IMG/VR virus record: IMGVR_UViG_3300032218_002851
Span: 1 to 64,000 of that record
Source: a virus
Lineage: Duplodnaviria; Caudoviricetes
DNA: 64,000 nucleotides
Direction: 5' to 3' (one strand)
Shown: positions 1 through 64,000 of the stretch, in pieces
How the letters are laid out: every line of letters starts with the position of its first letter
Numbering within the stretch: the stretch's first letter is position 1
Position numbers and translations under genes: made by a program
The notes under the pieces: generated by a model
What the model saw: the letters and a program-made list of their open reading frames with translations, nothing else
Told to the model about the DNA's origin: nothing
The model's database searches: none

Positions 1-784
1 ATGTCTGTGTTGTATATGCGTTGACTTGTCCGTACTGAGCAACATTGGCTGTAGCAACAAAGTTTGGCGCAGCTGATGCAGTAGAAGTAGCATACGACAC
101 GCCATTCGACCAGAACAAGCCAGAACCACCCATGTATATATTACCTGAGTTACCGCCTGAGCCTATATAGATGTTGCCGCTTATGCCAACGCCGCCTGAT
201 ACTACCAATGCACCAGTTGATGCACTACCACTTGTTGTTGTTGAAGTGACTATTACATTACCCGGACTGTCACTGATAAACAGCCTAGTAGTGCTATTAG
301 TGTCTAATCGAAGGCCATTTAATGTGCCATCGCGAGAAATTCTTGTGCCGCCGTTATTGCTAAGATCTAAAAACTGGGTACTAGGAATATTAATACTGCC
401 GCCTACACCTAAACCACCTACTACAACAAGAGCACCAGTTGTTGTGCTGCTGCTCACAGCAGTGGAAGCAGCGACAATATTACCACCTGCTTGAATTACA
501 CCACCTACTCCTACGCCACCTGTGACCACTAGAGCACCAGTTGTTGTGCTGGTACTGGCTGCGCCTGAGCTTACATTAGCAGTAGTAGCAGCCACAGCAC
601 CCCAATGAGTTGTGCTTACTAGACCTGCAGGTGAAGTCAAATTACCTGAGGTAGCATTGAAAGTAAAGTCTGAATTGACACCTAGTGTTGTGTTGCCACT
701 TGTGGTAGCTGTGTTGCTGAATAAAGGATAAAATGTCTGTGTTGTATATGCGTTGACTTGTCCGTACTGAGCAACATTGGCTGT
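1..784. repeat. Internal direct repeat in fibre gene (1-52 identical to 733-784)
   Basis: atgtctgtgttgtatatgcgttgacttgtccgtactgagcaacattggctgt occurs twice, 732 nt apart (in frame); encodes TANVAQYGQVNAYTTQT. Confidence 0.9.
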
Positions 785-1912
785 GCTTGTAAAAGTTGGT
801 GCAGTTGATGTTGCATAAGAAACGCCATTTGACCAGAACAAGCCATCAGACATTATTATATTTCCACCTGCTATAATGTTTCCTTCTGAGCTTATGCCGC
901 CAGCAGTACGTATTGCACCAGTGGTACTACTTGTGCTTGGTGTCGTGTTCACTGACCAAAATTCACCAAACTTACCCGTGCCATATACACCACCAGTAAT
1001 TATACCAGAAGTTTCAACACCAGCGCCGTAATATTCTAAATGTGTAGTATCATTGGCCCAGACTAAGGCTGCTCTAGATGCGCCGGTGCCTACTTTATAG
1101 TAATTGAATACTAAACCTATATCATAACCGTCATCAACGCTCAATGAACCAGTATACGGTTTATGAAGATCCATCAGTGAATCACTTGTAGAAAATGTAC
1201 CTACTGAAAATGAAGCTGATGATGCTAGATTGAAGGACGTTAAGATACTGAGATTTCCTACAGTGATATTACCTTGAACGTTTAGATTTTGCCCAACTCC
1301 TACGCCACCGGTTACAACTAACGCACCATTGTTGTATGCTGTTGATACAGTAGAAGAACCAACTGACACCACATCGCTTGTATTAACAGAGGCAAGAGTG
1401 GTAGAACCATCAACATTTAGATTTTGGCCAATAAATGCATTTTTTGCTACACCCAATCCACCTGCAATCTGTACTGCGCCTGTGGTAGAAGTTGTGCTGT
1501 TTGTGGCATTTGAAAACACGCCGTATCCGCCAACATTTAAGGTTTTACCGATTCCAACACCACCATACGGCACATACAGAGCGCCATTAGTTGTAGTAGT
1601 ACTCTGAGTTGAGTTAGAGAAGTTAGCTACAAGCGGTACCACGCCGCCAGGAAATGTGGTTCCGACAGTCGCAACCGGGCTATCGTTGATATACATTGTA
1701 CCGATCATGCGAACATCGCTGACTATGTTGTCAATTGCTACGTTTGAAAAATGTGCGTAAATTGTATTTGCATATGTACTGTTGATGTTATTAACCAAGA
1801 TCTGGGTGTTGGAAAAATTATTATTGACCTTAGTAAAAGCACCGCGGATTGATTCGCCAGTCTGGTCGTCAGCTGCTGCGCCTATATTGATTTGTGAAAT
1901 GTCTAGACCCAT
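1..1912 (-). CDS. Tail fibre / virion structural protein (partial, runs off window start)
   Basis: Not in ORF track. ATG at 1912 reads MGLDISQINIGAAADDQTGESIRGAFTKVNNNFSN, a typical T4-like fibre/baseplate N-terminus. Repeated STTTGALVVTGGVGVG-type motifs. The window-start segment is in the same frame (whole frame not checked codon by codon). Confidence 0.8.
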   Translation of the reverse strand, partial: MGLDISQINIGAAADDQTGESIRGAFTKVNNNFSNTQILVNNINSTYANTIYAHFSNVAIDNIVSDVRMIGTMYINDSPVATVGTTFPGGVVPLVANFSNSTQSTTTTNGALYVPYGGVGIGKTLNVGGYGVFSNATNSTTSTTGAVQIAGGLGVAKNAFIGQNLNVDGSTTLASVNTSDVVSVGSSTVSTAYNNGALVVTGGVGVGQNLNVQGNITVGNLSILTSFNLASSASFSVGTFSTSDSLMDLHKPYTGSLSVDDGYDIGLVFNYYKVGTGASRAALVWANDTTHLEYYGAGVETSGIITGGVYGTGKFGEFWSVNTTPSTSSTTGAIRTAGGISSEGNIIAGGNIIMSDGLFWSNGVSYATSTAPTFTSTANVAQYGQVNAYTTQTFYPLFSNTATTSGNTTLGVNSDFTFNATSGNLTSPAGLVSTTHWGAVAATTANVSSGAASTSTTTGALVVTGGVGVGGVIQAGGNIVAASTAVSSSTTTGALVVVGGLGVGGSINIPSTQFLDLSNNGGTRISRDGTLNGLRLDTNSTTRLFISDSPGNVIVTSTTTSGSASTGALVVSGGVGISGNIYIGSGGNSGNIYMGGSGLFWSNGVSYATSTASAAPNFVATANVAQYGQVNAYTTQT

Positions 1913-1943
1913 GTTATTCCTTCATCCAGATTGTTTTTTATAT

Positions 1944-2267
1944 TTATCCGCCCAGATTGTGTATTCTAAGCGCCAATTGATCTAATGCTTGTGATATTGT
2001 AGTTACTGAGCCATTCCAATTTAAAACGTTCGCTGGTGTGTATAATTGCCGTTGTATGTTTGCTGATGTGACACCACCGCTTATGTCATTGATCGACAAT
2101 ACTATGTTGCCTATTCTGCCGGCTACACTCATCACTGGTGCGTTCACGGTGAGATTGCCATTGGCAATGTTTGCAAAGTTATTGTTGACCTTGATGAAAG
2201 CTGTCCGAAGTGGATCGCCAGTTCCGTCCGCTGGTTGATTGCCTACGTTAATATTAGCGAAATTCAT
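1944..2267 (-). CDS. Short virion protein, paralog of fibre N-terminus
   Basis: MNFANINVGNQPADGTGDPLRTAFIKVNNNF resembles N-terminus of 1..1912; ATG 2267 with GGAG RBS. Confidence 0.75.
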   Translation of the reverse strand: MNFANINVGNQPADGTGDPLRTAFIKVNNNFANIANGNLTVNAPVMSVAGRIGNIVLSINDISGGVTSANIQRQLYTPANVLNWNGSVTTISQALDQLALRIHNLGG

Positions 2268-2276
2268 GAAAAAATC

Positions 2277-2303
2277 TCCGTATGCAGTATTTAGCAATAC
2301 GGA
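2277..2303 (-). promoter_or_regulatory. Late promoter TAAATA in loop of RBS-sequestering hairpin
   Basis: Minus strand TCCGTATTGC-TAAATACT-GCATACGGA-gattttttc-ATG; GGAG overlaps the 3' arm. Confidence 0.6.
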
Positions 2304-2326
2304 CGACTATTACGATGTGATGAAGG

Positions 2327-2872
2327 TCAGAGTCTTTGGCTGAGTACTTCCCAATTCATGATTTTCCAAAGGCTATCAATATATTTTCCTTTGTTAGAAC
2401 CATAGTCACGTTGATATGCATGTTCCCACATGTCTATCAACAAGACTATATCAGTTCGCTTTTCATGATTTGGTATTGTTTTGATACTGCCTGAGCGAGA
2501 TAGATATATCCACGCCGAGCCTTGCACCTTAAGTGCATGTTCGCGCATTTCTTTCTTGAAATCAGTGATGTTATCAAACTTATTTTCAATAAACTCTAGA
2601 ATACGACCTTGTGGTCGTTTATTGGATGCATGATCTTTGAATTGGGTAAACCATAGTTCATGCAGAAACGCACCAGCTTCATTAAAGCGGTCGTCGCCCT
2701 CATCGTTATTAAATCGATCTACATAGCCTTTGTACAAGGTACCATAGTGAAAGTCTATGGTAGATGCACTCATGCTCGGAGCAAGTTGATTTCGACTGTA
2801 GGGCAGTTTGACTTGCGTCAGTTTTCGACTGCTTTTAGCTTCTATGAGATTGATAGTATCACGTAGTTCCAT
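2327..2872 (-). CDS. sod: Fe/Mn superoxide dismutase (compact)
   Basis: LPY..LAP.MS..T..FH, FLH.LWF and DMWEHAY motifs retain four metal ligands. Confidence 0.9.
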   Translation of the reverse strand: MELRDTINLIEAKSSRKLTQVKLPYSRNQLAPSMSASTIDFHYGTLYKGYVDRFNNDEGDDRFNEAGAFLHELWFTQFKDHASNKRPQGRILEFIENKFDNITDFKKEMREHALKVQGSAWIYLSRSGSIKTIPNHEKRTDIVLLIDMWEHAYQRDYGSNKGKYIDSLWKIMNWEVLSQRL

Positions 2873-2876
2873 GATA

Positions 2877-3095
2877 CTATTTATTACGATATACGATCCT
2901 TCCCCTATTTAGATCATAAGGACTCATTTCGATTTCAACGGAGTCGCCTTGAGTCAGACGAATATTATTTTGACGTAATTTACCACTGATAGAGGCAGTA
3001 ATAATATGATTGTTTTCTAGCTTGACCCTAAAGACAGTATTTGGCAATACATCGTCAATAGTTCCGGTCAGCTTGATAGCTTCTTCTTTAGGCAC
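2877..3095 (-). CDS. infA: Translation initiation factor IF-1
   Basis: [28 protein letters not shown]...[30 protein letters not shown], the IF-1 signature. Confidence 0.95.
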
Positions 3096-3174
3096 AGATT
3101 TTTAGTTTCCTTCTTATTAAATTATATTCTTGAAAGTGATTATAGCAACCTATTTATATCAATATATAGGATTA

Positions 3175-3627
3175 TTACAATGCGTTGTCTTGAGTGTGTT
3201 GAAATTTTTTGACACGTTCGGAACGTATTTTAGCAACATCTTCTACCGCTTGGCGTAGAGTTTCTGCATAGTTTAATGCTTGTTGCTGATTTAACAATGT
3301 AGTTGATTCATATGTAACATAGCCTTTGAACCAAACATGACAGGTGATTCGTGCACGATTGTAAATGCCGTTAATCCATCTTGCAATAGCATACCATTGT
3401 TTTTCTAAAAATCTGTTCTTGATGTCACGGTGTTCATCCACAATACTTTGCCAGTATGAGGTAGTTTGTCGAGTAGAGATTTGTACAGTAATTGCATATT
3501 CATCTGCTTCTACATAAACGTTTTGGATACAGTCATTATTGCCACATTCGCATGATACTTTGTATGACTTGCAATCGCCAAAATCTTGGCTTTTAAGAAT
3601 ACCAGTTGCTGGTTGTTGCGCTTCCAT
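3175..3627 (-). CDS. Hypothetical phage protein
   Basis: ORF track; fits operon packing. Confidence 0.6.
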   Translation of the reverse strand: MEAQQPATGILKSQDFGDCKSYKVSCECGNNDCIQNVYVEADEYAITVQISTRQTTSYWQSIVDEHRDIKNRFLEKQWYAIARWINGIYNRARITCHVWFKGYVTYESTTLLNQQQALNYAETLRQAVEDVAKIRSERVKKFQHTQDNAL

Positions 3628-3971
3628 TAAATCTCCAATTTTTTTAAATTTTCGTGGTTAATATCTAGTACTTCAAAGTTAGGACCTACCATCATCTTGT
3701 TGTTGCCAATCAAGAAGACATGACGGGGGAATCTAGCTCTCAAGGTTTCTCTGATCTCAATATAGGTTTTACCCTGGGCAAGAAACTTCTCATTTTCGCT
3801 ATCAAACCAGTAATAGCAATCTCCATATTGCTCTTGTCTAACTGGACGAATAAACTCAGCAATATGTTTTTTAAAATTTTTGTCATTTTGGTTTTTCTTG
3901 ACCAGCAATAAACCATAGATAGTGTTCAATAGTAAAAACATCGTAATAAAATAGAAAATAAAATCTGCCAT
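3627..3971 (-). CDS. Hypothetical protein with N-terminal TM helix
   Basis: Hydrophobic N-terminus; start/stop overlap with neighbour. Confidence 0.6.
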   Translation of the reverse strand: MADFIFYFITMFLLLNTIYGLLLVKKNQNDKNFKKHIAEFIRPVRQEQYGDCYYWFDSENEKFLAQGKTYIEIRETLRARFPRHVFLIGNNKMMVGPNFEVLDINHENLKKLEI

Positions 3972-3979
3972 AAAGATAT

Positions 3980-4747
3980 TTAAACCTCAAATACAAAACT
4001 AGGATCAAAGCTAGCTGCCAGCGGTTCGTAGCGATGATATCCACGAGGATTACTCAACACTCGTGTGTTGCCAACTAGATAATCACTTCGACTGTGCATA
4101 TGTCCATGAACCCAGTAGGTAATTTCTGGATGCGAGTAAATCAAATTTTCTAAATCAGAAAAATAAGCACCATTACCGTGGAAATCGTCTTTGTAATATT
4201 CAGATACACTTTGAATACTGGGTGCATGATGCGTGATTACTACTATTGGTCCAGTATGTGCTGTTTTAGCAAGTTTGTTTAGGGTGTTCTTGATATATTC
4301 TCGACTTGCCTTGTGTGTTTCGATAGTATTTGATGGTGTTAAAGGAAGGCTACCGTGTGCATAATTGATCAAACGATAATCATTCATCATTTTCGAGATG
4401 TCAAACATGCTGACTGGATTTTCCTTATTCATGTCAGTCCATAGTGTCGCGCCAATGAACAACACATCATCTATTTTTACTGATTCATTTTCCAGTATGA
4501 TAACATTATCCGGCATTCGCTGTTTGATAAAATCATATGTTTCATTGAATGCGCCCAGATAATGCTCGTGATTACCCATTACATACAACACATGATTGTA
4601 TTTGGCGCACTCTTCAGTGAAGAACTTAATGTGTCGGTTTAAATTCACTGCTTCACAAATGTCGCCAGCCAAGATCAAAATATCTCCGCCTGGCAATTCA
4701 ATATTACCAAACTCCAAATGTAAATCTGAGCAAAGAGAAATTTTCAT
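3980..4747 (-). CDS. Calcineurin-like metallophosphoesterase
   Basis: SDLHLE, LAGDI, GNHEHY, THHAP and HGHMH motifs; start adjusted to MKISLCSD. Confidence 0.9.
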   Translation of the reverse strand: MKISLCSDLHLEFGNIELPGGDILILAGDICEAVNLNRHIKFFTEECAKYNHVLYVMGNHEHYLGAFNETYDFIKQRMPDNVIILENESVKIDDVLFIGATLWTDMNKENPVSMFDISKMMNDYRLINYAHGSLPLTPSNTIETHKASREYIKNTLNKLAKTAHTGPIVVITHHAPSIQSVSEYYKDDFHGNGAYFSDLENLIYSHPEITYWVHGHMHSRSDYLVGNTRVLSNPRGYHRYEPLAASFDPSFVFEV

Positions 4748-4748
4748 T

Positions 4749-5405
4749 TTAATCCCACAGGTCTCCGTAATATTTACCAAACAAACGTAGCCCATTGTCA
4801 ATACGTGACTGATGGGCTTTCATGCCATCCCAATCAGTTTCCAGCGTGTGATTTGGGCCATATATCATTCGAGATAGTTTTTCGCTCTTGCCAGTGAGCG
4901 GATCTGTATATTCTTCGTCTGTGGATTCAAATTGATAATCAGCCTCACCTGTGTGATATTTTTGTTGCCAATCACAATCTGGCTGCAGTTGTTCAAAAGC
5001 CCAAATCATCTCGTCAAGAACCCAATCCCAACGAAGATGAAAGTTATCATCAGTATCCCATTCATTTTCCTTGGCTGGCGCACTGGTGCTGCGTAGTTCT
5101 TGTGGTACATCGTCATCATCTACAAATCCGCTGCCGTGCTTGGTATTTTGTAATTGCTTTAGCATTGGCAATACAATCAGGGCCAATGTATCATTCATGT
5201 TCCATGTATCATACTTGTCGATACGAACTCGGATTCGACGCTGCTTTAACCCATCTAGTTTAGCGCAAACAGTACTAACCCAAGTCTCGCTAAGCCATTT
5301 TCCAATCTTGTCACATCGATCTTTGCTAACCCCAACTTTCTGTAATAAATCAGCCAGCTGATACGGTCCAATCCAGTTTTTATATGGGCCGATATAGATT
5401 TTCAT
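4749..5405 (-). CDS. Conserved phage hypothetical protein
   Basis: MKIYIGPY...DTWNM..TLA.I..PML.QL...WDWVLDEMIWAFE...FGKYY.DLWD pattern. Confidence 0.7.
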   Translation of the reverse strand: MKIYIGPYKNWIGPYQLADLLQKVGVSKDRCDKIGKWLSETWVSTVCAKLDGLKQRRIRVRIDKYDTWNMNDTLALIVLPMLKQLQNTKHGSGFVDDDDVPQELRSTSAPAKENEWDTDDNFHLRWDWVLDEMIWAFEQLQPDCDWQQKYHTGEADYQFESTDEEYTDPLTGKSEKLSRMIYGPNHTLETDWDGMKAHQSRIDNGLRLFGKYYGDLWD

Positions 5406-5647
5406 TTGGTGTCCTTTAAAACGTTCCAGGTTTTTTCTTGCGTATAAAGATAGAATTCATATTTAGAACGCATAAAGTCATAAAATGAGCGCAGTGCAAA
5501 TACGGTTGAAATTATTCCAATGAAAACTGCAGTAATTATGCTGTAGGGCTTGGGTACAGCAACGATCACAACAATGCTGATGATAAAACAAAGCAGCGGC
5601 GCTATTTCCCGAGCTACGAACTTCCAAAATTTGACATCGATATTCAT
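5402..5647 (-). CDS. Small 2-TM membrane protein
   Basis: Two hydrophobic segments; follows sigma70 promoter. Confidence 0.6.
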   Translation of the reverse strand: MNIDVKFWKFVAREIAPLLCFIISIVVIVAVPKPYSIITAVFIGIISTVFALRSFYDFMRSKYEFYLYTQEKTWNVLKDTK

Positions 5648-5676
5648 TAATATTGCCTATTATTTAGATTGATTCT

Positions 5677-5706
5677 AGTATACACTATCTGTATATATTT
5701 TGTCAA
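5677..5706 (-). promoter_or_regulatory. sigma70-type early promoter
   Basis: TTGACA-18-TATACT on minus strand. Confidence 0.75.
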
Positions 5707-6026
5707 GACTTTTTGGTAAGCTCTGTCACAGTAATATATCGCTGGTAAGCTGTTTCTAGCTCTTGCCTAGCTTGTTCTGCAGCTGCATGTTCTGATGGTG
5801 GCCATGAGCCGTCACGGAGGTTTTGGTACCAAGATTTAGGATTTTCTGGCGTCCAAAAGACTACATTTTGTGTTCCTTCATTGTTTTTCCATTGTTGGAA
5901 TGCACTATGATAGCGGCAGTATTTAATTTCATTGCCACCTGTCATCATAGAACCAACCATGCACAGATAATAATCATCTTTTTTAGGTAAATTCTCAGTA
6001 ACATGATACCACGCTGTTAAGATCAT
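5703..6026 (-). CDS. Hypothetical protein
   Basis: Start adjusted to MILTAW (ATGA overlap with upstream stop). Confidence 0.55.
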   Translation of the reverse strand: MILTAWYHVTENLPKKDDYYLCMVGSMMTGGNEIKYCRYHSAFQQWKNNEGTQNVVFWTPENPKSWYQNLRDGSWPPSEHAAAEQARQELETAYQRYITVTELTKKS

Positions 6027-6241
6027 GTCCACCTCAGGTACCATAATAAATGATCACTGTCAGTTTCAAATTCAACAAAATAACCTTTATTGTATAATAA
6101 TCTAGCATTAAATTTGTTTAGTTCCAGCGCAATAGTTTCATCGCTGACATCAACTACTTTGTCATCTTGCATAAACGTGATCATGTTTTGCCATGCTGCT
6201 GGGCAATCAAAAAATGTTTCAGCTAAATTAATTATAACCAC
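6023..6241 (-). CDS. Small protein of C-terminal L-x-W family
   Basis: DCPAAWQNMI...LLWYLRWT; paralog of 11194..11403. Confidence 0.6.
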   Translation of the reverse strand: MVIINLAETFFDCPAAWQNMITFMQDDKVVDVSDETIALELNKFNARLLYNKGYFVEFETDSDHLLWYLRWT

Positions 6242-6474
6242 TTTAATGCAAACAATGTTTCTAGTTTTGTGTTAGAAATTTCAATATCCCACGCTATATT
6301 GTCTTCGTACTTATTGGTATCAAATATAGTGGTAACAACAATGTTCCACCCTTCTCCTTTAATAAAACGTGTAGGAATCGTTGTTGGTTTTACCATACCT
6401 ACATATTGATTTAGCCAGTCTATTATTTCTTTTCCATTTGGATTTATTATTATCATGCCCAACTTATTTGTCAT
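6232..6474 (-). CDS. Small protein of C-terminal L-x-W family
   Basis: Ends LFALKWL; ATGA overlap. Confidence 0.55.
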   Translation of the reverse strand: MTNKLGMIIINPNGKEIIDWLNQYVGMVKPTTIPTRFIKGEGWNIVVTTIFDTNKYEDNIAWDIEISNTKLETLFALKWL

Positions 6475-6680
6475 GTCCACTTCCACTTTAGCAAAAAAAA
6501 GGTGATTTCTTCTTCGGTGGCAAATTTGAAGGTGTCAAATGATGTTCTGCAGCCACAGCCCGTTGCATTGCACCATTCCCCAATCGGATCCAGATCTTTT
6601 TCTGTGAGCCAGTCTCCGTAAGACACTAACCTCAGCTGACCGAGCGGTGCTTTTTGCCAGTTTATTCGGCGAGTTGACAT
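6471..6680 (-). CDS. Small protein of C-terminal L-x-W family
   Basis: Ends FFLLKWKWT. Confidence 0.6.
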   Translation of the reverse strand: MSTRRINWQKAPLGQLRLVSYGDWLTEKDLDPIGEWCNATGCGCRTSFDTFKFATEEEITFFLLKWKWT

Positions 6681-6686
6681 TATATA

Positions 6687-6923
6687 TCAATGCGGAAGTA
6701 GATGTGAAAATTTTAACTGTAACATGCAATAATCTTGTTCAGAAAATTTCGCTATATACCTTAGTTCATGAACTAAGGTATTATGTGAAAACGAGAAAAA
6801 AGTTTCTACCTTCTGGCTGTGTTCTACCACCCATTTACCCAATTCACTATTAAGCCATTTTTGATAAAACGTATTATCGTCATTGTCAACGATAAATTCT
6901 TTAAAAACACAAACCTTGATCAT
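6687..6923 (-). CDS. Small hypothetical protein
   Basis: ATGA overlap; ends MLQLKFS. Confidence 0.55.
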   Translation of the reverse strand: MIKVCVFKEFIVDNDDNTFYQKWLNSELGKWVVEHSQKVETFFSFSHNTLVHELRYIAKFSEQDYCMLQLKFSHLLPH

Positions 6924-7261
6924 GCTGCATCATCCGGCTGATCACTTAGAATATTCCATATACGACATTTTTCAGAAAGTTCAGCTTCTAATTCTCGATA
7001 CTGATCTCCTAATTTTCTAAGTTCTTCAAACTGTGATTCTATATGGAGATTGGGTCTAAGCATAGCAAGTCTTTGTTCTATTTTTGATAATGCATCCATG
7101 ATGTTGACACCGTTAACTTCTAACGTTCCAGTAATTCTTACACCCGGTGATGAATTTACGCCGATGTTTAAATGATTATGTGCGTTCTTACTGGTACTGA
7201 TGTTACCTCCGCCTTGAAGCACTTGGTATTTTGAATTGTATGTTGTATATTTGTTACTCAT
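6920..7261 (-). CDS. Hypothetical coiled-coil protein
   Basis: IEQRLAMLRPN...FEELRKLGDQYRELE pattern. Confidence 0.6.
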   Translation of the reverse strand: MSNKYTTYNSKYQVLQGGGNISTSKNAHNHLNIGVNSSPGVRITGTLEVNGVNIMDALSKIEQRLAMLRPNLHIESQFEELRKLGDQYRELEAELSEKCRIWNILSDQPDDAA

Positions 7262-7296
7262 TTAATCAGTCTATAACAAACATAAAGAAAAATCAA

Positions 7297-7665
7297 TCAG
7301 ATCTGGATATATCGACAAGTCAACAATATCCATCCTAAATTATCTAGGTCATATTGTATTTGCTCAGTGATATAACCTTCATCTACATAGCCAATTTGCT
7401 CAGCGTATTCTCGAAATCTAGGACCAGAGCGATACCATTGACTTCGATCTTCTTGCCGTAGTTCAGCAATGATAGTGGCTGCATCATACCACGTACAGTT
7501 CCAACGTAGATTTTTTAACAATGCCCATGTGTCTTTGGGAGCATACTCGTTGTTACAAAGTGCTGCATAAAGATTTTGTGCGTAAATACGCTCTCGTTGG
7601 ACCTTTCTTATCACATCAGGGTGAGTTCGGAGGTCTAGTTCTAGATTAAACGCTCGTCTGGGCAT
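7297..7665 (-). CDS. Hypothetical protein (YAxxLYAALCNN family)
   Basis: Paralog of 8126..8494. Confidence 0.65.
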   Translation of the reverse strand: MPRRAFNLELDLRTHPDVIRKVQRERIYAQNLYAALCNNEYAPKDTWALLKNLRWNCTWYDAATIIAELRQEDRSQWYRSGPRFREYAEQIGYVDEGYITEQIQYDLDNLGWILLTCRYIQI

Positions 7666-7688
7666 ATAGATATTTAACCTGCCCAAGA

Positions 7689-7711
7689 AAAAAGGCGCCA
7701 AAGCGCCTTTA
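7689..7711 (-). terminator. Rho-independent terminator
   Basis: aaaggcgc-caaa-gcgccttt stem with U-tract on minus strand after 7733..8032. Confidence 0.65.
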
Positions 7712-7732
7712 AACTCACTCTATCGAGCAACC

Positions 7733-8032
7733 TTAGGCGTTTGAGCCCATTTCAGCTACCTTGGACTTTAGCAGATAGTATTCTGCAACCATCTTTCGAC
7801 TAGCTTCACCATGGCGATACTCAGTAACCTCATGACCATTGCCAGCAACTCGACGCTTAGCATAGATAGCGAATCCACGCTGACGGATCGTGCTGATCTG
7901 AGCGGTTGGATTCTTCAGACCAAAACGCTTGGTCATCTGTGCTTCAGTAAGCGTTTCACGATCTAGGACCAGTGCCTTGAATAGCTTGCCCTGCTTGGTT
8001 TCGAGATTGAACTTCTTTAGATTGATTGACAT
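7733..8032 (-). CDS. Putative winged-HTH DNA-binding protein
   Basis: LT..QM.KRFGLKNPTAQISTIRQRGFAIY; start adjusted to MSINLKK. Confidence 0.55.
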   Translation of the reverse strand: MSINLKKFNLETKQGKLFKALVLDRETLTEAQMTKRFGLKNPTAQISTIRQRGFAIYAKRRVAGNGHEVTEYRHGEASRKMVAEYYLLKSKVAEMGSNA

Positions 8033-8125
8033 TGATGATTTCTCCTTATTTGTAACAGCTGTGTTCAACAGCATTTATGTATTGTGCGTGACTAGTTAGA
8101 AACTAGCAAGCACTTGTTTTACCTT

Positions 8126-8494
8126 TTAATCAGTATCATCGATTACAATCCAGCCTAAACGCAATAGGTCTGCTCGGATCTCATCAGTGCATAGTCCTTC
8201 GTTGCCTGAGAGATACCAATCCATGTAGTTGCCCGTGCCACGCATGTCAGCGATGATTCTGCCAGCACCACGCCAGCTCCGAGCCCATCGTTCACCCTTC
8301 AACAAAGGCCACACATCGTTTTTAATGAAATAATTATTACAAAGTGCCGCATATAAATATTTGGCATAGTCATCACTAACACGCACCTTTTCCAAGATCC
8401 AATCAGTGCTGAGTAAATCGAACTCTAGATCGTTTGCCACTGGTTCTGCGAGTTCTGTCACCGGATCAACAAACGCCCTACTGATCTTGATCAT
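8126..8494 (-). CDS. Hypothetical protein (YAxxLYAALCNN family)
   Basis: DYAKYLYAALCNN...SWRGAGRIIADMR..G.YMDWY. Confidence 0.65.
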   Translation of the reverse strand: MIKISRAFVDPVTELAEPVANDLEFDLLSTDWILEKVRVSDDYAKYLYAALCNNYFIKNDVWPLLKGERWARSWRGAGRIIADMRGTGNYMDWYLSGNEGLCTDEIRADLLRLGWIVIDDTD

Positions 8495-8660
8495 GCTTTT
8501 TCTTTAGGCTCACATCACCATTGTCAGCTACATTCCAAACAAGAGCATCGCCTTCGGTCCAACCTAGTTCAGTCAACAAACCAGGTGGAAAGATCATGAC
8601 CAAATCTCCGGTCTCAGGATCTTCTTCCACATCAGCGAACCAGTGCTTTTTAATTTCCAT
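8478..8660 (-). CDS. AbrB/MazE/SpoVT-like small DNA-binding protein
   Basis: GDLVMIFPPGLLTELGWTEGDALVW swapped-hairpin pattern. Confidence 0.6.
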   Translation of the reverse strand: MEIKKHWFADVEEDPETGDLVMIFPPGLLTELGWTEGDALVWNVADNGDVSLKKKHDQDQ

Positions 8661-8997
8661 TGATCACCTTTACATGAGTTACATTGGCTACTTTGAAGCT
8701 GCGCCATGCTTGCTTATCAGTACACCAGGCACTGAGATTATGTTCAGACTTGACTCGTACCCTAGGTTGCTTAGATTCAGTAATATTAAGTGTGGTATTA
8801 GTAGCCTTCAAAGTAGGACGCGGCGAATAAGGAATCTTACTCGCGTCCATTGTGCAAGGCATCGTCCGTAAAGTGCCATCTACTTTAGTAAAAGTGACTT
8901 CGCATACACTCTTTTTTAAGAGGTTTTCAATTTCTTGTTTGCGAGTATCTAATTCTACACCAGTGGCATGCGTTTCATAAAGAATCTCAAAGCTCAT
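8650..8997 (-). CDS. WYL-like SH3 beta-barrel protein
   Basis: VTFTKVDGTLRTMPCT...WCTDKQAWRSFKV. Confidence 0.7.
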   Translation of the reverse strand: MSFEILYETHATGVELDTRKQEIENLLKKSVCEVTFTKVDGTLRTMPCTMDASKIPYSPRPTLKATNTTLNITESKQPRVRVKSEHNLSAWCTDKQAWRSFKVANVTHVKVINGN

Positions 8998-9239
8998 ATA
9001 TTTTCCTTTATAAGTTCAGACATTACCATTTCTTTAGCTCGTTGTGCGTCTTCAGCAGTGACAGCACTGAGTAGACTGGGAGCTATCATGTTTATCAATG
9101 ATATTACAGCGCATTCTCCTTCAGCTGTCAAGGCTGGTTTATCAAAAGAATACACTGCTTTTTTATAATACTTATTACTAAGCAGCAGTGAACGAACAGC
9201 ACCGTATAAGATATAACCATAATCTTCTGGCGTAGTCAT
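8994..9239 (-). CDS. Hypothetical protein
   Basis: ORF track; ATGA overlap. Confidence 0.55.
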   Translation of the reverse strand: MTTPEDYGYILYGAVRSLLLSNKYYKKAVYSFDKPALTAEGECAVISLINMIAPSLLSAVTAEDAQRAKEMVMSELIKENI

Positions 9240-9276
9240 GTTAACCTCAGATTTTTTCGAATGTTTAATGGTTCAT

Positions 9277-9516
9277 TCAATGCAGTTTCCTACTAACTAG
9301 ATTATTAATTACTTGTTCGTAAAGTTCTGGATCTGATTCTTTAAGTTCAGATAGATCCATCAGAAGATCATTATGTTGTAAGTCTTCTAAGGTCATGTTA
9401 GAGAACAGTTCCTGTACTTCTCTGATCATTTCATTCATTTCTTCTTGAGTGCCTTCAAATGAGTCAAACGCGCCGGGCGCAAACTCTACTTTAAATTTAA
9501 TTTTCTTATCAGTCAT
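9277..9516 (-). CDS. Acidic hypothetical protein
   Basis: KVEFAPGAFDSFEGTQEE; RBS AAGGA. Confidence 0.6.
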   Translation of the reverse strand: MTDKKIKFKVEFAPGAFDSFEGTQEEMNEMIREVQELFSNMTLEDLQHNDLLMDLSELKESDPELYEQVINNLVSRKLH

Positions 9517-9529
9517 TTAAAGGTCCTTT

Positions 9530-9791
9530 CTATGTTAGCGCCTCTGATTATAAAATGCTTTCCCTGTGCGGCGGTACTAATTAGCGTATCCAAAGCTTTC
9601 ATGCGTCGTCTGGTATCGCAAAAGGGGGTAACCCGGATGCGACCATCAGCCTACTCACTCTCTCAACTACGCCTTCCATCCGCTCCAACGACCACAGGAA
9701 ACTATCGAGTGCCATCGCTCTTCTCTACCTAAGAGTAAGGTCCTGCAGCTGCGACACTGCTTCAATCATGCGGACGCACACTAGTCGATGG
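9530..9791 (-). ncRNA. Candidate structured non-coding RNA
   Basis: GC-richer intergenic gap with CCAUCG/CGAUGG-closed multi-hairpin, then a long rod (UUUCCUGUG/CACAGGGAAA, AGCG/CGCU, UGGUCGCA/UGCGAUACCA, GGG-UUAC-CCC). Family unknown. Confidence 0.45.
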
Positions 9792-10019
9792 CTACTCGAC
9801 ACGTTCGTACCACTGAGTATCTTTTGATGACTGCTTGAGCAGTATCAAAAGATATTCTCCTGGATGATTAGGTTTATTATATGAGTCATGAGATACTTTA
9901 TCGTAACACTTGGGGCAAAAGTAACCACTGATACCAAAGTAATTTCTCAAACCCCACCATTGTCCTTTATTGGAATCGGTTCCGCAGTTGGTGCAACTCC
10001 TGGCATGGTGTGTTTTCAT
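9792..10019 (-). CDS. Small zinc-finger protein
   Basis: CxxC ... CxxC. Confidence 0.6.
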   Translation of the reverse strand: MKTHHARSCTNCGTDSNKGQWWGLRNYFGISGYFCPKCYDKVSHDSYNKPNHPGEYLLILLKQSSKDTQWYERVE

Positions 10020-10054
10020 ATTAATGTTTCTTTTTTTAAGGACTTGAACTCACA

Positions 10055-10516
10055 TTATTGATTTTCTTGGGTTTTTACTAGTGCACAGATTGTCAGAAAG
10101 TGTTCATACGCCTGGCGCACTGACTCGTGTTTCATAGCCTTTTCAGCTTCTTCGCGGAACGCAGTCAGGGCAGCCTCAGCGATATCACGGGCACTGGCAG
10201 AGGTGATAGGAGCCAGATCGTCGCCCAAGGCTTTGGCTAGCTTCCGCCATGCGTTTAACTGTTCTGGTGTTAGTTCTTTCCTAGATGGACGATATTCACT
10301 AGCTTTGGTTATTGCCTCACAAATAGAATCTTCTGCCAACATGCCGGCTGCGATCATCGGTGCAAAAGCAGGATCGATATGAAATCGTCGGCTGGTTGAG
10401 CCATATTTGGCTACCACCATGGTAGCACCATATGGATAAGAGTCCATTAACTGCTGGTCATATTCGGCCACTGGCACATAACGCCGACCCTTCTTGCGAT
10501 AGAGAACGGTACTCAT
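10055..10516 (-). CDS. Hypothetical protein
   Basis: Start adjusted to MSTVLYRKKGRRY. Confidence 0.6.
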   Translation of the reverse strand: MSTVLYRKKGRRYVPVAEYDQQLMDSYPYGATMVVAKYGSTSRRFHIDPAFAPMIAAGMLAEDSICEAITKASEYRPSRKELTPEQLNAWRKLAKALGDDLAPITSASARDIAEAALTAFREEAEKAMKHESVRQAYEHFLTICALVKTQENQ

Positions 10517-10872
10517 GTTATTTTCTCCTGTAATATCTTCCATGCTTTGTCTTGTTCTTGTTTTAATAACATAGCTGCGATACGCGCAGCTTCACGCTTT
10601 TCACCTTCAGCACGCTTTTTGTCGTCGCTGATTCGTATCATTCTATCATAATCTCGTGCCCAGATGACACCGTTCAGCCAATTTTCAACTGCGTCTAAGT
10701 CACCTATCATAAGTTCTACATCTCTAGCATAGATGGGCAGACTATCGTCATTAAACGATATTAGACTGATAGTATCTGTGCGTGAAAATCTACCTCGACT
10801 AAAATCTAAACCAATTAGGTTAGCTAGCTCGCGGAGACGAACAATACGTTCAACGGTATTCATTCCAATCAT
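10513..10872 (-). CDS. Hypothetical protein
   Basis: ORF track. Confidence 0.55.
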   Translation of the reverse strand: MIGMNTVERIVRLRELANLIGLDFSRGRFSRTDTISLISFNDDSLPIYARDVELMIGDLDAVENWLNGVIWARDYDRMIRISDDKKRAEGEKREAARIAAMLLKQEQDKAWKILQEKIT

Positions 10873-11015
10873 GGCTTTTTTCTATATCTCAGTTTGATCA
10901 TTCTCGGAATATCTAAAATAGAAGCTAGTATGAGAAATATAATAGCAAGAAAAACAAACCAAATAATTGATAAAAATTTGATTATTTTTTGTGCAACAGT
11001 TCTACTCATGCGTAG

Positions 11016-11044
11016 ATCTTACACGACATCAAAAGACTTGTCAA
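11016..11044 (-). promoter_or_regulatory. sigma70-type early promoter
   Basis: TTGACA-17-TAAGAT. Confidence 0.7.
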
Positions 11045-11067
11045 GTCACCAGCAATAAATATTTTCT

Positions 11068-11184
11068 GGCATCAATGTGCTGCTCAGACAAGTTTCTTTC
11101 AAGCAATTTATACTAAGTGATTGATTTTTATAGTTTTTTTCTCAGGACTGAATAAAAAGATAGTCTGATTAAGTTATTGATTTT
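11068..11184. repeat. Fixed-spacing intergenic element, copy 1 of 3
   Basis: ATCAATGTGCTGCT (11071), TTTCAAG, TAAGTGATTGAT, CAGGACTGA (+72), TAAGTTATTGATTT (+99). Confidence 0.85.
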
Positions 11185-11193
11185 GCAGTACTT

Positions 11194-11403
11194 TTATGAC
11201 CATCGCAACGTCCACAGTAAGTATCCAGACTCGTCTGTAAATTCGATTTGATCACGACGATTCATTTTGCCTCCGTACTCAGACAATGTTAAATTTATCT
11301 TGTGAATTGTAACCTTTTGTCCGTCATACTGTTGGAGATCAAGTATCATATTTTTCCATGCAAGAGGACAATCAGCTACAGTAGGTCCAAGCTGAACTAT
11401 CAA
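11194..11403 (-). CDS. Small protein of C-terminal L-x-W family
   Basis: DCPLAWKNMI...LLWTLRWS. Confidence 0.6.
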   Translation of the reverse strand: MIVQLGPTVADCPLAWKNMILDLQQYDGQKVTIHKINLTLSEYGGKMNRRDQIEFTDESGYLLWTLRWS

Positions 11404-11439
11404 GTACCCCCCCTGCTCATTTAAACTTCTGGTTGTTTT

Positions 11440-11919
11440 TCACTCATCATCGACGGTTTCTTCATCTTCATCATTTTCTTCGTTTAAAAGATTGCGAAGG
11501 TCACCGTATTCTATCAGGTCTTCGGGAATCTCTTCAATGTCTCCGTCAGTATCATAACATTCATCTACTCCATCATGATACTTACCAATAAAGCCTACAC
11601 CGTCTTCATGGTAAAGGGCATCAATTTGATAACCTTGTTCTGTCATAAAATCATATAGGGCAATCGGAGGTGACCATGCAGAATTAAAAGAAAAGGAAAG
11701 TGAACCATCATTATGCAATTCCCAGTCTTCGGGTTCTATATCCCATTTAGTCCCCCAATTATCACGACACCAACTATATGATTCTTTTTCAGTCTCAGGA
11801 ACAGGACGAATTAAATTGAAAAGTTCAGGAATTTTTTTCTGAAGTTCAGCAACAAGAACCTCAATCTTGCTTTTGTCAGGGTGAGTTACAGTTACATTAT
11901 TCCAGCACCAATTTGGCAT
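11440..11919 (-). CDS. MPNWC-family (ferredoxin-like fold) phage protein
   Basis: MPNWCWN...WCRDNWGTKWDI...FNSAWSPP; paralog of 39765..40274. Confidence 0.7.
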   Translation of the reverse strand: MPNWCWNNVTVTHPDKSKIEVLVAELQKKIPELFNLIRPVPETEKESYSWCRDNWGTKWDIEPEDWELHNDGSLSFSFNSAWSPPIALYDFMTEQGYQIDALYHEDGVGFIGKYHDGVDECYDTDGDIEEIPEDLIEYGDLRNLLNEENDEDEETVDDE

Positions 11920-12075
11920 GTTAGAATCCTTTGTTGTATTGAGTATGTGGACGTAGAGTAAAGATCGTTCCTATTGGAGAAGTCATTCGCCCGAGGCAGT
12001 ACCGAAAAGCAGAAGTCGCCATCAGCCCGTTCATGCCCCATGCTTCTTCGAGCGTCAATTCTGGTTTAATCTTTT

Positions 12076-12258
12076 TCACTTTTTATCCTCTGGAATTGCA
12101 ATTATCACACATTTTTGATCTCTAGGTAAAGATTTTTCACATTGTTTTAGGGCATCTGTTGCTTGCGTGAATGAATCCGGGCAAAGTGCAATAAGCAAAC
12201 AAACAGTAACTACTATGCCACCTAGAAACCCTATAGCACCTACAATATCTTCTTTCAT
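12076..12258 (-). CDS. Small membrane protein
   Basis: N-terminal TM, C-terminal CEKSLPRDQKC. Confidence 0.55.
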   Translation of the reverse strand: MKEDIVGAIGFLGGIVVTVCLLIALCPDSFTQATDALKQCEKSLPRDQKCVIIAIPEDKK

Positions 12259-12259
12259 A

Positions 12260-12538
12260 TCAAATTCCTCGGTTAATCACTTCAAGCATAAATTTAATTC
12301 GACCAGGGCAATTCCATCGGTCAGAGATATACCGCAACTGAGCCTTTACACTATCCATATCTTCAATAATGTCTAGGTAATACGCATCGTATTCAGTTAA
12401 TTCAGGGTCAGTCTTACGAAACCATTCTAATCGTTTCTCCAGATGATTCTTACACTTCTGAAAATGACTTAGATAGTTATCACGAGCAAACCGTTTGAAT
12501 GCAAGACTGACATTACGATTGATTTCTTGTGGTCTCAT
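12260..12538 (-). CDS. Hypothetical protein
   Basis: ORF track. Confidence 0.5.
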   Translation of the reverse strand: MRPQEINRNVSLAFKRFARDNYLSHFQKCKNHLEKRLEWFRKTDPELTEYDAYYLDIIEDMDSVKAQLRYISDRWNCPGRIKFMLEVINRGI

Positions 12539-12774
12539 TGTTCATTCCCAAAGTGTTCCCAAATTCTCGCCGCAGCTTCATATGCTGGGCCATTTTCATC
12601 TTTCCTAACTTGTGCAATACATTCTCGCACAATCAACTCAGCGAACTTTTGCAAATCTTCTTTTTGAAAAATTACAAGATTTTGCCATTCCTCATCGCCG
12701 CCTTCACCACTTGGATATCCCAATGGATACCATGCGTTAGCCCGTTCAGCAAGTTCTTTAATTCGTTCATTCAT
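12535..12774 (-). CDS. MNERI-family small protein
   Basis: MNERIKELA...KFAELIVREC. Confidence 0.65.
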   Translation of the reverse strand: MNERIKELAERANAWYPLGYPSGEGGDEEWQNLVIFQKEDLQKFAELIVRECIAQVRKDENGPAYEAAARIWEHFGNEQ

Positions 12775-12974
12775 TCTTCAATGTTCTCCAAAAACAGTTT
12801 GACTTGTTTTATTTTTACCCCGCAACGCTTTGCGATAACAGACAAACCCATATTATGCTCCACTCGCAGGTGGACGATCATTAGCCTTAAAGCCAATGTC
12901 TCTGCACTTTTTGCAGCGTTGGTGGCATGAGCCGCAGCATTAGAATGCAGATTGTATAACTGAACTTCATTCAT
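12771..12974 (-). CDS. Small HTH-like protein
   Basis: GLSVIAKRCGVKIKQVK; start adjusted to MNEVQ. Confidence 0.5.
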   Translation of the reverse strand: MNEVQLYNLHSNAAAHATNAAKSAETLALRLMIVHLRVEHNMGLSVIAKRCGVKIKQVKLFLENIEE

Positions 12975-13153
12975 TCTGCAACCTCGTGCTCTTCCAGCCA
13001 ATAATTGCCGCCTAGGATTTGGCGATTTAGATTCGTATCATAAGACTGTCCCAGTGAACCAAACCGTTCTGCAATGGCTTCTTCACTAAAAAAGACACCC
13101 TCAACCGTTTGACCATATCCACGGTCTTTTTGGAAGACGATATAGACCTTCAT
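12971..13153 (-). CDS. Small hypothetical protein
   Basis: MKVYIVF...VEGVF...A. Confidence 0.55.
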   Translation of the reverse strand: MKVYIVFQKDRGYGQTVEGVFFSEEAIAERFGSLGQSYDTNLNRQILGGNYWLEEHEVAE

Positions 13154-13245
13154 TCTTCAATCCTCGTTTCAATTTATAAGTCAATTATAATTTATAAATT
13201 AAAAAAAGTAAACAACTTTCTTTCTTGTAAAATCAATAACTTAGG

Positions 13246-13533
13246 TTATGCGGAAGTGGTGTCTGGAAAAAGAGAAATATAGCGTTGTTTCAATTCCATC
13301 TTTGGCGACAAGAAATGATTAACGTGCCCAACTTTATTGAGTCGCAATCCATCTTCATATTCTTCTGCAAAATCCAGATAAGGAATTAAATCAATGTTTG
13401 AACCGTCACCCCTGATCTCTACTGGACGCCGAACGCAATAGTGATCAAAATCAGCAGGGTTACTAAGATGTTCTCCAATAATCGCCTTTCCATTTTTCAA
13501 CACAAAAATTTGAATATTCATAAGGTGTTCCAT
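13246..13533 (-). CDS. Hypothetical (Sm-like beta protein)
   Basis: IFVLKNGKAIIGE...LIPYLDFA. Confidence 0.5.
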   Translation of the reverse strand: MEHLMNIQIFVLKNGKAIIGEHLSNPADFDHYCVRRPVEIRGDGSNIDLIPYLDFAEEYEDGLRLNKVGHVNHFLSPKMELKQRYISLFPDTTSA

Positions 13534-13550
13534 ATTGTAAAATCAATGAC

Positions 13551-13955
13551 TTACGATTGTCTATCGCGAGGATCCATTCCACCATCGCTGATAATGTCAC
13601 TGTATTTGTCACTATATTTGCTGACAGTTTTTTCTTTTAATGTTCTTACGACTTCTTTTTCTATTTCTTCCGAAGTCCAAATGCAATTATGGATTGTCAA
13701 GAACCCTGACATTTGAGCCACCGCATAGGATTCAGGACCAAATCCAAACACATCGTATAACATACCACGATAGCTTCGATCTTCTTCAATCTCACCTTTA
13801 TACAATCGGCGCATCACTGCACAAAAAGCCTGTAGCTGTTGCTCTTCGCTAAGAGAGTTCCAAAACTCTTCTGATTCTTTTTCTTCTTTTGCCATTGCTT
13901 CTTGAAATACAGGACGAAGCTCGTCAAGAGTTTCAATCAGTGTTTTGTCAGTCAT
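13551..13955 (-). CDS. Hypothetical protein
   Basis: FWNSLSEEQQLQAFCAVMRR...SYRGMLYDVFGF. Confidence 0.65.
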   Translation of the reverse strand: MTDKTLIETLDELRPVFQEAMAKEEKESEEFWNSLSEEQQLQAFCAVMRRLYKGEIEEDRSYRGMLYDVFGFGPESYAVAQMSGFLTIHNCIWTSEEIEKEVVRTLKEKTVSKYSDKYSDIISDGGMDPRDRQS

Positions 13956-14274
13956 TATTCTTCCCCTCCTCCGCTGCCCTCAACGCCGCCCACGCCCTTC
14001 CCGCCATCTCCACCATCTCTTCCGCCAAGTAGGTCGCCGCCCGCGCCGCCGCCAGCGCCGCGTCGTCTTCGGGCGATTCAGGGAAGCTAGCCCACACCGC
14101 CTCTGACACAGGCACCCACGCCACATCCGCCGCCTGTTCCGCCGCGTAAGCCGCCTCCCACACTGTGTCCTGCGTTCTCTCTTCGCGCATCCGTGCCCAC
14201 TCTGAGCCGAAGCCATGAGCGTCAGCAAATGGCTGGTACTGGGCTAAACGTTCCCACATTTCATCAAGTGTCAT
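13948..14274 (-). CDS. Ala/Glu-rich hypothetical protein, GC-rich
   Basis: MTLDEMWERLAQYQPFAD; visibly higher GC than flanks. Confidence 0.55.
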   Translation of the reverse strand: MTLDEMWERLAQYQPFADAHGFGSEWARMREERTQDTVWEAAYAAEQAADVAWVPVSEAVWASFPESPEDDAALAAARAATYLAEEMVEMAGRAWAALRAAEEGKNND

Positions 14275-14669
14275 TATTCCTCTCCCACACGATGGCAAGA
14301 ATCACATCGAGTCGTAATCCAACCATCATTTCTGATCTTGCCTTTGTCACCACAAAGCTCACAGATACGCATACTCATTGATTCAGCCATTGTGATCAGT
14401 CCGATGATATATTCATCTTCACCGTCAACATAGAACCTAAGCGCACCAAACTTTTCTTTGACTTGCATAACGACGACTTGAGGAGCATCACCGCCTCGAC
14501 CATATACTATATGATTCTTAATGTTAGCGCATAGAATGTTGATAAGATCATACCATCCATCGCCACAGTCAAACCCCCAACACATAGCAGTTTCTTGGGG
14601 AGAACCGTTTCTCTGAGCAAAGAGTACAGGATACTTTTCGCACAGTTGTTTATCTAGTTCTGGACTCAT
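14274..14669 (-). CDS. Conserved phage protein with C-terminal Zn ribbon
   Basis: GFDCGDGWYDLI...QVKEKFGALRFY...CELCG...CDSC. Confidence 0.75.
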   Translation of the reverse strand: MSPELDKQLCEKYPVLFAQRNGSPQETAMCWGFDCGDGWYDLINILCANIKNHIVYGRGGDAPQVVVMQVKEKFGALRFYVDGEDEYIIGLITMAESMSMRICELCGDKGKIRNDGWITTRCDSCHRVGEE

Positions 14670-14677
14670 TTTTTCGT

Positions 14678-14920
14678 TTACTCGTCGCCGTCTTTGATTA
14701 TTTGGCTTTGGTATTCAACTTTGCCAACAACAATCTCAAACTGAGAATCGTCTATCCAGCACTTAACCAAAATCCATTCCTGCCCTTTGTCATTAGGCAT
14801 CATCCAATCAACATCTTCACATATCAAACGATCAATGCACTCACGAACAAAATTCGGAAAATGCGACGGATATTTTGGTCGGCCAAACTTACCTTTCTTC
14901 ACTACGTCACTATCATTCAT
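14678..14920 (-). CDS. Hypothetical protein
   Basis: ORF track. Confidence 0.5.
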   Translation of the reverse strand: MNDSDVVKKGKFGRPKYPSHFPNFVRECIDRLICEDVDWMMPNDKGQEWILVKCWIDDSQFEIVVGKVEYQSQIIKDGDE

Positions 14921-14936
14921 TCTTCAATCTCCTTTT

Positions 14937-15164
14937 TCATTCTTCAATTCCAAAATGTTGTTTAATGCGTTCACCAATTATGCTTTTGCCATTTTCAACA
15001 GAATGATCTGCAACAGCAACACACTCTTGAATAATGAATTGAGCAAAATCTATGACCTCTTGTTGATCTGCATAACCTGAGACAAAGTAGTTCCGAGGAG
15101 TTTCGTTGTCAATGTAATTTAAAAGATGTGCCTTCAGTCCAAGTTCAATAATTCGTTCGTTCAT
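14937..15164 (-). CDS. MNERI-family small protein (tandem copy A)
   Basis: Near-identical N-terminal 48 aa to 15220..15465. Confidence 0.7.
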   Translation of the reverse strand: MNERIIELGLKAHLLNYIDNETPRNYFVSGYADQQEVIDFAQFIIQECVAVADHSVENGKSIIGERIKQHFGIEE

Positions 15165-15465
15165 TCTTCAACCCTTGTTTCAATTTATAAGTCAATTATA
15201 ATCTATAGCTTATAAAACGTCAATAATTTTTTTTAATACCAAAACGATCTTTAATCACACTAATAGGATGCGGATATTCTTCACCGGGAAGACTCCAACT
15301 ATATGGTGTGATTATATCGACACATTCTTGAATAATGAATTGAGCAAAATCTATGACCTCTTGTTGATCTGCATAACCTGAGACAAAGTAGTTCGGAGGA
15401 GTTTCGTTGTCAATGTAATTTAAGAGATGTGCCTTGAGTCCAAGTTCAATAATTCGTTTGTTCAT
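15021..15465. repeat. Direct repeat ~144 bp (15021-15164 vs 15322-15465)
   Basis: Near-identical DNA at offset 301. Confidence 0.9.
15220..15465 (-). CDS. MNERI-family small protein (tandem copy B)
   Basis: MNKRIIELGLKAHLLNYIDNETP. Confidence 0.7.
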   Translation of the reverse strand: MNKRIIELGLKAHLLNYIDNETPPNYFVSGYADQQEVIDFAQFIIQECVDIITPYSWSLPGEEYPHPISVIKDRFGIKKNY

Positions 15466-15671
15466 CGTAATTCCTTTAACAGTTCTGTAAATGTAAATGA
15501 ACGACCAGTAGTATAAACAATGTCAAAACTATCATTCGCAATGTATTTCCGATTGCGATTACAATTTACATATTCACCTCGATCATCAATATAAACCTGT
15601 CGCATCTGGGTGAAGGTGTGATCCACATCACCGTCAAGAACGACTCGGGTAGTAATTTTGCGTTTGGTCAT
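15462..15671 (-). CDS. Small hypothetical protein
   Basis: ATGA overlaps at both ends. Confidence 0.55.
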   Translation of the reverse strand: MTKRKITTRVVLDGDVDHTFTQMRQVYIDDRGEYVNCNRNRKYIANDSFDIVYTTGRSFTFTELLKELR

Positions 15672-16159
15672 TCTTCAATCCTTGCGCGGATTGCATCACC
15701 ATAGGTTCCGCCACCTTCACATAAGATATGATCGACTAATTGAGCGCACGCCTCCCGCTCTTTCTCTCGTTCTTCTTTTAGTCTATCAGCAAACTTTTCT
15801 GCAAGAGCATCAAAGAACACTTTAGCACTCTCTTCAGCATCTCCTTCAAACACCATCACACCACCATTAAAGTCAAGTCTCCCAATCCGGCGACCATCAA
15901 TGTGAAACTCAACATTATAATCTGGTTTCAAATCAAAAAGAGAAAGGGAGTTAGTATTGGTGTGTGCTACTAAGTCCTTGATATTCATAGGATAATCAGT
16001 AATTTCTGTAATTTCTTTCATAGATTCTTTGCCTTTATTCTGTTCTTCCATCCAGCGAACAGCCATCGTAAAGATATAGAGTTCGCTTAGACGATACGCA
16101 GGATAGTTAGAAAAACGCTTAAATGCTTCTAGGATTTCTTCTTCGGATAGTTCTTTCAT
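15668..16159 (-). CDS. Hypothetical protein
   Basis: Ends EREACAQL...IRARIEE; start adjusted to MKELSEEE. Confidence 0.55.
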   Translation of the reverse strand: MKELSEEEILEAFKRFSNYPAYRLSELYIFTMAVRWMEEQNKGKESMKEITEITDYPMNIKDLVAHTNTNSLSLFDLKPDYNVEFHIDGRRIGRLDFNGGVMVFEGDAEESAKVFFDALAEKFADRLKEEREKEREACAQLVDHILCEGGGTYGDAIRARIEE

Positions 16160-16368
16160 TTTTTGATACCAAATCGATTCACACGCAACCATTCTAACTG
16201 ATTAGCAGCTTCATCGTGTCCGTGGAAAAAAAGATTGTCAATACACTCTTGAATGATCAACTCAACAAATCGTCCAGTTTGTTGCCACGCTTCTTCGGTA
16301 GCCATTCCTAACACATAGGATTTGATTCCGGCTTGAATTGCGAGGTCTTCAATTTTTTGTCTTGTCAT
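16156..16368 (-). CDS. MNERI-family-like small protein
   Basis: LAIQAG...FVELIIQEC...RFGIK. Confidence 0.6.
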   Translation of the reverse strand: MTRQKIEDLAIQAGIKSYVLGMATEEAWQQTGRFVELIIQECIDNLFFHGHDEAANQLEWLRVNRFGIKK

Positions 16369-16553
16369 TATGAACCTCTTAGTCTAAAGATATCACGACA
16401 TAGCTTCTGATTCAACTCAGACACCTTGAGTTCCAGTTCTTCAATCCTGTTAGCGGCTTCTGCAATACAAGCATTTGCCACACCATCATCAGACTGAACA
16501 TCCTCTGATAAGATTCTGAGCGCTTTGATGAGGGTGTTAGATTTAGTTTTCAT
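16368..16553 (-). CDS. Small hypothetical protein
   Basis: DDGVANACIAEAANRIEEL. Confidence 0.55.
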   Translation of the reverse strand: MKTKSNTLIKALRILSEDVQSDDGVANACIAEAANRIEELELKVSELNQKLCRDIFRLRGS

Positions 16554-16779
16554 TTTTCATCCAAGAAGGTTCAAACCAACCTAGAGTCGTCTTCAAAGCA
16601 AGAAGATGGTTTTCAATCTCTACGATATCCTTCTCACGGTCGCTAGTAAAGACGCCAAAAGAATTGCCATTACGGTTACGGTTATCCAGTTCCATCTCAA
16701 GCAATGCAATAGTGTCTTTGAGTTCATCAACTACAATTTGACTTACTTGGTCTTCAAACAATGTGATTGTCACTTCCAT
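16543..16779 (-). CDS. Small hypothetical protein
   Basis: ORF track. Confidence 0.55.
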   Translation of the reverse strand: MEVTITLFEDQVSQIVVDELKDTIALLEMELDNRNRNGNSFGVFTSDREKDIVEIENHLLALKTTLGWFEPSWMKNEN

Positions 16780-16788
16780 CTTAATCTC

Positions 16789-17151
16789 CTATTCGTTACA
16801 GATACCGCAGCAATCAGAGTCACCACAGAGAGGGTCTAGTTCTTGATGAATCTTAGAAAGCTCTTCTAAAGCTTCTTCTTTGTAATCAATCTTCTTGACA
16901 AACTCAAACTTCTTCTCATCAGACCAATCTCTAAGATAATGGTTATCCTCATCAAAGAGCTTCAAATATTCGTCATCATCAATTTCACGAACAGAAGAGA
17001 GTACCTCGTCAACATGATACTGAGAGAATTCATCAAAGTTAGTATCATGAAGACGCATCACCACTTCATCAGTCGCATGAGTCGCTTCCTTAGCTTCTAC
17101 AACATAGCGCATCCGAAAGATGCTAACAGTCTCAACCATGTACTTGTTCAT
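16789..17151 (-). CDS. Conserved T4-like hypothetical protein
   Basis: YMVETVSIFRMRYVVEA...EFSQYHVDE. Confidence 0.65.
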   Translation of the reverse strand: MNKYMVETVSIFRMRYVVEAKEATHATDEVVMRLHDTNFDEFSQYHVDEVLSSVREIDDDEYLKLFDEDNHYLRDWSDEKKFEFVKKIDYKEEALEELSKIHQELDPLCGDSDCCGICNE

Positions 17152-17418
17152 ATATACCTCTTTAAATATAATTGCCACTTATTTATTATACTGAGACATA
17201 ACATAATCATGTCTGTGTCTAATGAAAATTATTCTTCTCCGCGACATCCAATAAAGTCATTTCAAAAAAATTTTCATACTTCAATCCTTATTTCAGGGAT
17301 AAGCTATAGTATCATAATTGCAAGTAATATCCACCACGGACTATAAGGACTTTGTATAATCCAAGCTGTAAACACCAGCAATGCCAGTGCTCTTACTAGG
17401 CGACTGTCGTTCAAGTAA

Positions 17419-17724
17419 TTAATCTCCACTATCAATAGTATGATAATCGCCACAATGCTTACATGTATAACCATTGTAACAATTGCTAATATTTTTTGAT
17501 GTATATTCATGCACACACGGTGTGCCATCTACTCGTAGATTAACCATTCCTGTCGGCTTACCCCATTGTAATTGACCACCGCAATTAGTGCAATCGCAGC
17601 AATCATCTTCTTTTCTATAACCGTACCAGCCGTATTTCACTGCATATACACGAAGACGGTCAGGAGTAGACATACGACCTGTGCCATTACAAATTGAACA
17701 AATGCCTTGCTTTGCGATTTCCAT
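17419..17724 (-). CDS. DnaJ-like zinc-finger protein
   Basis: CSICNGTG, CTNCGGQ and CKHCGD motifs. Confidence 0.65.
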   Translation of the reverse strand: MEIAKQGICSICNGTGRMSTPDRLRVYAVKYGWYGYRKEDDCCDCTNCGGQLQWGKPTGMVNLRVDGTPCVHEYTSKNISNCYNGYTCKHCGDYHTIDSGD

Positions 17725-17778
17725 ATTAGTTTACCTCAGTATTAACCTGATCTATATGTTTGCAGTGTCCGCGAAATT

Positions 17779-18000
17779 TTAATCCTGAACACGAACAACA
17801 GGTTCAGCATAGCCCCAACTATTCTTTACTTCCTTAAACTTGCGATTCTTAGTGCTAAAGGTCACCGACTTCTTAAACACGATAAGATCGTCTGTGTCGT
17901 GCTTCACGTAGCCGATAGCTCGGCTACGGTCGTCATTCAAAAGATAAACATGGTTGGGCGTGTTGCCTTGCCACTGGGTGAGTTCCTGGTAGAACTTCAT
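17779..18000 (-). CDS. Hypothetical protein
   Basis: MKFYQELTQW...PNHVYLL. Confidence 0.6.
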   Translation of the reverse strand: MKFYQELTQWQGNTPNHVYLLNDDRSRAIGYVKHDTDDLIVFKKSVTFSTKNRKFKEVKNSWGYAEPVVRVQD

Positions 18001-18002
18001 GC

Positions 18003-18272
18003 TTAGTTGCTCCAATATGATTCAGAGTCTACCCGGCAGCACCACGGCGTGTTCGAGTCGATTTCAACTTCCTTGCCGCTCATGAGGTTTTTGATCCGAA
18101 TTTTCTTGACTACCTGTTGATCGTACAGATCAACAGGCGCGGACATAGCGGCATAGCGATTGCTGCCAGTGTTACGATTACGACACGTGGCAGAGCGGCG
18201 AGCCGCACTGAGGACATCGAAATACTGCAGGACAATAGTGCTTTGAGTATCATAGACTACGAATTTTTTCAT
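18003..18272 (-). CDS. Early protein of SNTPxCC family
   Basis: NLMSGKEVEIDSNTPWCCRVDSESYWS; paralog of 23085..23345. Confidence 0.7.
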   Translation of the reverse strand: MKKFVVYDTQSTIVLQYFDVLSAARRSATCRNRNTGSNRYAAMSAPVDLYDQQVVKKIRIKNLMSGKEVEIDSNTPWCCRVDSESYWSN

Positions 18273-18305
18273 TTTGCTGCCTCCGACCTTGTTCAATATG
18301 TGTGT

Positions 18306-18334
18306 ATAGTACACATCCAAAATCTGCTTGTCAA
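18306..18334 (-). promoter_or_regulatory. sigma70-type early promoter
   Basis: aacggTTGACA-17-TACTAT. Confidence 0.75.
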
Positions 18335-18364
18335 CCGTTTGGCAAAAAATAATTTTGGACACTC

Positions 18365-18484
18365 GGCAGTATCAATGTGCTGCTCGCCGACATGCTTTTC
18401 AAGCAATTTAAGTTAAGTGATTGATTTTGTTAAATTTTTGTGCAGGACTGAGCCTGTTACAGATATAGATAAGTGATTGATTTT
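18365..18484. repeat. Fixed-spacing intergenic element, copy 2 of 3
   Basis: ATCAATGTGCTGCT (18371), CAGGACTGA (18443, +72), TAAGTGATTGATTT (18470, +99). Confidence 0.85.
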
Positions 18485-18559
18485 GTTTGAATTTCAACCG
18501 GCAAATATCCTATCGTTTAAAGCAAGATTATTTATTTAAATGGGTTTGTGAATAGAATA

Positions 18560-18890
18560 AGTGATGGTTGTATTGAGTAATAAGGAACAACCATCAAGAA
18601 CCCCAATTACAATCAGGCTGCTAAGGCCATCTCGTAATGGTCGTCATTAGATGCGACATTTATATTTTTTGCTTGATTTACGGTCATCGCCTACCGAGTT
18701 GTCCATATCAGTATCTTACCCTGTCGAATCTAGTCACCCCCATCAAAAGCATACTTACGAAACATTTATTGATTGCTGAACCAGTGTGTTTCGACAGCAT
18801 CATATTTACAATATGCTTTTGGTGGAGGTGGGGAGAATCGCACTCCCGTCCAGAATACCTTCCCTTTACTTCATACAACTATAAAACCAT
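18560..18890 (-). ncRNA. ssrA: Circularly permuted (two-piece) tmRNA; tag ASNDDHYEMALAA
   Basis: Minus order: T-arm GGGAG-TGCGATT-CTCCC plus CACCTCCACCA (ends 18820); intervening hairpin; 5' end GGGGGTGACTAGATTCGAC (starts 18741) with G3-U70; tag 18654..18613. Outer limits approximate. Confidence 0.9.
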
Positions 18891-18902
18891 ATTTAGTTAC
18901 TA

Positions 18903-19151
18903 TTACGCATCTATCGGTTTGAAAGTCGTAGAATTAATTCTACAAATAACCTTTTTCATCACAATCTTACCGTGCAAGTGATCGTAAGTATAAAAGTCAT
19001 CAATTATATTTTTAATCGATACAGAAAGATCTGGATTGATTACCGTTACAAAGTGCTGTACTTGCATTTCAGCAACCTTAGGTTCTGCAACCTTCGGAGT
19101 TGCGTAAGTGGGGTGTACCTGCTGAATCGAATATCTCGGATCTATATGCAT
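18903..19151 (-). CDS. Hypothetical protein
   Basis: ORF track. Confidence 0.4.
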   Translation of the reverse strand: MHIDPRYSIQQVHPTYATPKVAEPKVAEMQVQHFVTVINPDLSVSIKNIIDDFYTYDHLHGKIVMKKVICRINSTTFKPIDA

Positions 19152-19160
19152 TTTAATGTC

Positions 19161-19322
19161 CTATCTAATAACCGTCCACCGGACGTTAAATGGCTTATCG
19201 TCTTGTTTATGTTTAAACACTTTCTTGAATTCTTTCTGACCCAACTCAAGCTGCCTTTCTCTATCATGATCGAGGCACGCTTTATACATTTCCTTGACTA
19301 GATTTTTTTGTTTCATAGACAT
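19161..19322 (-). CDS. Small basic hypothetical protein (53 aa)
   Basis: Read manually: MSMKQKNLVKEMYKACLDHD; AAGGA RBS and TAAATA upstream. Confidence 0.5.
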   Translation of the reverse strand: MSMKQKNLVKEMYKACLDHDRERQLELGQKEFKKVFKHKQDDKPFNVRWTVIR

Positions 19323-19350
19323 CCTTATGTTAAGGTTATAAGAATATTTA

Positions 19351-19899
19351 TTATTCCAAGTTAGCGTGCCACTCTCTGAGATTGTCTTCTTCTAATGCAA
19401 GTTTTTCCATAAGATTAAGAATCACAGTTTCAAAGAATATCATAGTAGCAAGTTCAAATCTACTACCAAGAGGAAGATTCTTGTTCGTAGATAAAACTCT
19501 ACTAGATGGACCAATCTGAAAAGTTTTATCAGCCATCTTGCCAAGAGTAGACTCAGGATTTCCAGTGACGAGTAACACTTGAGATTCCTCAGATTTTGCC
19601 TTCTCAGCAAAAGCAATCAACTGCTTGGTTTCACCTGAACCAGAAACAAGAAGAAGTGAATCGCGAATTTCTATAGGTTTGGTAGTAGTTTCTCCAACTA
19701 CTTGAACACTCAAGCCGCAATGCAGCAATCGCATTGCAAACATATTAGCGACCATTTTTGATCTACCTGCGCCTGCCACAAAGATTCGAGGAACCATATA
19801 TGGCGCATAGAGTGCATCGATAAAATCGGTACACATTTCTTTTTCCGTGTAGAGCAGTTCGTCTCTTAGAATATCAAGAACATCAGAGTAATTAGCCAC
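19351..19899 (-). CDS. hxlB: 6-phospho-3-hexuloisomerase (Phi, SIS domain)
   Basis: RIFVAGAGRS, VVGETTT, VSGSGET, PLGSRFE and HANLE motifs; GTG start at 19899 overlaps hps stop. Confidence 0.93.
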   Translation of the reverse strand: MANYSDVLDILRDELLYTEKEMCTDFIDALYAPYMVPRIFVAGAGRSKMVANMFAMRLLHCGLSVQVVGETTTKPIEIRDSLLLVSGSGETKQLIAFAEKAKSEESQVLLVTGNPESTLGKMADKTFQIGPSSRVLSTNKNLPLGSRFELATMIFFETVILNLMEKLALEEDNLREWHANLE

Positions 19900-20530
19900 G
19901 TTCAACAGCTTCCCGAATTTCAGCAGCAGCGCGAACAGGGTCAGCAGCACCATAGATTGCAGCACCTACTACAACGATATCAGCACCAGCATCGATAACT
20001 TGGCGAACGGTATCCTTGTTAATGCCGCCAGCCACTGAGACCATTACTGGTAGGCTTAGACCAACGATTGCCTTGAGGTCCTCGAATGGCGTCTGTCCTC
20101 TCGCCTGAGCATCTAGTCCAGTATGTACGCCGATGATGTGGGCACCTAACTCGGCAACCTGGAAAGCTTTTTCCATCTTATTTGGAACGCTAATCAAGTC
20201 AACCTGTGCCATACCACCTTCTCTAAGCTTTGCTGCTTCAATAACACCAGAGATGGTTCCCACGTCCGCAGCACCAAGTACTGTAACGATATCTGCGCCA
20301 ACTTTAAAGAAAGGCGACGCTTCGTACAATCCGGCGTCCATTGTCTTGAGGTCCGCTAGAACCTTACGTGTAATAGAATACGCTCGTACAGTTTCGACAA
20401 CGCGAATTCCGTTAACCTTAACGCATGGAGTACCGAGTTCGATGATGTCTACATAGGGTGAGATAAGTTGAGCTAGACGAATTGTGTGTTCATAGTCTAG
20501 AGTATCGAGTGCTGCTTGAATTAATGCCAT
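19892..20530 (-). CDS. hxlA: 3-hexulose-6-phosphate synthase (Hps)
   Basis: IQAALD, IIELGTP, ADLKTMDAG.YEA, GVHTGLDAQARGQTPF, VAGGI and VVGAAIYG motifs; methanotroph-like type. Confidence 0.95.
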   Translation of the reverse strand: MALIQAALDTLDYEHTIRLAQLISPYVDIIELGTPCVKVNGIRVVETVRAYSITRKVLADLKTMDAGLYEASPFFKVGADIVTVLGAADVGTISGVIEAAKLREGGMAQVDLISVPNKMEKAFQVAELGAHIIGVHTGLDAQARGQTPFEDLKAIVGLSLPVMVSVAGGINKDTVRQVIDAGADIVVVGAAIYGAADPVRAAAEIREAVERG

Positions 20531-20683
20531 TCTTGTTTCTCCTTTTTATTAAAATTGCAGATAAAGAGATGCCGTGGTTCAAACAACCTATTGGGAATTT
20601 ATAACTATTCCTAAGTTGGCAGACATCTCTCGCTCAACGTAGCTAACTATTTAGTACTTAATTAAACAGTTCATAATTAGTGC

Positions 20684-20792
20684 CTGTCTCGGTGAAGATG
20701 CCTGCTGTCCAACATACAGGACAGGAATTCAGCCCCTCAGGTCAGTATAAATGACCGTACTTGGTACCCATCATCTAACTTCACCGAGACAG
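20684..20792. ncRNA. Candidate structured RNA closed by a 14-bp stem
   Basis: ctgtctcggtgaag / cttcaccgagacag enclosing three small hairpins. Confidence 0.4.
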
Positions 20793-20803
20793 TGCGCTGA
20801 TAT

Positions 20804-21205
20804 TTAGGCTTCTTCAGCCTCTTCGTCAGCATCCTCGACCATCACCTTGGCCACTGCACGAGCCTTCAGGTCTTCCATGTTAGGCTTGCTCTTAGCCTTG
20901 GTCTTGGTCTTGGAAGGTTTCGCAGCCTTAGCCTTGACAAGTGTTTCTCCGTTGTACTTCTCGTCAGCGTTGTCAATCGCCTCACGATACAGCGGGTTCT
21001 GATATAGTTCAGAGGTCTTGAGGAACTCAACCAGCTCAGGCTTTGACATCGGACGCGGAAGTTCCATCAAAGTTGCTTCCGAGTACTTCTTGAGTAGGCG
21101 CTTGATACGGCCCATATCGTTGGCGAATCGCACCTTGAAGGTCTTTGCAGGCACGCTCTGGTCCGTAGAAGAAACACCAGCAACAGTAAAGATTTTGTCA
21201 GTCAT
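20804..21205 (-). CDS. Conserved T4-like hypothetical protein, Lys/Ala-rich tail
   Basis: FTVAGVS...KVRFAND..R.K.L...ELP.PM.K. Confidence 0.65.
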   Translation of the reverse strand: MTDKIFTVAGVSSTDQSVPAKTFKVRFANDMGRIKRLLKKYSEATLMELPRPMSKPELVEFLKTSELYQNPLYREAIDNADEKYNGETLVKAKAAKPSKTKTKAKSKPNMEDLKARAVAKVMVEDADEEAEEA

Positions 21206-21257
21206 AACACACTCCAATATTTTTTTAATTTATTCGCGCCAGCATCAGCGCGAAGAA

Positions 21258-21287
21258 AGTATAGCACAGCGGATGCTCGCTTGTCAA
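21258..21287 (-). promoter_or_regulatory. sigma70-type early promoter
   Basis: TTGACA-18-TATACT. Confidence 0.7.
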
Positions 21288-21295
21288 GCGGTATT

Positions 21296-21496
21296 TTAAT
21301 AAATTGGAAATGCGTTTGCGGCCCGGCAGTTAGTCGAACCACCAAACATACTTTCTACAATACGACAAGCCTGACTAGGATCACCAGCTTCCACCACCAT
21401 CTTGAGATTGTTGATGTCTGTGCGACTAACAAAAGTGCCGCCAGTACGCTGATACGGATCGGGGTGGGCTAACGCATAAGTTACAGTATATTTCAT
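21296..21496 (-). CDS. Small hypothetical protein
   Basis: VVEAGDPSQACRIVESMFGG. Confidence 0.55.
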   Translation of the reverse strand: MKYTVTYALAHPDPYQRTGGTFVSRTDINNLKMVVEAGDPSQACRIVESMFGGSTNCRAANAFPIY

Positions 21497-21532
21497 ATAA
21501 TTTTCCTCTTTTTAGTTTCTAGTGAGATGTTT

Positions 21533-21811
21533 TTAACAGATTTCCAATAGGCTAGCTGGAACATTATATCTACCGTTGGACGGAGTATGAACAACCACAT
21601 TCTTGATCTTGATACGTTCAACAATACCCTGCACAGTAGTTCCGTTGCGAGTGCGGAATTTTACAATATCGCCTGGATGTAACTTACGGCAAGTCTGTCG
21701 AGTCTGTTGTGCACGATTGTATTTGATCGCTTGAATAAAATTATTCATCTCGTCAGTAGTCCAGCTATTGTGGGCAATCGCGCTAACAATATCTTGTGCA
21801 GTAATATTCAT
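21533..21811 (-). CDS. SH3/KOW-like early protein
   Basis: LHPGDIVKF...G.VERIKIKNVVV...YNVPASLL. Confidence 0.6.
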   Translation of the reverse strand: MNITAQDIVSAIAHNSWTTDEMNNFIQAIKYNRAQQTRQTCRKLHPGDIVKFRTRNGTTVQGIVERIKIKNVVVHTPSNGRYNVPASLLEIC

Positions 21812-21840
21812 GCTAATGTCTCCTTTTTTTCAACCTTGAG

Positions 21841-22053
21841 TTAGTCAATCTCACTGAGCGAGATTGACCACAGCTTGTTGGTCAAATCAAACACGCGAAT
21901 GCGATAGTCAGCCAGTTCGGTCTGGAGATCCTTGATATCCTCTCGGCTTTTAGCCTGATTCAACTTGTTCATGGTCGCCAAAATCAAACCGTCCACATAA
22001 TCAATCTGCTGCTGGATCTTGTTTTGAGCAGTCTCCAGATCGATATCACTCAT
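21841..22053 (-). CDS. Small coiled-coil protein
   Basis: ORF track; GGAG RBS. Confidence 0.55.
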   Translation of the reverse strand: MSDIDLETAQNKIQQQIDYVDGLILATMNKLNQAKSREDIKDLQTELADYRIRVFDLTNKLWSISLSEID

Positions 22054-22080
22054 GCTGTTCTCCTAACAAAATATGTGCCT

Positions 22081-22109
22081 ATATTAACAGGTTGAACCAG
22101 CGTTGTCAA
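22081..22109 (-). promoter_or_regulatory. sigma70-type early promoter
   Basis: aacggTTGACA-17-TAATAT. Confidence 0.75.
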
Positions 22110-22470
22110 CCGTTTCATTAAAGAATTTGAGAATTTCTTGGAACTTGGAGAATGCTTCATCGTTCTGAGCACTGGTAACATTACCATAAGGTGAATTATT
22201 AGCAGTAAACCAAATTTCAATCAGTGTCGGTAGAGCGTCATGACTGCCAACGAAGTGTCCATGGTCATCATACTCATGAACTTCGATCAACGGCTGATTT
22301 TGCTTATATCGAATGGTATTAGCCAAACCAGTGCCGCTGACTGGACAGATAGCTGACTTGAATCTTTTCCATTTTTTCTTGGCCTGCTGCCAACTAGCAA
22401 CAGGTTTGCCAACCGAGGGATCTGACAAATATGAATTTAAAATCGGGTCAAATGCGACATAAGTTGCCAT
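22084..22470 (-). CDS. Hypothetical protein
   Basis: Start adjusted to MATYVAFD. Confidence 0.5.
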   Translation of the reverse strand: MATYVAFDPILNSYLSDPSVGKPVASWQQAKKKWKRFKSAICPVSGTGLANTIRYKQNQPLIEVHEYDDHGHFVGSHDALPTLIEIWFTANNSPYGNVTSAQNDEAFSKFQEILKFFNETVDNAGSTC

Positions 22471-22480
22471 GATATTTTCC

Positions 22481-22678
22481 TTAAATCTTGCGGTCAATAA
22501 CGTTGTTGATAACTTGCTCAAGGGCAGCGTGAGCCTCCGTGCCGTGGCAGACATGCAGCATCATATCAATAATGGCAAGGTATCGGCCACTCACCAGCGC
22601 ATACTTGCGAGCGAGATCAGGTTCATCAGCCAGTTGCTGCATTACCACTGAATCCATTTTTTGTGTAATATATTGCAT
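22481..22678 (-). CDS. Small hypothetical protein
   Basis: ORF track. Confidence 0.5.
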   Translation of the reverse strand: MQYITQKMDSVVMQQLADEPDLARKYALVSGRYLAIIDMMLHVCHGTEAHAALEQVINNVIDRKI

Positions 22679-22702
22679 AAAAATTTCCTCAGGTTTACTG
22701 TT

Positions 22703-23083
22703 CTAGTCTTGCCAACGATTTTTCATGCGCTGGATAGCTGAATCAGGCACACCGTGAATGTTCTGCCACTGTCCGCGAGCAGTGATGATTTCCAACTTGG
22801 CACCCAATTCCTCGGCCATTTTTACATAGGATTCCATTTCCCAATGCTGGGTAAAGGTGTTGCTGACAATCACATCCAAGCCAGCTTCCAATGCTGCACG
22901 AGTCTTACGCTGGCACCACTCATGTGCCTGTTTAATCTTCTTAGGATCAAACAGATAACTGCCACCAGGTTTCTCAAAGTACATGTCAGCTTCATAATGA
23001 CGAGTGCTTGGCGTCATCATGCTCTTGGCCATAGTGGTCTTGCCCGAACCAGGCAAACCACGAATAAGGATCAGTTTCAGCAT
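22703..23083 (-). CDS. AAA_33-type P-loop kinase (PNK-like)
   Basis: LIRGLPGSGKTT, EADMYF, AHEWCQ, VSNTF and NIHGVP motifs. Confidence 0.85.
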   Translation of the reverse strand: MLKLILIRGLPGSGKTTMAKSMMTPSTRHYEADMYFEKPGGSYLFDPKKIKQAHEWCQRKTRAALEAGLDVIVSNTFTQHWEMESYVKMAEELGAKLEIITARGQWQNIHGVPDSAIQRMKNRWQD

Positions 23084-23084
23084 T

Positions 23085-23345
23085 TTACATGCTCCAATAA
23101 GTTTCCGAACTCGGGTCGCAGCACAGCGGCGTGTTGCTGTCGATCTCGATTTCCTTGCCAGTCATGAGGTTCTTGACCTTCTTCTTGGTCACTACTTTGC
23201 TGTAATAAACAAAATCGTTTGTATAAGCGTACTCTGTAGAACCAGCATTGCGATTGGCGCAAGTAGTGCTGCGCCGAGCCGAGGTTTCATTGCCAAAACT
23301 CTTGAGCTTCTGGGTGCTGGAAATATGATACACGATGTAGTTCAT
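23085..23345 (-). CDS. Early protein of SNTPxCC family
   Basis: NLMTGKEIEIDSNTPLCCDPSSETYWSM. Confidence 0.75.
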   Translation of the reverse strand: MNYIVYHISSTQKLKSFGNETSARRSTTCANRNAGSTEYAYTNDFVYYSKVVTKKKVKNLMTGKEIEIDSNTPLCCDPSSETYWSM

Positions 23346-23376
23346 GAGTAGCTCCGTATCTTGATTTTACAAGTGT

Positions 23377-23405
23377 ATTATACGGTGTGCTGAACCGTTT
23401 GTCAA
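23377..23405 (-). promoter_or_regulatory. sigma70 consensus early promoter
   Basis: aacggTTGACAaacggtt...-17-TATAAT. Confidence 0.85.
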
Positions 23406-23445
23406 CCGTTTTTGTAAAAATTAAATTTTGTTTAAAATCAATAAT

Positions 23446-23670
23446 TTACAGAAACTTGGCAACTAGCCCCACTGAATAGATACTCAGCAACACGGCATTG
23501 ATCACAATCAGACTCCATTCTCGCCAAATAATAGCCACACCCAGCCAAAGTAAACTGCCCAAATTCAGAAAGATTGGGCCTAGCGGATAGCTGTTCATGC
23601 TGGTAAAGATTGCGCCGATGATGGTTACCGCCACCGCACTCCATTTTAGATAAAAGCTTAATTTTTTCAT
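23446..23670 (-). CDS. Small 3-TM membrane protein
   Basis: LKWSAVAVTIIGA...YPLGP...REWSLIVIN. Confidence 0.65.
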   Translation of the reverse strand: MKKLSFYLKWSAVAVTIIGAIFTSMNSYPLGPIFLNLGSLLWLGVAIIWREWSLIVINAVLLSIYSVGLVAKFL

Positions 23671-23677
23671 GATCGAA

Positions 23678-23707
23678 ACTCTAGCACAAACAAACCAGGA
23701 TTGTCAA
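23678..23707 (-). promoter_or_regulatory. sigma70-type promoter
   Basis: TTGACA-18-TAGAGT. Confidence 0.55.
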
Positions 23708-23737
23708 GATCAATATTGTCAAACAATTACAATGTGG

Positions 23738-26266
23738 CTAAAGATCTTGATTTTGCAATAATTTTTTAATAATTTGTTGAACAAAAGGATCCGACAACGG
23801 CAGTATTTTATGCTCAGCAGTGACTACACCAGTGATGTAGTACAATCGCCATAAAGTATCGCTTGAAATCTTTTGAAAAAACAAAGAATTATAATCTTGA
23901 TATGAGGTTGGTATCAAACGATAACTGAAAAAATTAGAATATTCAGGATAGTCTTTTTTAATTTTGCTGTCAGCAGAATCTGGAATAGAAATAATGTTAA
24001 GTCTTTCATGACGCATAAAATCACGCCGAAAAATAAAATTTTGGTCATAATTTAATTGACTCAGTAAATGTTCTAGCACAAGTCTTTTATTTTTAGAGTT
24101 GCAATATACGGTGAAATCAACCACCGGCATACCTTTTTCTCGAATTCCAGCAACTATCTTTTGCTTGTCAGTTAGTACACTGCCAAAAATTTTCGGATTG
24201 TTTTGGCCTACAAGCTGCACAAGTTTCTTGAGATATTCTTCTCGATAAGCATTTGGATCACTGGCTATTTGAATCGCACGAACAAATCTGCCGACTGAGT
24301 TTTTGACATCCTGTTGGCTTTCAAGATAATTGTTGCCAGCATGTCTGAAACTTATATATGTTTTATTTTTTTCTTTGCTTATACTTGCATAATGAGCATT
24401 AGTGATTGATTTGACTATTTTTTGCAAATACTTTTCGGCTTGTGCAATATTTTTTATTTTGGGTGTTTGTGCGTTTTTCAAATCTTGCAGCACACTGCGT
24501 GCAAATTCATTGTTTTCTCGATCAAACATTTGTAATATATAGCGGTCTCCGCTGAACAAAACCAGCTTCATTAAATCAATAGATTCTGGAATACTAACAT
24601 TAATATGTAAGCCGGTGCTTTCATTGGTATAAAGGTCTAACTCGTCAGCCAGATCATAAAACTTATCCAACCATGACATAGCAGTGTCAGGATCTACTGG
24701 TGGACTGACAATTTCCATGGTAGCGCCATAATGATCGCCAGGAGCATTCTCTAAACTTCCGTCAGGTTCTATATAAAAATCAGTGATATTTTTTTTACGT
24801 TGTTTGGTAGTACTGAACACATGCACAGGTCTGTTGTATACCCCAGACAGCTTGTTTTTGACTAACTGTTGTGCTAACAAACTTGAGTCTCTGGTAGCAA
24901 TAATCAATGAATCAATGCCTAAGACCCTATCTACATTTTTGGCATCATAATAAAAATAATCATCAAAATTATCATAAAATCTAGCAGGTAATTTAAGCAA
25001 TTTAGCAATATCAGTAGGATCTGAAAAAGTATTAGCTAAAATACTCAAGTCGTTAAAGTACTTGTAACCTCGGACACCAAGTACATGATCACGAAAGATG
25101 TTTCTATAATATCTCAATACGTATTGAGCGCGTGCCAACAATTTTGAATCTTTGACCAAGGTTTTCGGAGCTGATTCAATATGCTTTCTAGCTTCGCGTG
25201 CATAAGCAGCATCTAGTTTTGGTTCAATTGATATAATTTTCTTTTTGATGTTATCTACATACTTTTCGTATTTTACAAGTTTTGCTTCAAATGCTTCACT
25301 GGCAGTTTTGGAGTCAGGCGATTTACCGATCAAATGAAAAACGCGATCCCATAATTCTGGTGTTAACCGATCTGCGAGGTTATAATAGACATGATGCATG
25401 GACATTATCTGACCTATGCTTGAATCAGAATTTTTAACAAGATCATGAATCATATAGCCGTACATACAAACTTCAAATTCGAATCCTACCAACACTCCTT
25501 GTTCAGTGCCTTGTTGTATGCTTGTTTGAAAAGTCCTGGGACTCATTCTCACTTCATGTATTTCATTTTCATCAAGACTAAGTTCAGCATCTTGTTGTTT
25601 GCGACGAGCAACAACTAGTTTTTCTATATAGCCCTCGTTGCGTAAAATCTTGAAGGTTAGATTTTCTGGTCCAAATTCACCAGTGGCAGCCAAACCATTT
25701 TTGCGCATGCGTTTGATTTTGTTGAACAGATTGCCCATTTCTTCCTGATCATTGGATGCAATGGACTTTTGTATACGCATGATCAGATCTTGTACTTTGT
25801 GATTTACATCTTGATCATTTATTTTTGGCGGATTATATTCTGGTTTTTTAATCCAACGATTATCGAGAATGCTGTAAATTCCACCGCTGACCGGGGGTGT
25901 TTCCACATCTTCCACATACAGTTCAGCTTCGTGGCCACGAATCTTGATATCGTGTTCATCGTTCCAGATTTTTTTCTTGGCAGTATAGAATGCTTCTGCT
26001 AGGTCGTCACATTGCAAATCACTGTAACGTGTGACTACATGAATATCAAAGTCTGAATAATCAGTGTAGTTATAGTTAGCCATGCTGCCAGTCAGCACAA
26101 TATCCAATGTTTCAAAATCAGGAATATCCAGTGATTCACGAAATACAGTGGCAATCTGCATGAGTTTTTTGCGAACTTCAGGTCGTAGTTTTTCGCCCTG
26201 CCATGCCAAAGGACAAAGTTTACTGTGGTATTCTACATTGCTTTTGGTGTAATCATCAAGTCTCAT
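23738..26266 (-). CDS. Nucleotidyltransferase fused to amidoligase-like domain
   Basis: N-terminal GSMANY..YSDFDIH (Pol-beta NTase); C-terminal GFEFE, EPDGSL, MEIVSPP, STGLHINVS and FRHAG. Confidence 0.75.
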   Translation of the reverse strand: MRLDDYTKSNVEYHSKLCPLAWQGEKLRPEVRKKLMQIATVFRESLDIPDFETLDIVLTGSMANYNYTDYSDFDIHVVTRYSDLQCDDLAEAFYTAKKKIWNDEHDIKIRGHEAELYVEDVETPPVSGGIYSILDNRWIKKPEYNPPKINDQDVNHKVQDLIMRIQKSIASNDQEEMGNLFNKIKRMRKNGLAATGEFGPENLTFKILRNEGYIEKLVVARRKQQDAELSLDENEIHEVRMSPRTFQTSIQQGTEQGVLVGFEFEVCMYGYMIHDLVKNSDSSIGQIMSMHHVYYNLADRLTPELWDRVFHLIGKSPDSKTASEAFEAKLVKYEKYVDNIKKKIISIEPKLDAAYAREARKHIESAPKTLVKDSKLLARAQYVLRYYRNIFRDHVLGVRGYKYFNDLSILANTFSDPTDIAKLLKLPARFYDNFDDYFYYDAKNVDRVLGIDSLIIATRDSSLLAQQLVKNKLSGVYNRPVHVFSTTKQRKKNITDFYIEPDGSLENAPGDHYGATMEIVSPPVDPDTAMSWLDKFYDLADELDLYTNESTGLHINVSIPESIDLMKLVLFSGDRYILQMFDRENNEFARSVLQDLKNAQTPKIKNIAQAEKYLQKIVKSITNAHYASISKEKNKTYISFRHAGNNYLESQQDVKNSVGRFVRAIQIASDPNAYREEYLKKLVQLVGQNNPKIFGSVLTDKQKIVAGIREKGMPVVDFTVYCNSKNKRLVLEHLLSQLNYDQNFIFRRDFMRHERLNIISIPDSADSKIKKDYPEYSNFFSYRLIPTSYQDYNSLFFQKISSDTLWRLYYITGVVTAEHKILPLSDPFVQQIIKKLLQNQDL

Positions 26267-26648
26267 TGCGTAAATCTTTTAGTAAATCAGGATGTGCATG
26301 ATCGAAATGACGCATAACAATACCAGCCACCGAATTTGCTTCGTTTTCTTGAGGACTGCCAGTGTGACCAGCTTTTGGACCAAGTTCGCCGCGCAATTCT
26401 TGTCGCCAATGTACCAATTCATGTGCTAGAGTGCGAAGTACATCAATCACATGGCGATTGCCTGCTACAACTCTGATATTACCATCATGATACTTGCCGA
26501 AAGTTCCGTCTAGGCCAGTGTCTAGAAAAATAATTTTAGGCAGTTCTTTTATTCCCAGTCTTTTTTGGGCAAAAGGTATAAATCTCACAAGAATTTTTTC
26601 TAATTTGGGGTGGCTTACACCTTCGATGCTGAAATCATTTGCTCTCAT
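26256..26648 (-). CDS. HExxH zinc metallopeptidase-like protein
   Basis: VLRTLAHELVHWRQ...GSPQENEANSVAG. Confidence 0.7.
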   Translation of the reverse strand: MRANDFSIEGVSHPKLEKILVRFIPFAQKRLGIKELPKIIFLDTGLDGTFGKYHDGNIRVVAGNRHVIDVLRTLAHELVHWRQELRGELGPKAGHTGSPQENEANSVAGIVMRHFDHAHPDLLKDLRNET

Positions 26649-26658
26649 AATGATATAT

Positions 26659-28536
26659 TTAGTTTCGCTTACGCATTATATCAATTGCTTTGGCTGTTCG
26701 TTTGGTCATTTGTTCACGATCAATAAAATCTGTTATATCCATTGTTCGCAAGTCATAGTCTGTTTGTTTTAGATTGTTGTCGTTAATAAATATTAATGCC
26801 TCAATGCGAGCCTCAGGCCAAATTGTACCGGGAAAATACGCAACAGCTTGCGTTGGGTTTGTCTTTTTAACTAATTTATATCCCTCTGATGCTTTTCCAG
26901 CAGTTTTTTCTCTGACCACTTCACTTGCCCAAAGCTTTTTAAATGTGCTGATGTTTATTTTTTTAGAAAAGTATTGGCTGATCAGCGTGGACATATAGTT
27001 AGAAGGCACATCTGGCTGCAAAATTTTATACAGCTTTTTTGCATATTCTTCTTGGGCAGCATTTGGATCATTGGCAATTGTCATGGCTTTGGCAACTCTT
27101 AGTAACACAAAATTCAGTTTTTCTACATCATCAAAGTAGTTTGGAGCAGCACTAGCAGTGGGCTGGCCGTCTTTGGCTGCATCATACGCATGACCCACGC
27201 TGCGTATTTCTACATAGTCCTTTCGTGGATTAATACTGAAGTATTTGCCAAAATCAAACTGTATCAAAGCTTGTTGTATACTTTGGTAATACCCATCGCG
27301 CAATGCTGAAATAGCCTGGTTTATGTTTTCAGTATTTTGAGATGCGAGTTTCTCAACAAATGATTGTGTAAAGTTATTGCTTAGTCGTCTAAAAAGAGAG
27401 AGTATTTGTTTGTCGCCGAGAAATACAGCGAATTTCACCAAGTCTATATTCATCACAGGCAAGCTGACGTTTATGTGAAATCCTGTGCTGGGATTGCTTT
27501 TGCCGCCGCATTCTTTCACCCAATCAAAAAATTTAGGTAATATAGCAAGACAACTTTGCAGTGACATAGGTGGAGAAACAATCTCACACGGCAGTTCATT
27601 TGGCGCATAATCCTTGATACTGGAATCTGGTTCTATTATCCATGTATCTTTGATTCTTGGTATGCCGTGATAAGCACTACTGAAATCTACTTTTACACCT
27701 AGATATTCGCGCAAAGAATCAGCTATTGTGGCAGCATTGGCGTTGGAAAAACCTAATGCAGAGTCAAGATTGCCACTCAGAGTTAAATATGGCCAAGGTA
27801 GATCTAATATATTGGCTGCACTCTTCATATCCACAATTCTTTTTGTCTCTAAAAAATGCGTTAAAAATTCGGGTGCATCATACCGTTCATAATAGGATTC
27901 TGTAAATTTTTTCTTTACTCTTTGATATAATTCATTTTTCGTAGAAATAGCATCTTCAATTACATTTTCTAGTTCAACCAATGCATCCCGGCGTGCTTGA
28001 AGATATCTGTTAGCCAAGTCGTTTTGTTCAACATTTAGATTGTCGCTGCCATCGTTCTTCCAATTCTGATAAGATTGGTGCGCAAGTTTAATTTGTTTAT
28101 CACTGAGCCCTTGAGATTTTAGTAGGTCGTGGGTTGTCTTTTCTCGTAATCCGTTGTTTCTAAGAACCTCGTCAAACACTTTTCGATATTCATGAAAGGC
28201 AAAATCTGATTCTATTTTATCCACGAACCAAGATTTATATAACAGCTTTAACGCATCGACTTTTTTTTGTACCAGTGAGCGTGGCGTGCGGACAGAACCG
28301 GTGGCTGATGAGAAAAAATCAATGATCTTATTCCAGCTTACGCCAGCCTCTGGATTTAATAATTTATTTTTAGAATAGTCTGGACTTTCTTTTTTTTGTA
28401 ATCCGGTTTGAGTTAATATCAACTCTGCTTCAAATCCAACTTTAATACCTTCTGTTGCCTTGCCCTGAGCAAATTTTTCCAAAGTCTTTGGCGTAATTTT
28501 GATTTCACTCAGAGGTTTGATTTCACCATATCTCAT
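26659..28536 (-). CDS. Amidoligase-like (COOH-NH2 ligase) protein
   Basis: GFEAE, EPDSSI, EIVSPP, STGFHINVS, KYFSIN and VEIRS. Confidence 0.75.
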   Translation of the reverse strand: MRYGEIKPLSEIKITPKTLEKFAQGKATEGIKVGFEAELILTQTGLQKKESPDYSKNKLLNPEAGVSWNKIIDFFSSATGSVRTPRSLVQKKVDALKLLYKSWFVDKIESDFAFHEYRKVFDEVLRNNGLREKTTHDLLKSQGLSDKQIKLAHQSYQNWKNDGSDNLNVEQNDLANRYLQARRDALVELENVIEDAISTKNELYQRVKKKFTESYYERYDAPEFLTHFLETKRIVDMKSAANILDLPWPYLTLSGNLDSALGFSNANAATIADSLREYLGVKVDFSSAYHGIPRIKDTWIIEPDSSIKDYAPNELPCEIVSPPMSLQSCLAILPKFFDWVKECGGKSNPSTGFHINVSLPVMNIDLVKFAVFLGDKQILSLFRRLSNNFTQSFVEKLASQNTENINQAISALRDGYYQSIQQALIQFDFGKYFSINPRKDYVEIRSVGHAYDAAKDGQPTASAAPNYFDDVEKLNFVLLRVAKAMTIANDPNAAQEEYAKKLYKILQPDVPSNYMSTLISQYFSKKINISTFKKLWASEVVREKTAGKASEGYKLVKKTNPTQAVAYFPGTIWPEARIEALIFINDNNLKQTDYDLRTMDITDFIDREQMTKRTAKAIDIMRKRN

Positions 28537-30737
28537 CGGATTTGCCTGATATCCAGATCATCGAATGTCATGTTAGCAAACATATCTGCTGGATAAGGTT
28601 TTTTGATTGCTGCTTGCCAAGCATCGTGTTCATTAGCAGCATCTACTTCTAGATAACGAGTATCGTGATTAGTTCCTGCATAGCGTTTGAATCCCACCAT
28701 ATAGCGTTTTAGTTTGGTGGATGATTTTGGTTCGTCAGTCTTTTTTGAACTGCTGATTTTTTGGGCTAGTAGTTGGCGCTGAGTAGCAAGATCACTGATT
28801 TCACTGCCTTCTGCCTTGTTGATTTCATAACCATATTTTAAAAAGTCTCGTAGTGATCCATTGCCGTATTTGTTGAATGCTGCTCGCAATGCCTCCCACC
28901 CAATCATATCAGGTAAAAACATCACCTGCTCTTGATTTATATCAGATATAACCCAATCATGTTTTTTAAAGTCTGATGTATCTTGTTGTTCTTTGGGCTT
29001 GACAGATGCAAGTACCTTGTCGGCCCATTCTTTTTTAAGAGTGTTTGAATTGATCAACCCTACCATGTATTTGCAGAATAATCCAATGATATCATCCATT
29101 TCGGTTGGATCTACTGAAACTCTGGATCCTTTGGTTCTTACATCAGAAGAAGCAAATTTTGTCTGATGATATTTCGTAAAGCCTTTTGCGGTAGACTCAG
29201 GATCAGTGTCTTTTGGATTCCAATATTTCAGAATGGTCGGTGATAATACTTTATACAACTTCTTGAAGTATTCATTTCGTTCTGCTTCAGGATTTGCAGC
29301 AATATACATTGCCTGAGCATAGCGCATTAAAGTGTTTTTCAATTTGTCAATATCATCAAAATAATCTTTTCCGCCGGCGCTGCGAAATTCTACATAATTT
29401 GCTTTAGGATTAATACTGAAATATTTGCCAAATCCTTGGCCGCCAGCGGAACTCTGATGTATCATAAAATGTGATGCATCGGTTATTCCCTTGCGCAAAT
29501 CTTCAAATGCACGTATCAGCATTGCTGTGTCTCTGGCTGCATTGGCCGGGCTATGATTGGACCTTATATTTTTGATTGTGGTTTTTATTCTTTTTAAAAA
29601 ACTTTCTGCATATGTACTATTTTGTCTTTTAAACTGCTTTAGCACATATTCATCACCCAGAAATAATGCTAATTTAACGGTATCAAGATTTGCAGTAGTC
29701 TGACTAGACAAGCTGACACCCATGTGAAATCCTGTGCTTTTGTTTGAATAAGCATTATTATCTTTTGCCCATGCAAAAAATTCAGGCAACCAATACTCTA
29801 CTACTTCTTTCAACGGCTTGGGTGGACTTATAATTTCAATCGGTAAATCTCTCATATCATCAACGATAATACTGCTATCTGCTTCAAATACCCAGTTATT
29901 CCCGTCTCTTGTGGCAGTATGATAGCCTGAACTGACTTTAACGGTTTCCTCACGGAATGTGCGTCTAAAATCATCTGCCAAGTCTCTAGCAGAAGCTTCA
30001 ACATATTCGCCCTGTTCATCACCGACGGCTATAAAAGGCCATTCAAGATCGTATGCATTAGCTACTTCCATCATTGAATCATATGTCTGTTGTACCCAGT
30101 AATCTTCATCGAGATCAAACTCGTCGGTAAATTCATCTCTTGCTTGACTCCAGTATACTCCTTGGGATCTTATCTCATCTTCTACTTTTTCTTCAAACTC
30201 TGCGTTAGCAGCGTCATATGCTTCATCATAAGTTTCTCGGTCCACGCTGTCACCACGCCGTAAGATGCGTTCAACATCTTCTTCTGAATATTTGTTGCGT
30301 AGTTTATCAGCAACTTCGATTTCTTCGTCCCATGATTCTTGGCGCATTAGTTCAGTAACTAGTTCAAGTTCAGATTCTGCAAACGATTCATCAATTTGTT
30401 TATCAACCCAGACACGATATTCCTCTCGCATTTCATATTCTAATCTTTGTCTGCCAGTCCGCGCTAATCCAAGATTAAAATCATCATTTGAGAAGAAACG
30501 TAGTACGTCCGGGATGCTGACTGGTCTTTCATCCATTTCATAATCTGGCTCCCCTTGTATGTTTGAATCTTGCACACCCATTCCTTCAAATACCAATTCA
30601 GCTTCAAAGCCAGCCATCATGCCTTCAGCAGCAGGACTGTTCATGAACTTGGTAAGCGCGGTAGGATCCATGCGTACTTCATCTAAAATTTGCTCAGATT
30701 CTTTTTTTGGTGCTAACTTGAAGTCTTTAAATTTCAT
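28533..30737 (-). CDS. Amidoligase-like (COOH-NH2 ligase) protein with acidic insert
   Basis: GFEAE, EADSSI, EIISPP, STGFHMGVS, KYFSIN and VEFRSAGG. Confidence 0.75.
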   Translation of the reverse strand: MKFKDFKLAPKKESEQILDEVRMDPTALTKFMNSPAAEGMMAGFEAELVFEGMGVQDSNIQGEPDYEMDERPVSIPDVLRFFSNDDFNLGLARTGRQRLEYEMREEYRVWVDKQIDESFAESELELVTELMRQESWDEEIEVADKLRNKYSEEDVERILRRGDSVDRETYDEAYDAANAEFEEKVEDEIRSQGVYWSQARDEFTDEFDLDEDYWVQQTYDSMMEVANAYDLEWPFIAVGDEQGEYVEASARDLADDFRRTFREETVKVSSGYHTATRDGNNWVFEADSSIIVDDMRDLPIEIISPPKPLKEVVEYWLPEFFAWAKDNNAYSNKSTGFHMGVSLSSQTTANLDTVKLALFLGDEYVLKQFKRQNSTYAESFLKRIKTTIKNIRSNHSPANAARDTAMLIRAFEDLRKGITDASHFMIHQSSAGGQGFGKYFSINPKANYVEFRSAGGKDYFDDIDKLKNTLMRYAQAMYIAANPEAERNEYFKKLYKVLSPTILKYWNPKDTDPESTAKGFTKYHQTKFASSDVRTKGSRVSVDPTEMDDIIGLFCKYMVGLINSNTLKKEWADKVLASVKPKEQQDTSDFKKHDWVISDINQEQVMFLPDMIGWEALRAAFNKYGNGSLRDFLKYGYEINKAEGSEISDLATQRQLLAQKISSSKKTDEPKSSTKLKRYMVGFKRYAGTNHDTRYLEVDAANEHDAWQAAIKKPYPADMFANMTFDDLDIRQIR

Positions 30738-30750
30738 TTTTTATCTTCCT

Positions 30751-31560
30751 TTAGTCTGAGCTTGACCCACATTTCTGGCGCTTAAGATTAGTCAGCTGAC
30801 CATAATCAACAGGCCATTCTTTGCCCGGCTGAAGCTCTATTGCGCCTTCGGGAAATGCAAACCGAACGCCAGCTGCTTGTTCGATTTGGGCAATGGGTAA
30901 TCTGAACTTAGTAAGGTCTGTGCCTAACTTTTCTGCATGAGGAAATAACCAGCCTGCGACTTGTTTTGTTTGGTCATCTATTACAATCTTATAGAACGCA
31001 TGAGGAACTACAACATGATTTTTTCCAATCTGCTTGTCTTGGGCATTGTAGATACCACCTACATAAACAGTAAAGCTCTGATTTAACTGAACAGTCCATC
31101 CACGGACACTGGTTTCTAGTAACTTCCATATTGCCCTATTAAATCCAGGCAGCTGCGGACTCATATTAGTCATGAGAAATGATTCATATTCCACTTGTTG
31201 ATCCCAGCTTAGATCTCCGTCTGGACTCATATGACCTTTATCATAGCCAGTACCTGCATAATCGTCTGCAACAGCGCCGCCAGGTACACTTTGGTCAGCC
31301 ACAAAAGCATTAGTGCGTGCAACACAGCCTAGTGCATTTTGTGGACGTAGAGAATAAGTTACGAACTTAGGTAGTTTTGCTGCAGCGTCATATCCCACCA
31401 GATATGCTTGACGACAAATCGGAGCAACATCTGCTGTTTGTGGAAATCCATAAGGACTGTGTACCTGACATTCCTGTAAAGGCAAAGGCTGACGTTGAGT
31501 CCATGCGTGAACTGTTATTGTGCAAAACAATAACATAATAGAAACTACTAGATTTTTCAT
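30751..31560 (-). CDS. DNA/RNA non-specific endonuclease (NucA-type) with signal peptide
   Basis: YDKGHMSP, ESFLMTNMSPQ..FNR.IW..LE and VPHAFYKIV; start adjusted to MKNLV. Confidence 0.9.
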   Translation of the reverse strand: MKNLVVSIMLLFCTITVHAWTQRQPLPLQECQVHSPYGFPQTADVAPICRQAYLVGYDAAAKLPKFVTYSLRPQNALGCVARTNAFVADQSVPGGAVADDYAGTGYDKGHMSPDGDLSWDQQVEYESFLMTNMSPQLPGFNRAIWKLLETSVRGWTVQLNQSFTVYVGGIYNAQDKQIGKNHVVVPHAFYKIVIDDQTKQVAGWLFPHAEKLGTDLTKFRLPIAQIEQAAGVRFAFPEGAIELQPGKEWPVDYGQLTNLKRQKCGSSSD

Positions 31561-31594
31561 ACTTGATTCTCCAATATAAAGTATCAAGTATTTA
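31559..31594 (-). promoter_or_regulatory. Late promoter TAAATA overlapping 5' arm of start-codon hairpin
   Basis: atacttgat / atcaagtat 9-bp arms; TAAATA at 31589-31594. Confidence 0.5.
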
Positions 31595-31618
31595 TCTGCT
31601 AGCTACTGTCGGCTTATT

Positions 31619-32110
31619 CTAACATTTAGAGAGGTCCTGGTATTTGAACCATTTATGTGCGTCGTGCACTGTTTTTAAATATAATCCGTTCATGGCTAAT
31701 CGCTCACGCCATGCAAAAAAACTAGGTCCATGTCCGTTGCCGCCAGTGTATATATCTCTCCCGTGCAGCTGACGATGTTCCCAACGATATATATCCCAAA
31801 CAAATTGGTGAACCATTTCATGCGCTAGTATGTTAATAAGCCATTGTTGGCAGAACCACTTGTCAGATAATCGCATCCAGCAATAGCTGCCAGTCTGTTG
31901 TAGATCATTTTCCCAATGACATACACCCCAAACCTTATGAATGCGACCGACAAATATAACAGGAGATTTTAGCTGACCGTCAAAACAGTTTTGGTTAATC
32001 AACTCGTAATAATAATCGATTTCGTCAAGAGATGGACGATATTGCAGTTTGCGTTGATAGGTCTTGCTGGGCAGTGGCTGTTGCATTAGCCTCTTGATAA
32101 GGTCAGACAT
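31619..32110 (-). CDS. SprT-like zinc metalloprotease
   Basis: YYELINQNCFDG.L...ILAHEMVHQ...GHGPSF. Confidence 0.85.
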   Translation of the reverse strand: MSDLIKRLMQQPLPSKTYQRKLQYRPSLDEIDYYYELINQNCFDGQLKSPVIFVGRIHKVWGVCHWENDLQQTGSYCWMRLSDKWFCQQWLINILAHEMVHQFVWDIYRWEHRQLHGRDIYTGGNGHGPSFFAWRERLAMNGLYLKTVHDAHKWFKYQDLSKC

Positions 32111-32112
32111 AT

Positions 32113-32150
32113 TGGTCCTCTTTGGTATTTACGTGAACCAAAGAGGACCA
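32113..32150 (-). promoter_or_regulatory. Late promoter in loop of 14-bp RBS-sequestering hairpin
   Basis: tggtcctctttggt / accaaagaggacca; TAAATA at 32126-32131; AGAGGA RBS in 3' arm. Confidence 0.75.
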
Positions 32151-32321
32151 TAATGTATGTAGTTTACGACATTCGTCGCTTGTAGTAAGTCACTGCGTCA
32201 ACCAATGCCTGTTCGGCAGTCTTTTTGTCAGTATTGCCTTCAGTCATGATATATCGCACAGCATCACGAGTGTTTAGCTGACGGTGAAAGGTAGCCTGGA
32301 TAGCTGCATTTTCGATATTGT

Positions 32322-32579
32322 TCATTTAGTCTTCTCCTTGTTGATAATACTTTTGGTCTTTAGTGCCTCGATAATAGTTTTGATATGTGACTTCAATACT
32401 GTATCGCTGATCTGATCAGGTATGCTAGATCGAGGCCATTCGATAAGAAATGGGCAGCAATCACGCCAGGATCCATTTTCAATATAGTGTTGAAACTCCT
32501 TGAGGTCCTCAAGATCATTGGGATTGAAATATCGTTTAGGTGCTGTAATCAGCACACTTGCGCCGGCAGGTTTATACAT
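32322..32579 (-). CDS. Conserved hypothetical protein
   Basis: KRYFNP..L.DL.EF..Y.....W...CPF.IEWP...IP. Confidence 0.65.
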   Translation of the reverse strand: MYKPAGASVLITAPKRYFNPNDLEDLKEFQHYIENGSWRDCCPFLIEWPRSSIPDQISDTVLKSHIKTIIEALKTKSIINKEKTK

Positions 32580-32884
32580 TAGTTCCTCAAAAAAATATTA
32601 CAGATACGTTGCGCATCACTGAGGTCCGTGACATTATCAGTCAATTCAAGCTCACGGACTACTAGCTCGTTTTTAGCACGCTGAAGTAATTCCAGTGCAT
32701 ATTCTAGATCGTCTAAACTAACCACTGTGGCCCATGCCTGCCACTGAGTATCAGTGCGGAGGCTTTGAAGGAAACGGAGGTTACTGAGGTCATGTTCATT
32801 GAAAGAAGAATAAAGATACATTTTAGCACACCAAATATTTACCGAATGCATCATGAAGATCGATGTTTGCCTCAAACCATTCAT
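32579..32884 (-). CDS. Hypothetical protein
   Basis: NLRFL...W.....DDLEYALELL; true start probably internal. Confidence 0.5.
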   Translation of the reverse strand: MNGLRQTSIFMMHSVNIWCAKMYLYSSFNEHDLSNLRFLQSLRTDTQWQAWATVVSLDDLEYALELLQRAKNELVVRELELTDNVTDLSDAQRICNIFLRN

Positions 32885-33021
32885 CAGTTCCCCACATACA
32901 TTGGTCTATAGCCGTCAACATGATTTGAAAATCATCTGACAGTTCAGTGGGGATCAGATAATGATTACAGTCGTAATCACGAACCTGAATTGCATCAATC
33001 ATAATATATTTCCTTTAACTG

Positions 33022-33438
33022 TTATTTGTCTGAATCAATTGCTTCTGATAGTTTACGGAATTCATCCCGGTCATCATAATCTACAAACCATTCACCACGC
33101 CAAATGTAATTGTACTCTTCAAAATGGCAATTTTGCTGATAGTCATTGAAATCATCGTATTGCTTTGTTGCTACACCAGCTTCTCCGCGATCGCGGCCGT
33201 AGTATACGGTGCAATCTGTCTCTGGAAAACTAAAAGAGTGCTTTTCAGTTTTTGGCTCAATGTACTTGCCCAGAACACTGATGTCACCCAGTTTGACAAG
33301 CTCAGTTGCCAGATTCTGGCTGTTGTAATGTTTCAAGAGAATTAATCCGTTGTGAGACAGGTAACCATCCCAATGACAATAGACCATTTGGATCTGTCCA
33401 TTGTCGAGTTCAACTGCGATAGTACTACGTGTGGCCAT
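33022..33438 (-). CDS. Conserved early phage protein (YCHWDGY family)
   Basis: MATRSTIAV...VYCHWDGY...YYGRDRGE. Confidence 0.75.
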   Translation of the reverse strand: MATRSTIAVELDNGQIQMVYCHWDGYLSHNGLILLKHYNSQNLATELVKLGDISVLGKYIEPKTEKHSFSFPETDCTVYYGRDRGEAGVATKQYDDFNDYQQNCHFEEYNYIWRGEWFVDYDDRDEFRKLSEAIDSDK

Positions 33439-33464
33439 TGTAATTGATCCTTTATTAACAGGAG

Positions 33465-33878
33465 TTAGATGAGTGCGTAGGGTTTGTTCCACTTGCCGAT
33501 GTTCACATCCACATACCAGCCCACATCAAAATAATCGCTCATGATATCACTGCGGTCATGATTGCCTGCATTTAGGGCGGGCACAACTTCCATGAGGAAA
33601 TTCAAGGCTTTGCCAGAGAAATGTTCGTGATACCAATACGGATTGACGCAGACGCTACCCACCGCCTTGTTAAAAACGCGACCTTGGTCACGGAAGCGAG
33701 CAAGTTCACCAGCGATTTCGTTGAAGTTGCTGATAAAGTCGATTGGACCTTGAGTTACCGTCAGCACCAAGGTCATGTGATTTTTAACGCTAATCGATCC
33801 TTTGAGGCCGTATTTCTTAAGGATAGCCTTGACCGTCGGCGCAATTTCCGCTTTCTTTTCTTGTGACATGTAAGCCAT
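33465..33878 (-). CDS. Conserved early phage protein
   Basis: MAYMSQEKKA.IA...SDIMSDYFDVGWYVDVNIGKWNKPY. Confidence 0.75.
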   Translation of the reverse strand: MAYMSQEKKAEIAPTVKAILKKYGLKGSISVKNHMTLVLTVTQGPIDFISNFNEIAGELARFRDQGRVFNKAVGSVCVNPYWYHEHFSGKALNFLMEVVPALNAGNHDRSDIMSDYFDVGWYVDVNIGKWNKPYALI

Positions 33879-33911
33879 TTTTGTGACCTCGTTCAGTGTT
33901 TCAGTGTGAAT

Positions 33912-33940
33912 ATATTAACAGATGAATGGTTGTTTGTCAA
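33912..33940 (-). promoter_or_regulatory. sigma70-type early promoter
   Basis: aacggTTGACA-17-TAATAT. Confidence 0.75.
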
Positions 33941-33945
33941 CCGTT

Positions 33946-34146
33946 TTAGAAAGTTCCTGAGCGAACCTTTTGATTGTACTGACTCATGAATGCGCAGATA
34001 AAATCTTCAACAGCCGCGTAGTCCAACTTGTCAGTGGGCTTCAGGCAGTGCCAGAAACGATATGTCGCAGTAGGAAAGTCTGACCGGCGAACGTCGATGA
34101 TATCAGTAACGCCACGCAGCTGGTCATAGCTAAAATCGTAGGACAT
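33946..34146 (-). CDS. Small hypothetical protein
   Basis: Follows promoter 34180-34208. Confidence 0.55.
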   Translation of the reverse strand: MSYDFSYDQLRGVTDIIDVRRSDFPTATYRFWHCLKPTDKLDYAAVEDFICAFMSQYNQKVRSGTF

Positions 34147-34179
34147 GATTTGCGCTCCGTCGTTATTCAGTATGTGTGT

Positions 34180-34208
34180 ATATTACACGACCGAGCCAAA
34201 TCTGTCAA
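34180..34208 (-). promoter_or_regulatory. sigma70-type early promoter
   Basis: TTGACA-17-TAATAT. Confidence 0.75.
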
Positions 34209-34239
34209 CCGGCGGAAAGCAAAAAGTTTTGAAGCATTT

Positions 34240-34357
34240 GCAGCATCAATGTGCTGCTTGGTAAGCTGCCTTTCAAGTATTTTTCGCTAAGTGTTTGATA
34301 TTGTTAGAAAAAGTGTCAGGACTGAGCCTGACACTTTTGTGTCTAAGTTGTTGATTT
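34240..34357. repeat. Fixed-spacing intergenic element, copy 3 of 3
   Basis: GCAGCATCAATGTGCTGC (ATCAATG at 34245), CAGGACTGA (34317, +72), TAAGTTGTTGATTT (34344, +99). Confidence 0.85.
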
Positions 34358-34359
34358 CT

Positions 34360-34575
34360 CTAGAGTTTTTCGCCGCAATGTTGACAACGTTTAGTGTTTT
34401 CATCTTTAATTGCTAGAATCAAATGCTTGAGTTCTTTGCATTCCTCAAGCATTCTTTTCAGATGCTGTTTCTTTCTATCTTTTTTAGGTTTCTTAATTTC
34501 TTCTTTAATCAACCCTTTGATCTTTTGAAACTGAGATTCCCAAACAGGAAGATAAGTTGGCAGCAACTTTTTCAT
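34360..34575 (-). CDS. Small basic protein with C-terminal CxHC
   Basis: ORF track. Confidence 0.55.
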   Translation of the reverse strand: MKKLLPTYLPVWESQFQKIKGLIKEEIKKPKKDRKKQHLKRMLEECKELKHLILAIKDENTKRCQHCGEKL

Positions 34576-34576
34576 A

Positions 34577-35524
34577 TTACTTAACCCATTCTTGTGCTTT
34601 TTGAGCTACTTTAGCGGGTAATGGAACATATCCATCTTTGACTACAATTTCTTGTCCAGTCTTTGATAGCACCATCTTCATAAATTCCTTTTCAAGAGGA
34701 GCAAGAGATTCATTAGGATGCTTGTTCACATAAACATACAAGTATCGAGCTAAAGGATACTTACCGGAAATAGCATTTTCTGGTGTTGGTTCAATAGCCT
34801 CTCCACCGTCTTTACGAGAAAGAGGAAGAGCTTTAACGCTTGCAGTCTTATAACCAATACCAGAGTACCCAATACCGTTCAATGATTTAGTAACACCTTG
34901 TACCACAGAAGCAGATCCGGGCTGCTCATTTACGTTACTCTTATAGTCGCCTTTACAAAGAGCAAACTCTTTAAAGTAACCGTATGTGCCTGATACTGAA
35001 TTACGACCAAACATCTGAATGCGCTGATTGCCAAGATCACCAGTTACTCCTAGACCGCTCCACTGGCTAATGTCGTTATCGTGACCGCAAGCTCTTGTTG
35101 CAGAATAGATTGCATCAACTTGTGGGATAGAGATAGATGTGATCGGATTATCCTTATGAACAAAGACGGCTAGAGCATCAATTGCTACTGGAATAGCCGT
35201 TGGCTTATATCCATACTTGCCTTCAAATGCCTCTACTTCTTCCGACTTCATCATACGACTCATCGGACCTAGTGTTGCCGTGCCTTCAGTTAGAGCAGGA
35301 GGAGCCGTAGCTGAACCTGCTGCTTGAATCTGTACTGTGACATTAGGATAGAGACGTTTAAATTCTTCTGCCCAAAGTGACATAAGATTTGCAAGAGTAT
35401 CAGACCCAACTGATGATAGCGTACCCGATACACCTTCTACTTTTTCGTAGGGAACAATCTCCGCATCGATTGCTGATGCGGAGAAAGAGATTGTGGCAAG
35501 AATACTAAGTAATAGTTTTTTCAT
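34577..35524 (-). CDS. pstS: Phosphate ABC transporter substrate-binding protein
   Basis: Signal peptide; [46 protein letters not shown] and YPLARYLY. Confidence 0.95.
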
Positions 35525-35533
35525 AAATGCTCC

Positions 35534-36940
35534 TTACCAGAATACTGCCATACGAGTAACGATTGCTGATGGTTCAGAACCAGCATACTTACCACCTTCT
35601 ACATCAAGAACCTTGACATAGTTAGTCTGGAAGCGAACGTTCTGTACTGGAAACCAATTAACGCCAACTGATAGATTCTTTTCACGACCACCAGTGATTA
35701 AATCGCTATTCAAGTCTGTATCCGAGAATCGACCAACAAGTTCCCAAGCACCCCATCCACCTTTACCAACAAGAGACTGTGGCTTGACTGAATCAAAGAT
35801 ACCTTCTTGAAACTTATATGGACGAGATTCACCAGTTAGGAACCAGCCAGCAGAGACATAATAACCTTGGAAGTAAGGATTGCCAGCAGCAGTATTCACT
35901 TGCATACCAAGATATTCACTTTGTAGAGTAAATGGTCCCTGTACTACAACAAACTCACCGTTCCAGCGAAGTAGATGATCAGCACCAAATTTACCAGTAT
36001 CAATTAGGCGAGTAGATGTTTCATTGACTTCCATTCTTTCGCGAAGCTGAACGTTGTTACCATCCTTAAATCCACGATAAGAGACACCAGAACCTAGATG
36101 AAGTACATGACCACCATCATGCCAAGGTGCCCAAGTTACACGTCCAGTAGCAGCATAACCATCATTGAAGTCACGAGGATTGGTTTCATCTGCACCCTTA
36201 TCGGAAATGGTTTCTTGCTGGCGAGTACCAAAGATACCCCCGCTATAGGTAAAGTGATCTGTCCAAGTAGTTAGCTTGATACCGGGATTACGTTCACCAA
36301 CATAGTTAGCAAGAGCATTGACTGGCATTGCACGTTCTACAAATAGACCATTGTTTGAGCTATTGATTAGATCAAAGCTAAATGGTTCGTGTGACTGACC
36401 AATCTTGACACTTGTAGGATGTGCTACTGCATCAATACCGGGAAGCTTACCAACATATTCAACATAGGCATCCTTTAGACCTTCAATGCCTTTGTCTGAT
36501 TCACGGAAATCGTATTCAGCTTTGAACTTCCAATTAGTATTCAGTGTACCAGCAACACCAAGTCTTAGACGACGAAACTGACCTGCATCTGCCTGATTGA
36601 ATCCACCGTCTTTATCAAAGAAGGCAGTATCATAATGAATACGACCAATTGTGCGCCAAGCAAAATCTCCGGGCTTGTCTTTTAGTTCAAACTTACCGGG
36701 AGTAAGACCGGGAGTACCTAGCTGAGCAAGAGACTGTTCGACCTTTTTACCAACTTCTGCGCCAGCAGCATTGTTAGTTTCTTCATCAGCTTGAGCGGCA
36801 GACTTAAGTTCCTCATACGATTTGGCGTCAAGGGTTCCTCTAGTCTTTAGAGTATCCAGTAGCTGGATCATCGCATCGTTTGCAGCAAATGCTGGCGCGC
36901 TTAATAGGCACGACAGTAATACTATTGTGGATTTTCTCAT
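35534..36940 (-). CDS. oprP: Phosphate-selective porin OprO/OprP family
   Basis: Signal peptide; GRIHYD, RRLRLG..G, FVERA, WFLTGESR.Y, WELVGRFS.DL and GVNW; C-terminal aromatic W. Confidence 0.9.
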   Translation of the reverse strand: MRKSTIVLLSCLLSAPAFAANDAMIQLLDTLKTRGTLDAKSYEELKSAAQADEETNNAAGAEVGKKVEQSLAQLGTPGLTPGKFELKDKPGDFAWRTIGRIHYDTAFFDKDGGFNQADAGQFRRLRLGVAGTLNTNWKFKAEYDFRESDKGIEGLKDAYVEYVGKLPGIDAVAHPTSVKIGQSHEPFSFDLINSSNNGLFVERAMPVNALANYVGERNPGIKLTTWTDHFTYSGGIFGTRQQETISDKGADETNPRDFNDGYAATGRVTWAPWHDGGHVLHLGSGVSYRGFKDGNNVQLRERMEVNETSTRLIDTGKFGADHLLRWNGEFVVVQGPFTLQSEYLGMQVNTAAGNPYFQGYYVSAGWFLTGESRPYKFQEGIFDSVKPQSLVGKGGWGAWELVGRFSDTDLNSDLITGGREKNLSVGVNWFPVQNVRFQTNYVKVLDVEGGKYAGSEPSAIVTRMAVFW

Positions 36941-36979
36941 AAATTCTCCTTAGTTTAATTTAGAATATATCGTGAATAT

Positions 36980-37019
36980 TTAATAATACTTGTACAGTGT
37001 TATTAAAATAGTGTGACAG
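36980..37019 (-). promoter_or_regulatory. Candidate Pho box upstream of oprP-pstS
   Basis: Minus strand CTGTCAC-ACTA-TTTTAAT-AACA-CTGTACA; half-sites on an 11/22-bp pitch, middle one degenerate. Confidence 0.45.
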
Positions 37020-37031
37020 CGGTCGCTTAGA

Positions 37032-37295
37032 TTAAAATTCTCTGCAAGGCACATAGACAGGCACAAAATTGCAGTCCTGTTTCCTATAACGTCGTTTTTG
37101 TTCTTCTTTAGCGTATACGCTGATGAATAGATCGCCGTATGCATACGGCGATCCGTCATTGTGAGACGGCCCAATAATGAACCACCCCACATGTTTCATA
37201 TTTCTGTTATGATCCTCTAGATCGATATGTTTCGCGTAGCTCTCGTTGCTTACGCTCCTCAATTCTCCGTTGTTCTCTCTTAGCACATTTCTCAC
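37032..37295 (-). CDS. Hypothetical protein
   Basis: ORF track. Confidence 0.45.
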   Translation of the reverse strand: MRNVLRENNGELRSVSNESYAKHIDLEDHNRNMKHVGWFIIGPSHNDGSPYAYGDLFISVYAKEEQKRRYRKQDCNFVPVYVPCREF

Positions 37296-37547
37296 AGTGT
37301 TTATCCTTGGATATCAAATGATCACATAGTCTATTTTTCATCACTGCCTCCTTTGCTGTTCAGCTACTGTTCAGCAAGTATTTATATTAGAGGCTCTGGT
37401 GATGGTAAACTACTAGAACGTATATTTATGTATCATTTCCAGTTGTTTCTCTGTTAATCTTTGGTAATACTCAGTAAGTTGTTGTCTAATCATACTGCGT
37501 ATTTGTTCTTTGCTCAGAGAAAATCATCTCTTGTCTAGTTTGAGACA

Positions 37548-38750
37548 TTACTTGATAGCCTTTAGTAACACGCAGTCTGCACCAATCCGACCATTGAACT
37601 TTTGCGATTTGGTCTTGATGCTGTCCATGAGCTTCTTCAATGTATTTTTATTACCGTCCAGCACCTGTTTGATAACAGCCTCAGGCTTGCGTACCTTTTT
37701 CTTGATGCTGCTGATTTCATCATAGTGGAGGATACTAGAACCCTTGATTGCCAACGTGGCAACGCCCAGATTGCCTGTGATATGATAAATCTGATTGGTC
37801 TTGGTGTTAAACACCCAGAGCTGGGTTGCCCCGATGATAGTCTCAGGAGGAATGCTCTTTATCTTGAGTTTGGCATATTCCTTCATGTAGTTCAGCTTGC
37901 TGATTTGCTTTTCTACACTCACTGGCTTTTTAGCCCGCGGCTTGCGTACCTTGGCTGCCTTGGCATTGCCAACAAAACGGTCAATATCGTCCAACACCGC
38001 CTTCAGCATGCGCAGGATTTCACGCTTGCTGGACAGCGGCAGATACTCATATGCTTCGTTCAACTGTTCATCCTTGAATCCCATCATCTCCTCATGCTCA
38101 GCTAGACGGTCTTCCACCACCTTGCGGATATGCTTGCATACATGAGTTGAAGGCTGGTGCTTCTGCAGATAGTTATAGAAGCTATAGTCAATCTTTTTCT
38201 TTCGGTCTTGAAACCATGAAGAGATTTCATCGTCTACCGCAATGATATGCGGCTCAGCACCGGCTTTGATGCGGTCTTGAATATTGATAACTTCTGCCAT
38301 TGGTTTCAGCGCAACTTTTGCGCCATCGTTATCATCATCAAACACCTCATGACTATCATATACTTCACTCAGAAGCAACGATTCAAGTTCGGAAACAATA
38401 ACGTTTTCACATTCACCAGTGAACTTGGTACCAAGATCCTGCATGCGAATTAGCTTACCCAAGGTGTCTTTTTTAACACTGCTGAGTTTTTTGAAATGTC
38501 GAATATCTGCCTTGTTGTAATTATTTTTACCCATCCAATTGATGACCCATTTTTCATAGGTATCCGAATCAACGCTGGATATTGCATACCAATTCAAGGC
38601 ACTGGCAAGAACAGCATCAGAACGGCTGCTGATTTCTCCCCAAGAAAGACTTTCGTCACCCAGCTTGCCTGCTTCTCCGCGAATTTTTTCACGCTGTTGA
38701 CGAGTGACGCGGATTCGTACTGGGTTTGATGATTTGCGTTTAACTGCCAT
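37548..38750 (-). CDS. Conserved T4-like hypothetical protein
   Basis: ALNWY, DEQLNEAY and LWVFNTKT...GSSI..YDE..S..KK.RKPE pattern. Confidence 0.7.
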   Translation of the reverse strand: MAVKRKSSNPVRIRVTRQQREKIRGEAGKLGDESLSWGEISSRSDAVLASALNWYAISSVDSDTYEKWVINWMGKNNYNKADIRHFKKLSSVKKDTLGKLIRMQDLGTKFTGECENVIVSELESLLLSEVYDSHEVFDDDNDGAKVALKPMAEVINIQDRIKAGAEPHIIAVDDEISSWFQDRKKKIDYSFYNYLQKHQPSTHVCKHIRKVVEDRLAEHEEMMGFKDEQLNEAYEYLPLSSKREILRMLKAVLDDIDRFVGNAKAAKVRKPRAKKPVSVEKQISKLNYMKEYAKLKIKSIPPETIIGATQLWVFNTKTNQIYHITGNLGVATLAIKGSSILHYDEISSIKKKVRKPEAVIKQVLDGNKNTLKKLMDSIKTKSQKFNGRIGADCVLLKAIK

Positions 38751-38943
38751 GATTTATCTCCTGGACTGAAGAATAACGATTATTCGCCACGCTTGGGATG
38801 TTTGTCTTTTCGCACATATTTGGTGCGGTCGCGCTGAACCTTGTGACGGAACAGGTTTCCTGTGCAATACAGTTCGGTAGCTCTGATTCGTTGAGGCTTA
38901 CTTTTCATGTTTTTCACCAACTATTTAGTATAGCAGAAGTCTA

Positions 38944-39237
38944 TCAACGGCAATCAGCTGTGTCAAGCAGTTTATCCATGATCAGATTGCGCTCGATTAT
39001 TTGCCAAACTTTGGCATCACGCTCTCGTTGTTCCACCTCGATTCTGGAACGCAAAAATTCCAAGGCGTGTTCACCGATTTTATCCAAGTTGGATGCTATT
39101 AGACGATATGCTTGGTCCATATCCATTTCAACGCTTTGCATCATATGCCTGATCCGATTCCATGTCGCAGTGATCACAATGGCCATGTTTGGCGCCGTGC
39201 TTGCAGGGCTTGTGCCCACACGGCTTACACAAGGCAT
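38944..39237 (-). CDS. Hypothetical protein (start uncertain)
   Basis: ORF track; overlaps 39128..39322. Confidence 0.35.
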   Translation of the reverse strand: MPCVSRVGTSPASTAPNMAIVITATWNRIRHMMQSVEMDMDQAYRLIASNLDKIGEHALEFLRSRIEVEQRERDAKVWQIIERNLIMDKLLDTADCR

Positions 39238-39322
39238 ATGCCCACGTGTTAGCCCATAATGCTTGTCCGCAGGACTGACAATAGTGCGTTGGGGCAGTGG
39301 GCTTGAATGCCATGATAATCAA
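39128..39322 (-). CDS. Small Cys/His-rich Zn-binding protein
   Basis: CQSCG, CKPCG, CKHG and CDHCD. Confidence 0.5.
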   Translation of the reverse strand: MIIMAFKPTAPTHYCQSCGQALWANTWAYALCKPCGHKPCKHGAKHGHCDHCDMESDQAYDAKR

Positions 39323-39696
39323 CCTCTTCTCATTTTAGCAACTTCTTCTGCTTCAGCCTGGCTAAAAACAGGTTGCAAACAGCTTTTATGCAGAACTGCA
39401 ATGCCGATCAACCGATCACCAGTGTAAAACAATGTTTCTTTTTTGGTGCAGGTATTCATGGTCATTTCGTGACTGGGAATCTTTGGTTTTTCCTCTCTAA
39501 ATGAGCGAGGCGGCACATATGTGGCTACATTTTTTGTAGATTTTACTTTTTTCGTGTCTTGAATACCGTTTTCTTTCTTGTATTCTTCATAGTCACGAAA
39601 ACGCTGAGCTTCAGCAGCAGAACGAAACTTTCGCTTGCGTCTGAATTTTTGCTTGCCAGTAGTAGTTAAAGCTGGATGTGTCAGATGAAAAGTCAT
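39319..39696 (-). CDS. Conserved T4-like basic protein
   Basis: YTGDRLIGIAVLHKSCLQPVFS..EA..VAKMRR; start adjusted to MTFHL. Confidence 0.7.
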   Translation of the reverse strand: MTFHLTHPALTTTGKQKFRRKRKFRSAAEAQRFRDYEEYKKENGIQDTKKVKSTKNVATYVPPRSFREEKPKIPSHEMTMNTCTKKETLFYTGDRLIGIAVLHKSCLQPVFSQAEAEEVAKMRRG

Positions 39697-39764
39697 AAAA
39701 TTCTCTGAACTATCTGTTGTGATGTGTGCAGTATATGCTACTGCACACAAGGTTGCCAATTGAT

Positions 39765-40274
39765 TTATACGGCGTCTTCTTGTGTGTCTTCTTCCCACAT
39801 TGCTTGAGAATTGACAATATCAAACTCTTGGTCGATGCATTCGGGCAGCATTTGGGCTGCGCTACCACTATCGCCCCACTCTTCATAATGCTGATCACTG
39901 CCATTGTGCCAAAGGCCAGCGAACTGCATGCCGGGCTCGTAGTAAAATGCACGAATATCAAATCCTTCGTGATTCACGAGATAATCATAAAACCCAATTG
40001 GCGGCGCCCAGGCACTGTCAAACTTCAATGCAAGCCGCTGTTGTTCTTGATCAAGCCAATCTGCCCAATCGCTGCCGTCATTGCCACCAACATCCCACTT
40101 GGTGCCCCAATGATCAATACACCAACTAAACCAACCTTCACCGTCATACAGTTCCGACGGGCAAGGCAAGAACTCTTGCATCATACGCCCTGCACGAAAA
40201 GCCGTGATCAGCCGATCAAGTTTCTCGCGGTCAACATGCGTGATATAAACACTGTTTGAACACCAATTTGGCAT
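39765..40274 (-). CDS. MPNWC-family phage protein
   Basis: MPNWCSN...WCIDHWGTKWDV...FDSAWAPP...YEPGMQFAG. Confidence 0.75.
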   Translation of the reverse strand: MPNWCSNSVYITHVDREKLDRLITAFRAGRMMQEFLPCPSELYDGEGWFSWCIDHWGTKWDVGGNDGSDWADWLDQEQQRLALKFDSAWAPPIGFYDYLVNHEGFDIRAFYYEPGMQFAGLWHNGSDQHYEEWGDSGSAAQMLPECIDQEFDIVNSQAMWEEDTQEDAV

Positions 40275-40311
40275 TGCGGATTCCTCTGTGCTGTTGTTTA
40301 AGTATGCGTGC

Positions 40312-40341
40312 AGTATAAGCTACTGCACGCAGTGCTGTCAA
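40312..40341 (-). promoter_or_regulatory. sigma70-type early promoter
   Basis: TTGACA-18-TATACT. Confidence 0.7.
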
Positions 40342-40449
40342 GTCATCACCGAATTTTCTCCTTATCGGTTTCCGAAGACGTAGACCGCACAGTACACGGC
40401 TATCGCAACCCCAATCATCAGTTCAGACACGTATTCCATGTTGTTCTCC

Positions 40450-40665
40450 TTAGATTTCGACAGAGATGTGACCGGCGAAGCTGAACTTCCGAGTACCGGG
40501 GATGTAGGCTAAGATATCGGTTTCGATATCGCCGTACTCGTCTTCCACACCGATGATAGTAATTACATTCCACTGTTTGAATTCAGTGTCGAAGACGATG
40601 CGGTCGGCTTCAGGAAAGCGGCGCAGCAGGATGGCTTTTTGTTCTTCGCGAGTCAGGTTAGTCAT
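40450..40665 (-). CDS. Small early protein
   Basis: Directly after promoter 40698-40726. Confidence 0.55.
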   Translation of the reverse strand: MTNLTREEQKAILLRRFPEADRIVFDTEFKQWNVITIIGVEDEYGDIETDILAYIPGTRKFSFAGHISVEI

Positions 40666-40697
40666 GATGTTTTCCTATTTTTCTGTTCAATATAAGG

Positions 40698-40726
40698 ATA
40701 TTACACAACGACGAACCGTTTGTCAA
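40698..40726 (-). promoter_or_regulatory. sigma70-type early promoter
   Basis: aacggTTGACAaacggtt...-17-TAATAT. Confidence 0.8.
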
Positions 40727-40783
40727 CCGTTTTTGAGAGATTTTGCAGGATTTTTTTCTCCTGCAAAATCAACAACTTACGCT

Positions 40784-41065
40784 TTACTTGCGCATAGCCT
40801 TTTCAAACATCGAATCTAGACGACTCTTTTGTTCAGCGCAGCAACCCTGAGCAGCATCGCCAGCAGCCTGGGCAGACGTAGCAGACTCCAGTGCCCTTCG
40901 GGCTAGCTTGTCAGTTTCGTTAACCTTGCTTGTTACTACGTCTAACTTGCCACCTAGCAATTCTACCTTGCTGCTAAGGACAGTAACGTCCTTTTGAGTA
41001 GCATAGCTACAACCACTGAGCGTAATAACACCTGTCAACACAGCGATACTAAACATCTTATTCAT
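40784..41065 (-). CDS. Lpp/OprI-like alanine-zipper outer-membrane lipoprotein
   Basis: Lipobox LSGC; Ala-rich heptads; ends CC..Q..RLD.MFEKAMRK. Confidence 0.8.
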   Translation of the reverse strand: MNKMFSIAVLTGVITLSGCSYATQKDVTVLSSKVELLGGKLDVVTSKVNETDKLARRALESATSAQAAGDAAQGCCAEQKSRLDSMFEKAMRK

Positions 41066-41120
41066 AAATTTTCTCCTTTAAATGATGAGCTTGTTATCTT
41101 AGCTTGTTTTGAACTGATGT

Positions 41121-41327
41121 TCAAATATTTTGGTCATCATAAGAGTCAAAAAGAACGCTTGGATCTTGTAGCCCGATCAATGATCCGCCTGGACCTTTGC
41201 GAAGAATACCTTTTTCTAGCCCGTGTTGTTTGATATTTTTCCATTCTTCTTCTAGAAGGTTGGTGAAATCTTCTTCGGAACCTAAAAATTCTTCAGGCCA
41301 TGGTTTGTTCTTTATTTTATTTTTCAT
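41121..41327 (-). CDS. Small hypothetical protein
   Basis: ORF track. Confidence 0.45.
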   Translation of the reverse strand: MKNKIKNKPWPEEFLGSEEDFTNLLEEEWKNIKQHGLEKGILRKGPGGSLIGLQDPSVLFDSYDDQNI

Positions 41328-42324
41328 TTGCTACACACTCCGCGTGTTCAATAAATTGTCGCGCTGAATACCGCCAAGTCCAGCGTTCAGCAGTATACCT
41401 AACTCGTCGTCTATCTATATTAGCGCATTGGTCTAAGGCTGTTTGCAAGTCCGTGTTTATCCATCCGTTTATTCCGTTTTCAATTACTTCCAGCGGCCCT
41501 GGTTCTGGATATGCAGCTACTGGAGTGCCAGAAGCAATGGCTTCTAGCAGCACAATCCCAAACGTATCAGATTTACTGGGAAACACAAATGCATCAGCAT
41601 TGGCATACCATTTAGCCAATGCTGCACCTTCTTGATGACCCGGGAAAATAACATCTGGATATTTTCGCTTTAACGAAGCGAGATATGGGCCATCACCTAC
41701 CAAAACTTTTTGGGAATGATTCAATCGACAAAAATCATCCAAGCCTTTTTCCTTGCTAGCCCTACTCACGCACAAAATATAGCCACCAGTTGTTTGGTCT
41801 CTTTTATCCAAGGAAAATAACTTTCCATCCACACCTCTAGTCCATATAGAAGTGTTGTACATTCCGTGCTGGTGCAAACACTGTGCTAAACCTACAGTAG
41901 GACAAAGAATCGCTTGGCTATTTCGATGAAACCAACGAAAGTAAGGATATGTCAAGTGTGTCGGTATTCCCCAACGACGCTTAATAAGATCAGGAAACAG
42001 TGTATGAAAACCTGTGGTAAAAGGTATGGTGTTGCGCTTACAAAATCGCCGAGTCATGAGTCCGATAGGACCTTCGGTAGCTATGTGTATGTTCGTGTCG
42101 CTATCAACCCTTGATGAAAGTTCATTGGTTACTGCGGATAAATTACAAACATATTCGATTTCAGGATATGCTTTTAATATTCTACGTTTGAAAGCCGGCA
42201 GATACGGATGAATCACATCACAAGTCACACCTAACTCTGAAAAATAAGGCAAAATATTTTGATATGAGCGAATCACGCCATTTACTTGGGGAATCCAGGC
42301 ATCAGTAGCTATCAATATTTTCAT
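41317..42324 (-). CDS. agt: GT4 glycosyltransferase, Agt-like (glycolipid synthase)
   Basis: MKILIATDAWIPQVNGV, HIATEGPIG, WTRGVD and FPSKSDTFGIVLLEA.ASGTPVAAYP. Confidence 0.8.
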   Translation of the reverse strand: MKILIATDAWIPQVNGVIRSYQNILPYFSELGVTCDVIHPYLPAFKRRILKAYPEIEYVCNLSAVTNELSSRVDSDTNIHIATEGPIGLMTRRFCKRNTIPFTTGFHTLFPDLIKRRWGIPTHLTYPYFRWFHRNSQAILCPTVGLAQCLHQHGMYNTSIWTRGVDGKLFSLDKRDQTTGGYILCVSRASKEKGLDDFCRLNHSQKVLVGDGPYLASLKRKYPDVIFPGHQEGAALAKWYANADAFVFPSKSDTFGIVLLEAIASGTPVAAYPEPGPLEVIENGINGWINTDLQTALDQCANIDRRRVRYTAERWTWRYSARQFIEHAECVANEK

Positions 42325-43070
42325 GAACTCATGCTACTCCATTCGATAATACGCCAGTTGCCATTAAAATCTTCAACCAGTGCTGTGCAACTTTCCACAA
42401 AATCGCCGTCGTTCATGTATTCAACGCCATCAATCTGTTTGATTTCTGCATGGTGAATGTGTCCACAAATAATACCGTCATAACCTTTGCGACGACAATA
42501 CTCAGCCATGTTTTTCTCATAGCTTACAATATGACCTACTGCAGTTTTTACAGCCAACTTCAAATACTTGCTTAGACTCCAATAGCCAAATCCAAATTTG
42601 CGACGAATCCAGTTGAACTGCGTGTTTAGTCCTAAAATCATTTCATAAAGGTAATCTCCTAAGTAACTAATCCAACGATGATAATTCAAGATGCCATCAA
42701 ACATGTCGCCATGAATCAACAAATATCGTCGGCCATTAAGGGCAGTATATTCATAACGATTGTGGATCTTGATCAATCCAAAACTTAAGTCTAGTCCTAG
42801 AGTGGCTCGTAAAAATTCATCATGATTTCCTACGATATAATGAACTTTGGTTCCTTTTTTAGCGTGACTTAGAATCTTGCGAACTACATTGGTATGAGTT
42901 TGATCCCATCGCCATTTCTTCTGCTGTATCTTCCATCCGTCGATGATATCTCCGATCAAGAATAGATTTTCTGCTTGATTGTGTTTGAGAAAATCTAAAA
43001 GCAATAAGGACTTGCAATCCTTACTGCCTAAGTGCAGATCGCTGATACAAATAGTCTTATATCTGTTCAT
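42321..43070 (-). CDS. plcP: PlcP-like phospholipase C (LpxH-like metallophosphoesterase)
   Basis: ISDLHLG, GDIIDGW, GNHDE, IHGD.FD, GFGYWSLSKYLK, CGHIHH and YMNDGD.VESCTALVE; coupled to GT4 gene. Confidence 0.8.
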   Translation of the reverse strand: MNRYKTICISDLHLGSKDCKSLLLLDFLKHNQAENLFLIGDIIDGWKIQQKKWRWDQTHTNVVRKILSHAKKGTKVHYIVGNHDEFLRATLGLDLSFGLIKIHNRYEYTALNGRRYLLIHGDMFDGILNYHRWISYLGDYLYEMILGLNTQFNWIRRKFGFGYWSLSKYLKLAVKTAVGHIVSYEKNMAEYCRRKGYDGIICGHIHHAEIKQIDGVEYMNDGDFVESCTALVEDFNGNWRIIEWSSMSS

Positions 43071-43094
43071 GATATTATTGACGAACTCTATAAG

Positions 43095-43331
43095 TCATTC
43101 TGTATCTTCCTCTATTACAACGTAGTGTTTGCCAATATGAATAAAACCAGCATAGGTTACTGCATTTTTTAGTGCCTGTGCTTCTCCACAAGCCTCAGCT
43201 ATGCTAAGAAAAATCATAATCAGCACACCTAATGCTAAGCCAAGTAACACACTGTGCTTATCAAATTTAAACATTTCTCTGTCTGCTTTAGCTAATATTG
43301 TTATGTTCAGTGTTGCTATTTGATTCTTCAC
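43095..43331 (-). CDS. Small membrane protein
   Basis: Central TM helix. Confidence 0.45.
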   Translation of the reverse strand: MKNQIATLNITILAKADREMFKFDKHSVLLGLALGVLIMIFLSIAEACGEAQALKNAVTYAGFIHIGKHYVVIEEDTE

Positions 43332-43479
43332 TTTCGTCTACAAGATCAAATACCCAATTGATCGGAATATTTAAATTTTTCGCAATATCGCGAATTTTAA
43401 CACCAGCTTGATATGCGCACACAACTTCGATATATAAATCAGACATATTGCTCATAGTTTTGATTCTCGTTAGGTTCAA
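43288..43479 (-). CDS. Small HTH-like protein
   Basis: GVKIRDIAKNLNIPINWV. Confidence 0.5.
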   Translation of the reverse strand: MNLTRIKTMSNMSDLYIEVVCAYQAGVKIRDIAKNLNIPINWVFDLVDESEESNSNTEHNNIS

Positions 43480-43672
43480 ACATAGTCGGAATTGAAGGCA
43501 TTGTCATCCAATGCGTAATATCTAATGGTTTGTTATATTGATTATAAAAGGCAAAAGGCGTAACTCCCTTTACATCTCGGTATTGGAACCAAGCGATTTC
43601 AATAAATTCTCCATTGAACACCAAAAAATAACCGTTGAAGGTAGGTAGTCGATCTCTTACCTTAATCCACAT
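43439..43672 (-). CDS. DUF551-like phage protein
   Basis: MWIKVRDRLP...ITHWMTMP. Confidence 0.7.
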   Translation of the reverse strand: MWIKVRDRLPTFNGYFLVFNGEFIEIAWFQYRDVKGVTPFAFYNQYNKPLDITHWMTMPSIPTMFEPNENQNYEQYV

Positions 43673-43996
43673 CGAAGTTTTCCATGGGTCTAATCCTTTT
43701 TTTGTTCAAGACCTATTTAGTCAATCGATGATAATATCAGTAATCTTTCGATCACGAAATATATAATAACTGTTAACTAGATCATGATTGATTCAAATAC
43801 ATTCATTGCCAGGTCAAATCTCATAGTCTTCGATGTTGTTTTTACGCAGATCTTCAATGACCTTCAAGATATTAAATTCATTGTAATCTTGCATTTTCCT
43901 AACTCCAGTTCGTTGACTTCAAGTGTATATTACATCCATAACCTAGATTTGTAAATTACAACGGTAAAAGATGTATAGAATGTCCTGGTCTAGAAT

Positions 43997-44025
43997 GAAA
44001 AAGAGGCAGACTAATGTCTGCCTCT
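43997..44025 (-). terminator. Rho-independent terminator downstream of pqqA
   Basis: agaggcagac-taat-gtctgcctct 10-bp stem plus U-tract on minus strand. Confidence 0.8.
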
Positions 44026-44051
44026 CATTTATCGAAAGTTTGTGCTAAATC

Positions 44052-44126
44052 TCACCGAAATGAGACATAAGCGGTGATTTCGAAACCATTGCGAAGGTCT
44101 TGAAAAGAAGGTGTAGTCCACTGCAT
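44052..44126 (-). CDS. pqqA: PQQ precursor peptide PqqA (24 aa)
   Basis: Read manually: MQWTTPSFQDLRNGFEITAYVSFR; W..P.F.DLR.GFE(xxx)Y signature; RBS TAAGGAG. Confidence 0.9.
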   Translation of the reverse strand: MQWTTPSFQDLRNGFEITAYVSFR

Positions 44127-44150
44127 GTTAGTTCTCCTTAAATGCACTAT

Positions 44151-44156
44151 TATTTA
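44151..44156 (-). promoter_or_regulatory. Late-type promoter TAAATA for pqqA
   Basis: TAAATA 24 nt upstream of pqqA ATG; same motif precedes many late/structural genes here. Confidence 0.6.
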
Positions 44157-44252
44157 CCGTTGCTCTTCAGATAAGCCAACACTATCATCACGGACACGAG
44201 TTTTGAATACCACATTAGGCACAATTTCAGTTGTCATCTTTTTCTTCTTGAT

Positions 44253-44534
44253 TTATCGATTTATGCCATTGATCATTTTGCGCAAATCTGTTGAACTCAG
44301 CGGTCTGTACTCATGAAACCGAGAAGGCTTGCCGAGCATCACATAGTTTTGAACATCAATTTTGCTCATATAACACCACGGTGTAAAATCTGGTTCAATA
44401 ACTTCTCCAGATTCATCTAATACCAAATAGTGTCGTATACTAAATCCTTCAGTTGGTCCGCTTTTTTCTCTAGGTCTATAAGAATAATTTCCAACTCGAA
44501 ATCGAACCGCAGGCAATTTATCAATTTTCTTCAT
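44253..44534 (-). CDS. Hypothetical protein
   Basis: ORF track. Confidence 0.5.
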   Translation of the reverse strand: MKKIDKLPAVRFRVGNYSYRPREKSGPTEGFSIRHYLVLDESGEVIEPDFTPWCYMSKIDVQNYVMLGKPSRFHEYRPLSSTDLRKMINGINR

Positions 44535-44728
44535 TTTATCTGTATGGTATAATCCAAGCCGCGCACACGAGTGCTAGCAATATTACATTTTGGAATTAAG
44601 CTATCAATTAAACTTAACACGATATTTTGATCATTTTCATCTAAGAGCTTGAGAGTCCGAAGGTTTCGCAATGTAGTTCGCACTGTTGCAGTTGCCCGAT
44701 TGTTACCAATAGTAATCGTCAGATTCAT
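44531..44728 (-). CDS. Small hypothetical protein
   Basis: After promoter 44760-44788. Confidence 0.5.
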   Translation of the reverse strand: MNLTITIGNNRATATVRTTLRNLRTLKLLDENDQNIVLSLIDSLIPKCNIASTRVRGLDYTIQIK

Positions 44729-44759
44729 GGTCAGTCTCCTTAGTTGATGTTAGAAATTA

Positions 44760-44788
44760 ATTCTAGATGATTAGAATAGCTTTGTCAA
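44760..44788 (-). promoter_or_regulatory. sigma70-type promoter
   Basis: TTGACA-17-TAGAAT. Confidence 0.7.
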
Positions 44789-44801
44789 CTCTGACTCAGC
44801 C

Positions 44802-44827
44802 AACTGTGCGACAGACGCCGCACAGTT
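44802..44827. terminator. Hairpin, probable terminator
   Basis: aactgtgcg / cgcacagtt 9-bp stem. Confidence 0.5.
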
Positions 44828-44954
44828 ATTTATTATGGATATGATTATCCGATTAGTTTGACTACATTATGCATGTAGAAAGCCATTGCAGCAATGTCGA
44901 TAAAAATAATCGAAATTAATGATGGGTTAAGCTTGTTCATTTTATTCTCCTTTA

Positions 44955-45185
44955 TTATTTGGTTTTGTCAGCTTTATTGGTTGTTGGAAACCACTGTTCA
45001 GTAATTGAGTCAGTAGTATACTTGCATAGATCCACGGCGTTGTTAACCAACATCTTGGCGAATGCTGTTTGGGCATCGATAAAAGCATTTGCTGCTTTGT
45101 TCAGTGTCTTGTCAGTGAAAACACGATTAGTCACTATTTTTTTAGTATCTTGGAAAGTGTCAATGAAAAACTCAGGTGTAAACAT
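44955..45185 (-). CDS. Small helical protein (phasin-like?)
   Basis: FIDTFQ..KK......F....L......FIDAQT.FAK amphipathic pattern. Confidence 0.45.
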   Translation of the reverse strand: MFTPEFFIDTFQDTKKIVTNRVFTDKTLNKAANAFIDAQTAFAKMLVNNAVDLCKYTTDSITEQWFPTTNKADKTK

Positions 45186-45337
45186 AACTATCTCCTTTTT
45201 TTTCTAATATAACTTTATTTATACAAATTATATGTTGCAGTGCAAAATAATACTAGTGTTTTGGAGAAAAATATATTTCTAAATTATATGGCTAAATATT
45301 GTCACATCCATTCAATCAATCAGACAGGAGATCAATC

Positions 45338-45703
45338 ATGGAAAATATTTTAGGTGTCATTTTTTCGTTGGCAATATTATTGTTAGCTTATATTTTGTAT
45401 AGCTTTATTGCCAATCGTCTAACACAAGAACAATCAATCACCACACCAACAGAATCTGTAGTAACAGATGAGATACTTGAAGTATCTCAGCTTGAGACTG
45501 AAGTAAAACCAGCAGAAGAAGTTGTAGCTGAGTCTGTTGTAGAGAAACCCAAAGAAATTCTAGTTGTAAAGGCTGCCAAGCCTAAGAAGACTAAGGTAAT
45601 TGAACCTAAGAAGGAAAAAACTACCAAGACTTCCAAAGCACCTGTCACTAAAGCAAAACAAACAGCCAATGCTAAAAGCAAAAAGAAATCAGACAATACC
45701 TAA
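45338..45703 (+). CDS. Membrane-anchored protein with Lys/Ala-rich tail
   Basis: AGGAG RBS, TAAATA upstream on plus strand, N-terminal TM. Confidence 0.6.
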   Translation: MENILGVIFSLAILLLAYILYSFIANRLTQEQSITTPTESVVTDEILEVSQLETEVKPAEEVVAESVVEKPKEILVVKAAKPKKTKVIEPKKEKTTKTSKAPVTKAKQTANAKSKKKSDNT

Positions 45704-46720
45704 TTGTTCTGCACGCCTAGCTAGTTCTGCACTAGCTAGGTTCTTGCACTTACTTTCGGCTTGAATGTCAAACTCTGGCAAAAAACTCAAAGCCCAATCG
45801 TTTACTGCAGTGTTCCAATAGAAATCTGAATGCGCTCGCAGTTTGCTTTTACTAAAGCCATTGTTTAACAGAATTGTGTGGTCAGGCATCACATTTGTCT
45901 CATGATTTACCAGTACATCTTCACGACTTACGCTGTAATGCATGGCAGGACGTACACCACGCCAGCTGTCTAGCACACGCTTAACTCGATTGTCATCGGG
46001 TTGAATGTATTCACCTTCTCGAATCCAATTATGATGAATATCTAGCACAATAGGCAATAGATCAGACAGTGACAAACATTCTTCTAGTCCGTGACTCATT
46101 TCTTCATTTTCAATAGTGATGCAGTTGCGAGCCTCGGGCGAGAGTCTGGCATATGCTGTGCGAATACCTTCAGCACCTGCTCGGCCTGCAATATGCACGT
46201 TGATCTTAAAGTCTTGAAATGTCTTGCCATAGCCCATCCACCGAACCATGTTAGCGTGATATTCAAAATCTTCGATGCTGCGTTCTACAATTGCTGGTGT
46301 TTCGGATGCCAGCACTACAAATTGTCCAGGGTGAAAACTAAGACGTACATCATTAACGCGAGCGATCTCACCAATTTCAGCAAAACCATGCTCACAATGA
46401 GCAATTACATCTGCACGTTGCCAGAAATATCGCCAGTCTGGATGCGTGTACATTGGCAGAAGATCACTGCCGATACGCATCATACGAAGATGCGACGGAT
46501 TCTCGCCGACTAGTTTTACTAGCTTAAGAGTAACCGTGATATTTTCGGTCATTAAATTCCATAGCTTTTGTTCAGCAATGTCTCGTTTTTGGCGAGACAA
46601 CCAAGCTACGGTAGTTGAGCCAGTATTCAGTCCTTCCTTAGATTGAATACCTTTTTTAGGATGGCGTTCTACAAATTTGCAGCAGAAGCCGATTCGAGGA
46701 ATGCGTTTTAGTGTAGTCAT
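45689..46720 (-). CDS. uvsE: UV damage endonuclease
   Basis: RIGFCCK, MMRIGSD, RLSFHPGQF.VL.S, IENEE, VLDIHH, RPAMHYS and RAHSD. Confidence 0.9.
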   Translation of the reverse strand: MTTLKRIPRIGFCCKFVERHPKKGIQSKEGLNTGSTTVAWLSRQKRDIAEQKLWNLMTENITVTLKLVKLVGENPSHLRMMRIGSDLLPMYTHPDWRYFWQRADVIAHCEHGFAEIGEIARVNDVRLSFHPGQFVVLASETPAIVERSIEDFEYHANMVRWMGYGKTFQDFKINVHIAGRAGAEGIRTAYARLSPEARNCITIENEEMSHGLEECLSLSDLLPIVLDIHHNWIREGEYIQPDDNRVKRVLDSWRGVRPAMHYSVSREDVLVNHETNVMPDHTILLNNGFSKSKLRAHSDFYWNTAVNDWALSFLPEFDIQAESKCKNLASAELARRAEQLGIV

Positions 46721-46726
46721 GCTGTT

Positions 46727-46755
46727 ATGATAACATCATATAACCACACTGTCAA
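46727..46755 (-). promoter_or_regulatory. sigma70-type promoter of uvsE
   Basis: TTGACA-17-TATCAT. Confidence 0.7.
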
Positions 46756-46764
46756 CCTTTTTGG

Positions 46765-48027
46765 TTAATCAATGATACCAAAATTAGCCCAACGGGCAAG
46801 ACCTAAACTTACCCAACCAATAGGCCCTCCTAAATTAGGATTACTGTTGAATACAATTGCACCATTGGGAGCATCGTAGTTGGGCGGAATGGCACTACTA
46901 CTTACCATGGTGTCACCGATCTTTATAGCATTGACTGCGATATTACCATCTGGGGTACAAACAATGTTGTCTCGATTATTGCTACCCAATACTAAATTAC
47001 TGCTACGCTGAGCAGCGATACGGGCAGTGTTCTGCTTTTGCTTACCGATAGCCAGTTCAACTTCTTCGTCCCAAATGCTCAACGCAGTGACAGGATCCAT
47101 TGTATTCACGCCTACTCGATTTTTAGTAACATACAACGTCTCGCTGAGTAGATTTTCACCCTGCGTTTGCAAATCTCTTAACATGCCAACAGATTGTAGA
47201 TTACTATCGACGATGCCGTATGACAATTTCCTACCTTCTATTAGAGGTGAACCGTTGACAATAAGATTATTGACTTCAATGCCTTCATTTTTAATACGAT
47301 CAAACACACTCACTTGAAACGTATCAATAATCTCAGGCCCCATAATCTGTTTGACTCTGGCAGCAGAATCTCTTATCAAATCTTGAAATGCGCCACAAGA
47401 TTCAGGAATTTTTCCTTTTATCAGCAAATCGCCGTCAATCACTACATCGCCTTTTACTTCAATTCTTGAAGAATACAGCGTTTCTTCAAATACTACTCCT
47501 TGATCTAATATCGTCATTTTGCACGAATTTGCACGATCATCTATTCCAGAACTGCTGAAATTTTTAATTATGCCACCGTTGATATTATTTCCACTAATGA
47601 CAAACCCTTCTTTGTTGATCGCAGACCCTGGAATATAGTTGTCTGGAAAAAAACTTTTGTTTATGCTGGATAAAAATGTTCCGATATGATCTCTAGCGAT
47701 TCCTTTGACATCGATCGAGGTCAACATATTGTGTAGGGTTTTTTCTATCCTTTCGCGAGCTAGGGTATTCATTTGATCAACGATTACTAAAGACGCATTT
47801 TCTACTTTAGCATCAAACTTAGAAGGATCTGGCGCGAACTCATGAATACGCTGATCCACTCGATTTATTATTGTTCGGAATATTAAATCTGGTGTTACTA
47901 GTTCAGATATTCTCTGAGCAACTATGTCATTGATACTATTTTGTACTTGATCTCTAACTCTCGCTGTGACTTCTGTAGTCAACTCTCTTACTAGGGTATC
48001 AAAACTCTCATTTGTTGGCATTCTCAA
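46765..48027 (-). CDS. Probable virion structural protein
   Basis: GGIIKNFSSSGIDDRA, RVGVNT and C-terminal GDIVFNSNP..GG.IGWV-like motif. Confidence 0.55.
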   Translation of the reverse strand: MRMPTNESFDTLVRELTTEVTARVRDQVQNSINDIVAQRISELVTPDLIFRTIINRVDQRIHEFAPDPSKFDAKVENASLVIVDQMNTLARERIEKTLHNMLTSIDVKGIARDHIGTFLSSINKSFFPDNYIPGSAINKEGFVISGNNINGGIIKNFSSSGIDDRANSCKMTILDQGVVFEETLYSSRIEVKGDVVIDGDLLIKGKIPESCGAFQDLIRDSAARVKQIMGPEIIDTFQVSVFDRIKNEGIEVNNLIVNGSPLIEGRKLSYGIVDSNLQSVGMLRDLQTQGENLLSETLYVTKNRVGVNTMDPVTALSIWDEEVELAIGKQKQNTARIAAQRSSNLVLGSNNRDNIVCTPDGNIAVNAIKIGDTMVSSSAIPPNYDAPNGAIVFNSNPNLGGPIGWVSLGLARWANFGIID

Positions 48028-48754
48028 ATCTCATGGTTATAACATGTTCGTAATTCTTACGACACAGACCTTTATACATGAGGTTTTTATGTACTAAAAA
48101 TCCACTGGCTCCAGCATCACTGCTAAACTTAGCCAATTGTTTGAAATACATCGCTCGTCTATCAAAAGGTCCATGCACAGTTAACGAATCGTCTGGATCT
48201 ATCTGGTATATCTTGCTTTTCCAAGCATTTCTATCAGAGATACTCCAATCATGTGATTCAAGAAACACAGTAGTCAAATCCTTACTTTTAATGTTTATAG
48301 GAAAACTAAATTCTCGGTCTCGATAATCTTGATTTTTGTAATCTCTAAGTGTAGTTATCACATATTCACATGACAGATCAGAAATTTCTTTCACAAGTTG
48401 TCTTTGATCTTCGTCAGATTGAGCATAAGTAAAAAATTCATCTGCAGCTACTACCACATCAAATTGTTTATGGTAACGAGCTAGATCAGAGCGGTTAAGT
48501 CTAACGCACTGCACATTTTTAGATTCTAGATAAGCGTAAGTTTCATCATCTATGTCAGTGATGAATTTTCTACCGACATATTCAGCAAATACAAAACTGC
48601 TGAAACCTATAAAAAGAATGTTAGTAGGATCTAATTCATAAAAATCAGAAATATCATTTAATATTTCTTGTTTTTTAGATAGGATTTCTTCGCCACGCTG
48701 ATTAGAAATATAAGCTTGGACGTTTAGTCGTGATATTTGTTGGAATATAGACAT
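48008..48754 (-). CDS. Methyltransferase-like hypothetical protein
   Basis: FDVVVA.DE.FTYA...ITTLRDYKNQ. Confidence 0.45.
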   Translation of the reverse strand: MSIFQQISRLNVQAYISNQRGEEILSKKQEILNDISDFYELDPTNILFIGFSSFVFAEYVGRKFITDIDDETYAYLESKNVQCVRLNRSDLARYHKQFDVVVAADEFFTYAQSDEDQRQLVKEISDLSCEYVITTLRDYKNQDYRDREFSFPINIKSKDLTTVFLESHDWSISDRNAWKSKIYQIDPDDSLTVHGPFDRRAMYFKQLAKFSSDAGASGFLVHKNLMYKGLCRKNYEHVITMRFENANK

Positions 48755-48858
48755 AGTAGAGTATTTATATACAGCTTGCCTAAATCTAATTCCTAGCCGT
48801 TTTGCATAAATATTTGTATAATAATAACAATAACCTACAATATCAATAAGGAGCTAGC

Positions 48859-49140
48859 ATGGCAGATTTTTTCAAGCTAGTCGCAGAGGTGGGTTTTCCT
48901 ATCGCCGCGTCTATAGCTGCGGGCTATTTCGTTTTTCTTACTATGAAATTCATACTGGCTGGAGTTACATCCAGCGTAAAAGGCATGGCAGGCATCATCA
49001 CCGCTTTGGATAATCGAGTTAAAACTATGAACCACGATGTCATAAGAATCGATACAGTGGTCAGTAATGCACTCGGACTAAGGCCAGATGTAGAACGTAT
49101 AGCTAGAGCTGATGGTAAATCAGACGCTAGAAGAGATTGA
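48859..49140 (+). CDS. Small membrane protein (paralog pair, 1)
   Basis: VGFPIAAS.AAGYFVF...LDNRVKTMNHD.IRID. Confidence 0.65.
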   Translation: MADFFKLVAEVGFPIAASIAAGYFVFLTMKFILAGVTSSVKGMAGIITALDNRVKTMNHDVIRIDTVVSNALGLRPDVERIARADGKSDARRD

Positions 49141-49328
49141 TTTTTAAAAAAATATTAGGTAAATCAAATGAAAAACGAAGACTGTGTTATTCAACTTCAT
49201 AATATCGCTCGACTAATAGACGCTGAATATGGTTCTGGCGATAAAAGCCAAGGTGGACAATTGGCACCGGACATCAGAGCTGTTGCAGACAAACTAGCAG
49301 CCCTAATAAAAAAAAGTGAAGATAGTTA

Positions 49329-49535
49329 ATGATGTATATAGATTACCTGTGGGATCTAACACCCGCTGGTTTAATAATTGATAAAGAATTAAACACTAAA
49401 AAAATAGGTTGGAATCCAGGTGACTATTTTTGTTTGGTAGTTGATCAAGATGGACAGCAACGACTTGCTCGCCTTAACGTATTAGAAAATTTTTTGATTG
49501 ATGGCGTATTAAAAAAAGATAACAACAAAGATTAA
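49329..49535 (+). CDS. Small hypothetical protein
   Basis: DYLWDL...LGW.PGD.F. Confidence 0.5.
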   Translation: MMYIDYLWDLTPAGLIIDKELNTKKIGWNPGDYFCLVVDQDGQQRLARLNVLENFLIDGVLKKDNNKD

Positions 49536-49689
49536 AGATGAATTCAGGAGCTAGAAATGATTTTAAAAAAAGAAGGTGTACCCCTCCACACTAAAACTTG
49601 GCTGATCCGACAACCATTATGGTACGACCGAGATCTGTTGGCTTGTTCACTTATAAGTCTGACTGTTGGAATTATAGTGGGTGTCATGT

Positions 49690-50013
49690 ATGGGCTCTGA
49701 ACTTGCAGATTTAATAAACAAATACGGTTTTCCTATTGTAGCTGCTGGTGGAATGGCTTATTTTGTATTTTTCACATGGGAATGGGCGACAAAAGAAATA
49801 AAACCAGTATTAAGCGAAGCTAATTCTATTCTAATTGCGTTAATAGATAGAATCAGAATGTTGGATAACGATCTTATTCGACTTAACCAAAAAGTAAACA
49901 CCGTGTTGCATTTACGAGGTAAAACTATCGAATATGAACGAGTCCAAGCTGAGAAGAAAATCAATACTATTCATACAGAAGAAGATGCTGAAGCTGGTGC
50001 AGGCAGTTCGTAG
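49690..50013 (+). CDS. Small membrane protein (paralog pair, 2)
   Basis: YGFPIVAAGGM.YFVFF...LIDRIRMLDNDLIRL. Confidence 0.65.
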   Translation: MGSELADLINKYGFPIVAAGGMAYFVFFTWEWATKEIKPVLSEANSILIALIDRIRMLDNDLIRLNQKVNTVLHLRGKTIEYERVQAEKKINTIHTEEDAEAGAGSS

Positions 50014-50019
50014 GAGTCA

Positions 50020-50241
50020 ATGATGAATAAAAATAACATAATGCAGCCTTATTGTAAAGTTGAGAAATGGAAAGGCGATGAACATATAGCGATTAGCTGT
50101 AACGGAGAAAATTTTTTAATCGAGACACCAGAAGGACCAAGAATTATCTTCATTGGAGATTGGACAATGGGGCCTGGACCTGATGGAGAATTTTGGGTAG
50201 TTCCTGAAGATATATTTCAAAACAAATACAGTTTTTACTGA
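50020..50241 (+). CDS. Small hypothetical protein
   Basis: IETPEG...GDW..GP.GEFW.V..DIF..KY. Confidence 0.55.
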   Translation: MMNKNNIMQPYCKVEKWKGDEHIAISCNGENFLIETPEGPRIIFIGDWTMGPGPDGEFWVVPEDIFQNKYSFY

Positions 50242-50432
50242 TTATTTTTCTTAGGTTTAAAATTTTTCCCTGAATCCCACACATCAATGTATGAACCTTT
50301 TGGCAGGTCAGGTTCTTGCAATGCTCCCATTGCTTGTATCATTGCTTTGACTGGTTTGTAACGCTGGGTAGTTAAAACTTTATTATCGCTAGGTTTAATC
50401 TGTTTATTATTGTCAAAATCTTTAAATCTCAT
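50235..50432 (-). CDS. Small hypothetical protein
   Basis: MRFKDF N-terminus; ATGA overlap with cyclase. Confidence 0.5.
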   Translation of the reverse strand: MRFKDFDNNKQIKPSDNKVLTTQRYKPVKAMIQAMGALQEPDLPKGSYIDVWDSGKNFKPKKNNQ

Positions 50433-51448
50433 TTACTTGTTGCCCTATACGTTCCGTCCCAATCTTCTGGTTTACCTTCTTCCATACGTTCAATCATCGC
50501 TTCATAATACTTCTTCATTTCTTTATTTGTTTTAGAAAGCTTCTTCGCTATATTGATAGCTTCAGCCCAGCTACCTGCATAGTATTCTGAAAGGAATTTC
50601 TCTTGCATTGGTTCTTCCCCAAGAGTATATATCTTAACTCCCAACTTCTTACCTTTGACGGCAATACAATCTAACTCTACTACTTTGAATTCGTCTTTGA
50701 CTTGTTCCGCTGTAATTGGCCCCAATATAATTCGAACTCCATACGGTTTGGATTGACCTTCCAACCTTGAAGCAAGATTGACAGAATCGCCGAGACAGGT
50801 ATAATCAAAACGCTGAACGCTACCCATATTGCCAACGACAACAGTCCCAGTGTTAATACCCAAACCCATTCCAAAAGCAGGAATACCTTCAGGCTCAATT
50901 TGTCGATTAAATTCATCAAGACTCTCCATCATTTGTATTGCTGTTCTTACTGCATTTTTGGCGTGTTGTGGATCGTCTAAAGGAGCATTCCAAAATGCCA
51001 TCTGAGCGTCACCAATATACTTGTCAAGCGTACCATTGTTCTCAATAATCTTCTCTGTCATCGCCGTCATATATCGATTCATAATAGAGGTTAGACCTTG
51101 AACGTCTGCGCCATAATGCTCAGAGATCGCAGTAAACCCACGAACGTCTGTAAACATAATAGACAATTCTTTAGATTCACCACCGAGCTTCAATAGATCT
51201 GGATTCTTCTGTAGTTTCTCTACTAGTGCTGGACTTAAATATGTACCAAACTGCTTCTTTATTTGCAGTTTTTGATTCAATTCGGTTATAAAACGCACAA
51301 TATTGATATGCAAAGACACCAATATCACCGCAATGGTAGGAAGTGTAATATCTAACAGCATTCGGTATTCGTGATATGCATATCTAGACCCACTGTATAA
51401 CGCTGCCACGAACAGTACAGGCAATATATAACTCAAATGCTTGTTCAT
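50429..51448 (-). CDS. Class III adenylate/guanylate cyclase (C-terminal part)
   Basis: MFTDVRGFT, DKYIGDAQMAFWNAP, GLGINTG.VVVGNMGS and GDSVNLASRLEG; likely start MNKHL at 51448. Confidence 0.9.
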   Translation of the reverse strand: MNKHLSYILPVLFVAALYSGSRYAYHEYRMLLDITLPTIAVILVSLHINIVRFITELNQKLQIKKQFGTYLSPALVEKLQKNPDLLKLGGESKELSIMFTDVRGFTAISEHYGADVQGLTSIMNRYMTAMTEKIIENNGTLDKYIGDAQMAFWNAPLDDPQHAKNAVRTAIQMMESLDEFNRQIEPEGIPAFGMGLGINTGTVVVGNMGSVQRFDYTCLGDSVNLASRLEGQSKPYGVRIILGPITAEQVKDEFKVVELDCIAVKGKKLGVKIYTLGEEPMQEKFLSEYYAGSWAEAINIAKKLSKTNKEMKKYYEAMIERMEEGKPEDWDGTYRATSK

Positions 51449-52455
51449 CGACGCCTCCATACTGCAAAAAATACTAACAACAGTCCCATAACTAGCATGG
51501 CTAGTATTTCTGCACCATCTGCCCAATCAGGACGTTTTATATTAGATCCTGCGATCATGGTAGAAATCACAGCAGCTTGTAAATCCTGTGGCCATACACT
51601 ACCTACTGCTGTTGGAACTGGATTGGATATGCCAGCCGCACTAACGCCTACAATTACAACTGCACCTTCAAAGTTTTCTAATAAGTCAACTGCTGATACA
51701 GATTGAGCACGCTGACTCCAGTCGATCCATACACGCCCTAAGTTGTCAGTAGCTATTGGACCAAACTTAGGTATACGCATTTTTTCCACGCCAAGTGCAT
51801 TTAGTTTAACTTGGAAGGTAGTATCGCCGGCAGCAGCACGTAGAGCTTCCATTGCTAATGAAGGATATAGTTTCTTATCTACGGTGGCAATCAATGGTGC
51901 TCTACGAACAACGCCATCAACTTCTGGTAATGTATTAACGGTTCCTACACCGTATGCTCGATCTTCTAATAAGGATACATTAGATATGAGTCCTGGATAT
52001 TCTATTATGCGATCAAGAAACTCTGGCCCCATCACTGCGCTACCCGGCACATGCGCTTTGTTTTTGCTTTTTTCTGCGGGCATGTTAGCAAGCACCACTG
52101 GATTTTCATCTAGTACAGCAGCTAACGCTTTATCGCCGCCTTGACGATCTGTTTCAGGCATCATAACGTCCCATACTACTAATCCAGCTTTTCGGGCGTA
52201 GAGATCGCTGATTAGATCGGCGTATATTTCTCGATTAAAAGGCCACTGTCCATATTTGTCCAGTGTTGCTTCGTCTATGTTGATTGTGAATATATTTGTT
52301 GGTTTAGAGGGTTCACTGGTTATCAATGTGTCAAAATAACGCAGTCTTACTGATTCAACAAAGTTTGGATCTGCGATTCTAACTGATAATACTATGCCTA
52401 GTGTTGCTAGTGCTAGCCAAGGACTTACTAAAATTTTCAATAGTATTTTTTTCAT
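51445..52455 (-). CDS. CHASE2 sensor domain protein (N-terminal part of cyclase)
   Basis: INIDE.TL.KYGQWPFNR, DGVVRR.PL, PSLA.E.LR and V.P.DLQA. Confidence 0.85.
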   Translation of the reverse strand: MKKILLKILVSPWLALATLGIVLSVRIADPNFVESVRLRYFDTLITSEPSKPTNIFTINIDEATLDKYGQWPFNREIYADLISDLYARKAGLVVWDVMMPETDRQGGDKALAAVLDENPVVLANMPAEKSKNKAHVPGSAVMGPEFLDRIIEYPGLISNVSLLEDRAYGVGTVNTLPEVDGVVRRAPLIATVDKKLYPSLAMEALRAAAGDTTFQVKLNALGVEKMRIPKFGPIATDNLGRVWIDWSQRAQSVSAVDLLENFEGAVVIVGVSAAGISNPVPTAVGSVWPQDLQAAVISTMIAGSNIKRPDWADGAEILAMLVMGLLLVFFAVWRRR

Positions 52456-52470
52456 CTATACTATTTATTG

Positions 52471-53586
52471 TTAATTTCCTTGCGTTACGGTTATCTTAGG
52501 GCAACCTCCAGTTGTTGCGCAATTGAATTGAATACTATAGAACTGTTGAGTAGATCCAGATTGAGATAAGCTGAGGTCTACCGGCAATCCACTTAGACTA
52601 ATGCTGGCCATATGTGAAGCAGAACCTTGTTGAGTGATATCAACATTTTTATTTCCACCACTGAGATTTATTTCAGCATAATGACTACCTGAGTCTTTTT
52701 GAGTAACTATAAGACTATTATTATCATCGATTACTGTGGCAAATACACCTTTAGCTCCGCCAGTGCTTTGTTGTAAAAGTGTTGCAGTATTAGTATCACC
52801 GGTAATAGTAAGATCTGCATAATTAACTTGTGTACTGTTATTTCCTGATTGTGTTATAGATACTATATCGTTACTGCCATTGCCGGAATACTTTGCATAG
52901 TTATTTTTAGTTCCAGTTTGTTCCACGGTTACAATATTTTGATTTCCTACTTGTTCAACATAGACCTGGCTGTCTTGAGTCGTTCTTCCAACAAATGACA
53001 TAACCTTATTAACATTTTGTGAACTGGCACTGAATATACTTGCACTGCCTCCGCAGCACAAAGCAGGGACAGCGTTATAGTTTGTATCATATAAGAATGC
53101 AACTTCTGCTATCTGCATACTGTTAGAAGCATTGTCTTTGATCGTGGGAAAGATAATACGATAATAAAGAAAACTGGTGCTGTTAGTCAATGTATAAACA
53201 GAGCTTTCTGCATATCTGCTGTTACTGAGACTGATAGATTGATTAGCTGTCAATGTGGTCCATGTAGATCCATCATTTGAACCGTAAAGAGTAAAGCTGG
53301 TTGGATCTCGGCCTGGACTATCGTTTGCTGTTGTAAACTGCATTCCTTGCACTACTTCAGCTTGGCTGAGTTGCACAGTAAATCCAGCATTAAATTTGTC
53401 AAAGTTTAGATATTTACTGCCAACGTTGCCATCTACTGCATTTGGTGATCTTTCTGAAGCCGGACTATTTGAGCTAGTTGGTGTCACAGATGTAATAAAT
53501 GATCTTACATTTGCATAGTTAGGTTCGGTAGCTGATGCATTAATGCAGATAATTAACAATAACAATAACATTAACAGTGTTTTCAT
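52471..53586 (-). CDS. Secreted discoidin/F5-8-like domain plus curlin-like repeats
   Basis: DGN..SKYLNF, TANDSPGRDP.SF.L.GS and MQIAE; C-terminal Q-x-G-N repeats. Confidence 0.7.
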   Translation of the reverse strand: MKTLLMLLLLLIICINASATEPNYANVRSFITSVTPTSSNSPASERSPNAVDGNVGSKYLNFDKFNAGFTVQLSQAEVVQGMQFTTANDSPGRDPTSFTLYGSNDGSTWTTLTANQSISLSNSRYAESSVYTLTNSTSFLYYRIIFPTIKDNASNSMQIAEVAFLYDTNYNAVPALCCGGSASIFSASSQNVNKVMSFVGRTTQDSQVYVEQVGNQNIVTVEQTGTKNNYAKYSGNGSNDIVSITQSGNNSTQVNYADLTITGDTNTATLLQQSTGGAKGVFATVIDDNNSLIVTQKDSGSHYAEINLSGGNKNVDITQQGSASHMASISLSGLPVDLSLSQSGSTQQFYSIQFNCATTGGCPKITVTQGN

Positions 53587-54674
53587 TGTGGTCTTAACAC
53601 ACCTGTATTTTGTTTAATGTTAATTGCGTTACCGCCCGGTCCGCCGTCACCGATGATTTTAAATGCAGTGTTATCGTCTTGTGTAATACTTACATATGTG
53701 TTTGAACTATATCCAAGTGTCTTTACTTCTGCATAATGTTGAGTTTCAACGATTCGATATGCAATTCCTTTTCCTCGTCCTTTAATATCGTTGTTAGGCA
53801 TTTCCCACGCTACACAGACATTTTTATGTGGGTCGCATGATGGTTCATTAGGTGCTTGCATACGATTTAGTACCTCTGCTCTTTCGCTATTAGTGTGAGC
53901 AGCTTGACTTGCAAAATGTCTGACAAATTCTTCTAGATCTGCTTCAGTTTCCTTATCTTTATCTTTACCTGCACTGTCATGTCGTGCCTGTGTAATTTCT
54001 GGAGGCTGAGATAAGATCAAAAAGTTGTTGATTTTGCCTTCCGTGATATTCAGTATGCGAGGAGGTGTAGGCACGGTAGTTGGGTTAGCGGCAAACGTAC
54101 CTTGAAATGCTTGGTCTAGCGTTACCTTACCAGCTAGTGTTTCCACATCTATTTTGCCTACCTTGCAGGTATTTTCTTCTAGTTCGTATTCTTTCTTTTT
54201 CTCACCATCTTTACAACTGGGTAATAACACTATTAGGCTTTGCCCGGCTTCATCAACTGTCATTGTAAAGTCAGTGCCACGAACAGCAATGCTTGCAGCA
54301 GGTGTTTTTATATTAACTTTTTGCGGATTGTTTTTGGCGATTTGTCCGCTAGCATAACGAACCGTTCCCATACCTACTTTTAAGGCTAGTTTTCCAGCAT
54401 CACTTTGTTTTGGATCAAACACAAAATCGTCAATGAGTAATCTACTATTCTCGTTGACTTTCACCTTTGTATCATCTGTAAATGTAATATCGCTTTCACA
54501 TTTCCCGGTAACATAAGTGTCCATGCTTTCAATGCTGGCACCTTTGTCACCGGGTAGCTGCGACTTGTCTCTCTCAATTGAACAACTTGATCCTTTAGTT
54601 TCAGTAACAGAACCAATAGCACCCCAAGCTGGACCGGATAATAATATCAAGGCCAGTATTAGGGTGCGCATCAT
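53583..54674 (-). CDS. FecR-domain protein
   Basis: ITFTDDT.V.V.ENS.L.IDDFV.D...G.VRYASG...TP.A.IAVRGTDF. Confidence 0.85.
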   Translation of the reverse strand: MMRTLILALILLSGPAWGAIGSVTETKGSSCSIERDKSQLPGDKGASIESMDTYVTGKCESDITFTDDTKVKVNENSRLLIDDFVFDPKQSDAGKLALKVGMGTVRYASGQIAKNNPQKVNIKTPAASIAVRGTDFTMTVDEAGQSLIVLLPSCKDGEKKKEYELEENTCKVGKIDVETLAGKVTLDQAFQGTFAANPTTVPTPPRILNITEGKINNFLILSQPPEITQARHDSAGKDKDKETEADLEEFVRHFASQAAHTNSERAEVLNRMQAPNEPSCDPHKNVCVAWEMPNNDIKGRGKGIAYRIVETQHYAEVKTLGYSSNTYVSITQDDNTAFKIIGDGGPGGNAINIKQNTGVLRPQ

Positions 54675-55468
54675 TATCTAATCACTGCTGATACAGGGTT
54701 AGTAATTAAGGAGTTACTGGTCCTCACAGTGATAGTGTTGTGACTACCAGTTGTATCAATGTTTACCGTGGTATCATTGAATCCTTGTTGTTGTGTGGTT
54801 ATGCTGTTGTAGTCACCGGTTGTGTTTAACCACAGTGTATGACCAGTTGCACCAGCCGAATCAATTTGTTCTGATACAACAACATTATAGTTACCGTGAA
54901 TCACATCATCGCTAGTGCCATTAGTGCTAAGGAAATTGTTTGTAATTTGATTTCCGTTGCCAACAGCAGTGATATTATCAGTAATATCGTTGCCGGTGAC
55001 CTGTTGCAGCACCAAGTTATTGCTGCCAGTTAAAAACTCTGTAAACACGTTCCTGAGATTAGTAGGATGGGTTATGTCACCTACACTTAGATGTGTTTGG
55101 TTGTTATTGCCGATTACGAGGCTGGTATAGTTGTTGTTACTGCCTAGAATTTTATACTGTGCGCTGTTGGTGTCGCCATGTTGTGTCATGGTCAATATGT
55201 TATTGCTACCGTTAATAGTGCCGTAGTTTGTTGGACTCGGTACAGTAGGGCTTAGTGTAGTTAAATTGGTTTGTGTAGCTACACTTAGATTATCATTGGC
55301 TACGCCACCGATATTGTTTCCGCCGCCTACTTGTTCAATGGTCAGCAAGTTACTGTTACCTATTTGTTCAATATATACGTTATTTGGCCCCGAGCTTCCT
55401 GCAGCTGCAACTGCGACTGATAACAGTATACCAGCAAAGATCGCTGTCACTTTAAATATATTTTTCAT
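54674..55468 (-). CDS. Curlin-like repeat protein (CsgA/CsgB-like)
   Basis: Signal peptide; repeated N/Q/G units (NNVYIEQIGNSN, QHGDTN, TGDYN). Confidence 0.7.
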   Translation of the reverse strand: MKNIFKVTAIFAGILLSVAVAAAGSSGPNNVYIEQIGNSNLLTIEQVGGGNNIGGVANDNLSVATQTNLTTLSPTVPSPTNYGTINGSNNILTMTQHGDTNSAQYKILGSNNNYTSLVIGNNNQTHLSVGDITHPTNLRNVFTEFLTGSNNLVLQQVTGNDITDNITAVGNGNQITNNFLSTNGTSDDVIHGNYNVVVSEQIDSAGATGHTLWLNTTGDYNSITTQQQGFNDTTVNIDTTGSHNTITVRTSNSLITNPVSAVIR

Positions 55469-55491
55469 TTTATCCTGGCTCCTTTTTTATT

Positions 55492-56334
55492 CTAATTATT
55501 TTTGTTTTCTTTATAAGACCAATGTCCTTTACGGGCACCTTCTTTTATAGTTTCAATCACTGCTGCTTGTATAGCAATGTCTGTTGCTTTATTAATACTT
55601 TCATTAATACTGCCGCCTGCTTCGCCTTCAAATGCACTGGTATCTGCACCTATGGGCAATTTTCCATCGTCCACAAATCTTAATACCGTTAACTTATCCA
55701 AATAACTTAGAACAGTTTTTGTAATTGTAACTGTAGTCAATATTTCTCCTGATGCCACTGACACTGCGCGAAGAGAAACAGTTACAGTATCGCTTTGATA
55801 TTGCGTATTACCCCCAATACCAAAAACCCTAGCACCAATACCTCCTGTGGCAGTATTAGAATCATAACCTACAATACTGCCTTCCATTATAACACCAGCA
55901 AAAATCATAGGAGGCAAAGGTTTAGCGTCCTTGCCGTTATATTGTTCACGCATCTGGCGTATCATCTGTCTTTCTTTAATCAAATTATCTAGGCCCACAC
56001 GTTCTACTACAGTAAACCAACGTGCATTTCCCACATCCTGCAATGCTTTTATCAAGAATGTTTCAGCGCCTTGCGTAACTGCTGAACTTAAGCTGGCAAC
56101 ATTAGGCAACGATTTACGCTGTCCAGTGCGATCTTGGAAACTGTAGACCGCTACAGGTATTGGTCCATCTAACGGTGCAGGCAGTGTGGCCGATTTTTTT
56201 TTCAAGTAGCTCGATTGCTCAGCTACTGGTTCGTCAAACTGTTTGCCTGTTGCCTTTTCCCTCAGTGTGCTAGTCGTCGCGCAGCCACCAAGGAGGAATG
56301 GCAACATAACCAATCCTAATATGATTCTTCTCAT
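55492..56334 (-). CDS. csgG: Curli secretion channel CsgG
   Basis: Lipobox LGGC; VAVYSFQDRTGQRK, SAVTQG, WF.VVERVGL.NL.KERQ.IR and V.VSLR.V.V.SGE. Confidence 0.92.
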   Translation of the reverse strand: MRRIILGLVMLPFLLGGCATTSTLREKATGKQFDEPVAEQSSYLKKKSATLPAPLDGPIPVAVYSFQDRTGQRKSLPNVASLSSAVTQGAETFLIKALQDVGNARWFTVVERVGLDNLIKERQMIRQMREQYNGKDAKPLPPMIFAGVIMEGSIVGYDSNTATGGIGARVFGIGGNTQYQSDTVTVSLRAVSVASGEILTTVTITKTVLSYLDKLTVLRFVDDGKLPIGADTSAFEGEAGGSINESINKATDIAIQAAVIETIKEGARKGHWSYKENKNN

Positions 56335-56343
56335 TCATCGCTC

Positions 56344-56847
56344 CTAGAATCCAAAAGATCCTACTGGCACAGTCATATTCGTATACTGGCTAGGATCTAT
56401 GTTGTTAACCACACTGATCACGATATTTTTATTGTCGCTACTTAATGACCAAGTTATGGTATTTCCACCTACATCTAACGTACCCGTCGGACAAGTTGTA
56501 ACTCCACCGGCACTAGTGCAACTCAATCCACCAGAAGAGCCAAACAAACTATCAGTAATCTGCTTACTGAGCTGGGCATAAATTCTTGACTGGAGATTGG
56601 TCACAAATTGAGCTTGTGGAGTATTAGCAGCAGCATTTTCAGCTGCTGATTTTAGTGCGTCTGCGGCCGCTGTATTCTTTTCACGCTGTTGATCTTCTAG
56701 TTGTTTGAGCGTGAGAACATAGCTACCATATCCGCTGCCGTTAAACGACGGACTACTAAATTGGTACTGAAGCTCTGCTCCCTCCGAGGTGAAAGGTACA
56801 CCCAGGAGGAAGCTAGAAATCAGCAGAGTTATTTTTATTTTTTTCAT
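56344..56847 (-). CDS. csgF: Curli assembly protein CsgF
   Basis: ELQYQFSSPSFNGSG...F..NLQSRIY.QLS.Q. Confidence 0.85.
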   Translation of the reverse strand: MKKIKITLLISSFLLGVPFTSEGAELQYQFSSPSFNGSGYGSYVLTLKQLEDQQREKNTAAADALKSAAENAAANTPQAQFVTNLQSRIYAQLSKQITDSLFGSSGGLSCTSAGGVTTCPTGTLDVGGNTITWSLSSDNKNIVISVVNNIDPSQYTNMTVPVGSFGF

Positions 56848-56849
56848 TA

Positions 56850-56882
56850 CTCTAGCTCCCTTAATATTTAAGGGAGCTAGAG
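56850..56882 (-). promoter_or_regulatory. Late promoter in loop of perfect 15-bp RBS-sequestering hairpin
   Basis: ctctagctcccttaa-tat-ttaagggagctagag; TAAATA at 56865-56870; AAGGGAG RBS in 3' arm. Confidence 0.8.
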
Positions 56883-56924
56883 CGATAGATATATAGGTGT
56901 GTTATTTATTTGGAAATTAGAATT

Positions 56925-57452
56925 TTATTTAATTCCAAGGTCTCGATAAATCTTCTGTACAGCTTTAGCTTGACTGATACAATCAGCTAATGCGTTATGC
57001 AGATCTTCAGATAATTTATCACGAGGATCTCCGTGTACTCCAAATAAAGTTCGACTATCACGAATTTGCCAGTAATTCCATGGTGTAGGCCAACCATATT
57101 GATTGTACAGATTCTCTAGAATCATAATATCAAAAACTGCACCTTGTGCCCAGATAATATCTACGCCTACTAAAAACTTATTGAGTTGACGATATGTATC
57201 TTCTAGACTGTTGCGACCTTCATCACTGAAAGCCTCGATACGACTGGAATCACTTTGCTTAAGCCACCAAGACATTGTAGTTTCAGATGCATCTCGACCG
57301 TCAGCTAGTTGTTGATCTACATCAGGTCTAAGATAGATTCCTGGTCCTGGTTCTCGGAGAGAATAAGGATCAAATTTTACTGCACCAACAGTAAGTACTA
57401 CTGCATTGGGTTTGGTACTGAGAGTTTCAATATCTAACATGCAAGTAATCAT
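56925..57452 (-). CDS. DEDDh 3'-5' exonuclease
   Basis: MLDIETL, WAQG..FD..IL, RDSRT and HNALADC. Confidence 0.85.
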   Translation of the reverse strand: MITCMLDIETLSTKPNAVVLTVGAVKFDPYSLREPGPGIYLRPDVDQQLADGRDASETTMSWWLKQSDSSRIEAFSDEGRNSLEDTYRQLNKFLVGVDIIWAQGAVFDIMILENLYNQYGWPTPWNYWQIRDSRTLFGVHGDPRDKLSEDLHNALADCISQAKAVQKIYRDLGIK

Positions 57453-57462
57453 ATATTACTCC

Positions 57463-57930
57463 TTATCGAAGAATTTTAGATTCGGAGGCAACTACTCGTT
57501 TACGTAGATTACTACTGGAAAATGAATGATCTCGACCGTTGAATATCAGTTGAATTCCTCGTTTTTGACATTCTTCCCTGCCAGTAAAATCTTTATCTTG
57601 ATATTCTGTACCTAGTATACGCACATCTACAGGTAAAATCAATAATAGATCTGTCAAATCTTGTTCAGTTTGATAAACTACAATTTCATCCACGAAGCGT
57701 GTAGCACTAAGCTGTATTTGTCGTTCTACTATACTTTGAATAGGATAATTTTTAGTGTCCGGTCTATCGATTGTAGGATCAGTTTGTAACGCAGCAATAA
57801 GGTAATCGCAATGATTTTTAGCTTCTGATAGCATGGCTATGTGTCCGGCATGAAGTAAATCGAAGCAAGAAAATGTGATGCCAATCTTTAGGCCTTGTTC
57901 TTTAAGTTGTTTTACTTTATTGAATATCAT
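57463..57930 (-). CDS. Cytidylyltransferase (TagD-like)
   Basis: FSCFDLLHAGH, R.HSFSSS.LR. Confidence 0.85.
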   Translation of the reverse strand: MIFNKVKQLKEQGLKIGITFSCFDLLHAGHIAMLSEAKNHCDYLIAALQTDPTIDRPDTKNYPIQSIVERQIQLSATRFVDEIVVYQTEQDLTDLLLILPVDVRILGTEYQDKDFTGREECQKRGIQLIFNGRDHSFSSSNLRKRVVASESKILR

Positions 57931-58247
57931 TCTTGTTCTATCTTGATCTGCAAAGGGAAACCATGATTTCTAGCTAATAATGTTGCTTCTACGCCTTTTT
58001 GTTCAGCAATTTCATACGGCAAAGTAGCAACCACTGCAGAATTTTCTTCATGAATTCGCATGGTCAACTCTTCAGCTATTTCTTGAGAATGATTGAATAT
58101 ACCAGTCAATGTCTCTATTACAAAATCCATTGTAGTCACACTGTCATTCAAATAAATCACATTGTAACTTTTGGGAGATGATAGATCTGTATTTGGTGTA
58201 ATTCGAGGACGAACTTCTGTCTTATCTTTAATTTTAGCTTCTGACAT
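57927..58247 (-). CDS. clpS: ClpAP adaptor ClpS
   Basis: Y.VIYLND..T.MDFV...L...F...A...IH..G/SA.V....EIAEQK...PLQ. Confidence 0.9.
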   Translation of the reverse strand: MSEAKIKDKTEVRPRITPNTDLSSPKSYNVIYLNDSVTTMDFVIETLTGIFNHSQEIAEELTMRIHEENSAVVATLPYEIAEQKGVEATLLARNHGFPLQIKIEQE

Positions 58248-58265
58248 ATAATACCTATAGTTTGA

Positions 58266-58292
58266 TGTGGAGGCAGATTATCTGCCTCCACA
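58266..58292. terminator. Hairpin downstream of hsp20
   Basis: tgtggaggcaga-tta-tctgcctccaca. Confidence 0.6.
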
Positions 58293-58302
58293 ATTATGAA
58301 CA

Positions 58303-58746
58303 TCACTTGGTATAAGTGATAGCGATCTTACGAGGTTTCTTCTCGTCGGGAAGCACATGTTCTACAGCAATCGAGAGGATACCATTTTTTACCACTGCGC
58401 CACGAACTTCATGGTCTGGACCAAGAGTAAAGACTCGTTCCCAATCTCGTGCACTAATGCCACGATGTAGATACTCAGCAGCAGAGTCTGGCTCAGCTTT
58501 TTTTCCAGTTACCGTCAATCGCTGATCATTCAAAGACACATCCAATTCGTTTTCAGCAAATCCTGCAACTGCTACTTCCACAAGGAAATGAGTCTCGTCT
58601 AGTTTACTGATGTTATACGGAGGATATGTGCCAGCATTTCGGCTATTAGAAAATGTACGATTAATTTCATCAAACACTCGATCAAAGCCGATTACATGAC
58701 GGTGAAGAGTAGGTAGGTCTAGGGTTTTAAATTCAAATTGTGTCAT
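58303..58746 (-). CDS. ibpA: Small heat-shock protein Hsp20 (IbpA-like)
   Basis: IGFDR.F, YPPYNI, EVAVAGF, YLHRGIS.R.W.R.F.L and NGIL.I. Confidence 0.93.
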   Translation of the reverse strand: MTQFEFKTLDLPTLHRHVIGFDRVFDEINRTFSNSRNAGTYPPYNISKLDETHFLVEVAVAGFAENELDVSLNDQRLTVTGKKAEPDSAAEYLHRGISARDWERVFTLGPDHEVRGAVVKNGILSIAVEHVLPDEKKPRKIAITYTK

Positions 58747-58750
58747 CTTT

Positions 58751-58804
58751 ATTCTCCTTTCATTTTAAGCAAGAATGACTTGTAGACCCCAATCGGGCAT
58801 CTAC
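58751..58804 (-). promoter_or_regulatory. ROSE-like RNA thermometer in hsp20 leader
   Basis: AUUCUU(G)CUU pairs with AAGGAGAAU (SD) with bulged G; upstream GUAGA..UCUAC hairpin; TAAATA at 58810-58815. Confidence 0.65.
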
Positions 58805-58829
58805 GTTATTATTTATACACGAATAATTC

Positions 58830-59108
58830 TTACGTTTCAATCTTTTTGGGTATATCGCGGGCTAACTCTAATAAAATTTTGTATTGTTCCCAAGCAGCAC
58901 GAACACCGAGATTTTGTGCACGAATTTCTCTATCTACTTTATATTCTTCGTAGACCTGTTCTTTTTCAAGTAATTCGATCCAATAATGATTGTCAGATGT
59001 ATTAACTGTAATTGTACCAGTATTAGTCATTGATCCGTTCATATGTATATAATCTGGCGTCAACGAAATTGTATAGTTTGGATCAACGTCAAAATCGTAC
59101 ATAGACAT
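58830..59108 (-). CDS. Hypothetical protein
   Basis: E..IR..N..V..AWEQY..LL.LA. Confidence 0.55.
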   Translation of the reverse strand: MSMYDFDVDPNYTISLTPDYIHMNGSMTNTGTITVNTSDNHYWIELLEKEQVYEEYKVDREIRAQNLGVRAAWEQYKILLELARDIPKKIET

Positions 59109-59347
59109 TAGTAGTTTTTCTTTGGTAGAGTTTGCTGTTCTACTTGTTTCTGCCAGCGACGCTTGGCTTGATTTTTAGCTTTACGACGAGCTGTAGTGGG
59201 TTTTTCATAAAACTCTCGCTCACGTAATTCCTGCAGTATACCGCTTTCCATGACTTTTTTCTTAAATTTGCGTAGTGCCTTTTCAAATTGTCCATTGATA
59301 ACTGGAACTACTTTACCCTTGAGATTTGATTTGTTAAATGTTGACAT
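59108..59347 (-). CDS. rpsU: Ribosomal protein bS21
   Basis: [29 protein letters not shown]. Confidence 0.92.
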
Positions 59348-59380
59348 AGTACTGTATTTAGTTAATAAAGTTGGGTTATA

Positions 59381-61078
59381 TTAAAATTCTGTGTTTTTAT
59401 TTATTGATTGAATGTTTTGTAGTTCAAGTTCATTGAGGTCATCTAGACTATATTCACCTGAGCTAATCTTTTCTGCTAAAAAATTGATGTACTGCTCATT
59501 ATAACTATACGCATCAGTACTGTTCTTGTTGACTTCAATCCATTTTACACTATTCCATTTGAATAGTCTGCTAGGCTTAAAGTCTACTCGCATACACATG
59601 TCGCCACGCTTTGGATTAGCTGGAAATACTAGTCCAAAATCTACGCTTGGTTTTTCCAAGGGCAAAATGACAGTGGGTTCTGCAAGTGGTTCAACTATCG
59701 ACATAGATTCAACTACTGATTCAGGTTCGATCTGCATCTCAGAATTGTTAACCCGATTTGACTGTAACTCTAGTTCAATAGCCAATGAATCTGCTCGAAC
59801 CATTTCGTGACTGTGCGCAGCAAATAATAAATCTCGTTCTTCCAATAAGCGTGAGTTTTCAAGTAAAAGATTTTTAACCTGTTCTGCTAGATTGTCTGAA
59901 CGTGCTGCATACCAAACCTCAGTATCAACTTCTAAGCGAGTTTCTACGAGTTGCTCTTCAAGTTTATCTATCTTTTCTTGTAGCTTTAGATTACGACTCA
60001 GGGAAATATTGTGTTGTTCTTCCAATTGCTGGTAATCATTTCCAAGACTGGATAAAATATTTTCAGTTGCTTCGATTTTTTCACGCTGTGCATCAAGCTC
60101 AGCTAATAATTCTAAATTATCTTGAATTGATTGATCAGTGTCTCCAGATTCTGATTCATTTTGCTGCTCAGATTCAGATTGCTGTACAGGTTCAGATTTT
60201 ATGTACATAGGGGGCACACCATATGCATTTCCATCTAGGCCAGCTAGATACAAATTATTTGCATCATCATTTGATTTTTCTTCTGGAACGGTTAATATTG
60301 TATCAGATTTTTCTTTCTTTTCAGATTTAGTCAATTCGATTTGCTTGATACCGGCCAAGATCAAAATGATAGCCAGTGGATCAAATACAATAACAATTAA
60401 GATAATAACCCAACGTACTGCATGTTCTAGTACGTTAGTGTCAGGATTGTCGCTGTATATAAGTGCGGCAATATATTTAATTGGTCCAACATCAGCTTCT
60501 ACTTTTCGTACCTCCGCTGCAAGTGGCGCACGTTCTTCGCTAAGGGCAGAAATAGTTTTCTGTTCAGCCGCAAGCTCGGATTGAAGGCGGACACGTTCTT
60601 TTTGCTGTCCTCTACGTATAGCAATGGCTTTGTCAGCACCTTTTTCATCACTGCTTCGACCCATAACTTGGTCCACAGCTTCATCCATCTGTTTAAGCGC
60701 CCGACGATTTGCATCAATATTAGCCTTTGAGATTTTAATCTTTTCGTCGAATATGGCGACCCGAGCCATTGCGTCTCCTGACACAAGACTCTGATCACCG
60801 TGTGCTTTGCTTAGGAAACCAAAGATACCCATACTAGTCAGTAGCATGAGAAATACAATAGCAGGAACTAGGTACAGTTTGAATGCTACTCCCGCTCGCT
60901 TCCAGTTGTTATGGAGCCAAACAGTTGCAACGATCTTGCCTGCTTCCAGTGCGCCTCCCATGATCATCACGGGGATCACAGCGGCTGCAAAAATGGCAGC
61001 AAGCCCGGCGATTGAGTACCAGGCCGCGATAGACGAAATGATTACTGCAATGATTAGTATTAGATATCCAAATAGCAT
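59381..61078 (-). CDS. Multi-TM coiled-coil phage protein
   Basis: YYSI.GL.AIFA, MG..LE.GK, TSMGIFGFLSKAH, VGPIKYIA and IV.VFDPLA; C-terminal P.NP.RGD.C.R.DF.P.RLF.W. Confidence 0.7.
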   Translation of the reverse strand: MLFGYLILIIAVIISSIAAWYSIAGLAAIFAAAVIPVMIMGGALEAGKIVATVWLHNNWKRAGVAFKLYLVPAIVFLMLLTSMGIFGFLSKAHGDQSLVSGDAMARVAIFDEKIKISKANIDANRRALKQMDEAVDQVMGRSSDEKGADKAIAIRRGQQKERVRLQSELAAEQKTISALSEERAPLAAEVRKVEADVGPIKYIAALIYSDNPDTNVLEHAVRWVIILIVIVFDPLAIILILAGIKQIELTKSEKKEKSDTILTVPEEKSNDDANNLYLAGLDGNAYGVPPMYIKSEPVQQSESEQQNESESGDTDQSIQDNLELLAELDAQREKIEATENILSSLGNDYQQLEEQHNISLSRNLKLQEKIDKLEEQLVETRLEVDTEVWYAARSDNLAEQVKNLLLENSRLLEERDLLFAAHSHEMVRADSLAIELELQSNRVNNSEMQIEPESVVESMSIVEPLAEPTVILPLEKPSVDFGLVFPANPKRGDMCMRVDFKPSRLFKWNSVKWIEVNKNSTDAYSYNEQYINFLAEKISSGEYSLDDLNELELQNIQSINKNTEF

Positions 61079-61107
61079 GATTGTATTTACCCTAGGTTTA
61101 CTGGGAC

Positions 61108-61136
61108 AGTTTACAATAGCGTCTGGACGATGTCAA
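61108..61136 (-). promoter_or_regulatory. sigma70-type promoter
   Basis: TTGACA-17-TAAACT. Confidence 0.6.
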
Positions 61137-61145
61137 GCGTTTTGG

Positions 61146-61403
61146 TTAAGCTTCTTCAAGATAGTATCCGCAGCCGGGATATACTTGTCTTTGTAGGTTT
61201 TCCACTGTGGGGTAAATTTTACAACCGCTGAATCTGGTTTCGTATATCTTGCATTTCAATGCAACCGTATCCAGATATTCGCAGGGTTCTACTGTGTAGT
61301 TGCCTTGTGAATCAAATACTCGAACTTGGCAACATCCAGCACCACATCGACCGGAATCACAAGAGCCTTGGACCACAGGGTTGATCCAAATGACTTCCAT
61401 CAC
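61146..61403 (-). CDS. YkgJ-like cysteine-cluster protein
   Basis: C..C...CC...C.YL....C.IYE.R..GC..YP...CGY. Confidence 0.7.
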   Translation of the reverse strand: MMEVIWINPVVQGSCDSGRCGAGCCQVRVFDSQGNYTVEPCEYLDTVALKCKIYETRFSGCKIYPTVENLQRQVYPGCGYYLEEA

Positions 61404-63622
61404 ACAAAGGCAAAGTAGTTGATGTCCAGTGTGACACTAACGGCGCCGCCACTGTTGTTGGCATATTCAATGCTGACTGTGTTTAGGGCACTGGCCCAGG
61501 CCGCTGTTATGCTGAACTGGCGATCAGGCGTTACAGTACCAGAGGATATGATGATCTTGTGACTGGTAGTCAATCCGGTTATGGTGTATGTCACTGTGGC
61601 TACGGAGTTTTTAGGAACGCTGCCAGTGGCTGCAGACAGTTTTCCTGCCAGGAATGTTCCTATCGCTGTTGTACCTGCTGTGGCCAACTGTGTGGCTTTA
61701 CCAACAACATTACCATAATGTGCTGTGGCAATAACATTGCCTGCTGTGATATTACCGGTGGTATTGATTGTGGCAGTGGTTAGGTATGCGGCTGTGTTGG
61801 CATTGGCGCCTGTGGACAAACTGTTGATAGCTGTGTTGGCCGCTGTGATGTTAGCACGGAGTGCAGAAATGTATGTGTCTGTTTCGATGCCCAGTAGTGT
61901 ACCAGCAATGGTAGTAAATGTACCTTTGGTACCTGATACATTGCCTGTGGTAACATTGCCTGTGACTGCTAGACTGGTTAGCGTACCAACGCTTGTGATA
62001 TTGGTCTGTGCGCTTGCTGTAACTGTGGCGGCTGTGACTGCTGATGTTGCCTGTCCACTCAGTGCGGCTGTGATCACGTTGGCTGAGAAGTTGCCTGACG
62101 CATCACGACTCACAATAGCACCGGCTGTGTACGCACTGGTAGCATCTGTTGAAATAGTGATGGCACCAGTGGGCTGGTTAACTGATAGGTGTGTGCCAGC
62201 AGTTAGGCTGGTGAACAGGCCAAATGGTGGTACATAACTCCAAACAGAGCCGTTGTATATAACAAAGCCGCCTTGTGCATAGGCCTGACTACCGGCGCCT
62301 AGGTTTTGTGTGCCAGCCACGCTGATAGAATATTCCCAACCTGCTGTGCCTGATCCATTGGCCAACTCAGGAGTATTGGTGCTGGCATCCCAGGCACCTT
62401 TGTAGAGCACTCCTCCGATCAGGCTTGGTGGAATCTGTGCGGCTGTCAAGTAACCATTGCTGTCCAGGGTGGCCACACCCAGGCTGTTGCCTTTTTGTGT
62501 GAGTGGAATACCTGCTGTGGTCTGTGTTGTGTCATCAGTGACAAATGTAATAGCGTTGGCAGAGATGCCAGTAGTAGTAATACTGGCCACTTGTTGACTC
62601 ACATTACTGCCTATGGGTGTAGTCCAGAAGTTGATCTTTGAACCTTTGGCTGAGTCTGTGAAGTTTTCAACAGCCACTGATTCTATGCGTGTGCCGCCTG
62701 TACCCCATGTTGTTGCACCAAATCCATTTGAACTCAAACGACTTAGAATGTCATTTTGTTTTATTGCAGCAGGTGCAGCCACTGTGCCACGGGCCGCATA
62801 ACTGCCCCATACTGCATAACTGTTGTTGCCGCCAATGCTGTCAGTAGCACCATAGGCTCTCTGAATTACACGACTGTTTTTGTTAGGACGACCTACGGTC
62901 TGCATCACAGTGTCGGGTAAGATGGTCACAGGATCTGCTCCACCTGACGCATTCATGCTGACCATGGGTTCAGTTGGACTATATGTGGTATTGTCAAACT
63001 GTGCTTTACGCTTGATATAGAAAAATCCTGTGTCGTCGATAGCGCCAATTGAGATGTCGAGATTGTTGGTAGCACTGGTCAAGGTGGTGTCAACAATCAC
63101 CAGGTTGCCCACTGCCAGGTTCTGTGCGCCGTTTAGATACAGTGTACCGTTGTTAACAGTAAACGCAACATCAGCTCCGGTGGTTTCATCCTGCATGTGT
63201 AGACTGGCACGGCCAATCCATATATCACCCCAGCGATGACTACTGTTACCAATGCTTAGATTGCCATTGGTATATGCTGGCACCAGGTTATTAACCAAGC
63301 TGCTTGGCAGGTAAGGAACTGTTTGCGGATCAGGATAATCGCTGCCGTCAAAATAGATACCACCGTCGCCTAGATGAATATGATTCCAGCGCAGTGCACC
63401 AGTGCCAATGCCATAGATGTTGTCTGTCCCTGGAACCAGCGTGTCTGTAATAATGTTAACCGCTTCGATGCCAATTGGTTGTCCGCCGGGTGTAACGCCA
63501 TCACTTAATCGTAATACACCGGTGGCTTCGTCGTAGAAAAGTCGACCCTTCTCACCTATGTAGGTGTTACGGACGCCATTGATTCTAGTGCTCCAAACTT
63601 TTTGTAACTTAGCCACTGGCAA
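61400..63622 (-). CDS. Tail fibre / virion structural protein
   Basis: YIGEKGRLFYDE..G.LRLSDG.TPGG, RWGDIW.G, YKGAWDASTNTP.L and T.ASQ.NITSVGTL beta-repeat motifs. Confidence 0.75.
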   Translation of the reverse strand: MPVAKLQKVWSTRINGVRNTYIGEKGRLFYDEATGVLRLSDGVTPGGQPIGIEAVNIITDTLVPGTDNIYGIGTGALRWNHIHLGDGGIYFDGSDYPDPQTVPYLPSSLVNNLVPAYTNGNLSIGNSSHRWGDIWIGRASLHMQDETTGADVAFTVNNGTLYLNGAQNLAVGNLVIVDTTLTSATNNLDISIGAIDDTGFFYIKRKAQFDNTTYSPTEPMVSMNASGGADPVTILPDTVMQTVGRPNKNSRVIQRAYGATDSIGGNNSYAVWGSYAARGTVAAPAAIKQNDILSRLSSNGFGATTWGTGGTRIESVAVENFTDSAKGSKINFWTTPIGSNVSQQVASITTTGISANAITFVTDDTTQTTAGIPLTQKGNSLGVATLDSNGYLTAAQIPPSLIGGVLYKGAWDASTNTPELANGSGTAGWEYSISVAGTQNLGAGSQAYAQGGFVIYNGSVWSYVPPFGLFTSLTAGTHLSVNQPTGAITISTDATSAYTAGAIVSRDASGNFSANVITAALSGQATSAVTAATVTASAQTNITSVGTLTSLAVTGNVTTGNVSGTKGTFTTIAGTLLGIETDTYISALRANITAANTAINSLSTGANANTAAYLTTATINTTGNITAGNVIATAHYGNVVGKATQLATAGTTAIGTFLAGKLSAATGSVPKNSVATVTYTITGLTTSHKIIISSGTVTPDRQFSITAAWASALNTVSIEYANNSGGAVSVTLDINYFAFV

Positions 63623-63625
63623 TCC

Positions 63626-63973
63626 TTAAACGATGTCGTTTTCTTCGCCGCCGATATCCTGTATGATTACAGGAAGTCCGGCGTTTTGTTTGATAATATC
63701 TAATTCGTCGGGTTCGCACTCACAAGGATCGCAGCCGCAGTGTTCGCAGGATGCGTGTTCGTTATCATAGTAACTGTCAACCCCAGCAGCCTTCTTTAAC
63801 AATTCGTGCTTTTGTTGTAGCGGAGCAATCATCACTGTGGTATCAGTGTGATCTTCGTGATCTGCTGACATAGGTGTTAGTTTTGCTTGATTTGGACTAG
63901 CGTGTGATTGTCTGCCCATTTCTGCTTTGGCTACTATATCCGACAAGTTTCTTAGAATTTCTGAGGCTTTCAT
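63626..63973 (-). CDS. Hypothetical late protein
   Basis: MKASEILR...MIAPLQQKHELLKKAAG; TAAATA upstream. Confidence 0.6.
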   Translation of the reverse strand: MKASEILRNLSDIVAKAEMGRQSHASPNQAKLTPMSADHEDHTDTTVMIAPLQQKHELLKKAAGVDSYYDNEHASCEHCGCDPCECEPDELDIIKQNAGLPVIIQDIGGEENDIV

Positions 63974-64000
63974 ATTTTATCCTGTTTGTATATTTATTAC

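Follow-up and report, generated by a model that had tools for sequence, protein, structure and literature searches.

Two-piece, circularly permuted tmRNAs occur in many cultured phages, and the kind is thus already known. A survey of 18,146 phage genomes (Buchholz et al. 2022; PMC9004378) arrived at 133 distinct tmRNAs, of which 53 were two-piece; tmRNAs marked "Permuted" appear in its Table S1 for phages that infect Stenotrophomonas, Xanthomonas (XacN1), Bordetella, Citrobacter, and Pseudomonas, among others. The OM43 phage Melnitz has a two-piece tmRNA unlike that of its host's lineage (PMC9004378), and a 2025 tmRNA database holds 79 phage sequences (PMC11915505). The permuted form was checked with Rfam in six isolate phages, with these scores against RF01850 (beta_tmRNA) and RF04321 (tmRNA_permuted):

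XacN1: RF01850, 107.8 bits; RF04321, 123.2 bits
Marzo (tmRNA annotated in GenBank): RF01850, 94.6 bits; RF04321, 119 bits
JGB6: RF01850, 94.7 bits; RF04321, 113.9 bits
PHB04: RF01850, below cut-off; RF04321, 104.5 bits
BUCTxx99: RF01850, below cut-off; RF04321, 100.1 bits
Xoo-sp13: RF01850, below cut-off; RF04321, 65.7 bits

Permuted tmRNA genes are unannotated in the GenBank entries of Xanthomonas phages JGB6 (OQ436456.1; L128 1473-1863), Xoo-sp13 (MN047793.1; L127 1477-1820), and XacN1 (AP018399.1; L163 531-950), of Bordetella phage PHB04 (L164 595-836), and of BUCTxx99 (L165 604-806); in JGB6, a hypothetical protein is annotated over the tmRNA gene on the opposite strand. To our knowledge, the host genera of these isolate phages lie outside the lineages reported to have two-piece tmRNAs.

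The gene described here lies in the window, the whole 64,000-nucleotide stretch of DNA that was analyzed (positions 1 to 64,000 of IMG/VR record IMGVR_UViG_3300032218_002851). The original prediction placed a phage-borne, circularly permuted two-piece tmRNA at 18560-18890, and ARAGORN and two Rfam models agree, with the gene on the minus strand. Its implication that such genes are rare does not hold, as two-piece tmRNAs are recorded in many phages (PMC9004378, Table S1) and are confirmed here for XacN1, Marzo, PHB04, BUCTxx99, and JGB6.

Anatomy and neighborhood of the tmRNA gene

ARAGORN calls a permuted tmRNA at 18522-18912(-) with the tag VASNDDHYEMALAA*, and both covariance-model scores are significant, contrary to the refuting outcome named with the original prediction: RF04321 tmRNA_permuted matches 18880-18613(-) with 122.5 bits (cut-off 47, E 2e-23), and RF01850 beta_tmRNA matches 18931-18562(-) with 102.1 bits (cut-off 84, E 6e-30). 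The latter is the best model of tmRNA clan CL00001 for this gene, so that the subtype is betaproteobacterial and not that of the alpha-tmRNA model first suggested, although the score is moderate, at 102 bits versus 160-331 bits for bacterial genes. The parts of the gene are as follows:

18562..18931, minus strand: whole permuted tmRNA gene (leader, acceptor piece, spacer, coding piece), from Rfam RF01850 beta_tmRNA
18820..18880, minus strand: acceptor piece (P2 5' strand, T-arm, acceptor 3' strand, discriminator A, CCA), from the Rfam alignment, ARAGORN, and fold; 5' end approximate
18847-18831, minus strand: T-arm GGGAG-UGCGAUU-CUCCC, read directly and from Rfam/ARAGORN
18830-18824, minus strand: acceptor 3' strand CACCUCC, read directly
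18823 and 18822-18820, minus strand: discriminator A and then the encoded CCA, read directly
18819-18742, minus strand: spacer (intervening segment) of 78 nt, read directly and from the precursor fold
18562..18741, minus strand: coding piece (GGGGGUG, D-loop analogue ACUAG, P2 3' strand, hairpin CGGU..ACCG, tag ORF, 3' hairpin), from the Rfam alignment and ARAGORN; 3' end approximate
18741-18735, minus strand: acceptor 5' strand GGGGGUG with G1 at 18741, read directly
18613..18657, minus strand: tag ORF GUC GCA UCU AAU GAC GAC CAU UAC GAG AUG GCC UUA GCA GCC UGA, encoding (V)ASNDDHYEMALAA*, from ARAGORN
18563..18595, minus strand: 3' hairpin with loop CCUUAUUAC..CAAU, whose loop residues are invariant in the orthologues and JGB6 and match the RF01850 consensus

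The CCA (18822-18820) lies upstream of G1 (18741) on the minus strand, and the window therefore contains a two-piece (circularly permuted) tmRNA gene. Direct reading bears out the predicted gene order, the GGGGGUG 5' end, and the G3-U70 alanine determinant, which is the third pair of a 7-bp acceptor stem (GGGGGUG/CACCUCC). The T-arm consists of 5 bp and a 7-nt loop, UGCGAUU, which is atypical in having G at its second position and departs from the near-universal UUC. Helix P2 joins both pieces through AGUUG/CAACU and UAUUCUG/CAGGGUA, with non-canonical pairs in its middle. The beta-specific terminal 3' hairpin is missing (the match to RF01850 lacks 23 model positions at its 3' end), and this hairpin of the model may be a terminator rather than a functional need of the tmRNA. 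In the precursor fold, the spacer ends form a closing stem of ~12 bp that is stacked on, or extends, the acceptor stem, and the aaaagcata/tatgctttt stem noted at the outset (18745-18753 and 18812-18820) forms when the whole precursor is folded.

Two codons are candidates for the resume codon of the tag ORF, GUC as called by ARAGORN and the following GCA as first proposed. GUC is favored by its position after UAUAAAU, with shorter-tag orthologues having GCC straight after UAUAAAA; GCA is favored by analogy with Escherichia coli tmRNA, which has a GUC|GCA context, and by the usual resume codon being one for alanine. The predicted tag sequence and its ALAA end stand, and both starts are possible: the C-terminal ...YEMALAA is identical with either, the stop codon is UGA, and the tag is 13-14 residues long, compared with the common ANDxxFALAA.

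The parent record, from an uncultured freshwater phage, is linear and 89,857 bp long, with a CheckV completeness of ~25%. Nearly all long ORFs of the window are on the minus strand. The record codes for a ribonucleotide reductase (RNR), a DnaB-type helicase, a primase, and tail and virion proteins, and its helicase shares 47-49% identity with the helicases of jumbo phages PA5oct, Atu_ph07, and Phosso; the record is therefore a piece of a large phage, and the gene is phage-borne as predicted. Its many auxiliary genes include those for PstS, a phosphate porin, CsgG, curlin repeats, UvdE, and a CHASE2 cyclase. The tmRNA locus lies inside the phage genome and not at a prophage/host junction, among genes that are all on one strand, and the arrangement recurs in other viral contigs. 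The tmRNA is the sole tRNA-like gene that ARAGORN finds in the entire record. The features just upstream are:

19351..20530, minus strand: hps-phi operon (hps 19892-20530, phi 19351-19965)
18903..19151, minus strand: 82-codon ORF between phi and the tmRNA, overlapping the Rfam leader region, from the ORF list
18937..18964, minus strand: weak sigma-70-like promoter candidate TTGTGA-16-TAGAAT just upstream of the tmRNA, from a promoter scan

The hps product is a 3-hexulose-6-phosphate synthase (TIGR03128, 226.6 bits, cut-off 200), and the phi product is a 6-phospho-3-hexuloisomerase (TIGR03127, 165 bits, cut-off 160). The 82-codon ORF has no Pfam or PHROG match. Sigma-70-like sites are no more numerous than in the shuffle background, so that the promoter candidate is unenriched, and the T4-type late promoter TATAAATA shows no enrichment across the window. 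A search for an intrinsic terminator of the tmRNA gene found none, and there are no riboswitches at the Rfam threshold anywhere in the window. An SmpB domain is absent both from the record (~25% of the phage genome) and from five orthologous contigs, including one with a completeness of 81%. Relatives sought through the 400-aa protein at 37548-38750 were not found, and searching the isolate phages for Hps gave distant matches only.

A 17-mer, AAGTGATTGATTTTGTT (plus strand), occurs in two exact copies 56 nt apart (18415-18431 and 18471-18487), both located between the tmRNA and the gene that follows it. A degenerate pair with the same 56-nt spacing lies at 11115-11131 and 11171-11187, and another match lies at 34289-34305; the window has six matches versus 0.7 expected, and the 17-mer is possibly a phage regulatory or promoter repeat.

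Orthologues, modules, and covariation

Two independent routes, a search with the neighboring Hps protein and a scan for the invariant P2 motif, lead to six other viral contigs with tmRNA orthologues, mostly just 3' of hps-phi. The Hps route yields six viral contigs, with 74-89% identity to the window's Hps, and five of the six have a beta-type permuted tmRNA shortly downstream of hps-phi, the sixth contig ending earlier. This synteny is seen in L135-L139, with the tmRNA of L136 coming right after phi; the P2-motif route added L143 and L145. The seven aligned genes have a mean column identity of 83% yet are mosaic, with the following types of tRNA domain and tag:

tRNA domain type a (window, L136): T-stem GGGAG/CUCCC, loop UGCGAUU, acceptor GGGGGUG/CACCUCC
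tRNA domain type b (L135, L139, L143): T-stem GCGGG/CCCGC, loop UGCGAAU
tRNA domain type c (L137, L145): T-stem GGCGG/CCGCC, loop GGCAGUG, acceptor GGGCGAG/CUCGUCC
Tag type i (window, L137): (V)ASNDDHYEMALAA
Tag type ii (L135): (V)AANDDLFEGYALAA
Tag type iii (L136, L139, L143, L145): ANDDFYGDYALAA

There are also several spacer types, in varied combinations with the tRNA-domain and tag modules, and the window's spacer is shared by L136, L137, and L143. The tag of L137 is the same as the window's, with two synonymous codon changes only (GCC UUA to GCU CUA). ALAA ends the tag of every orthologue, in all three tag types, and the orthologues other than L137 have YALAA.

Two-sided compensatory changes affect about seven pairs (two in the acceptor stem, three in the T-stem, one in P2, and one in the spacer stem), as read directly from a MAFFT alignment after correction of one gap that affected the acceptor 5' strand in L137 and L145. 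The acceptor stem changes from GGGGGUG/CACCUCC to GGGCGAG/CUCGUCC with G3·U kept, G3·U70 and ACCA being invariant among the orthologues, and the change in P2 is from U-A to C-G. The second T-loop base covaries with the D-loop analogue in 108/108 distinct permuted tmRNA cores: all 96 copies with a UUC T-loop have ..GG, and all 12 with UGC or GGC have ..AG, this rarer state appearing on several separate branches of the tree. The covariation fits a preserved tertiary contact in the tRNA-like elbow, and because the D-loop analogue covaries, the odd T-loop of the window's gene need not be a defect. The spacer ends pair in 99/104 viral copies, with a mean of 9.9 pairs versus 2.1 in shuffles, and a conserved closing stem would be consistent with processing of the precursor.

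The contig of L143 (G775; 154.8 kb, 81% complete) codes for a helicase that is only 28% identical to the window's, and the tmRNA cores are highly similar; the upstream neighbor of the tmRNA in L143 is not Phi. Phages with different backbones therefore share the tmRNA, which fits inter-phage exchange, and the gene seems to move between unrelated phage backbones. Taken on comparative grounds, the tmRNA gene appears to be intact and selectively maintained, and its function is well supported.

Host, origin, and proposed role

The Hps and Phi genes point to a RuMP-cycle C1 user, and judging by these auxiliary genes the phage host is probably a RuMP-cycle methylotroph. Hps proteins 55-62% identical to that of the phage are present in 6 of 400 sampled genomes of the class, at the same level in pmoA-negative methylotrophs and in a pmoA-positive methanotroph, and the gammaproteobacterial methanotroph host proposed at the start is therefore unproven. 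A standard tmRNA (RF00023, 175-234 bits) is present in each of the five Hps-bearing genomes tested (four pmoA-negative and one pmoA-positive), and the permuted model is passed by none of them. Permuted tmRNA was found in none of the 81 genomes of the pmoA-positive genome's family (the methanotroph family) and is absent from 81 of 83 in the family of three pmoA-negative genomes (the methylotroph family; 83 species, genomes of 1.1-3.3 Mb), both labels being set by Hps, pmoA, and genome size only.

The two exceptions in the 83-species family are an artifact over a standard gene and an extra permuted gene on a phage-like contig. The "permuted" matches of G662 (L133 3222-3501) and G665 (C120) overlap ordinary one-piece genes and are not truly permuted; a duplicated 3' fragment just upstream may account for such matches over or near the cut-off and hence for the false calls. 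Genome G650 has a normal one-piece tmRNA on one contig and a second, permuted tmRNA on another (C4, 209 kb; L132 7394-7816), with tag ANDNNFAQAKIAA and a 172-nt spacer, amid genes for a phage-like SNF2/HNH helicase and DHFR; this phage-like stretch may represent a prophage or a large phage that was binned with the genome. C4 was considered as a relative of the window's phage and rejected, since its 793-aa protein is the phage SNF2/HNH helicase and not RNR, and there is no DnaB match.

The likely hosts having one-piece tmRNAs, the two-piece form of the phage is therefore foreign to them as originally proposed, a claim that we infer because the host is itself assigned from auxiliary genes. Beta-type genes are present in two bacterial families, in 12/31 genomes of one (160-331 bits) and 3/31 of the other (160-169 bits), and RF01850 is passed by 3/151 sampled genomes of the order containing genome G001, a tally that includes one genome (G029) with a sub-threshold match only. 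An acceptor-piece signature scan of IMG/VR gives at least 119 contigs, in 107 of which ARAGORN calls a permuted tmRNA, with tags that are mostly ANDxxFALAA; among the matches listed, none closely resembles the window's gene outside the tRNA-like domain. Spacers are 24-42 nt long in bacteria (n = 11), with a viral median of 78 nt (range 21-237) and a length of 56-84 nt in the window's group. In a FastTree tree of spacer-free tmRNA cores (248 columns), two bacterial groups each form a clade (support 0.999 and 0.95), and the window's group forms a clade (0.95) within an all-viral assemblage, outside both bacterial clades; this placement is suggestive only, given the weak deep nodes and the small bacterial sample. 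Genes of the higher-scoring bacterial clade (L147-L154) read CCC or CCT and do not encode the terminal A of CCA; CCA is encoded in the small-genome bacterial clade (L159-L161), the window's group, and isolate phages JGB6 and Xoo-sp13.

In four freshwater metagenome runs, the summed contig depth over both halves of the tRNA-like domain (18651-18732 and 18815-18855) exceeds the depth over the flanks by factors of tens to hundreds, with joints that skip the spacer, and those communities therefore contain many other beta-type permuted tmRNAs with different spacers. A search for RNA runs that cover the stretch found none. Among bacterial genome contigs, a donor scan for the window's T-loop variant gave three matches and no permuted tmRNA: two are ordinary one-piece tmRNAs of Elusimicrobiota MAGs, and the third site has no tmRNA call. 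A contig of a Casimicrobiaceae MAG has a 36-nt match to the tmRNA 3' end (L125 4877-4912) without a surrounding tmRNA call, which may be an integration-site remnant.

We consider it likely that this is an intact, selectively maintained beta-like two-piece tmRNA gene, on a large lytic-type phage of a RuMP methylotroph, whose product is a host-processed rescue RNA. The analysis establishes what the RNA is, that it is complete and conserved, and that its pairs covary; how it is processed, charged, and used with SmpB, that it tags proteins, and what the phage gains are points that we infer throughout. A single precursor would be transcribed from the gene's own weak promoter or through read-through from hps-phi, with the spacer folding into a hairpin that stacks on the acceptor stem. 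Cleavage 5' of G1 (GGGGGUG) would fall to host RNase P and trimming to the encoded CCA to host 3'-processing enzymes, releasing acceptor and coding pieces that would stay paired through the acceptor stem and helix P2. Host AlaRS could then charge the RNA with alanine through G3·U70, and SmpB, assumed to be the host's because no phage SmpB was found, would with host EF-Tu bring it to stalled ribosomes. Translation would resume on the tag ORF and append (V)ASNDDHYEMALAA, with the ALAA end directing products to ClpXP-type proteolysis. The phage would thereby gain extra ribosome-rescue capacity during destruction of host mRNA, together with recycling of truncated proteins.

A broader proposal, and a tentative one, is that the beta-like two-piece tmRNAs are a phage-borne radiation of their own, with long structured spacers, encoded CCA, and interchangeable tRNA-domain, spacer, and tag modules, which crosses unrelated backbones, works in one-piece hosts, and takes the form of an hps-phi-tmRNA cassette in methylotroph phages. 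If so, tag variants would reflect tuning by phages, for instance to match host adaptors or to counter RNA-cleaving defenses, and not inheritance from hosts. The apparent use of the two-piece form in one-piece cells implies that the SmpB, AlaRS, and RNase P of the host, like the ribosome, can work with both architectures.

It is unlikely that the architecture is not foreign at all, the host being a betaproteobacterium with its own two-piece tmRNA from which the gene was acquired. Such an origin would suit the beta subtype, the occurrence of beta-type bacteria in two sampled families, the encoding of CCA in one small-genome bacterial group as in the phage copies, and the great abundance of beta-type tmRNA domains in the freshwater metagenomes that contain the phage. 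However, Hps is absent from the three beta-type tmRNA bacteria tested, and the phage carries hps and phi; all five Hps genomes have one-piece tmRNAs, in families free of the permuted form in 81/81 and 81/83; the phage group falls in an all-viral assemblage, with a spacer of 78 versus 24-42 nt; and the T-loop variant occurs in no permuted tmRNA among the bacterial genomes scanned.

We regard as improbable a role as a competitor or re-targeting RNA that sequesters host SmpB, EF-Tu, or AlaRS or swaps the host tag for a longer one. In its favor, the mycobacteriophage DS6A tmRNA-like RNA inhibits endogenous tmRNA when produced in E. coli (as cited in PMC11915505), the window's tag is longer than and unlike ANDxxFALAA, the T-loop and D-loop are deviant, and tag modules are swapped among orthologues. 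The DS6A RNA lacks a tag ORF, however, and the window's RNA has one; no orthologue has lost the tag ORF, stop codon, or ALAA, in keeping with tagging for ordinary proteolysis, and the compensated T-loop/D-loop change points to a working elbow. Although tmRNA genes are common integration sites, of which phages often carry 3' fragments (PMC9004378), and metagenome assemblies break within this gene, a non-functional passenger (an integration-site remnant, or host DNA that entered the contig by capture or faulty assembly) is scarcely credible, given that both pieces and the tag ORF are complete, that covariation maintains the structure, that the same gene is in the same place in independent contigs of other samples, and that the context is not of an integrase type but consists of one-strand replication and auxiliary genes.

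Comparison with known tmRNAs

With a host-processed rescue RNA as the favored reading, the window's tmRNA adds a freshwater methylotroph phage to the phages with such genes, together with comparative evidence for selection on them; phage tmRNAs show that certain large phages devote genes to keeping the ribosomes of their hosts at work. The find refines rather than changes this picture, because the class is documented in cultured phages.

The mycobacteriophage Bxz1-group one-piece tmRNAs and the ORF-less DS6A RNA are phage-encoded members of the tmRNA family like the window's, but the Bxz1-group genes are standard and unpermuted and the DS6A RNA has no tag ORF, whereas the window's gene is permuted and has one. 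Melnitz and the pelagimyophages also have two-piece tmRNAs (PMC9004378); Melnitz infects a methylotroph and departs from its host lineage in its tmRNA, as the window's phage probably does, and both have a CsgG curli module, but the Melnitz tmRNA is reported as alphaproteobacterial-like and controlled by a glutamine riboswitch (PMC9004378), whereas the window's is beta-like with no riboswitch at threshold.

Bacterial beta-type tmRNAs (RF01850; Sharkady & Williams 2004, cited in PMC9004378) agree with the window's gene in gene order, tRNA-like domain, and P2. The two also have in common the post-P2 hairpin, the position of the tag ORF, the CCUUxUUAC..CAAU loop, and an NDxx..ALAA-type tag. The window's gene differs in score (102 versus 160-331 bits), in spacer length (78 versus 24-42 nt), in lacking the terminal hairpin, in its UGCGAUU T-loop with a compensating D-loop change, and in a tag of 13-14 versus 10 residues.

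The isolate phages (XacN1, JGB6, and Xoo-sp13 of Xanthomonas, Marzo and BUCTxx99 of Stenotrophomonas, and PHB04 of Bordetella) resemble the window's phage in having a permuted tmRNA and large genomes. Those spacers that were parsed are also long (86 nt in JGB6 and 147 nt in Xoo-sp13), and some isolates have long tags starting V-A/T-A-N-D, as in JGB6 (VTANDSYFEVALAA) and Marzo (VAANDDSYTVRIAA). Alignment with the window's gene is limited to the tRNA-like domain, at ~80-88% identity, and the isolates have other backbones, hosts, and habitats (soil or wastewater versus freshwater); the Marzo tmRNA is within a tRNA cluster, whereas the window's follows hps-phi. This case contributes a freshwater group of methylotroph phages in which the tmRNA is arranged with hps-phi, together with mosaicism of the modules, covariation at the tertiary level, and the long spacers of the phage copies.

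What the first reader, a model, noticed from the sequence alone, without database searches (positions are those of the whole stretch)
19351..20530. Phage-encoded RuMP formaldehyde-fixation operon (hps-phi)
Intact, translationally coupled Hps and Phi catalyse ribulose-5-P plus formaldehyde to fructose-6-P, the assimilation entry of type I methanotrophs. In a virocell this could boost C1 assimilation, detoxify formaldehyde or run in reverse to supply pentose for dNTPs. It sits among phage genes with no host-like flanks.
Basis: partly seen in the sequence, partly recalled or inferred. Interest (0 to 1): 0.9.

Follow-up and report, generated by a model that had tools for sequence, protein, structure and literature searches.

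The report
Phage pqqA-hps-phi formaldehyde-fixation cassette
A fragment of a large phage carries intact copies of the two enzymes that turn toxic formaldehyde into sugar phosphate; in most related phages they sit next to the precursor gene for the cofactor of methanol oxidation, so the phage probably rewires its host's one-carbon metabolism during infection.

Summary
On the minus strand, hps (19892-20530, 212 aa) and phi (19351-19899, 182 aa) are intact. The phi GTG start overlaps the hps stop by 8 nt. Both pass NCBIfam equivalog cut-offs, keep the catalytic and HPS-specific residues, and are under purifying selection (dN/dS 0.09-0.24).

The contig is a 90-kb phage fragment. The genes recur in 20 other viral or metagenomic loci (11 Hps types), and two assemblies reproduce their junctions, so this is not a chimera.

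New here: in 9 of 11 types a 23-24-codon pqqA lies directly upstream of hps. A permuted tmRNA usually lies downstream. This is a mobile phage cassette; in this window pqqA lies 24 kb away.

Phage Hps and Phi form their own deep clade. It is about equally distant from Methylococcales, Methylophaga and Methylophilaceae, so no Methylococcales origin is supported.

The host is unresolved. Phage OprP, PstS and PqqA are closest to a high-GC gammaproteobacterial order rich in PQQ dehydrogenases and Fae, of which only 4 of 81 genomes have hps.

Best reading: PQQ-dependent methanol or alcohol oxidation is coupled to formaldehyde fixation into fructose-6-P.

hxlA and hxlB already appear, uncharacterised, in a 2025 viral AMG list. 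The scan had not noted a phage copy on other DNA.

The parts
19892..20530 (-). [quoted passage not shown]
   Evidence: TIGR03128 226.6 bits, above the 200 cut-off. PDB 3AJX E 2e-44. Residues D9, E31, D60, K62, D65 and H136 are invariant, and the HPS-type residues D111, L139 and A167 are present. dN/dS is 0.10-0.22 against phage relatives.
19351..19899 (-). phi (hxlB), 6-phospho-3-hexuloisomerase, 182 aa, GTG start overlapping the hps stop (GTGGCTAA)
   Evidence: TIGR03127 165 bits, above the 160 cut-off. PDB 1M3S (YckF) E 7e-33, with the AGAGRS, SGSGET and C-terminal HANLE motifs kept. The start position is conserved in 7 relatives. dN/dS is 0.09-0.24.
20531..20803 (-). 273-nt structured leader between the upstream 137-aa ORF and hps; function unknown
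   Evidence: MFE -80.3 kcal/mol, z = -3.3 against 200 shuffles. No Rfam family matches. It is conserved only in L107.
19161..19322 (-). small ORF (53 aa) directly downstream of phi; unknown function
   Evidence: ORF list. L106 has a 51-aa gene at the same place, and the stretch is collinear at 94% nt identity.
18903..19151 (-). small ORF (82 aa) that travels with the cassette; unknown function
   Evidence: ORF list. blastn matches at 74-80% in L003, L004 and L012, and collinear in L106.
18562..18931 (-). circularly permuted (two-piece) tmRNA gene, tag VASNDDHYEMALAA, downstream member of the cassette
   Evidence: Rfam RF01850 102.1 bits (gathering score 84) and RF04321 122.5 bits (gathering score 47). 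Also called by ARAGORN. A permuted tmRNA was found downstream of phi in 10 of the 20 related loci; most of the others end too close to phi to tell.
44052..44126 (-). pqqA, 24-codon PQQ precursor peptide (MQWTTPSFQDLRNGFEITAYVSFR), displaced here from its usual place upstream of hps
   Evidence: Read directly: AAGGAGA ribosome-binding site, E-x-x-x-Y core, and a hairpin plus T-run after the stop. Homologous peptides lie about 85-200 nt upstream of hps in 15 related loci.
21258..21287 (-). sigma-70-like promoter match (TTGACA-18-TATACT, TG) upstream of the 137-aa ORF that precedes hps; it may drive read-through into hps-phi
   Evidence: Consensus scan only, 11 of 12 positions matched. Function not shown.

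Best explanation
hps and phi are functional auxiliary metabolic genes of a large, probably jumbo, phage. They belong to a mobile phage cassette whose usual form is pqqA-hps-phi, followed by small ORFs and a permuted tmRNA.

Proposed mechanism during infection:
- Phage PqqA adds precursor for host PqqB-E to make PQQ. PQQ is the cofactor of periplasmic methanol and alcohol dehydrogenases, and methanol oxidation yields formaldehyde.
- Phage Hps condenses that formaldehyde with ribulose-5-P.
- Phage Phi isomerises the product to fructose-6-P.
- The virocell thus removes a toxic intermediate and gains sugar phosphate, which the host's pentose-phosphate enzymes can turn into ribose-5-P for nucleotide synthesis.

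Shown here: gene integrity, family membership, catalytic residues, phage residence, recurrence, purifying selection, and the pqqA linkage.

Inferred: enzyme activity, the direction of flux, the use of the carbon, and the identity of the host.
For: Family membership and residues:
- Both proteins pass the equivalog cut-offs.
- Both align along their full length to solved HPS and PHI.
- The metal-binding and catalytic residues E31, D60, K62, D65 and H136 are kept. The three positions that distinguish HPS from KGPDC are HPS-type (D111, L139, A167), read from the alignment to KGPDC mutants 1XBX and 1XBY.

Selection and composition:
- dN/dS is 0.09-0.24 for both genes.
- GC3 is 0.38 for hps and 0.31 for phi, within the phage ORF mean of 0.36 +/- 0.09.

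Phage residence and recurrence:
- The contig is viral.
- The same genes occur in 20 other viral or metagenomic loci with 11 Hps types. One is a 165-kb phage-like contig.
- The junctions are reproduced in independent assemblies.
- Phage Hps forms a clade with 100 SH-aLRT support. Phage Phi is sister to all proteobacterial methylotroph Phi.

The pqqA linkage:
- pqqA lies directly upstream of hps on the same strand in 15 loci, which cover 9 of 11 Hps types.
- A phage pqqA next to methanol dehydrogenase was described in Lake Baikal methylotroph phages (PMC7678222).

Candidate host lineages all carry pqqA. The OprP-donor order also has PQQ alcohol dehydrogenases in 61 of 61 genomes and pqqC in 42 of 61.
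Against: - No expression or enzyme data exist.
- In this window pqqA is 24 kb from hps, and two relative types (L002/L101 and L107) show no pqqA nearby.
- In L101, L002 and L004, and on the P0041 contig, hps lies within about 10 kb of nucleotide-metabolism genes: ThyX, RNR or dCMP deaminase. This fits a pentose-supply role in either direction equally well.
- No methanol dehydrogenase was found in the 90 kb available.
- PQQ also serves dehydrogenases that make no formaldehyde.
- The host is not identified.
Confidence: 0.6

Rival explanations
1. Reverse RuMP. The pair runs from fructose-6-P to ribulose-5-P plus formaldehyde, as in archaea that lack the oxidative pentose-phosphate pathway. This would supply pentose for phage nucleotide synthesis without carbon loss. 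Host pathways would oxidise the formaldehyde, or it might feed methylene-tetrahydrofolate for ThyX.
For: In relatives, hps-phi follows a ThyX, RNR large, AdoMet decarboxylase, RNR small and dCMP deaminase block (L101; L002 and L004). A dCMP deaminase lies 2.7 kb downstream on the 165-kb contig. An RNR-small-like ORF ends 194 nt upstream of hps in L005 and L006, with pqqA in between. Both reactions are reversible, and reverse operation is established in Thermococcus and methanogens (general knowledge; Goenrich et al. 2005 is cited in PMC10904782). The candidate host order has Fae in 58 of 81 genomes, which could remove the formaldehyde.
Against: The most conserved neighbour is pqqA, in 9 of 11 types. 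That points to production of aldehyde or formaldehyde rather than to its avoidance. Bacteria already have a complete pentose-phosphate pathway. Releasing formaldehyde is costly.
Confidence: 0.2
2. Pure detoxification. The pair only protects the infected cell, and the replicating phage DNA, from formaldehyde. This is like HxlAB in Bacillus subtilis, with no meaningful contribution to carbon or nucleotide supply.
For: HxlAB is a detoxification module in non-methylotrophs (established knowledge; reviewed in PMC8879981 and PMC4776306, listed). The phage also carries stress-related genes: Fe/Mn SOD, Hsp20 and glutaredoxin.
Against: Detoxification and assimilation are the same reaction, so this differs only in what selection acts on. 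Linkage to pqqA suggests that the phage raises the flux that makes the aldehyde, not merely tolerates it.
Confidence: 0.12
3. The proteins belong to the OMPDC and SIS superfamilies but act on other sugar phosphates. For example, the first could be a KGPDC-like decarboxylase and the second another phosphosugar isomerase.
For: The OMPDC suprafamily is functionally promiscuous. KGPDC models also match, but at 90-105 bits.
Against: The HPS and PHI equivalog models score far higher and pass their cut-offs. HPS-type residues stand at the three discriminating positions. The two genes are always paired, as in RuMP organisms.
Confidence: 0.05
4. Artefact. The hps-phi stretch is bacterial DNA joined to a phage contig by misassembly, or the contig is not viral.
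For: The contig comes from a metagenome and is only 25% complete by CheckV. Read mapping could not be done.
Against: Both junctions are reproduced in assemblies of other samples (L106 and L107). The cassette sits among phage-type genes in many IMG/VR contigs. GC3 matches the phage. No genome of 185,579 species representatives has an Hps more than 63% identical.
Confidence: 0.03

Closest known systems
Hps/Phi (HxlA/HxlB) of RuMP methylotrophs (Methylophilaceae, Methylococcales, Methylophaga) and the HxlAB detoxification pair of Bacillus subtilis
   Same: The two enzyme families, the gene order hps then phi, the catalytic residues and the protein lengths are the same. Hps is 57-63% and Phi 36-48% identical to the proteobacterial enzymes.
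   Different: The genes are carried by phages and form a separate deep clade. They overlap by 8 nt, whereas the cellular phi match starts tens to about 300 nt beyond the end of the hps match. They are flanked by pqqA and a permuted tmRNA rather than by transaldolase or other RuMP-cycle genes.
Viral hxlA and hxlB entries in automated AMG lists (freshwater mesocosm viromes, Nat Commun 2025, PMC12370912; hxlB in cattle-gut vOTUs, bioRxiv 10.1101/2025.05.24.655612)
   Same: The same KEGG functions were called on viral contigs, including freshwater ones.
   Different: Those papers give names in a list only. They offer no gene context, phylogeny, host or cassette. I could not check whether their sequences belong to this clade.
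Lake Baikal phages predicted to infect Methylophilaceae, which carry methanol dehydrogenase and pqqA (Coutinho et al. 2020, PMC7678222)
   Same: They are phage genes acting on the methanol to formaldehyde step, including a phage pqqA.
   Different: No hps or phi was reported there. Those phages are T4-like with 35% GC. Here no methanol dehydrogenase was found in the 90 kb available.
pmoC-carrying large freshwater phages of methanotrophs (Chen et al. 2020, as cited in PMC10904782)
   Same: They are large phages carrying a gene of aerobic C1 metabolism.
   Different: They act on a different step, methane to methanol. No pmoC was seen in this fragment, and no link to methanotrophs was found here.
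Cyanophage pentose-phosphate genes (talC, zwf, gnd, CP12; Thompson et al. 2011, from my own knowledge)
   Same: The logic is the same: the phage redirects host sugar-phosphate metabolism, presumably towards nucleotide precursors.
   Different: The enzymes and the entry point differ. Here formaldehyde enters at ribulose-5-P and leaves as fructose-6-P.

Membership tests
3-hexulose-6-phosphate synthase (TIGR03128, OMPDC suprafamily) | Score at or above the curated equivalog cut-off over the full length | tested here: met
   226.6 bits against a cut-off of 200, covering profile positions 1-205 of 205.
3-hexulose-6-phosphate synthase (TIGR03128, OMPDC suprafamily) | Mg-binding and catalytic residues of the KGPDC/HPS active site (KGPDC E33, D62, K64, D67, H136) | tested here: met
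   E31, D60, K62, D65 and H136 align to those positions in 1XBX and 1XBY. They are invariant in an alignment with methylotroph enzymes. The roles of the residues are taken from the literature, from memory.
3-hexulose-6-phosphate synthase (TIGR03128, OMPDC suprafamily) | HPS-type residues at the positions that separate HPS from KGPDC (KGPDC E112, R139, T169) | tested here: met
   D111, L139 and A167 align with the mutated positions of the HPS-mimicking KGPDC variants 1XBX (E112D/R139V/T169A) and 1XBY. The identity of those mutants is from memory and agrees with the letters seen in the alignment.
3-hexulose-6-phosphate synthase (TIGR03128, OMPDC suprafamily) | Catalyses ribulose-5-P plus formaldehyde to hexulose-6-P | not testable with these tools
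   This needs an enzyme assay.
6-phospho-3-hexuloisomerase (TIGR03127, SIS domain) | Score at or above the curated equivalog cut-off | tested here: met
   165 bits against a cut-off of 160. The margin is small. The query was the 204-aa ORF, and the match covers residues 58-204.
6-phospho-3-hexuloisomerase (TIGR03127, SIS domain) | SIS phosphosugar-binding motifs and the conserved C-terminus of PHI | tested here: met
   AGAGRS, SGSGET, a GS-FE segment and the terminal HANLE align with YckF/HxlB 1M3S (E 7e-33). I did not map them to experimentally defined catalytic residues.
6-phospho-3-hexuloisomerase (TIGR03127, SIS domain) | Paired with hps in one operon | tested here: met
   hps and phi overlap by 8 nt in this window and in close relatives. 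phi follows hps in every related locus that extends past the end of hps.
Phage auxiliary metabolic gene | Lies inside a viral genome with viral genes on both sides, and recurs in independent viral genomes | tested here: met
Phage auxiliary metabolic gene | Maintained by selection in the phage lineage | tested here: met
   dN/dS is 0.09-0.24. The phage clade is monophyletic and diversified.
Phage auxiliary metabolic gene | Expressed during infection and alters host metabolism | not testable with these tools
No transcript data were available.
PqqA (PQQ precursor peptide) | Peptide of 20-30 residues with the conserved Glu-x-x-x-Tyr core | tested here: met
   The window peptide is MQWTTPSFQDLRNGFEITAYVSFR. 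Phage homologues end in ...RFGFEVTMYINNR, as do cellular PqqA peptides recovered from five bacterial genomes.
Complete RuMP cycle | Hps and Phi plus the regeneration enzymes (transketolase, transaldolase or SBPase, Rpe, Rpi) | tested here: not met
   Only Hps and Phi were found in the 90 kb available. Regeneration would depend on the host. About 75% of the phage genome is missing.

The most novel reading that the evidence does not exclude
The phage infects a member of a high-GC gammaproteobacterial order that oxidises methanol and other alcohols with many PQQ dehydrogenases. That order disposes of formaldehyde through Fae/H4MPT, and only 4 of its 81 species genomes have hps. On this reading the pqqA-hps-phi cassette does not boost an existing pathway. 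It installs a new one, turning a cell that cannot fix formaldehyde through the RuMP route into a RuMP formaldehyde assimilator for the length of the infection.
Probability: 0.3. Interest if true: 0.8.

Novelty: new member of a known kind. Interest (0 to 1): 0.58.

Why it matters
Phage genes for methane oxidation (pmoC) and methanol oxidation (methanol dehydrogenase, pqqA) are known. The step that decides whether C1 carbon is burnt or built into biomass has not been examined in viruses beyond names in lists.

A conserved, selected and mobile pqqA-hps-phi cassette would mean that phages steer formaldehyde towards sugar phosphate in infected cells. That would change how viral lysis and virocell metabolism are entered into methanol and methane carbon budgets.

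It also offers compact, co-evolved Hps/Phi variants for synthetic methylotrophy.

If the host lacks RuMP, this would be a clear case of a phage adding a carbon-assimilation route rather than topping one up.

Tried and rejected
- **GenBank phages, DNA.** Megablast of 17000-23500 against 50,697 GenBank phage records found no match.
- **GenBank phages, protein.** tblastn of Hps found only hits of 42% identity or less. They lie in unverified 'phage' records and in bacterial whole-genome contigs, so no isolated phage shows this clade.
- **Read mapping.** The read-mapping test for chimerism and any expression evidence are therefore missing.
- **tmRNA as a host marker.**
  - The phage tmRNA DNA matches nothing in Methylophilaceae, Methylotuvimicrobium or Methylophaga genomes.
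  - Those genomes and G006 have one-piece tmRNA.
  - tmRNA therefore gave no host.
- **Hps/Phi donor.**
  - The four hps-bearing genomes of the OprP-donor order were tested as donors.
  - They nest in the Methylophilaceae-type clade and not with the phage, so they were rejected.
- **Naming the OprP-donor order.** Cluster names say only 'Gammaproteobacteria bacterium'. The protein atlas gave only 'Pseudomonadota'.
- **Other host-marker genes.** Hsp20 found nothing, and PlcP did not discriminate between candidate hosts.
- **Leader and conserved element.** Rfam found no family in the hps leader or in the conserved 40.3-40.7 kb element.
- **Methanol dehydrogenase or further pentose-phosphate genes on the contig.** None was found in the ORFs scanned.
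- **Zhong et al. 2024 (PMC10904782).** The main text does not name hxlA or hxlB among its 24 viral genes. In the two habitat tables I could see, they are marked 'No'.
- **Unpublished genome.** G129 was among the Methylococcales sampled. No claim depends on it.
Full report
**What is there**

Two minus-strand ORFs fill the reported interval.

- hps runs from 20530 to 19892 (212 aa). Its ATG is preceded by AAGGAGA.
- phi is best read from the GTG at 19899 to 19351 (182 aa).
- That GTG lies in GTGGCTAA, so phi begins 8 nt before the hps stop codon ends.
- The same start position is a GTG in six relatives and an ATG in L005. All share the N-terminus M(A/V)NYS..VLDILRDELLYTEKE.
- An independent gene call in L106 gives the same overlap.
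- The longer ORF from 19965 is therefore an artefact of ORF listing.

**Are they really Hps and Phi?**

Hps:

- It scores 226.6 bits on TIGR03128 (cut-off 200).
- It aligns over its whole length with the solved HPS of Mycobacterium gastri, 3AJX (E 2e-44).
- Aligned to KGPDC structures, it keeps E31, D60, K62, D65 and H136. These correspond to KGPDC E33, D62, K64, D67 and H136.
- At the three positions that were mutated to turn KGPDC towards HPS, it has the HPS-type residues D111, L139 and A167. The identity of those mutants is from my memory and agrees with the letters in the alignment.
- The five catalytic residues are also invariant in an alignment with enzymes of Methylobacillus, Methylotenera and Methylococcaceae.

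Phi:

- It scores 165 bits on TIGR03127 (cut-off 160).
- It aligns with B. subtilis YckF/HxlB (1M3S, E 7e-33) and keeps the AGAGRS, SGSGET and terminal HANLE motifs.

**Is it phage DNA?**

- The window is the first 64 kb of an 89,857-bp IMG/VR record that CheckV rates 25% complete. The phage genome may therefore be several hundred kb.
- About 80% of the ORFs called lie on one strand.
- Recognisable genes are phage-typical: tail proteins, nucleases, PAAR, Mtd_N, cell-wall hydrolase, RNR, DnaB-type helicase, primase and many PHROG families of unknown function.
- There are also 'moron'-type genes: PstS, OprP, a metallophosphoesterase with a GT4 glycosyltransferase, Fe/Mn SOD, Hsp20, IF-1, S21, ClpS and CsgG/CsgF.
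- hps and phi have GC3 of 0.38 and 0.31. The phage ORF mean is 0.36 +/- 0.09.
- Read mapping was not possible.
- Two assemblies from other samples reproduce the junctions. L106 is collinear at 94% from 20546 to 18508. L107 is collinear at 88% from 20798 to 19346.
- I regard chimerism as practically excluded.

**How widespread is it, and in what form?**

- Searches of viral and metagenome collections gave 20 further loci of the same Hps clade, falling into 11 Hps types.
- A more distant type (69% identity) lies on a 165-kb phage-like contig, again with an overlapping phi.
- Outside hps-phi these contigs share few genes with the window, and those at only 22-58% protein identity. The cassette therefore moves among divergent phages.
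- It is itself mosaic. Between the window and L106, dS is 0.35 for hps but 0.016 for phi. L134-L136 combine a 75%-identical Hps with a 50%-identical Phi type.
- dN/dS against relatives is 0.10-0.22 for hps and 0.09-0.24 for phi.

**The new piece: pqqA**

I confirmed it by reading the sequence: ribosome-binding site, E-x-x-x-Y core, and a terminator-like hairpin.
- A pattern search of the related loci found homologous peptides directly upstream of hps, on the same strand and about 85-200 nt away. This holds in 15 loci covering 9 of the 11 Hps types.
- pqqA is elsewhere in L004 and L012, and was not seen in L002/L101 or L107.
- A permuted tmRNA follows phi in 10 of the related loci; most of the others end too close to phi to tell.
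- The usual unit is therefore pqqA-hps-phi-(small ORFs)-tmRNA. The window has a derived arrangement in which pqqA has moved 24 kb away.
- PQQ is the cofactor of the periplasmic methanol and alcohol dehydrogenases. A phage pqqA beside methanol dehydrogenase has been described in Lake Baikal phages (PMC7678222).
- This linkage is my main reason for preferring the forward, formaldehyde-consuming direction.

**Origin**

- No genome among 185,579 species representatives has an Hps more than 63% identical.
- In the Hps tree the phage sequences form one clade (39 rows, 100 SH-aLRT, stem 0.4). That clade sits in an unresolved polytomy with a Methylococcales plus Methylophaga group and a Methylophilaceae group.
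- In the Phi tree the phage clade is sister to all proteobacterial methylotroph Phi.
- A concatenated tree gives the same picture.
- These are quick trees with SH-aLRT support only.
- The capture was therefore old, or the phage copies evolved fast. A Methylococcales donor is not supported.

**Host**

This remains open, and the evidence conflicts.

For an unnamed gammaproteobacterial order (81 species genomes):

- Phage OprP is 62-70% identical to proteins of that order. It is at most 41% identical in 151 Methylococcales and at most 34% in 101 Methylophilaceae.
- PstS reaches 76% there, against 71% in Methylococcales and 26-32% in two Methylophilaceae genomes.
- Most phage PqqA peptides share the tail DVRFGFEVTMYINNR, or a close variant, with two genomes of that order.
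- The order has methanol/ethanol-type PQQ dehydrogenases in 61 of 61 genomes, with 1-19 copies each.
- It has pqqC in 42 of 61 genomes and Fae in 58 of 81.
- It has hps in only 4 of 81 genomes, and those copies are not the phage's relatives.

Against that order as host:

- The stretches I fetched from it are 56-71% GC, while the phage is 40% GC. Large gaps do occur in jumbo phages such as phiKZ (from memory).
- The 68%-identical OprP is itself on a phage-like contig, so these phosphate genes also circulate among phages.

My odds are about 0.4 for that order, 0.35 for a classical RuMP methylotroph, and the rest for something else.

**Function**

Three readings remain.

- Forward fixation coupled to PQQ-dependent oxidation is my best reading (0.6).
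- The reverse reaction for pentose supply is second (0.2). It draws support from the ThyX, RNR and dCMP deaminase genes next to hps in several relatives.
- Detoxification alone is third.

All three end in the same place, a better sugar-phosphate and nucleotide economy in the infected cell, and only experiments can separate them.

**Prior knowledge**

- hxlA and hxlB are named among viral AMGs in a 2025 freshwater mesocosm study (PMC12370912).
- hxlB is named in cattle-gut vOTUs.
- Neither paper analyses them.
- A survey of viral methane-metabolism genes does not name them in its main text. It marks them 'No' in the two habitat tables I could see.
- I found no description of the pqqA-hps-phi cassette.
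- The scan's own notes hold cellular hps-phi findings and archaeal AOR-HPS fusions, but no phage copy on other DNA.

**Verdict**

The finding is real, functional-looking and phage-borne. It is more interesting for its conserved linkage to pqqA, and for the possible RuMP-less host, than for the two genes alone. It remains a new member of a known kind: a phage auxiliary metabolic gene.

Noticed in passing
window 18562-18931 (-): Circularly permuted tmRNA (RF01850 102 bits, RF04321 122 bits). It travels with hps-phi in many phage loci and is 92-96% identical in nucleotides between phages whose hps-phi is only about 74% identical. The candidate host groups tested all have one-piece tmRNA.
   Followed up: partly
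window 20531-20803 (-): 273-nt leader before hps that folds into two long hairpins (z = -3.3). It has no Rfam family and is conserved only in L107. It could be an attenuator, a processing site or a small RNA.
   Followed up: partly
window 40353-40680: About 330 nt that is 93-96% identical in otherwise divergent phages (L002, L004, L101). It holds a 71-aa ORF (40450-40665, minus strand) with no Rfam match. The protein is unusually conserved.
   Followed up: partly
window 34577-36940 (-): PstS plus a full OprO/OprP phosphate porin. The porin is 62-70% identical to that of one unnamed high-GC gammaproteobacterial order and at most 41% identical elsewhere. A 68%-identical copy lies on another phage-like contig, beside peptide deformylase and Acb5.
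   Followed up: yes
window 41317-43070 (-); L106:3363-5109: A metallophosphoesterase paired with a GT4 glycosyltransferase (PlcP/Agt-like). The pair is also present in L106, which has a second metallophosphoesterase after it, about 1.8 kb downstream of hps-phi in that relative.
   Followed up: partly
window 26659-30737 (-): Two large neighbouring paralogues (625 and 734 aa) with weak Amidoligase_2 matches. They lie next to an 842-aa protein of PHROG 36119, whose function is unknown.
   Followed up: no
whole contig (window and L103/L104): Translation and envelope genes are present somewhere on the contig: IF-1, ribosomal protein S21, ClpS, CsgG, an Lpp-like alanine-zipper lipoprotein, Fe/Mn SOD and glutaredoxin. 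These were found in batch scans, so only some are placed. CsgF is at 56344-56847, Hsp20 at 58303-58746 and the Lpp-like ORF at 40784-41065.
   Followed up: partly
L134-L136 (4641-5180): These phage loci pair a 75%-identical Hps with a different Phi type (about 50% identical, the P0177-P0180 clade) that does not overlap hps. This is evidence of gene-by-gene replacement inside the cassette.
   Followed up: partly
G006 order (for example G026:C3:95153-111461 and G006:C2:121058-141341): In the OprP-donor order, fae lies within about 15-25 kb of the best-scoring PQQ methanol/ethanol dehydrogenase in several genomes. This looks like a methylotrophy island in a lineage that mostly lacks hps.
   Followed up: no

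Follow-up and report, generated by a model that had tools for sequence, protein, structure and literature searches.

Several described phages carry copies of host metabolic genes comparable to those analyzed here. Among the cyanophage AMGs, talC, zwf, gnd and CP12 are host-enzyme copies that feed the pentose phosphate pathway and NADPH supply for dNTPs, and pstS serves phosphate uptake, with phoA also listed (Thompson et al., 2011, cited in PMC9875498; PMC10976474). T4-like Methylophilaceae phages from Lake Baikal (VP_139 and VP_266) encode pqqA and methanol dehydrogenase, a combination interpreted as enhancing the oxidation of methanol (Coutinho et al., 2020, PMC7678222), and the amoC-/pmoC-phages of freshwater lakes are large phages with one component of the key energy pathway of their host (bioRxiv 10.64898/2026.06.18.733297; PMC7674155). 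As a phage AMG pqqA is already known, as are pstS and oprP. In bacteria, PlcP-Agt lipid remodelling under phosphate starvation involves a metallophosphoesterase gene immediately upstream of a GT4 gene, and this pair is the commonest plcP context (Sebastian et al., 2016, PMC4796936).

Here, a window of 64,000 nucleotides (positions 1 to 64,000 of the 89.9-kb IMG/VR virus fragment IMGVR_UViG_3300032218_002851; CheckV completeness 25%) was analyzed. It probably covers roughly one fourth of a large T4-like myophage that has OM43 phage Melnitz and pelagiphage HTVC008M among its relatives. The explanation that we favor, with somewhat better than even confidence in it as a whole, is that of a T4-like phage carrying a C1 module for a RuMP host together with phosphate modules of separate history. 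The strategy is the same as in the cyanophages; however, whereas cyanophages address the Calvin cycle and pentose phosphate metabolism, the present phage would address RuMP C1 assimilation by means of HPS and PHI, and it additionally encodes a precursor peptide for a cofactor and a porin of the outer membrane. The relevant features are as follows.

2327-2872, minus strand: Fe/Mn superoxide dismutase (SOD), the only one of the record (PF02777, 77-79 bits; PF00081, 36 bits)
18522-18931, minus strand: circularly permuted (two-piece) tmRNA directly after phi (ARAGORN, 18522-18912; Rfam RF01850, 102 bits against 84; RF04321, 122)
19351-19899, minus strand: phi, 6-phospho-3-hexuloisomerase (TIGR03127, 165 bits; cut-off 160)
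19892-20530, minus strand: hps, 3-hexulose-6-phosphate synthase (TIGR03128, 226.6 bits; cut-off 200)
34577-35524, minus strand: pstS, periplasmic phosphate-binding protein (TIGR02136, 279.7 bits; cut-off 206.6)
35534-36940, minus strand: oprP, OprO/OprP-type phosphate-selective outer-membrane porin (PF07396, 223 bits; cut-off 20.9)
40784-41065, minus strand: OprI/Lpp-like outer-membrane lipoprotein, between the two phosphate cassettes (PF11839, 35.8 bits; cut-off 23.1)
41317-42324, minus strand: GT4 glycosyltransferase, agt-like (PF00534, PF13692, PF13439)
42321-43070, minus strand: PlcP-like metallophosphoesterase (PF00149, 52 bits)
44001-44026, minus strand: strong hairpin terminator directly downstream of pqqA (11-bp stem with 6 G-C pairs, then a T run)
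44052-44126, minus strand: pqqA, stand-alone 24-codon PQQ precursor peptide (PF08042, 31.7 bits; cut-off 21.1)
44253-44534, minus strand: small ORF upstream of pqqA, with homologues just upstream of pqqA in relatives

The identities proposed for hps, phi, pstS, oprP and pqqA in the first-pass annotation were confirmed, all five scoring above curated family cut-offs. The best solved-structure match of HPS was PDB 3ajx, itself an HPS (E 2e-44), and phi probably starts at a GTG overlapping the hps stop codon (GTGGCTAA), an arrangement in which phi may be translationally coupled to hps. For pqqA, an ATG start, an AAGGAG ribosome-binding site and the E-x-x-x-Y core are readable in the sequence, and a PqqA peptide-pattern search of the 90-kb record returned this site only (0 matches in 20 shuffles). 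Ratios of dN/dS between 0.10 and 0.25 (hps 0.10-0.16; phi 0.20-0.25; oprP 0.12 as compared to its relative L115) point to purifying selection on hps, phi and oprP.

The main new result is a phage-specific pqqA-hps-phi cassette, of which no published description was found. At 15 related phage loci, namely four IMG/VR loci and 11 of 11 metagenome loci of the phage clade, pqqA and hps-phi are joined as a single cassette in which the pqqA start lies 157-235 nt upstream of hps; pqqA was not found next to hps in 32 bacterial loci (15 of bacterial type and 17 from named methylotrophs). Most of these cassettes end with a permuted tmRNA, whose position after phi recurs in nine related loci. In the present phage hps-phi-tmRNA is intact and pqqA lies approximately 23.5 kb upstream with both phosphate cassettes inside the gap, apparently split away from hps-phi by accessory DNA. 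As had been described, the AMGs are dispersed as separate units between small ORFs of the phage; all lie on the minus strand. The independent acquisitions deduced from this dispersal hold for the C1 units as compared to the phosphate units, but not within the former, since pqqA and hps-phi seem to derive from a single ancestral cassette that was split later. The Baikal phages VP_139 and VP_266 resemble the present one as T4-like methylotroph phages with pqqA and RNR and share the same C1 virocell logic; however, they carry methanol dehydrogenase and hps/phi were not reported from them (PMC7678222), whereas the present 90 kb contain hps-phi and no methanol dehydrogenase, and in the relatives of the present phage hps-phi is joined to pqqA in one cassette.

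In the HPS tree, all 16 phage and phage-like sequences formed one clade (support 98/93), sister to HPS of Methylophilaceae, Methylococcales and Methylophaga, i.e., proteobacterial RuMP methylotrophs (60-63% identity), and pqqA in relatives such as L157 is identical to Methylophilaceae pqqA. The sister position of HPS and the joined pqqA agree with the RuMP-methylotroph reading of the C1 genes given previously, and the C1 theme of the phage is well supported. A proteobacterial methylotroph or methanotroph using the RuMP cycle is the likeliest host, with conflicting signals because the PstS subtype points to a Methylococcales-type order and the nearest isolated phage relative infects Methylophilaceae: PstS identity rose to 64-71% with sequences of the Methylococcales-type order but did not exceed 33% with those of Methylophilaceae. 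Moreover, the tmRNA belongs to the betaproteobacterial permuted family, of which the methylotroph genomes tested contained no member.

Melnitz, HTVC008M and Mosig are the closest isolated relatives (PMC9004378; GenBank MT647606), based on the conserved protein encoded at 50429-51526, which shows 41% identity to Melnitz and HTVC008M and has at least 587 IMG/VR relatives, among them complete genomes of 148-337 kb, the size range that complete members of this wider group reach. Hsp20 and RNR are common to this group and the present record, which also encodes DnaB, primase, tail genes and a 2OG-Fe(II) oxygenase. By contrast, none of pqqA, hps, phi and oprP was reported in the Melnitz paper (PMC9004378) or in the Mosig locus, and the tmRNA of Melnitz, although also two-piece, is of the alphaproteobacterial type. 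A tblastn search of GenBank phages returned no HPS or OprP belonging to these phage clades. A search for pmoC, as suggested earlier, detected neither this gene nor amoC or methanol dehydrogenase across the record's 90 kb.

The N-terminus of OprP resembles a Sec signal peptide with AFA at its end, and that of PstS is signal-peptide-like. The T4-like contig L324 has kept the oprP-pstS pair (92%). The closest relatives, L005 with hps (89%) and L115 with oprP (90%), both come from sample 3300032282, and the neighborhoods of both genes in the present phage are unlike those in these relatives. The nearest cellular OprP sequences (54-68%) are located on high-GC gammaproteobacterial contigs, and the one searchable whole genome of this group, G156, contains no HPS, which counts against the favored explanation. 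Among 201 genomes of the Methylococcales-type order no OprP was more than 41% identical, and among 201 Methylophilaceae none exceeded 34%. In the amoC-phages, oprP is present as well (bioRxiv 10.64898/2026.06.18.733297); there it groups with the gene of the host, whereas the present oprP is at most 41% identical to that of the sampled methylotrophs, and amoC/pmoC, characteristic of those phages, are lacking in the present record.

The PlcP-like gene and the GT4 gene overlap by 4 nt, and the motifs DxH, GD, GNHD, HGD and GHxH are visible in the PlcP-like protein. This protein is LpxH-related, but LpxH itself was rejected as its identity (51 bits in LpxH models with a cut-off of 134). The best NCBIfam matches of the GT4 protein were lipid/glycolipid glycosyltransferases, every one under cut-off. 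By family, catalytic motifs and synteny the pair fits the plcP-agt arrangement, and the earlier plcP-agt assignment is to this extent a putative one. As in bacteria (Sebastian et al., 2016), the metallophosphoesterase gene is located immediately upstream of the GT4 gene; the bacterial pair is found beside Pho-type genes in one bacterial genome, whereas the present pair is phage-encoded, and unlike plcP-agt-dagK of Burkholderia (bioRxiv 10.1101/2023.05.30.542800) it is accompanied by neither dagK nor a Pho box. PlcP-like homologues are common in phages and in bacteria are paired with a GT4 gene, as in Methylophaga; the HPS-bearing genome G005 contains pstS, an oprP-like gene, plcP and GT4 inside approximately 8 kb. 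The pair is also kept in the complete relatives G555 and G558, in L128 and in the P0284 contig. The SOD had correctly been recognized, with 4 of 4 metal ligands aligning with PDB 8avm, but it lies approximately 16.5 kb outside the span 19351-44126 to which it had been assigned. Both the plcP-GT4 pair and SOD occur widely across this phage group, also where hps is lacking; the phosphate genes, a separate and more ordinary module, are, like SOD, generic to these aquatic T4-like phages. In line with their differing spread among relatives and differing nearest cellular relatives, the C1 and phosphate units appear to have separate histories.

Starting from gene identities, conservation, cassette architecture and phylogeny, we infer the host, the fluxes, the expression timing and the C1-phosphate coupling as follows. 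Phage PqqA would replenish the precursor consumed in PQQ synthesis and thereby keep the PQQ-dependent methanol dehydrogenase of the host going once the host's own genes are no longer expressed. HPS and PHI of the phage would capture toxic formaldehyde on ribulose 5-phosphate to yield fructose 6-phosphate, and the sustained cyclic RuMP and pentose phosphate flux could supply NADPH and pentose phosphates for phage DNA. Secreted OprP and PstS may boost phosphate capture at the outer membrane and in the periplasm for the host PstCAB transporter, the PlcP-like esterase and its GT4 partner probably remove phospholipid phosphate head groups and then glycosylate diacylglycerol, and SOD may curb oxidative damage.

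The coupling of C1 and phosphate genes into one integrated programme is the inferential part of this scheme, and of the single selective theme suggested originally only the C1 part was retained: phosphate genes and SOD occur in relatives without C1 genes, and promoter, terminator and Pho-box scans for a shared regulatory signal remained at chance level. We regard it as improbable, albeit worth weighing, that the two sets are not integrated at all, the C1 cassette being a host-specific add-on and pstS, oprP, the PlcP-like/glycosyltransferase pair and SOD a generic low-phosphate/stress kit of aquatic T4-like myophages brought onto one contig by a shared hypervariable accessory region. Such a kit would explain why pstS of pelagiphage Mosig adjoins a plcP-like gene (50%), why G555 and G558 possess plcP-GT4 (G555 also SOD) without hps, oprP or pstS, and why genes for a PlcP-like protein, a GT2 glycosyltransferase and SOD are neighbors on a phage-like contig of 359 kb; the oprP of the amoC-phages of nitrifiers and the differing hps/oprP surroundings in the present phage, L005, L115 and L324 are in accordance with it. 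Contrarily, in L117-L119, which form a second branch of the group, pqqA and oprP-like genes co-occur, and the closest relatives keep hps and oprP in one and the same sample. This reading mostly overlaps with the favored one, from which it differs solely in integration.

A slightly stronger, but still unlikely, competitor is that HPS and PHI operate in reverse and convert fructose 6-phosphate to ribulose 5-phosphate and formaldehyde, as in many archaea. Pentose would thereby become available for PRPP, and perhaps also C1 units with which to make thymidylate or modified bases, in a host that may or may not be a methylotroph. The reverse role of archaeal HPS in pentose synthesis is described as established (Goenrich et al., 2005, as cited in PMC10904782), hps is found among nucleotide genes in relatives (RNR, ThyX, dCMP deaminase and AdoMet decarboxylase in L325 and the P0041 contig; RNR upstream of hps in L005 and L007), and some host-derived signals, i.e., the OprP lineage and the tmRNA, point toward non-methylotroph lineages. 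However, the joining of pqqA to hps-phi at the 15 phage loci is sensible only with formaldehyde from a PQQ-dependent dehydrogenase, phage HPS clusters with methylotroph rather than archaeal or heterotroph enzymes, and the reverse reaction would free toxic formaldehyde, for which no phage-encoded sink was seen. Far less probable is a role of the PlcP-like/GT4 pair in envelope remodelling (LPS/lipid A precursors, surface glycans), e.g., for superinfection block or receptor change, instead of the mining of membrane phosphorus. Databases label the family LpxH-like, and among solved structures LpxH is the nearest match, though a weak one (24 bits); most ESM Atlas members of the family are viral, the partner in one jumbo-phage contig is GT2 and not GT4, and the OprI-like lipoprotein gene is nearby; nevertheless, the LpxH equivalog models stay well under cut-off (51 versus 134 bits), the bacterial homologues occur in plcP-GT4 pairs (PMC4796936), and homologues adjoin pstS in Mosig and pstS with the oprP-like gene in G005.

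The N-terminus of the OprI/Lpp-like product reads as a lipoprotein signal ending in LSGC. Furthermore, tblastn matches of 38-41% to the small ORF at 44253-44534 are located immediately 5' of the pqqA-hps cassette in three relatives (L010, L339 and L341).

The carbon side of the gene set, which the first-pass annotation had read as a theme of C1 metabolism, is made up of pqqA, hps and phi, with a tmRNA gene beside the last of these:

18522-18931, minus strand: circularly permuted tmRNA of betaproteobacterial type (RF01850, 102.1 bits against 84; RF04321, 122.5 against 47)
19351-19899, minus strand: phi, adjoining hps (NCBIfam TIGR03127, RuMP_HxlB, 165 bits against a cut-off of 160, a narrow margin)
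19892-20530, minus strand: hps (NCBIfam TIGR03128, RuMP_HxlA, 226.6 bits against an equivalog cut-off of 200, profile positions 1-205)
44052-44126, minus strand: pqqA, a 24-codon ORF with a ribosome-binding site and a strong terminator (Pfam PF08042, 31.7 bits against 21.1)

The best PDB match of the HPS protein was 3ajx, an HPS, with KGPDC at half that score, and together with the profile score and the HPS tree described below this argues that hps encodes a 3-hexulose-6-phosphate synthase and not a KGPDC/OMPDC paralogue. The start of phi is likely a GTG overlapping the hps stop codon, since homology begins just past that stop; a longer phi ORF overlapping hps was discarded as an artefact of ORF listing, and a frameshifted hps-phi fusion was ruled out, as the genes show an ordinary 8-nt start/stop overlap and are separate in relatives, with 11-nt overlaps. 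In PqqA the cross-link pair Glu-x-x-x-Tyr is read as E-I-T-A-Y. Pfam scans of about 70 ORFs of the record, which represents about 25% of the genome, detected no pqqB-E, and PqqB-E acting on the phage PqqA would presumably be supplied by the host.

A search of 5.8 billion proteins with HPS returned unnamed metagenomic proteins at the top (65-95% identity), the first named cellular HPS proteins (Methylobacillus, Methylotenera, Methylococcaceae) appearing at about 63%. A genome scan placed Methylophaga, Methylobacillus, Novimethylophilus and Methylococcales at 56-63%, followed by Actinobacteria at 48%. In the maximum-likelihood HPS tree, 16 of 16 phage or phage-like sequences formed one clade (support 98/93), the sister group of which consisted of proteobacterial methylotrophs (Methylophilaceae, Methylococcales and Methylophaga), with support of 98/96 for the joint clade. 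This topology fits one ancient acquisition from a RuMP methylotroph and later dissemination between phages. Only six other IMG/VR contigs carry this HPS, phi lying downstream of hps in every one; the gene is absent from all five near-complete relatives in the phage group, and GenBank phages contain no HPS or OprP of these clades, the matches being bacterial fragments or hits at 27%. The differences in hps and phi between phages are mostly synonymous (dN/dS 0.10-0.25), i.e., the genes are under purifying selection.

The C1 theme is well supported by this sister relationship and, moreover, by the linkage of pqqA to hps-phi in relatives. The latter was found by scanning for a PqqA-like peptide pattern near hps, which gave no match in 20 shuffles of the 90-kb record. 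Within the phage clade, four IMG/VR contigs and 11 of 11 JGI metagenome loci have a pqqA on the strand of hps, its start 157-235 nt upstream of that gene; near hps it was found in none of the 15 bacterial-type loci from the same scan (12 with more than 400 nt of upstream flank) and in none of 17 named methylotroph loci. In the window, 23.5 kb separates pqqA, which lies upstream, from hps. The ORF at 44253-44534, upstream of the window's pqqA, is homologous to the ORF just 5' of pqqA in three related loci (L010, L339 and L341), and on this ground we infer that the cassette was split in the window, so that phi and pqqA, the end-points of the stretch 19351-44126 singled out in the first-pass annotation, would be two halves of one cassette. 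The independent acquisitions proposed there for all of its units are borne out between modules, the C1 and phosphate genes having different histories, and not for pqqA versus hps-phi.

ARAGORN also called the permuted tmRNA, with a tag ending in ALAA. A permuted tmRNA directly follows phi in the window and in nine related loci (including L333, L337, L341, L006, L007 and L010), and the tag peptides differ (…HYEMALAA, …FYGDYALAA, …YDMEYSLAA). The beta-type form was absent from two Methylophilaceae genomes, Methylophaga, the Methylococcales MAG and the bacterial genomes G005 and G156, and present in 3 of 151 sampled genomes of the Burkholderiales order, all three without HPS; it is therefore uninformative on the host. 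The tmRNA of Melnitz, a phage of OM43 (Methylophilales), is likewise foreign to its host (PMC9004378).

Tentatively, and with slightly less than even confidence, we propose that pqqA-hps-phi and the permuted tmRNA form an operon that was invented by phages and circulates in one clade of large, T4-like members infecting methylotrophs or methanotrophs. It would couple the supply of PQQ precursor for methanol oxidation directly to formaldehyde fixation and would be the first viral module on the assimilatory RuMP branch of methane and methanol cycling, joined here by a phage-borne phospholipid-to-glycolipid pair mining membrane phosphorus. The combination of pqqA and methanol dehydrogenase has been described in T4-like Methylophilaceae phages from Lake Baikal (PMC7678222), and the sole mention of viral hxlA and hxlB that we found is in a KEGG-based AMG list (PMC12370912); searches of the literature outside subscription journals turned up no phage hps-phi, pqqA-hps-phi cassette or phage plcP-agt pair. 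Until now the oxidation step (pmoC, methanol dehydrogenase, pqqA) has been the basis of viral influence on the turnover of methane and methanol; a conserved, selected and phage-specific cassette of pqqA and the two RuMP enzymes would extend this influence to formaldehyde assimilation and detoxification. The cassette is also a compact target for cloning and assay, and a pqqA no more than about 250 nt ahead of hps may serve as a simple marker for phages of RuMP methylotrophs in metagenomes.

The source record is a single IMG/VR virus entry of 89,857 bp, classed as linear, of which the window is the first 64 kb; CheckV estimates its completeness at 25%. The minus strand carries nearly all genes, and GC ranges from 36 to 48% along the whole length. 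Other phage genes on the record encode a class I ribonucleotide reductase, DnaB helicase, primase and tail proteins, and further genes encode Hsp20, a 2OG-Fe(II) oxygenase and a cell-wall hydrolase. No pmoC/amoC was found on the record or in seven relatives, the control genomes being themselves without that family. For the conserved protein encoded at 50429-51526, IMG/VR contains at least 587 relatives, including complete genomes of 148-337 kb, and its best matches in isolated phages are Melnitz and the Pelagibacter phage HTVC008M (41%), a kinship which places the phage in the T4-like aquatic myophage group. GenBank holds no near-identical phage. Among complete relatives the closest is G555 (337 kb, with terminal repeats and with ribonucleotide reductase and DnaB 69-72% identical), which carries the plcP-GT4 pair and SOD and lacks hps, phi, oprP and pstS; plcP-GT4 is present in the complete relative G558 too, and the modules are unequally spread among relatives. 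The genomes sampled included the unpublished G031 and G199, neither of which alone carries any claim.

The phosphate side includes a porin and binding-protein pair, with a lipoprotein gene between it and the second phosphate cassette:

adjoining pstS, minus strand: oprP (PF07396, 223 bits against 20.9, profile positions 5-344 of 370; Sec-type signal peptide)
adjoining oprP, minus strand: pstS (TIGR02136, 279.7 bits against 206.6; Sec-type signal-peptide-like N-terminus)
40784-41065, minus strand: OprI/Lpp-like outer-membrane lipoprotein (PF11839, lipobox-like N-terminus), between oprP-pstS and plcP-GT4

Judged by profile coverage and export signal, the oprP product is predicted to be an OprO/OprP-type phosphate-selective porin. 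While pstS is a classic AMG, oprP is known from amoC-phages (bioRxiv 10.64898/2026.06.18.733297). Relatives of OprP at 84-93% identity lie on phage-like contigs, and in one locus, L324, the oprP-pstS pair is kept beside genes for thymidylate synthase, dCMP deaminase and the gp45 and gp44 clamp proteins. Bacterial contigs with a GC of 57-68% carry the next group, at 54-68% identity; a whole genome from this group, G156 (GCA_964555355.1, 5.3 Mb), lacks HPS and beta-type tmRNA. Identity of OprP was at most 41% across 201 genomes of the order of the Methylococcales MAG and at most 34% across 201 Methylophilaceae genomes. PstS was 74% identical to that of G156, 64-71% in 31 of the 101 genomes taken from the Methylococcales-type order and at most 33% across 101 Methylophilaceae genomes, which favours a gammaproteobacterial gene pool. 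At 36985-37030 on the minus strand, 60-90 nt before the oprP start, CTGTCAC and CTGTACA are spaced by 22 nt, in register with the 11-nt repeat of the Pho box; the site is not kept in L324, and matches to the Pho-box consensus in the window were fewer than expected by chance.

The evidence speaks for a RuMP methylotroph as the probable host, because of the origin of HPS, the pqqA linkage, Methylophilaceae-identical pqqA in relatives, the kinship with Melnitz and a compatible GC. Host prediction by phylogeny, as suggested in the first-pass annotation, leads there through HPS, whereas OprP and tmRNA point elsewhere. A G156-like lineage was rejected as host, given its GC of 57-68% as compared to 40% for the phage and the lack of HPS in G156; the OprP and tmRNA signals probably reflect older or inter-phage transfers. 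The PqqA of the window is slightly nearer to the Methylococcales-type peptide (15/24 versus 12/23), and cassette-type copies do not discriminate between host families; the peptide was set aside as a host indicator, being too short to discriminate. Four IMG/VR relatives (L157, L163, L165 and L186, one of them with two copies) carry pqqA copies matching the PqqA most frequent in Methylophilaceae at 23/23 and 21/23 residues, a direct hint at the hosts of these relatives. Orphan pqqA copies are scattered in 61 of 61 sampled Methylophilaceae genomes, 1 to 12 in each, as against mostly one in the Methylococcales-type order, and the phage's stand-alone pqqA mirrors the Methylophilaceae habit.

The second phosphate cassette had been annotated as plcP-agt, PlcP being the phospholipase C of lipid remodelling (Zavaleta-Pastor 2010; Sebastian 2016), and this putative assignment fits the protein family, motifs and gene order. 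Identity to bacterial genes in plcP-like contexts, all of them uncharacterised, is only 46-48%. All of the motifs DxH, GD, GNHD, HGD and GHxH are present in the alignment of the metallophosphoesterase (PF00149), and its gene lies immediately upstream of the GT4 gene with a 4-nt overlap. Sebastian et al. (PMC4796936) found plcP next to an agt-type glycosyltransferase gene as the commonest context (type 2), and the plcP-GT4 pairs of the bacterial genomes G003 (Methylophaga) and G005 have the same arrangement as the phage pair. Identity as LpxH (UDP-2,3-diacylglucosamine diphosphatase) was rejected: NF003743 and TIGR01854 scored 51.4 bits against 134 and 38.5 against 190, both below cut-off, and LpxH structures matched at 24 bits over the N-terminal core only. 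The protein has thousands of homologues, its ESM Atlas neighbours are mainly viral, and the four nearest plcP contexts inspected (75-83% and 61% identity) are all phage-like; in the pelagiphage Mosig, pstS adjoins a plcP-like gene. Pairs of this kind are common in large aquatic phages, where they are annotated as LpxH, and if confirmed, membrane-lipid phosphorus would join the known viral routes of phosphate acquisition.

Several loci, two of those four contexts (L128 and L129) among them, bear on the surroundings of such pairs. L128 (ENA ERZ28577356 scaffold_113; GenBank NBP02424.1), a 64-kb contig deposited in a 'Proteobacteria bacterium' MAG, has plcP-GT4 at 75% and 59% and phage-like content (many small ORFs, a SAM lyase, a pectate-lyase-like tail spike), and is probably a misbinned phage. 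In L129 (JGI 3300042868), a jumbo-phage-like contig of 359 kb, genes for a plcP-like esterase, a GT2 glycosyltransferase and Fe-SOD stand in series, with a LysM-GH19 lysin and NifU/Fe-S assembly genes downstream. The chromosome of G005, an HPS-bearing 'Gammaproteobacteria bacterium' genome of 2.4 Mb and 35-37% GC, carries pstS, an oprP-like porin gene, plcP-like and GT4 genes within about 8 kb (1950827-1959070; L112, L102, L120, L124), a Pho-type island resembling the gene set of the phage.

Superoxide dismutase had been counted among the genes of 19351-44126; it does exist on the record, as an Fe/Mn type, and lies outside that stretch:

2327-2872, minus strand: Fe/Mn SOD, the only SOD on the record (PF00081, 35.9 bits; PF02777, 77.4 bits)

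Its metal ligands His, His, Asp and His align with PDB 8avm, and it has a shortened hairpin domain. In 19-44 kb no SOD was found, either by motif scans or by Pfam scans covering all ORFs from about 85 aa upwards. On the record as a whole neither PF00080 nor PF09055 had a match, the latter a weak negative, as its controls were also silent.

The proposed roles of the genes are as follows: supply of PqqA could keep methanol dehydrogenase going, HPS and PHI would trap formaldehyde and feed the pentose phosphate pathway and NADPH production, OprP with PstS and PlcP with the glycosyltransferase would increase phosphate supply, and SOD would limit damage. The proposal that they constitute one integrated programme is conjectural: promoter (sigma-70 and late), terminator and Pho-box scans were at chance, or below it, and the phosphate genes are generic to the phage group.

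Two further groups of genes were noted:

3980-4801, minus strand: second metallophosphoesterase
4749-5405, minus strand: 218-aa ORF
23738-30737, minus strand: three clustered large ORFs of 842, 625 and 734 aa, two amidoligase-like (PF12224) and one with a weak nucleotidyltransferase match

The first two have homologues in viral contigs L116-L119 and may be a further phosphate-related unit: in all four contigs an oprP-like gene (29%) is located about 0.9 kb from the homologue of the 218-aa ORF (42-44%), the esterase matches L116 only (36%), and L117-L119 also have pqqA. The three large ORFs are kept at 29-43% identity in G555.
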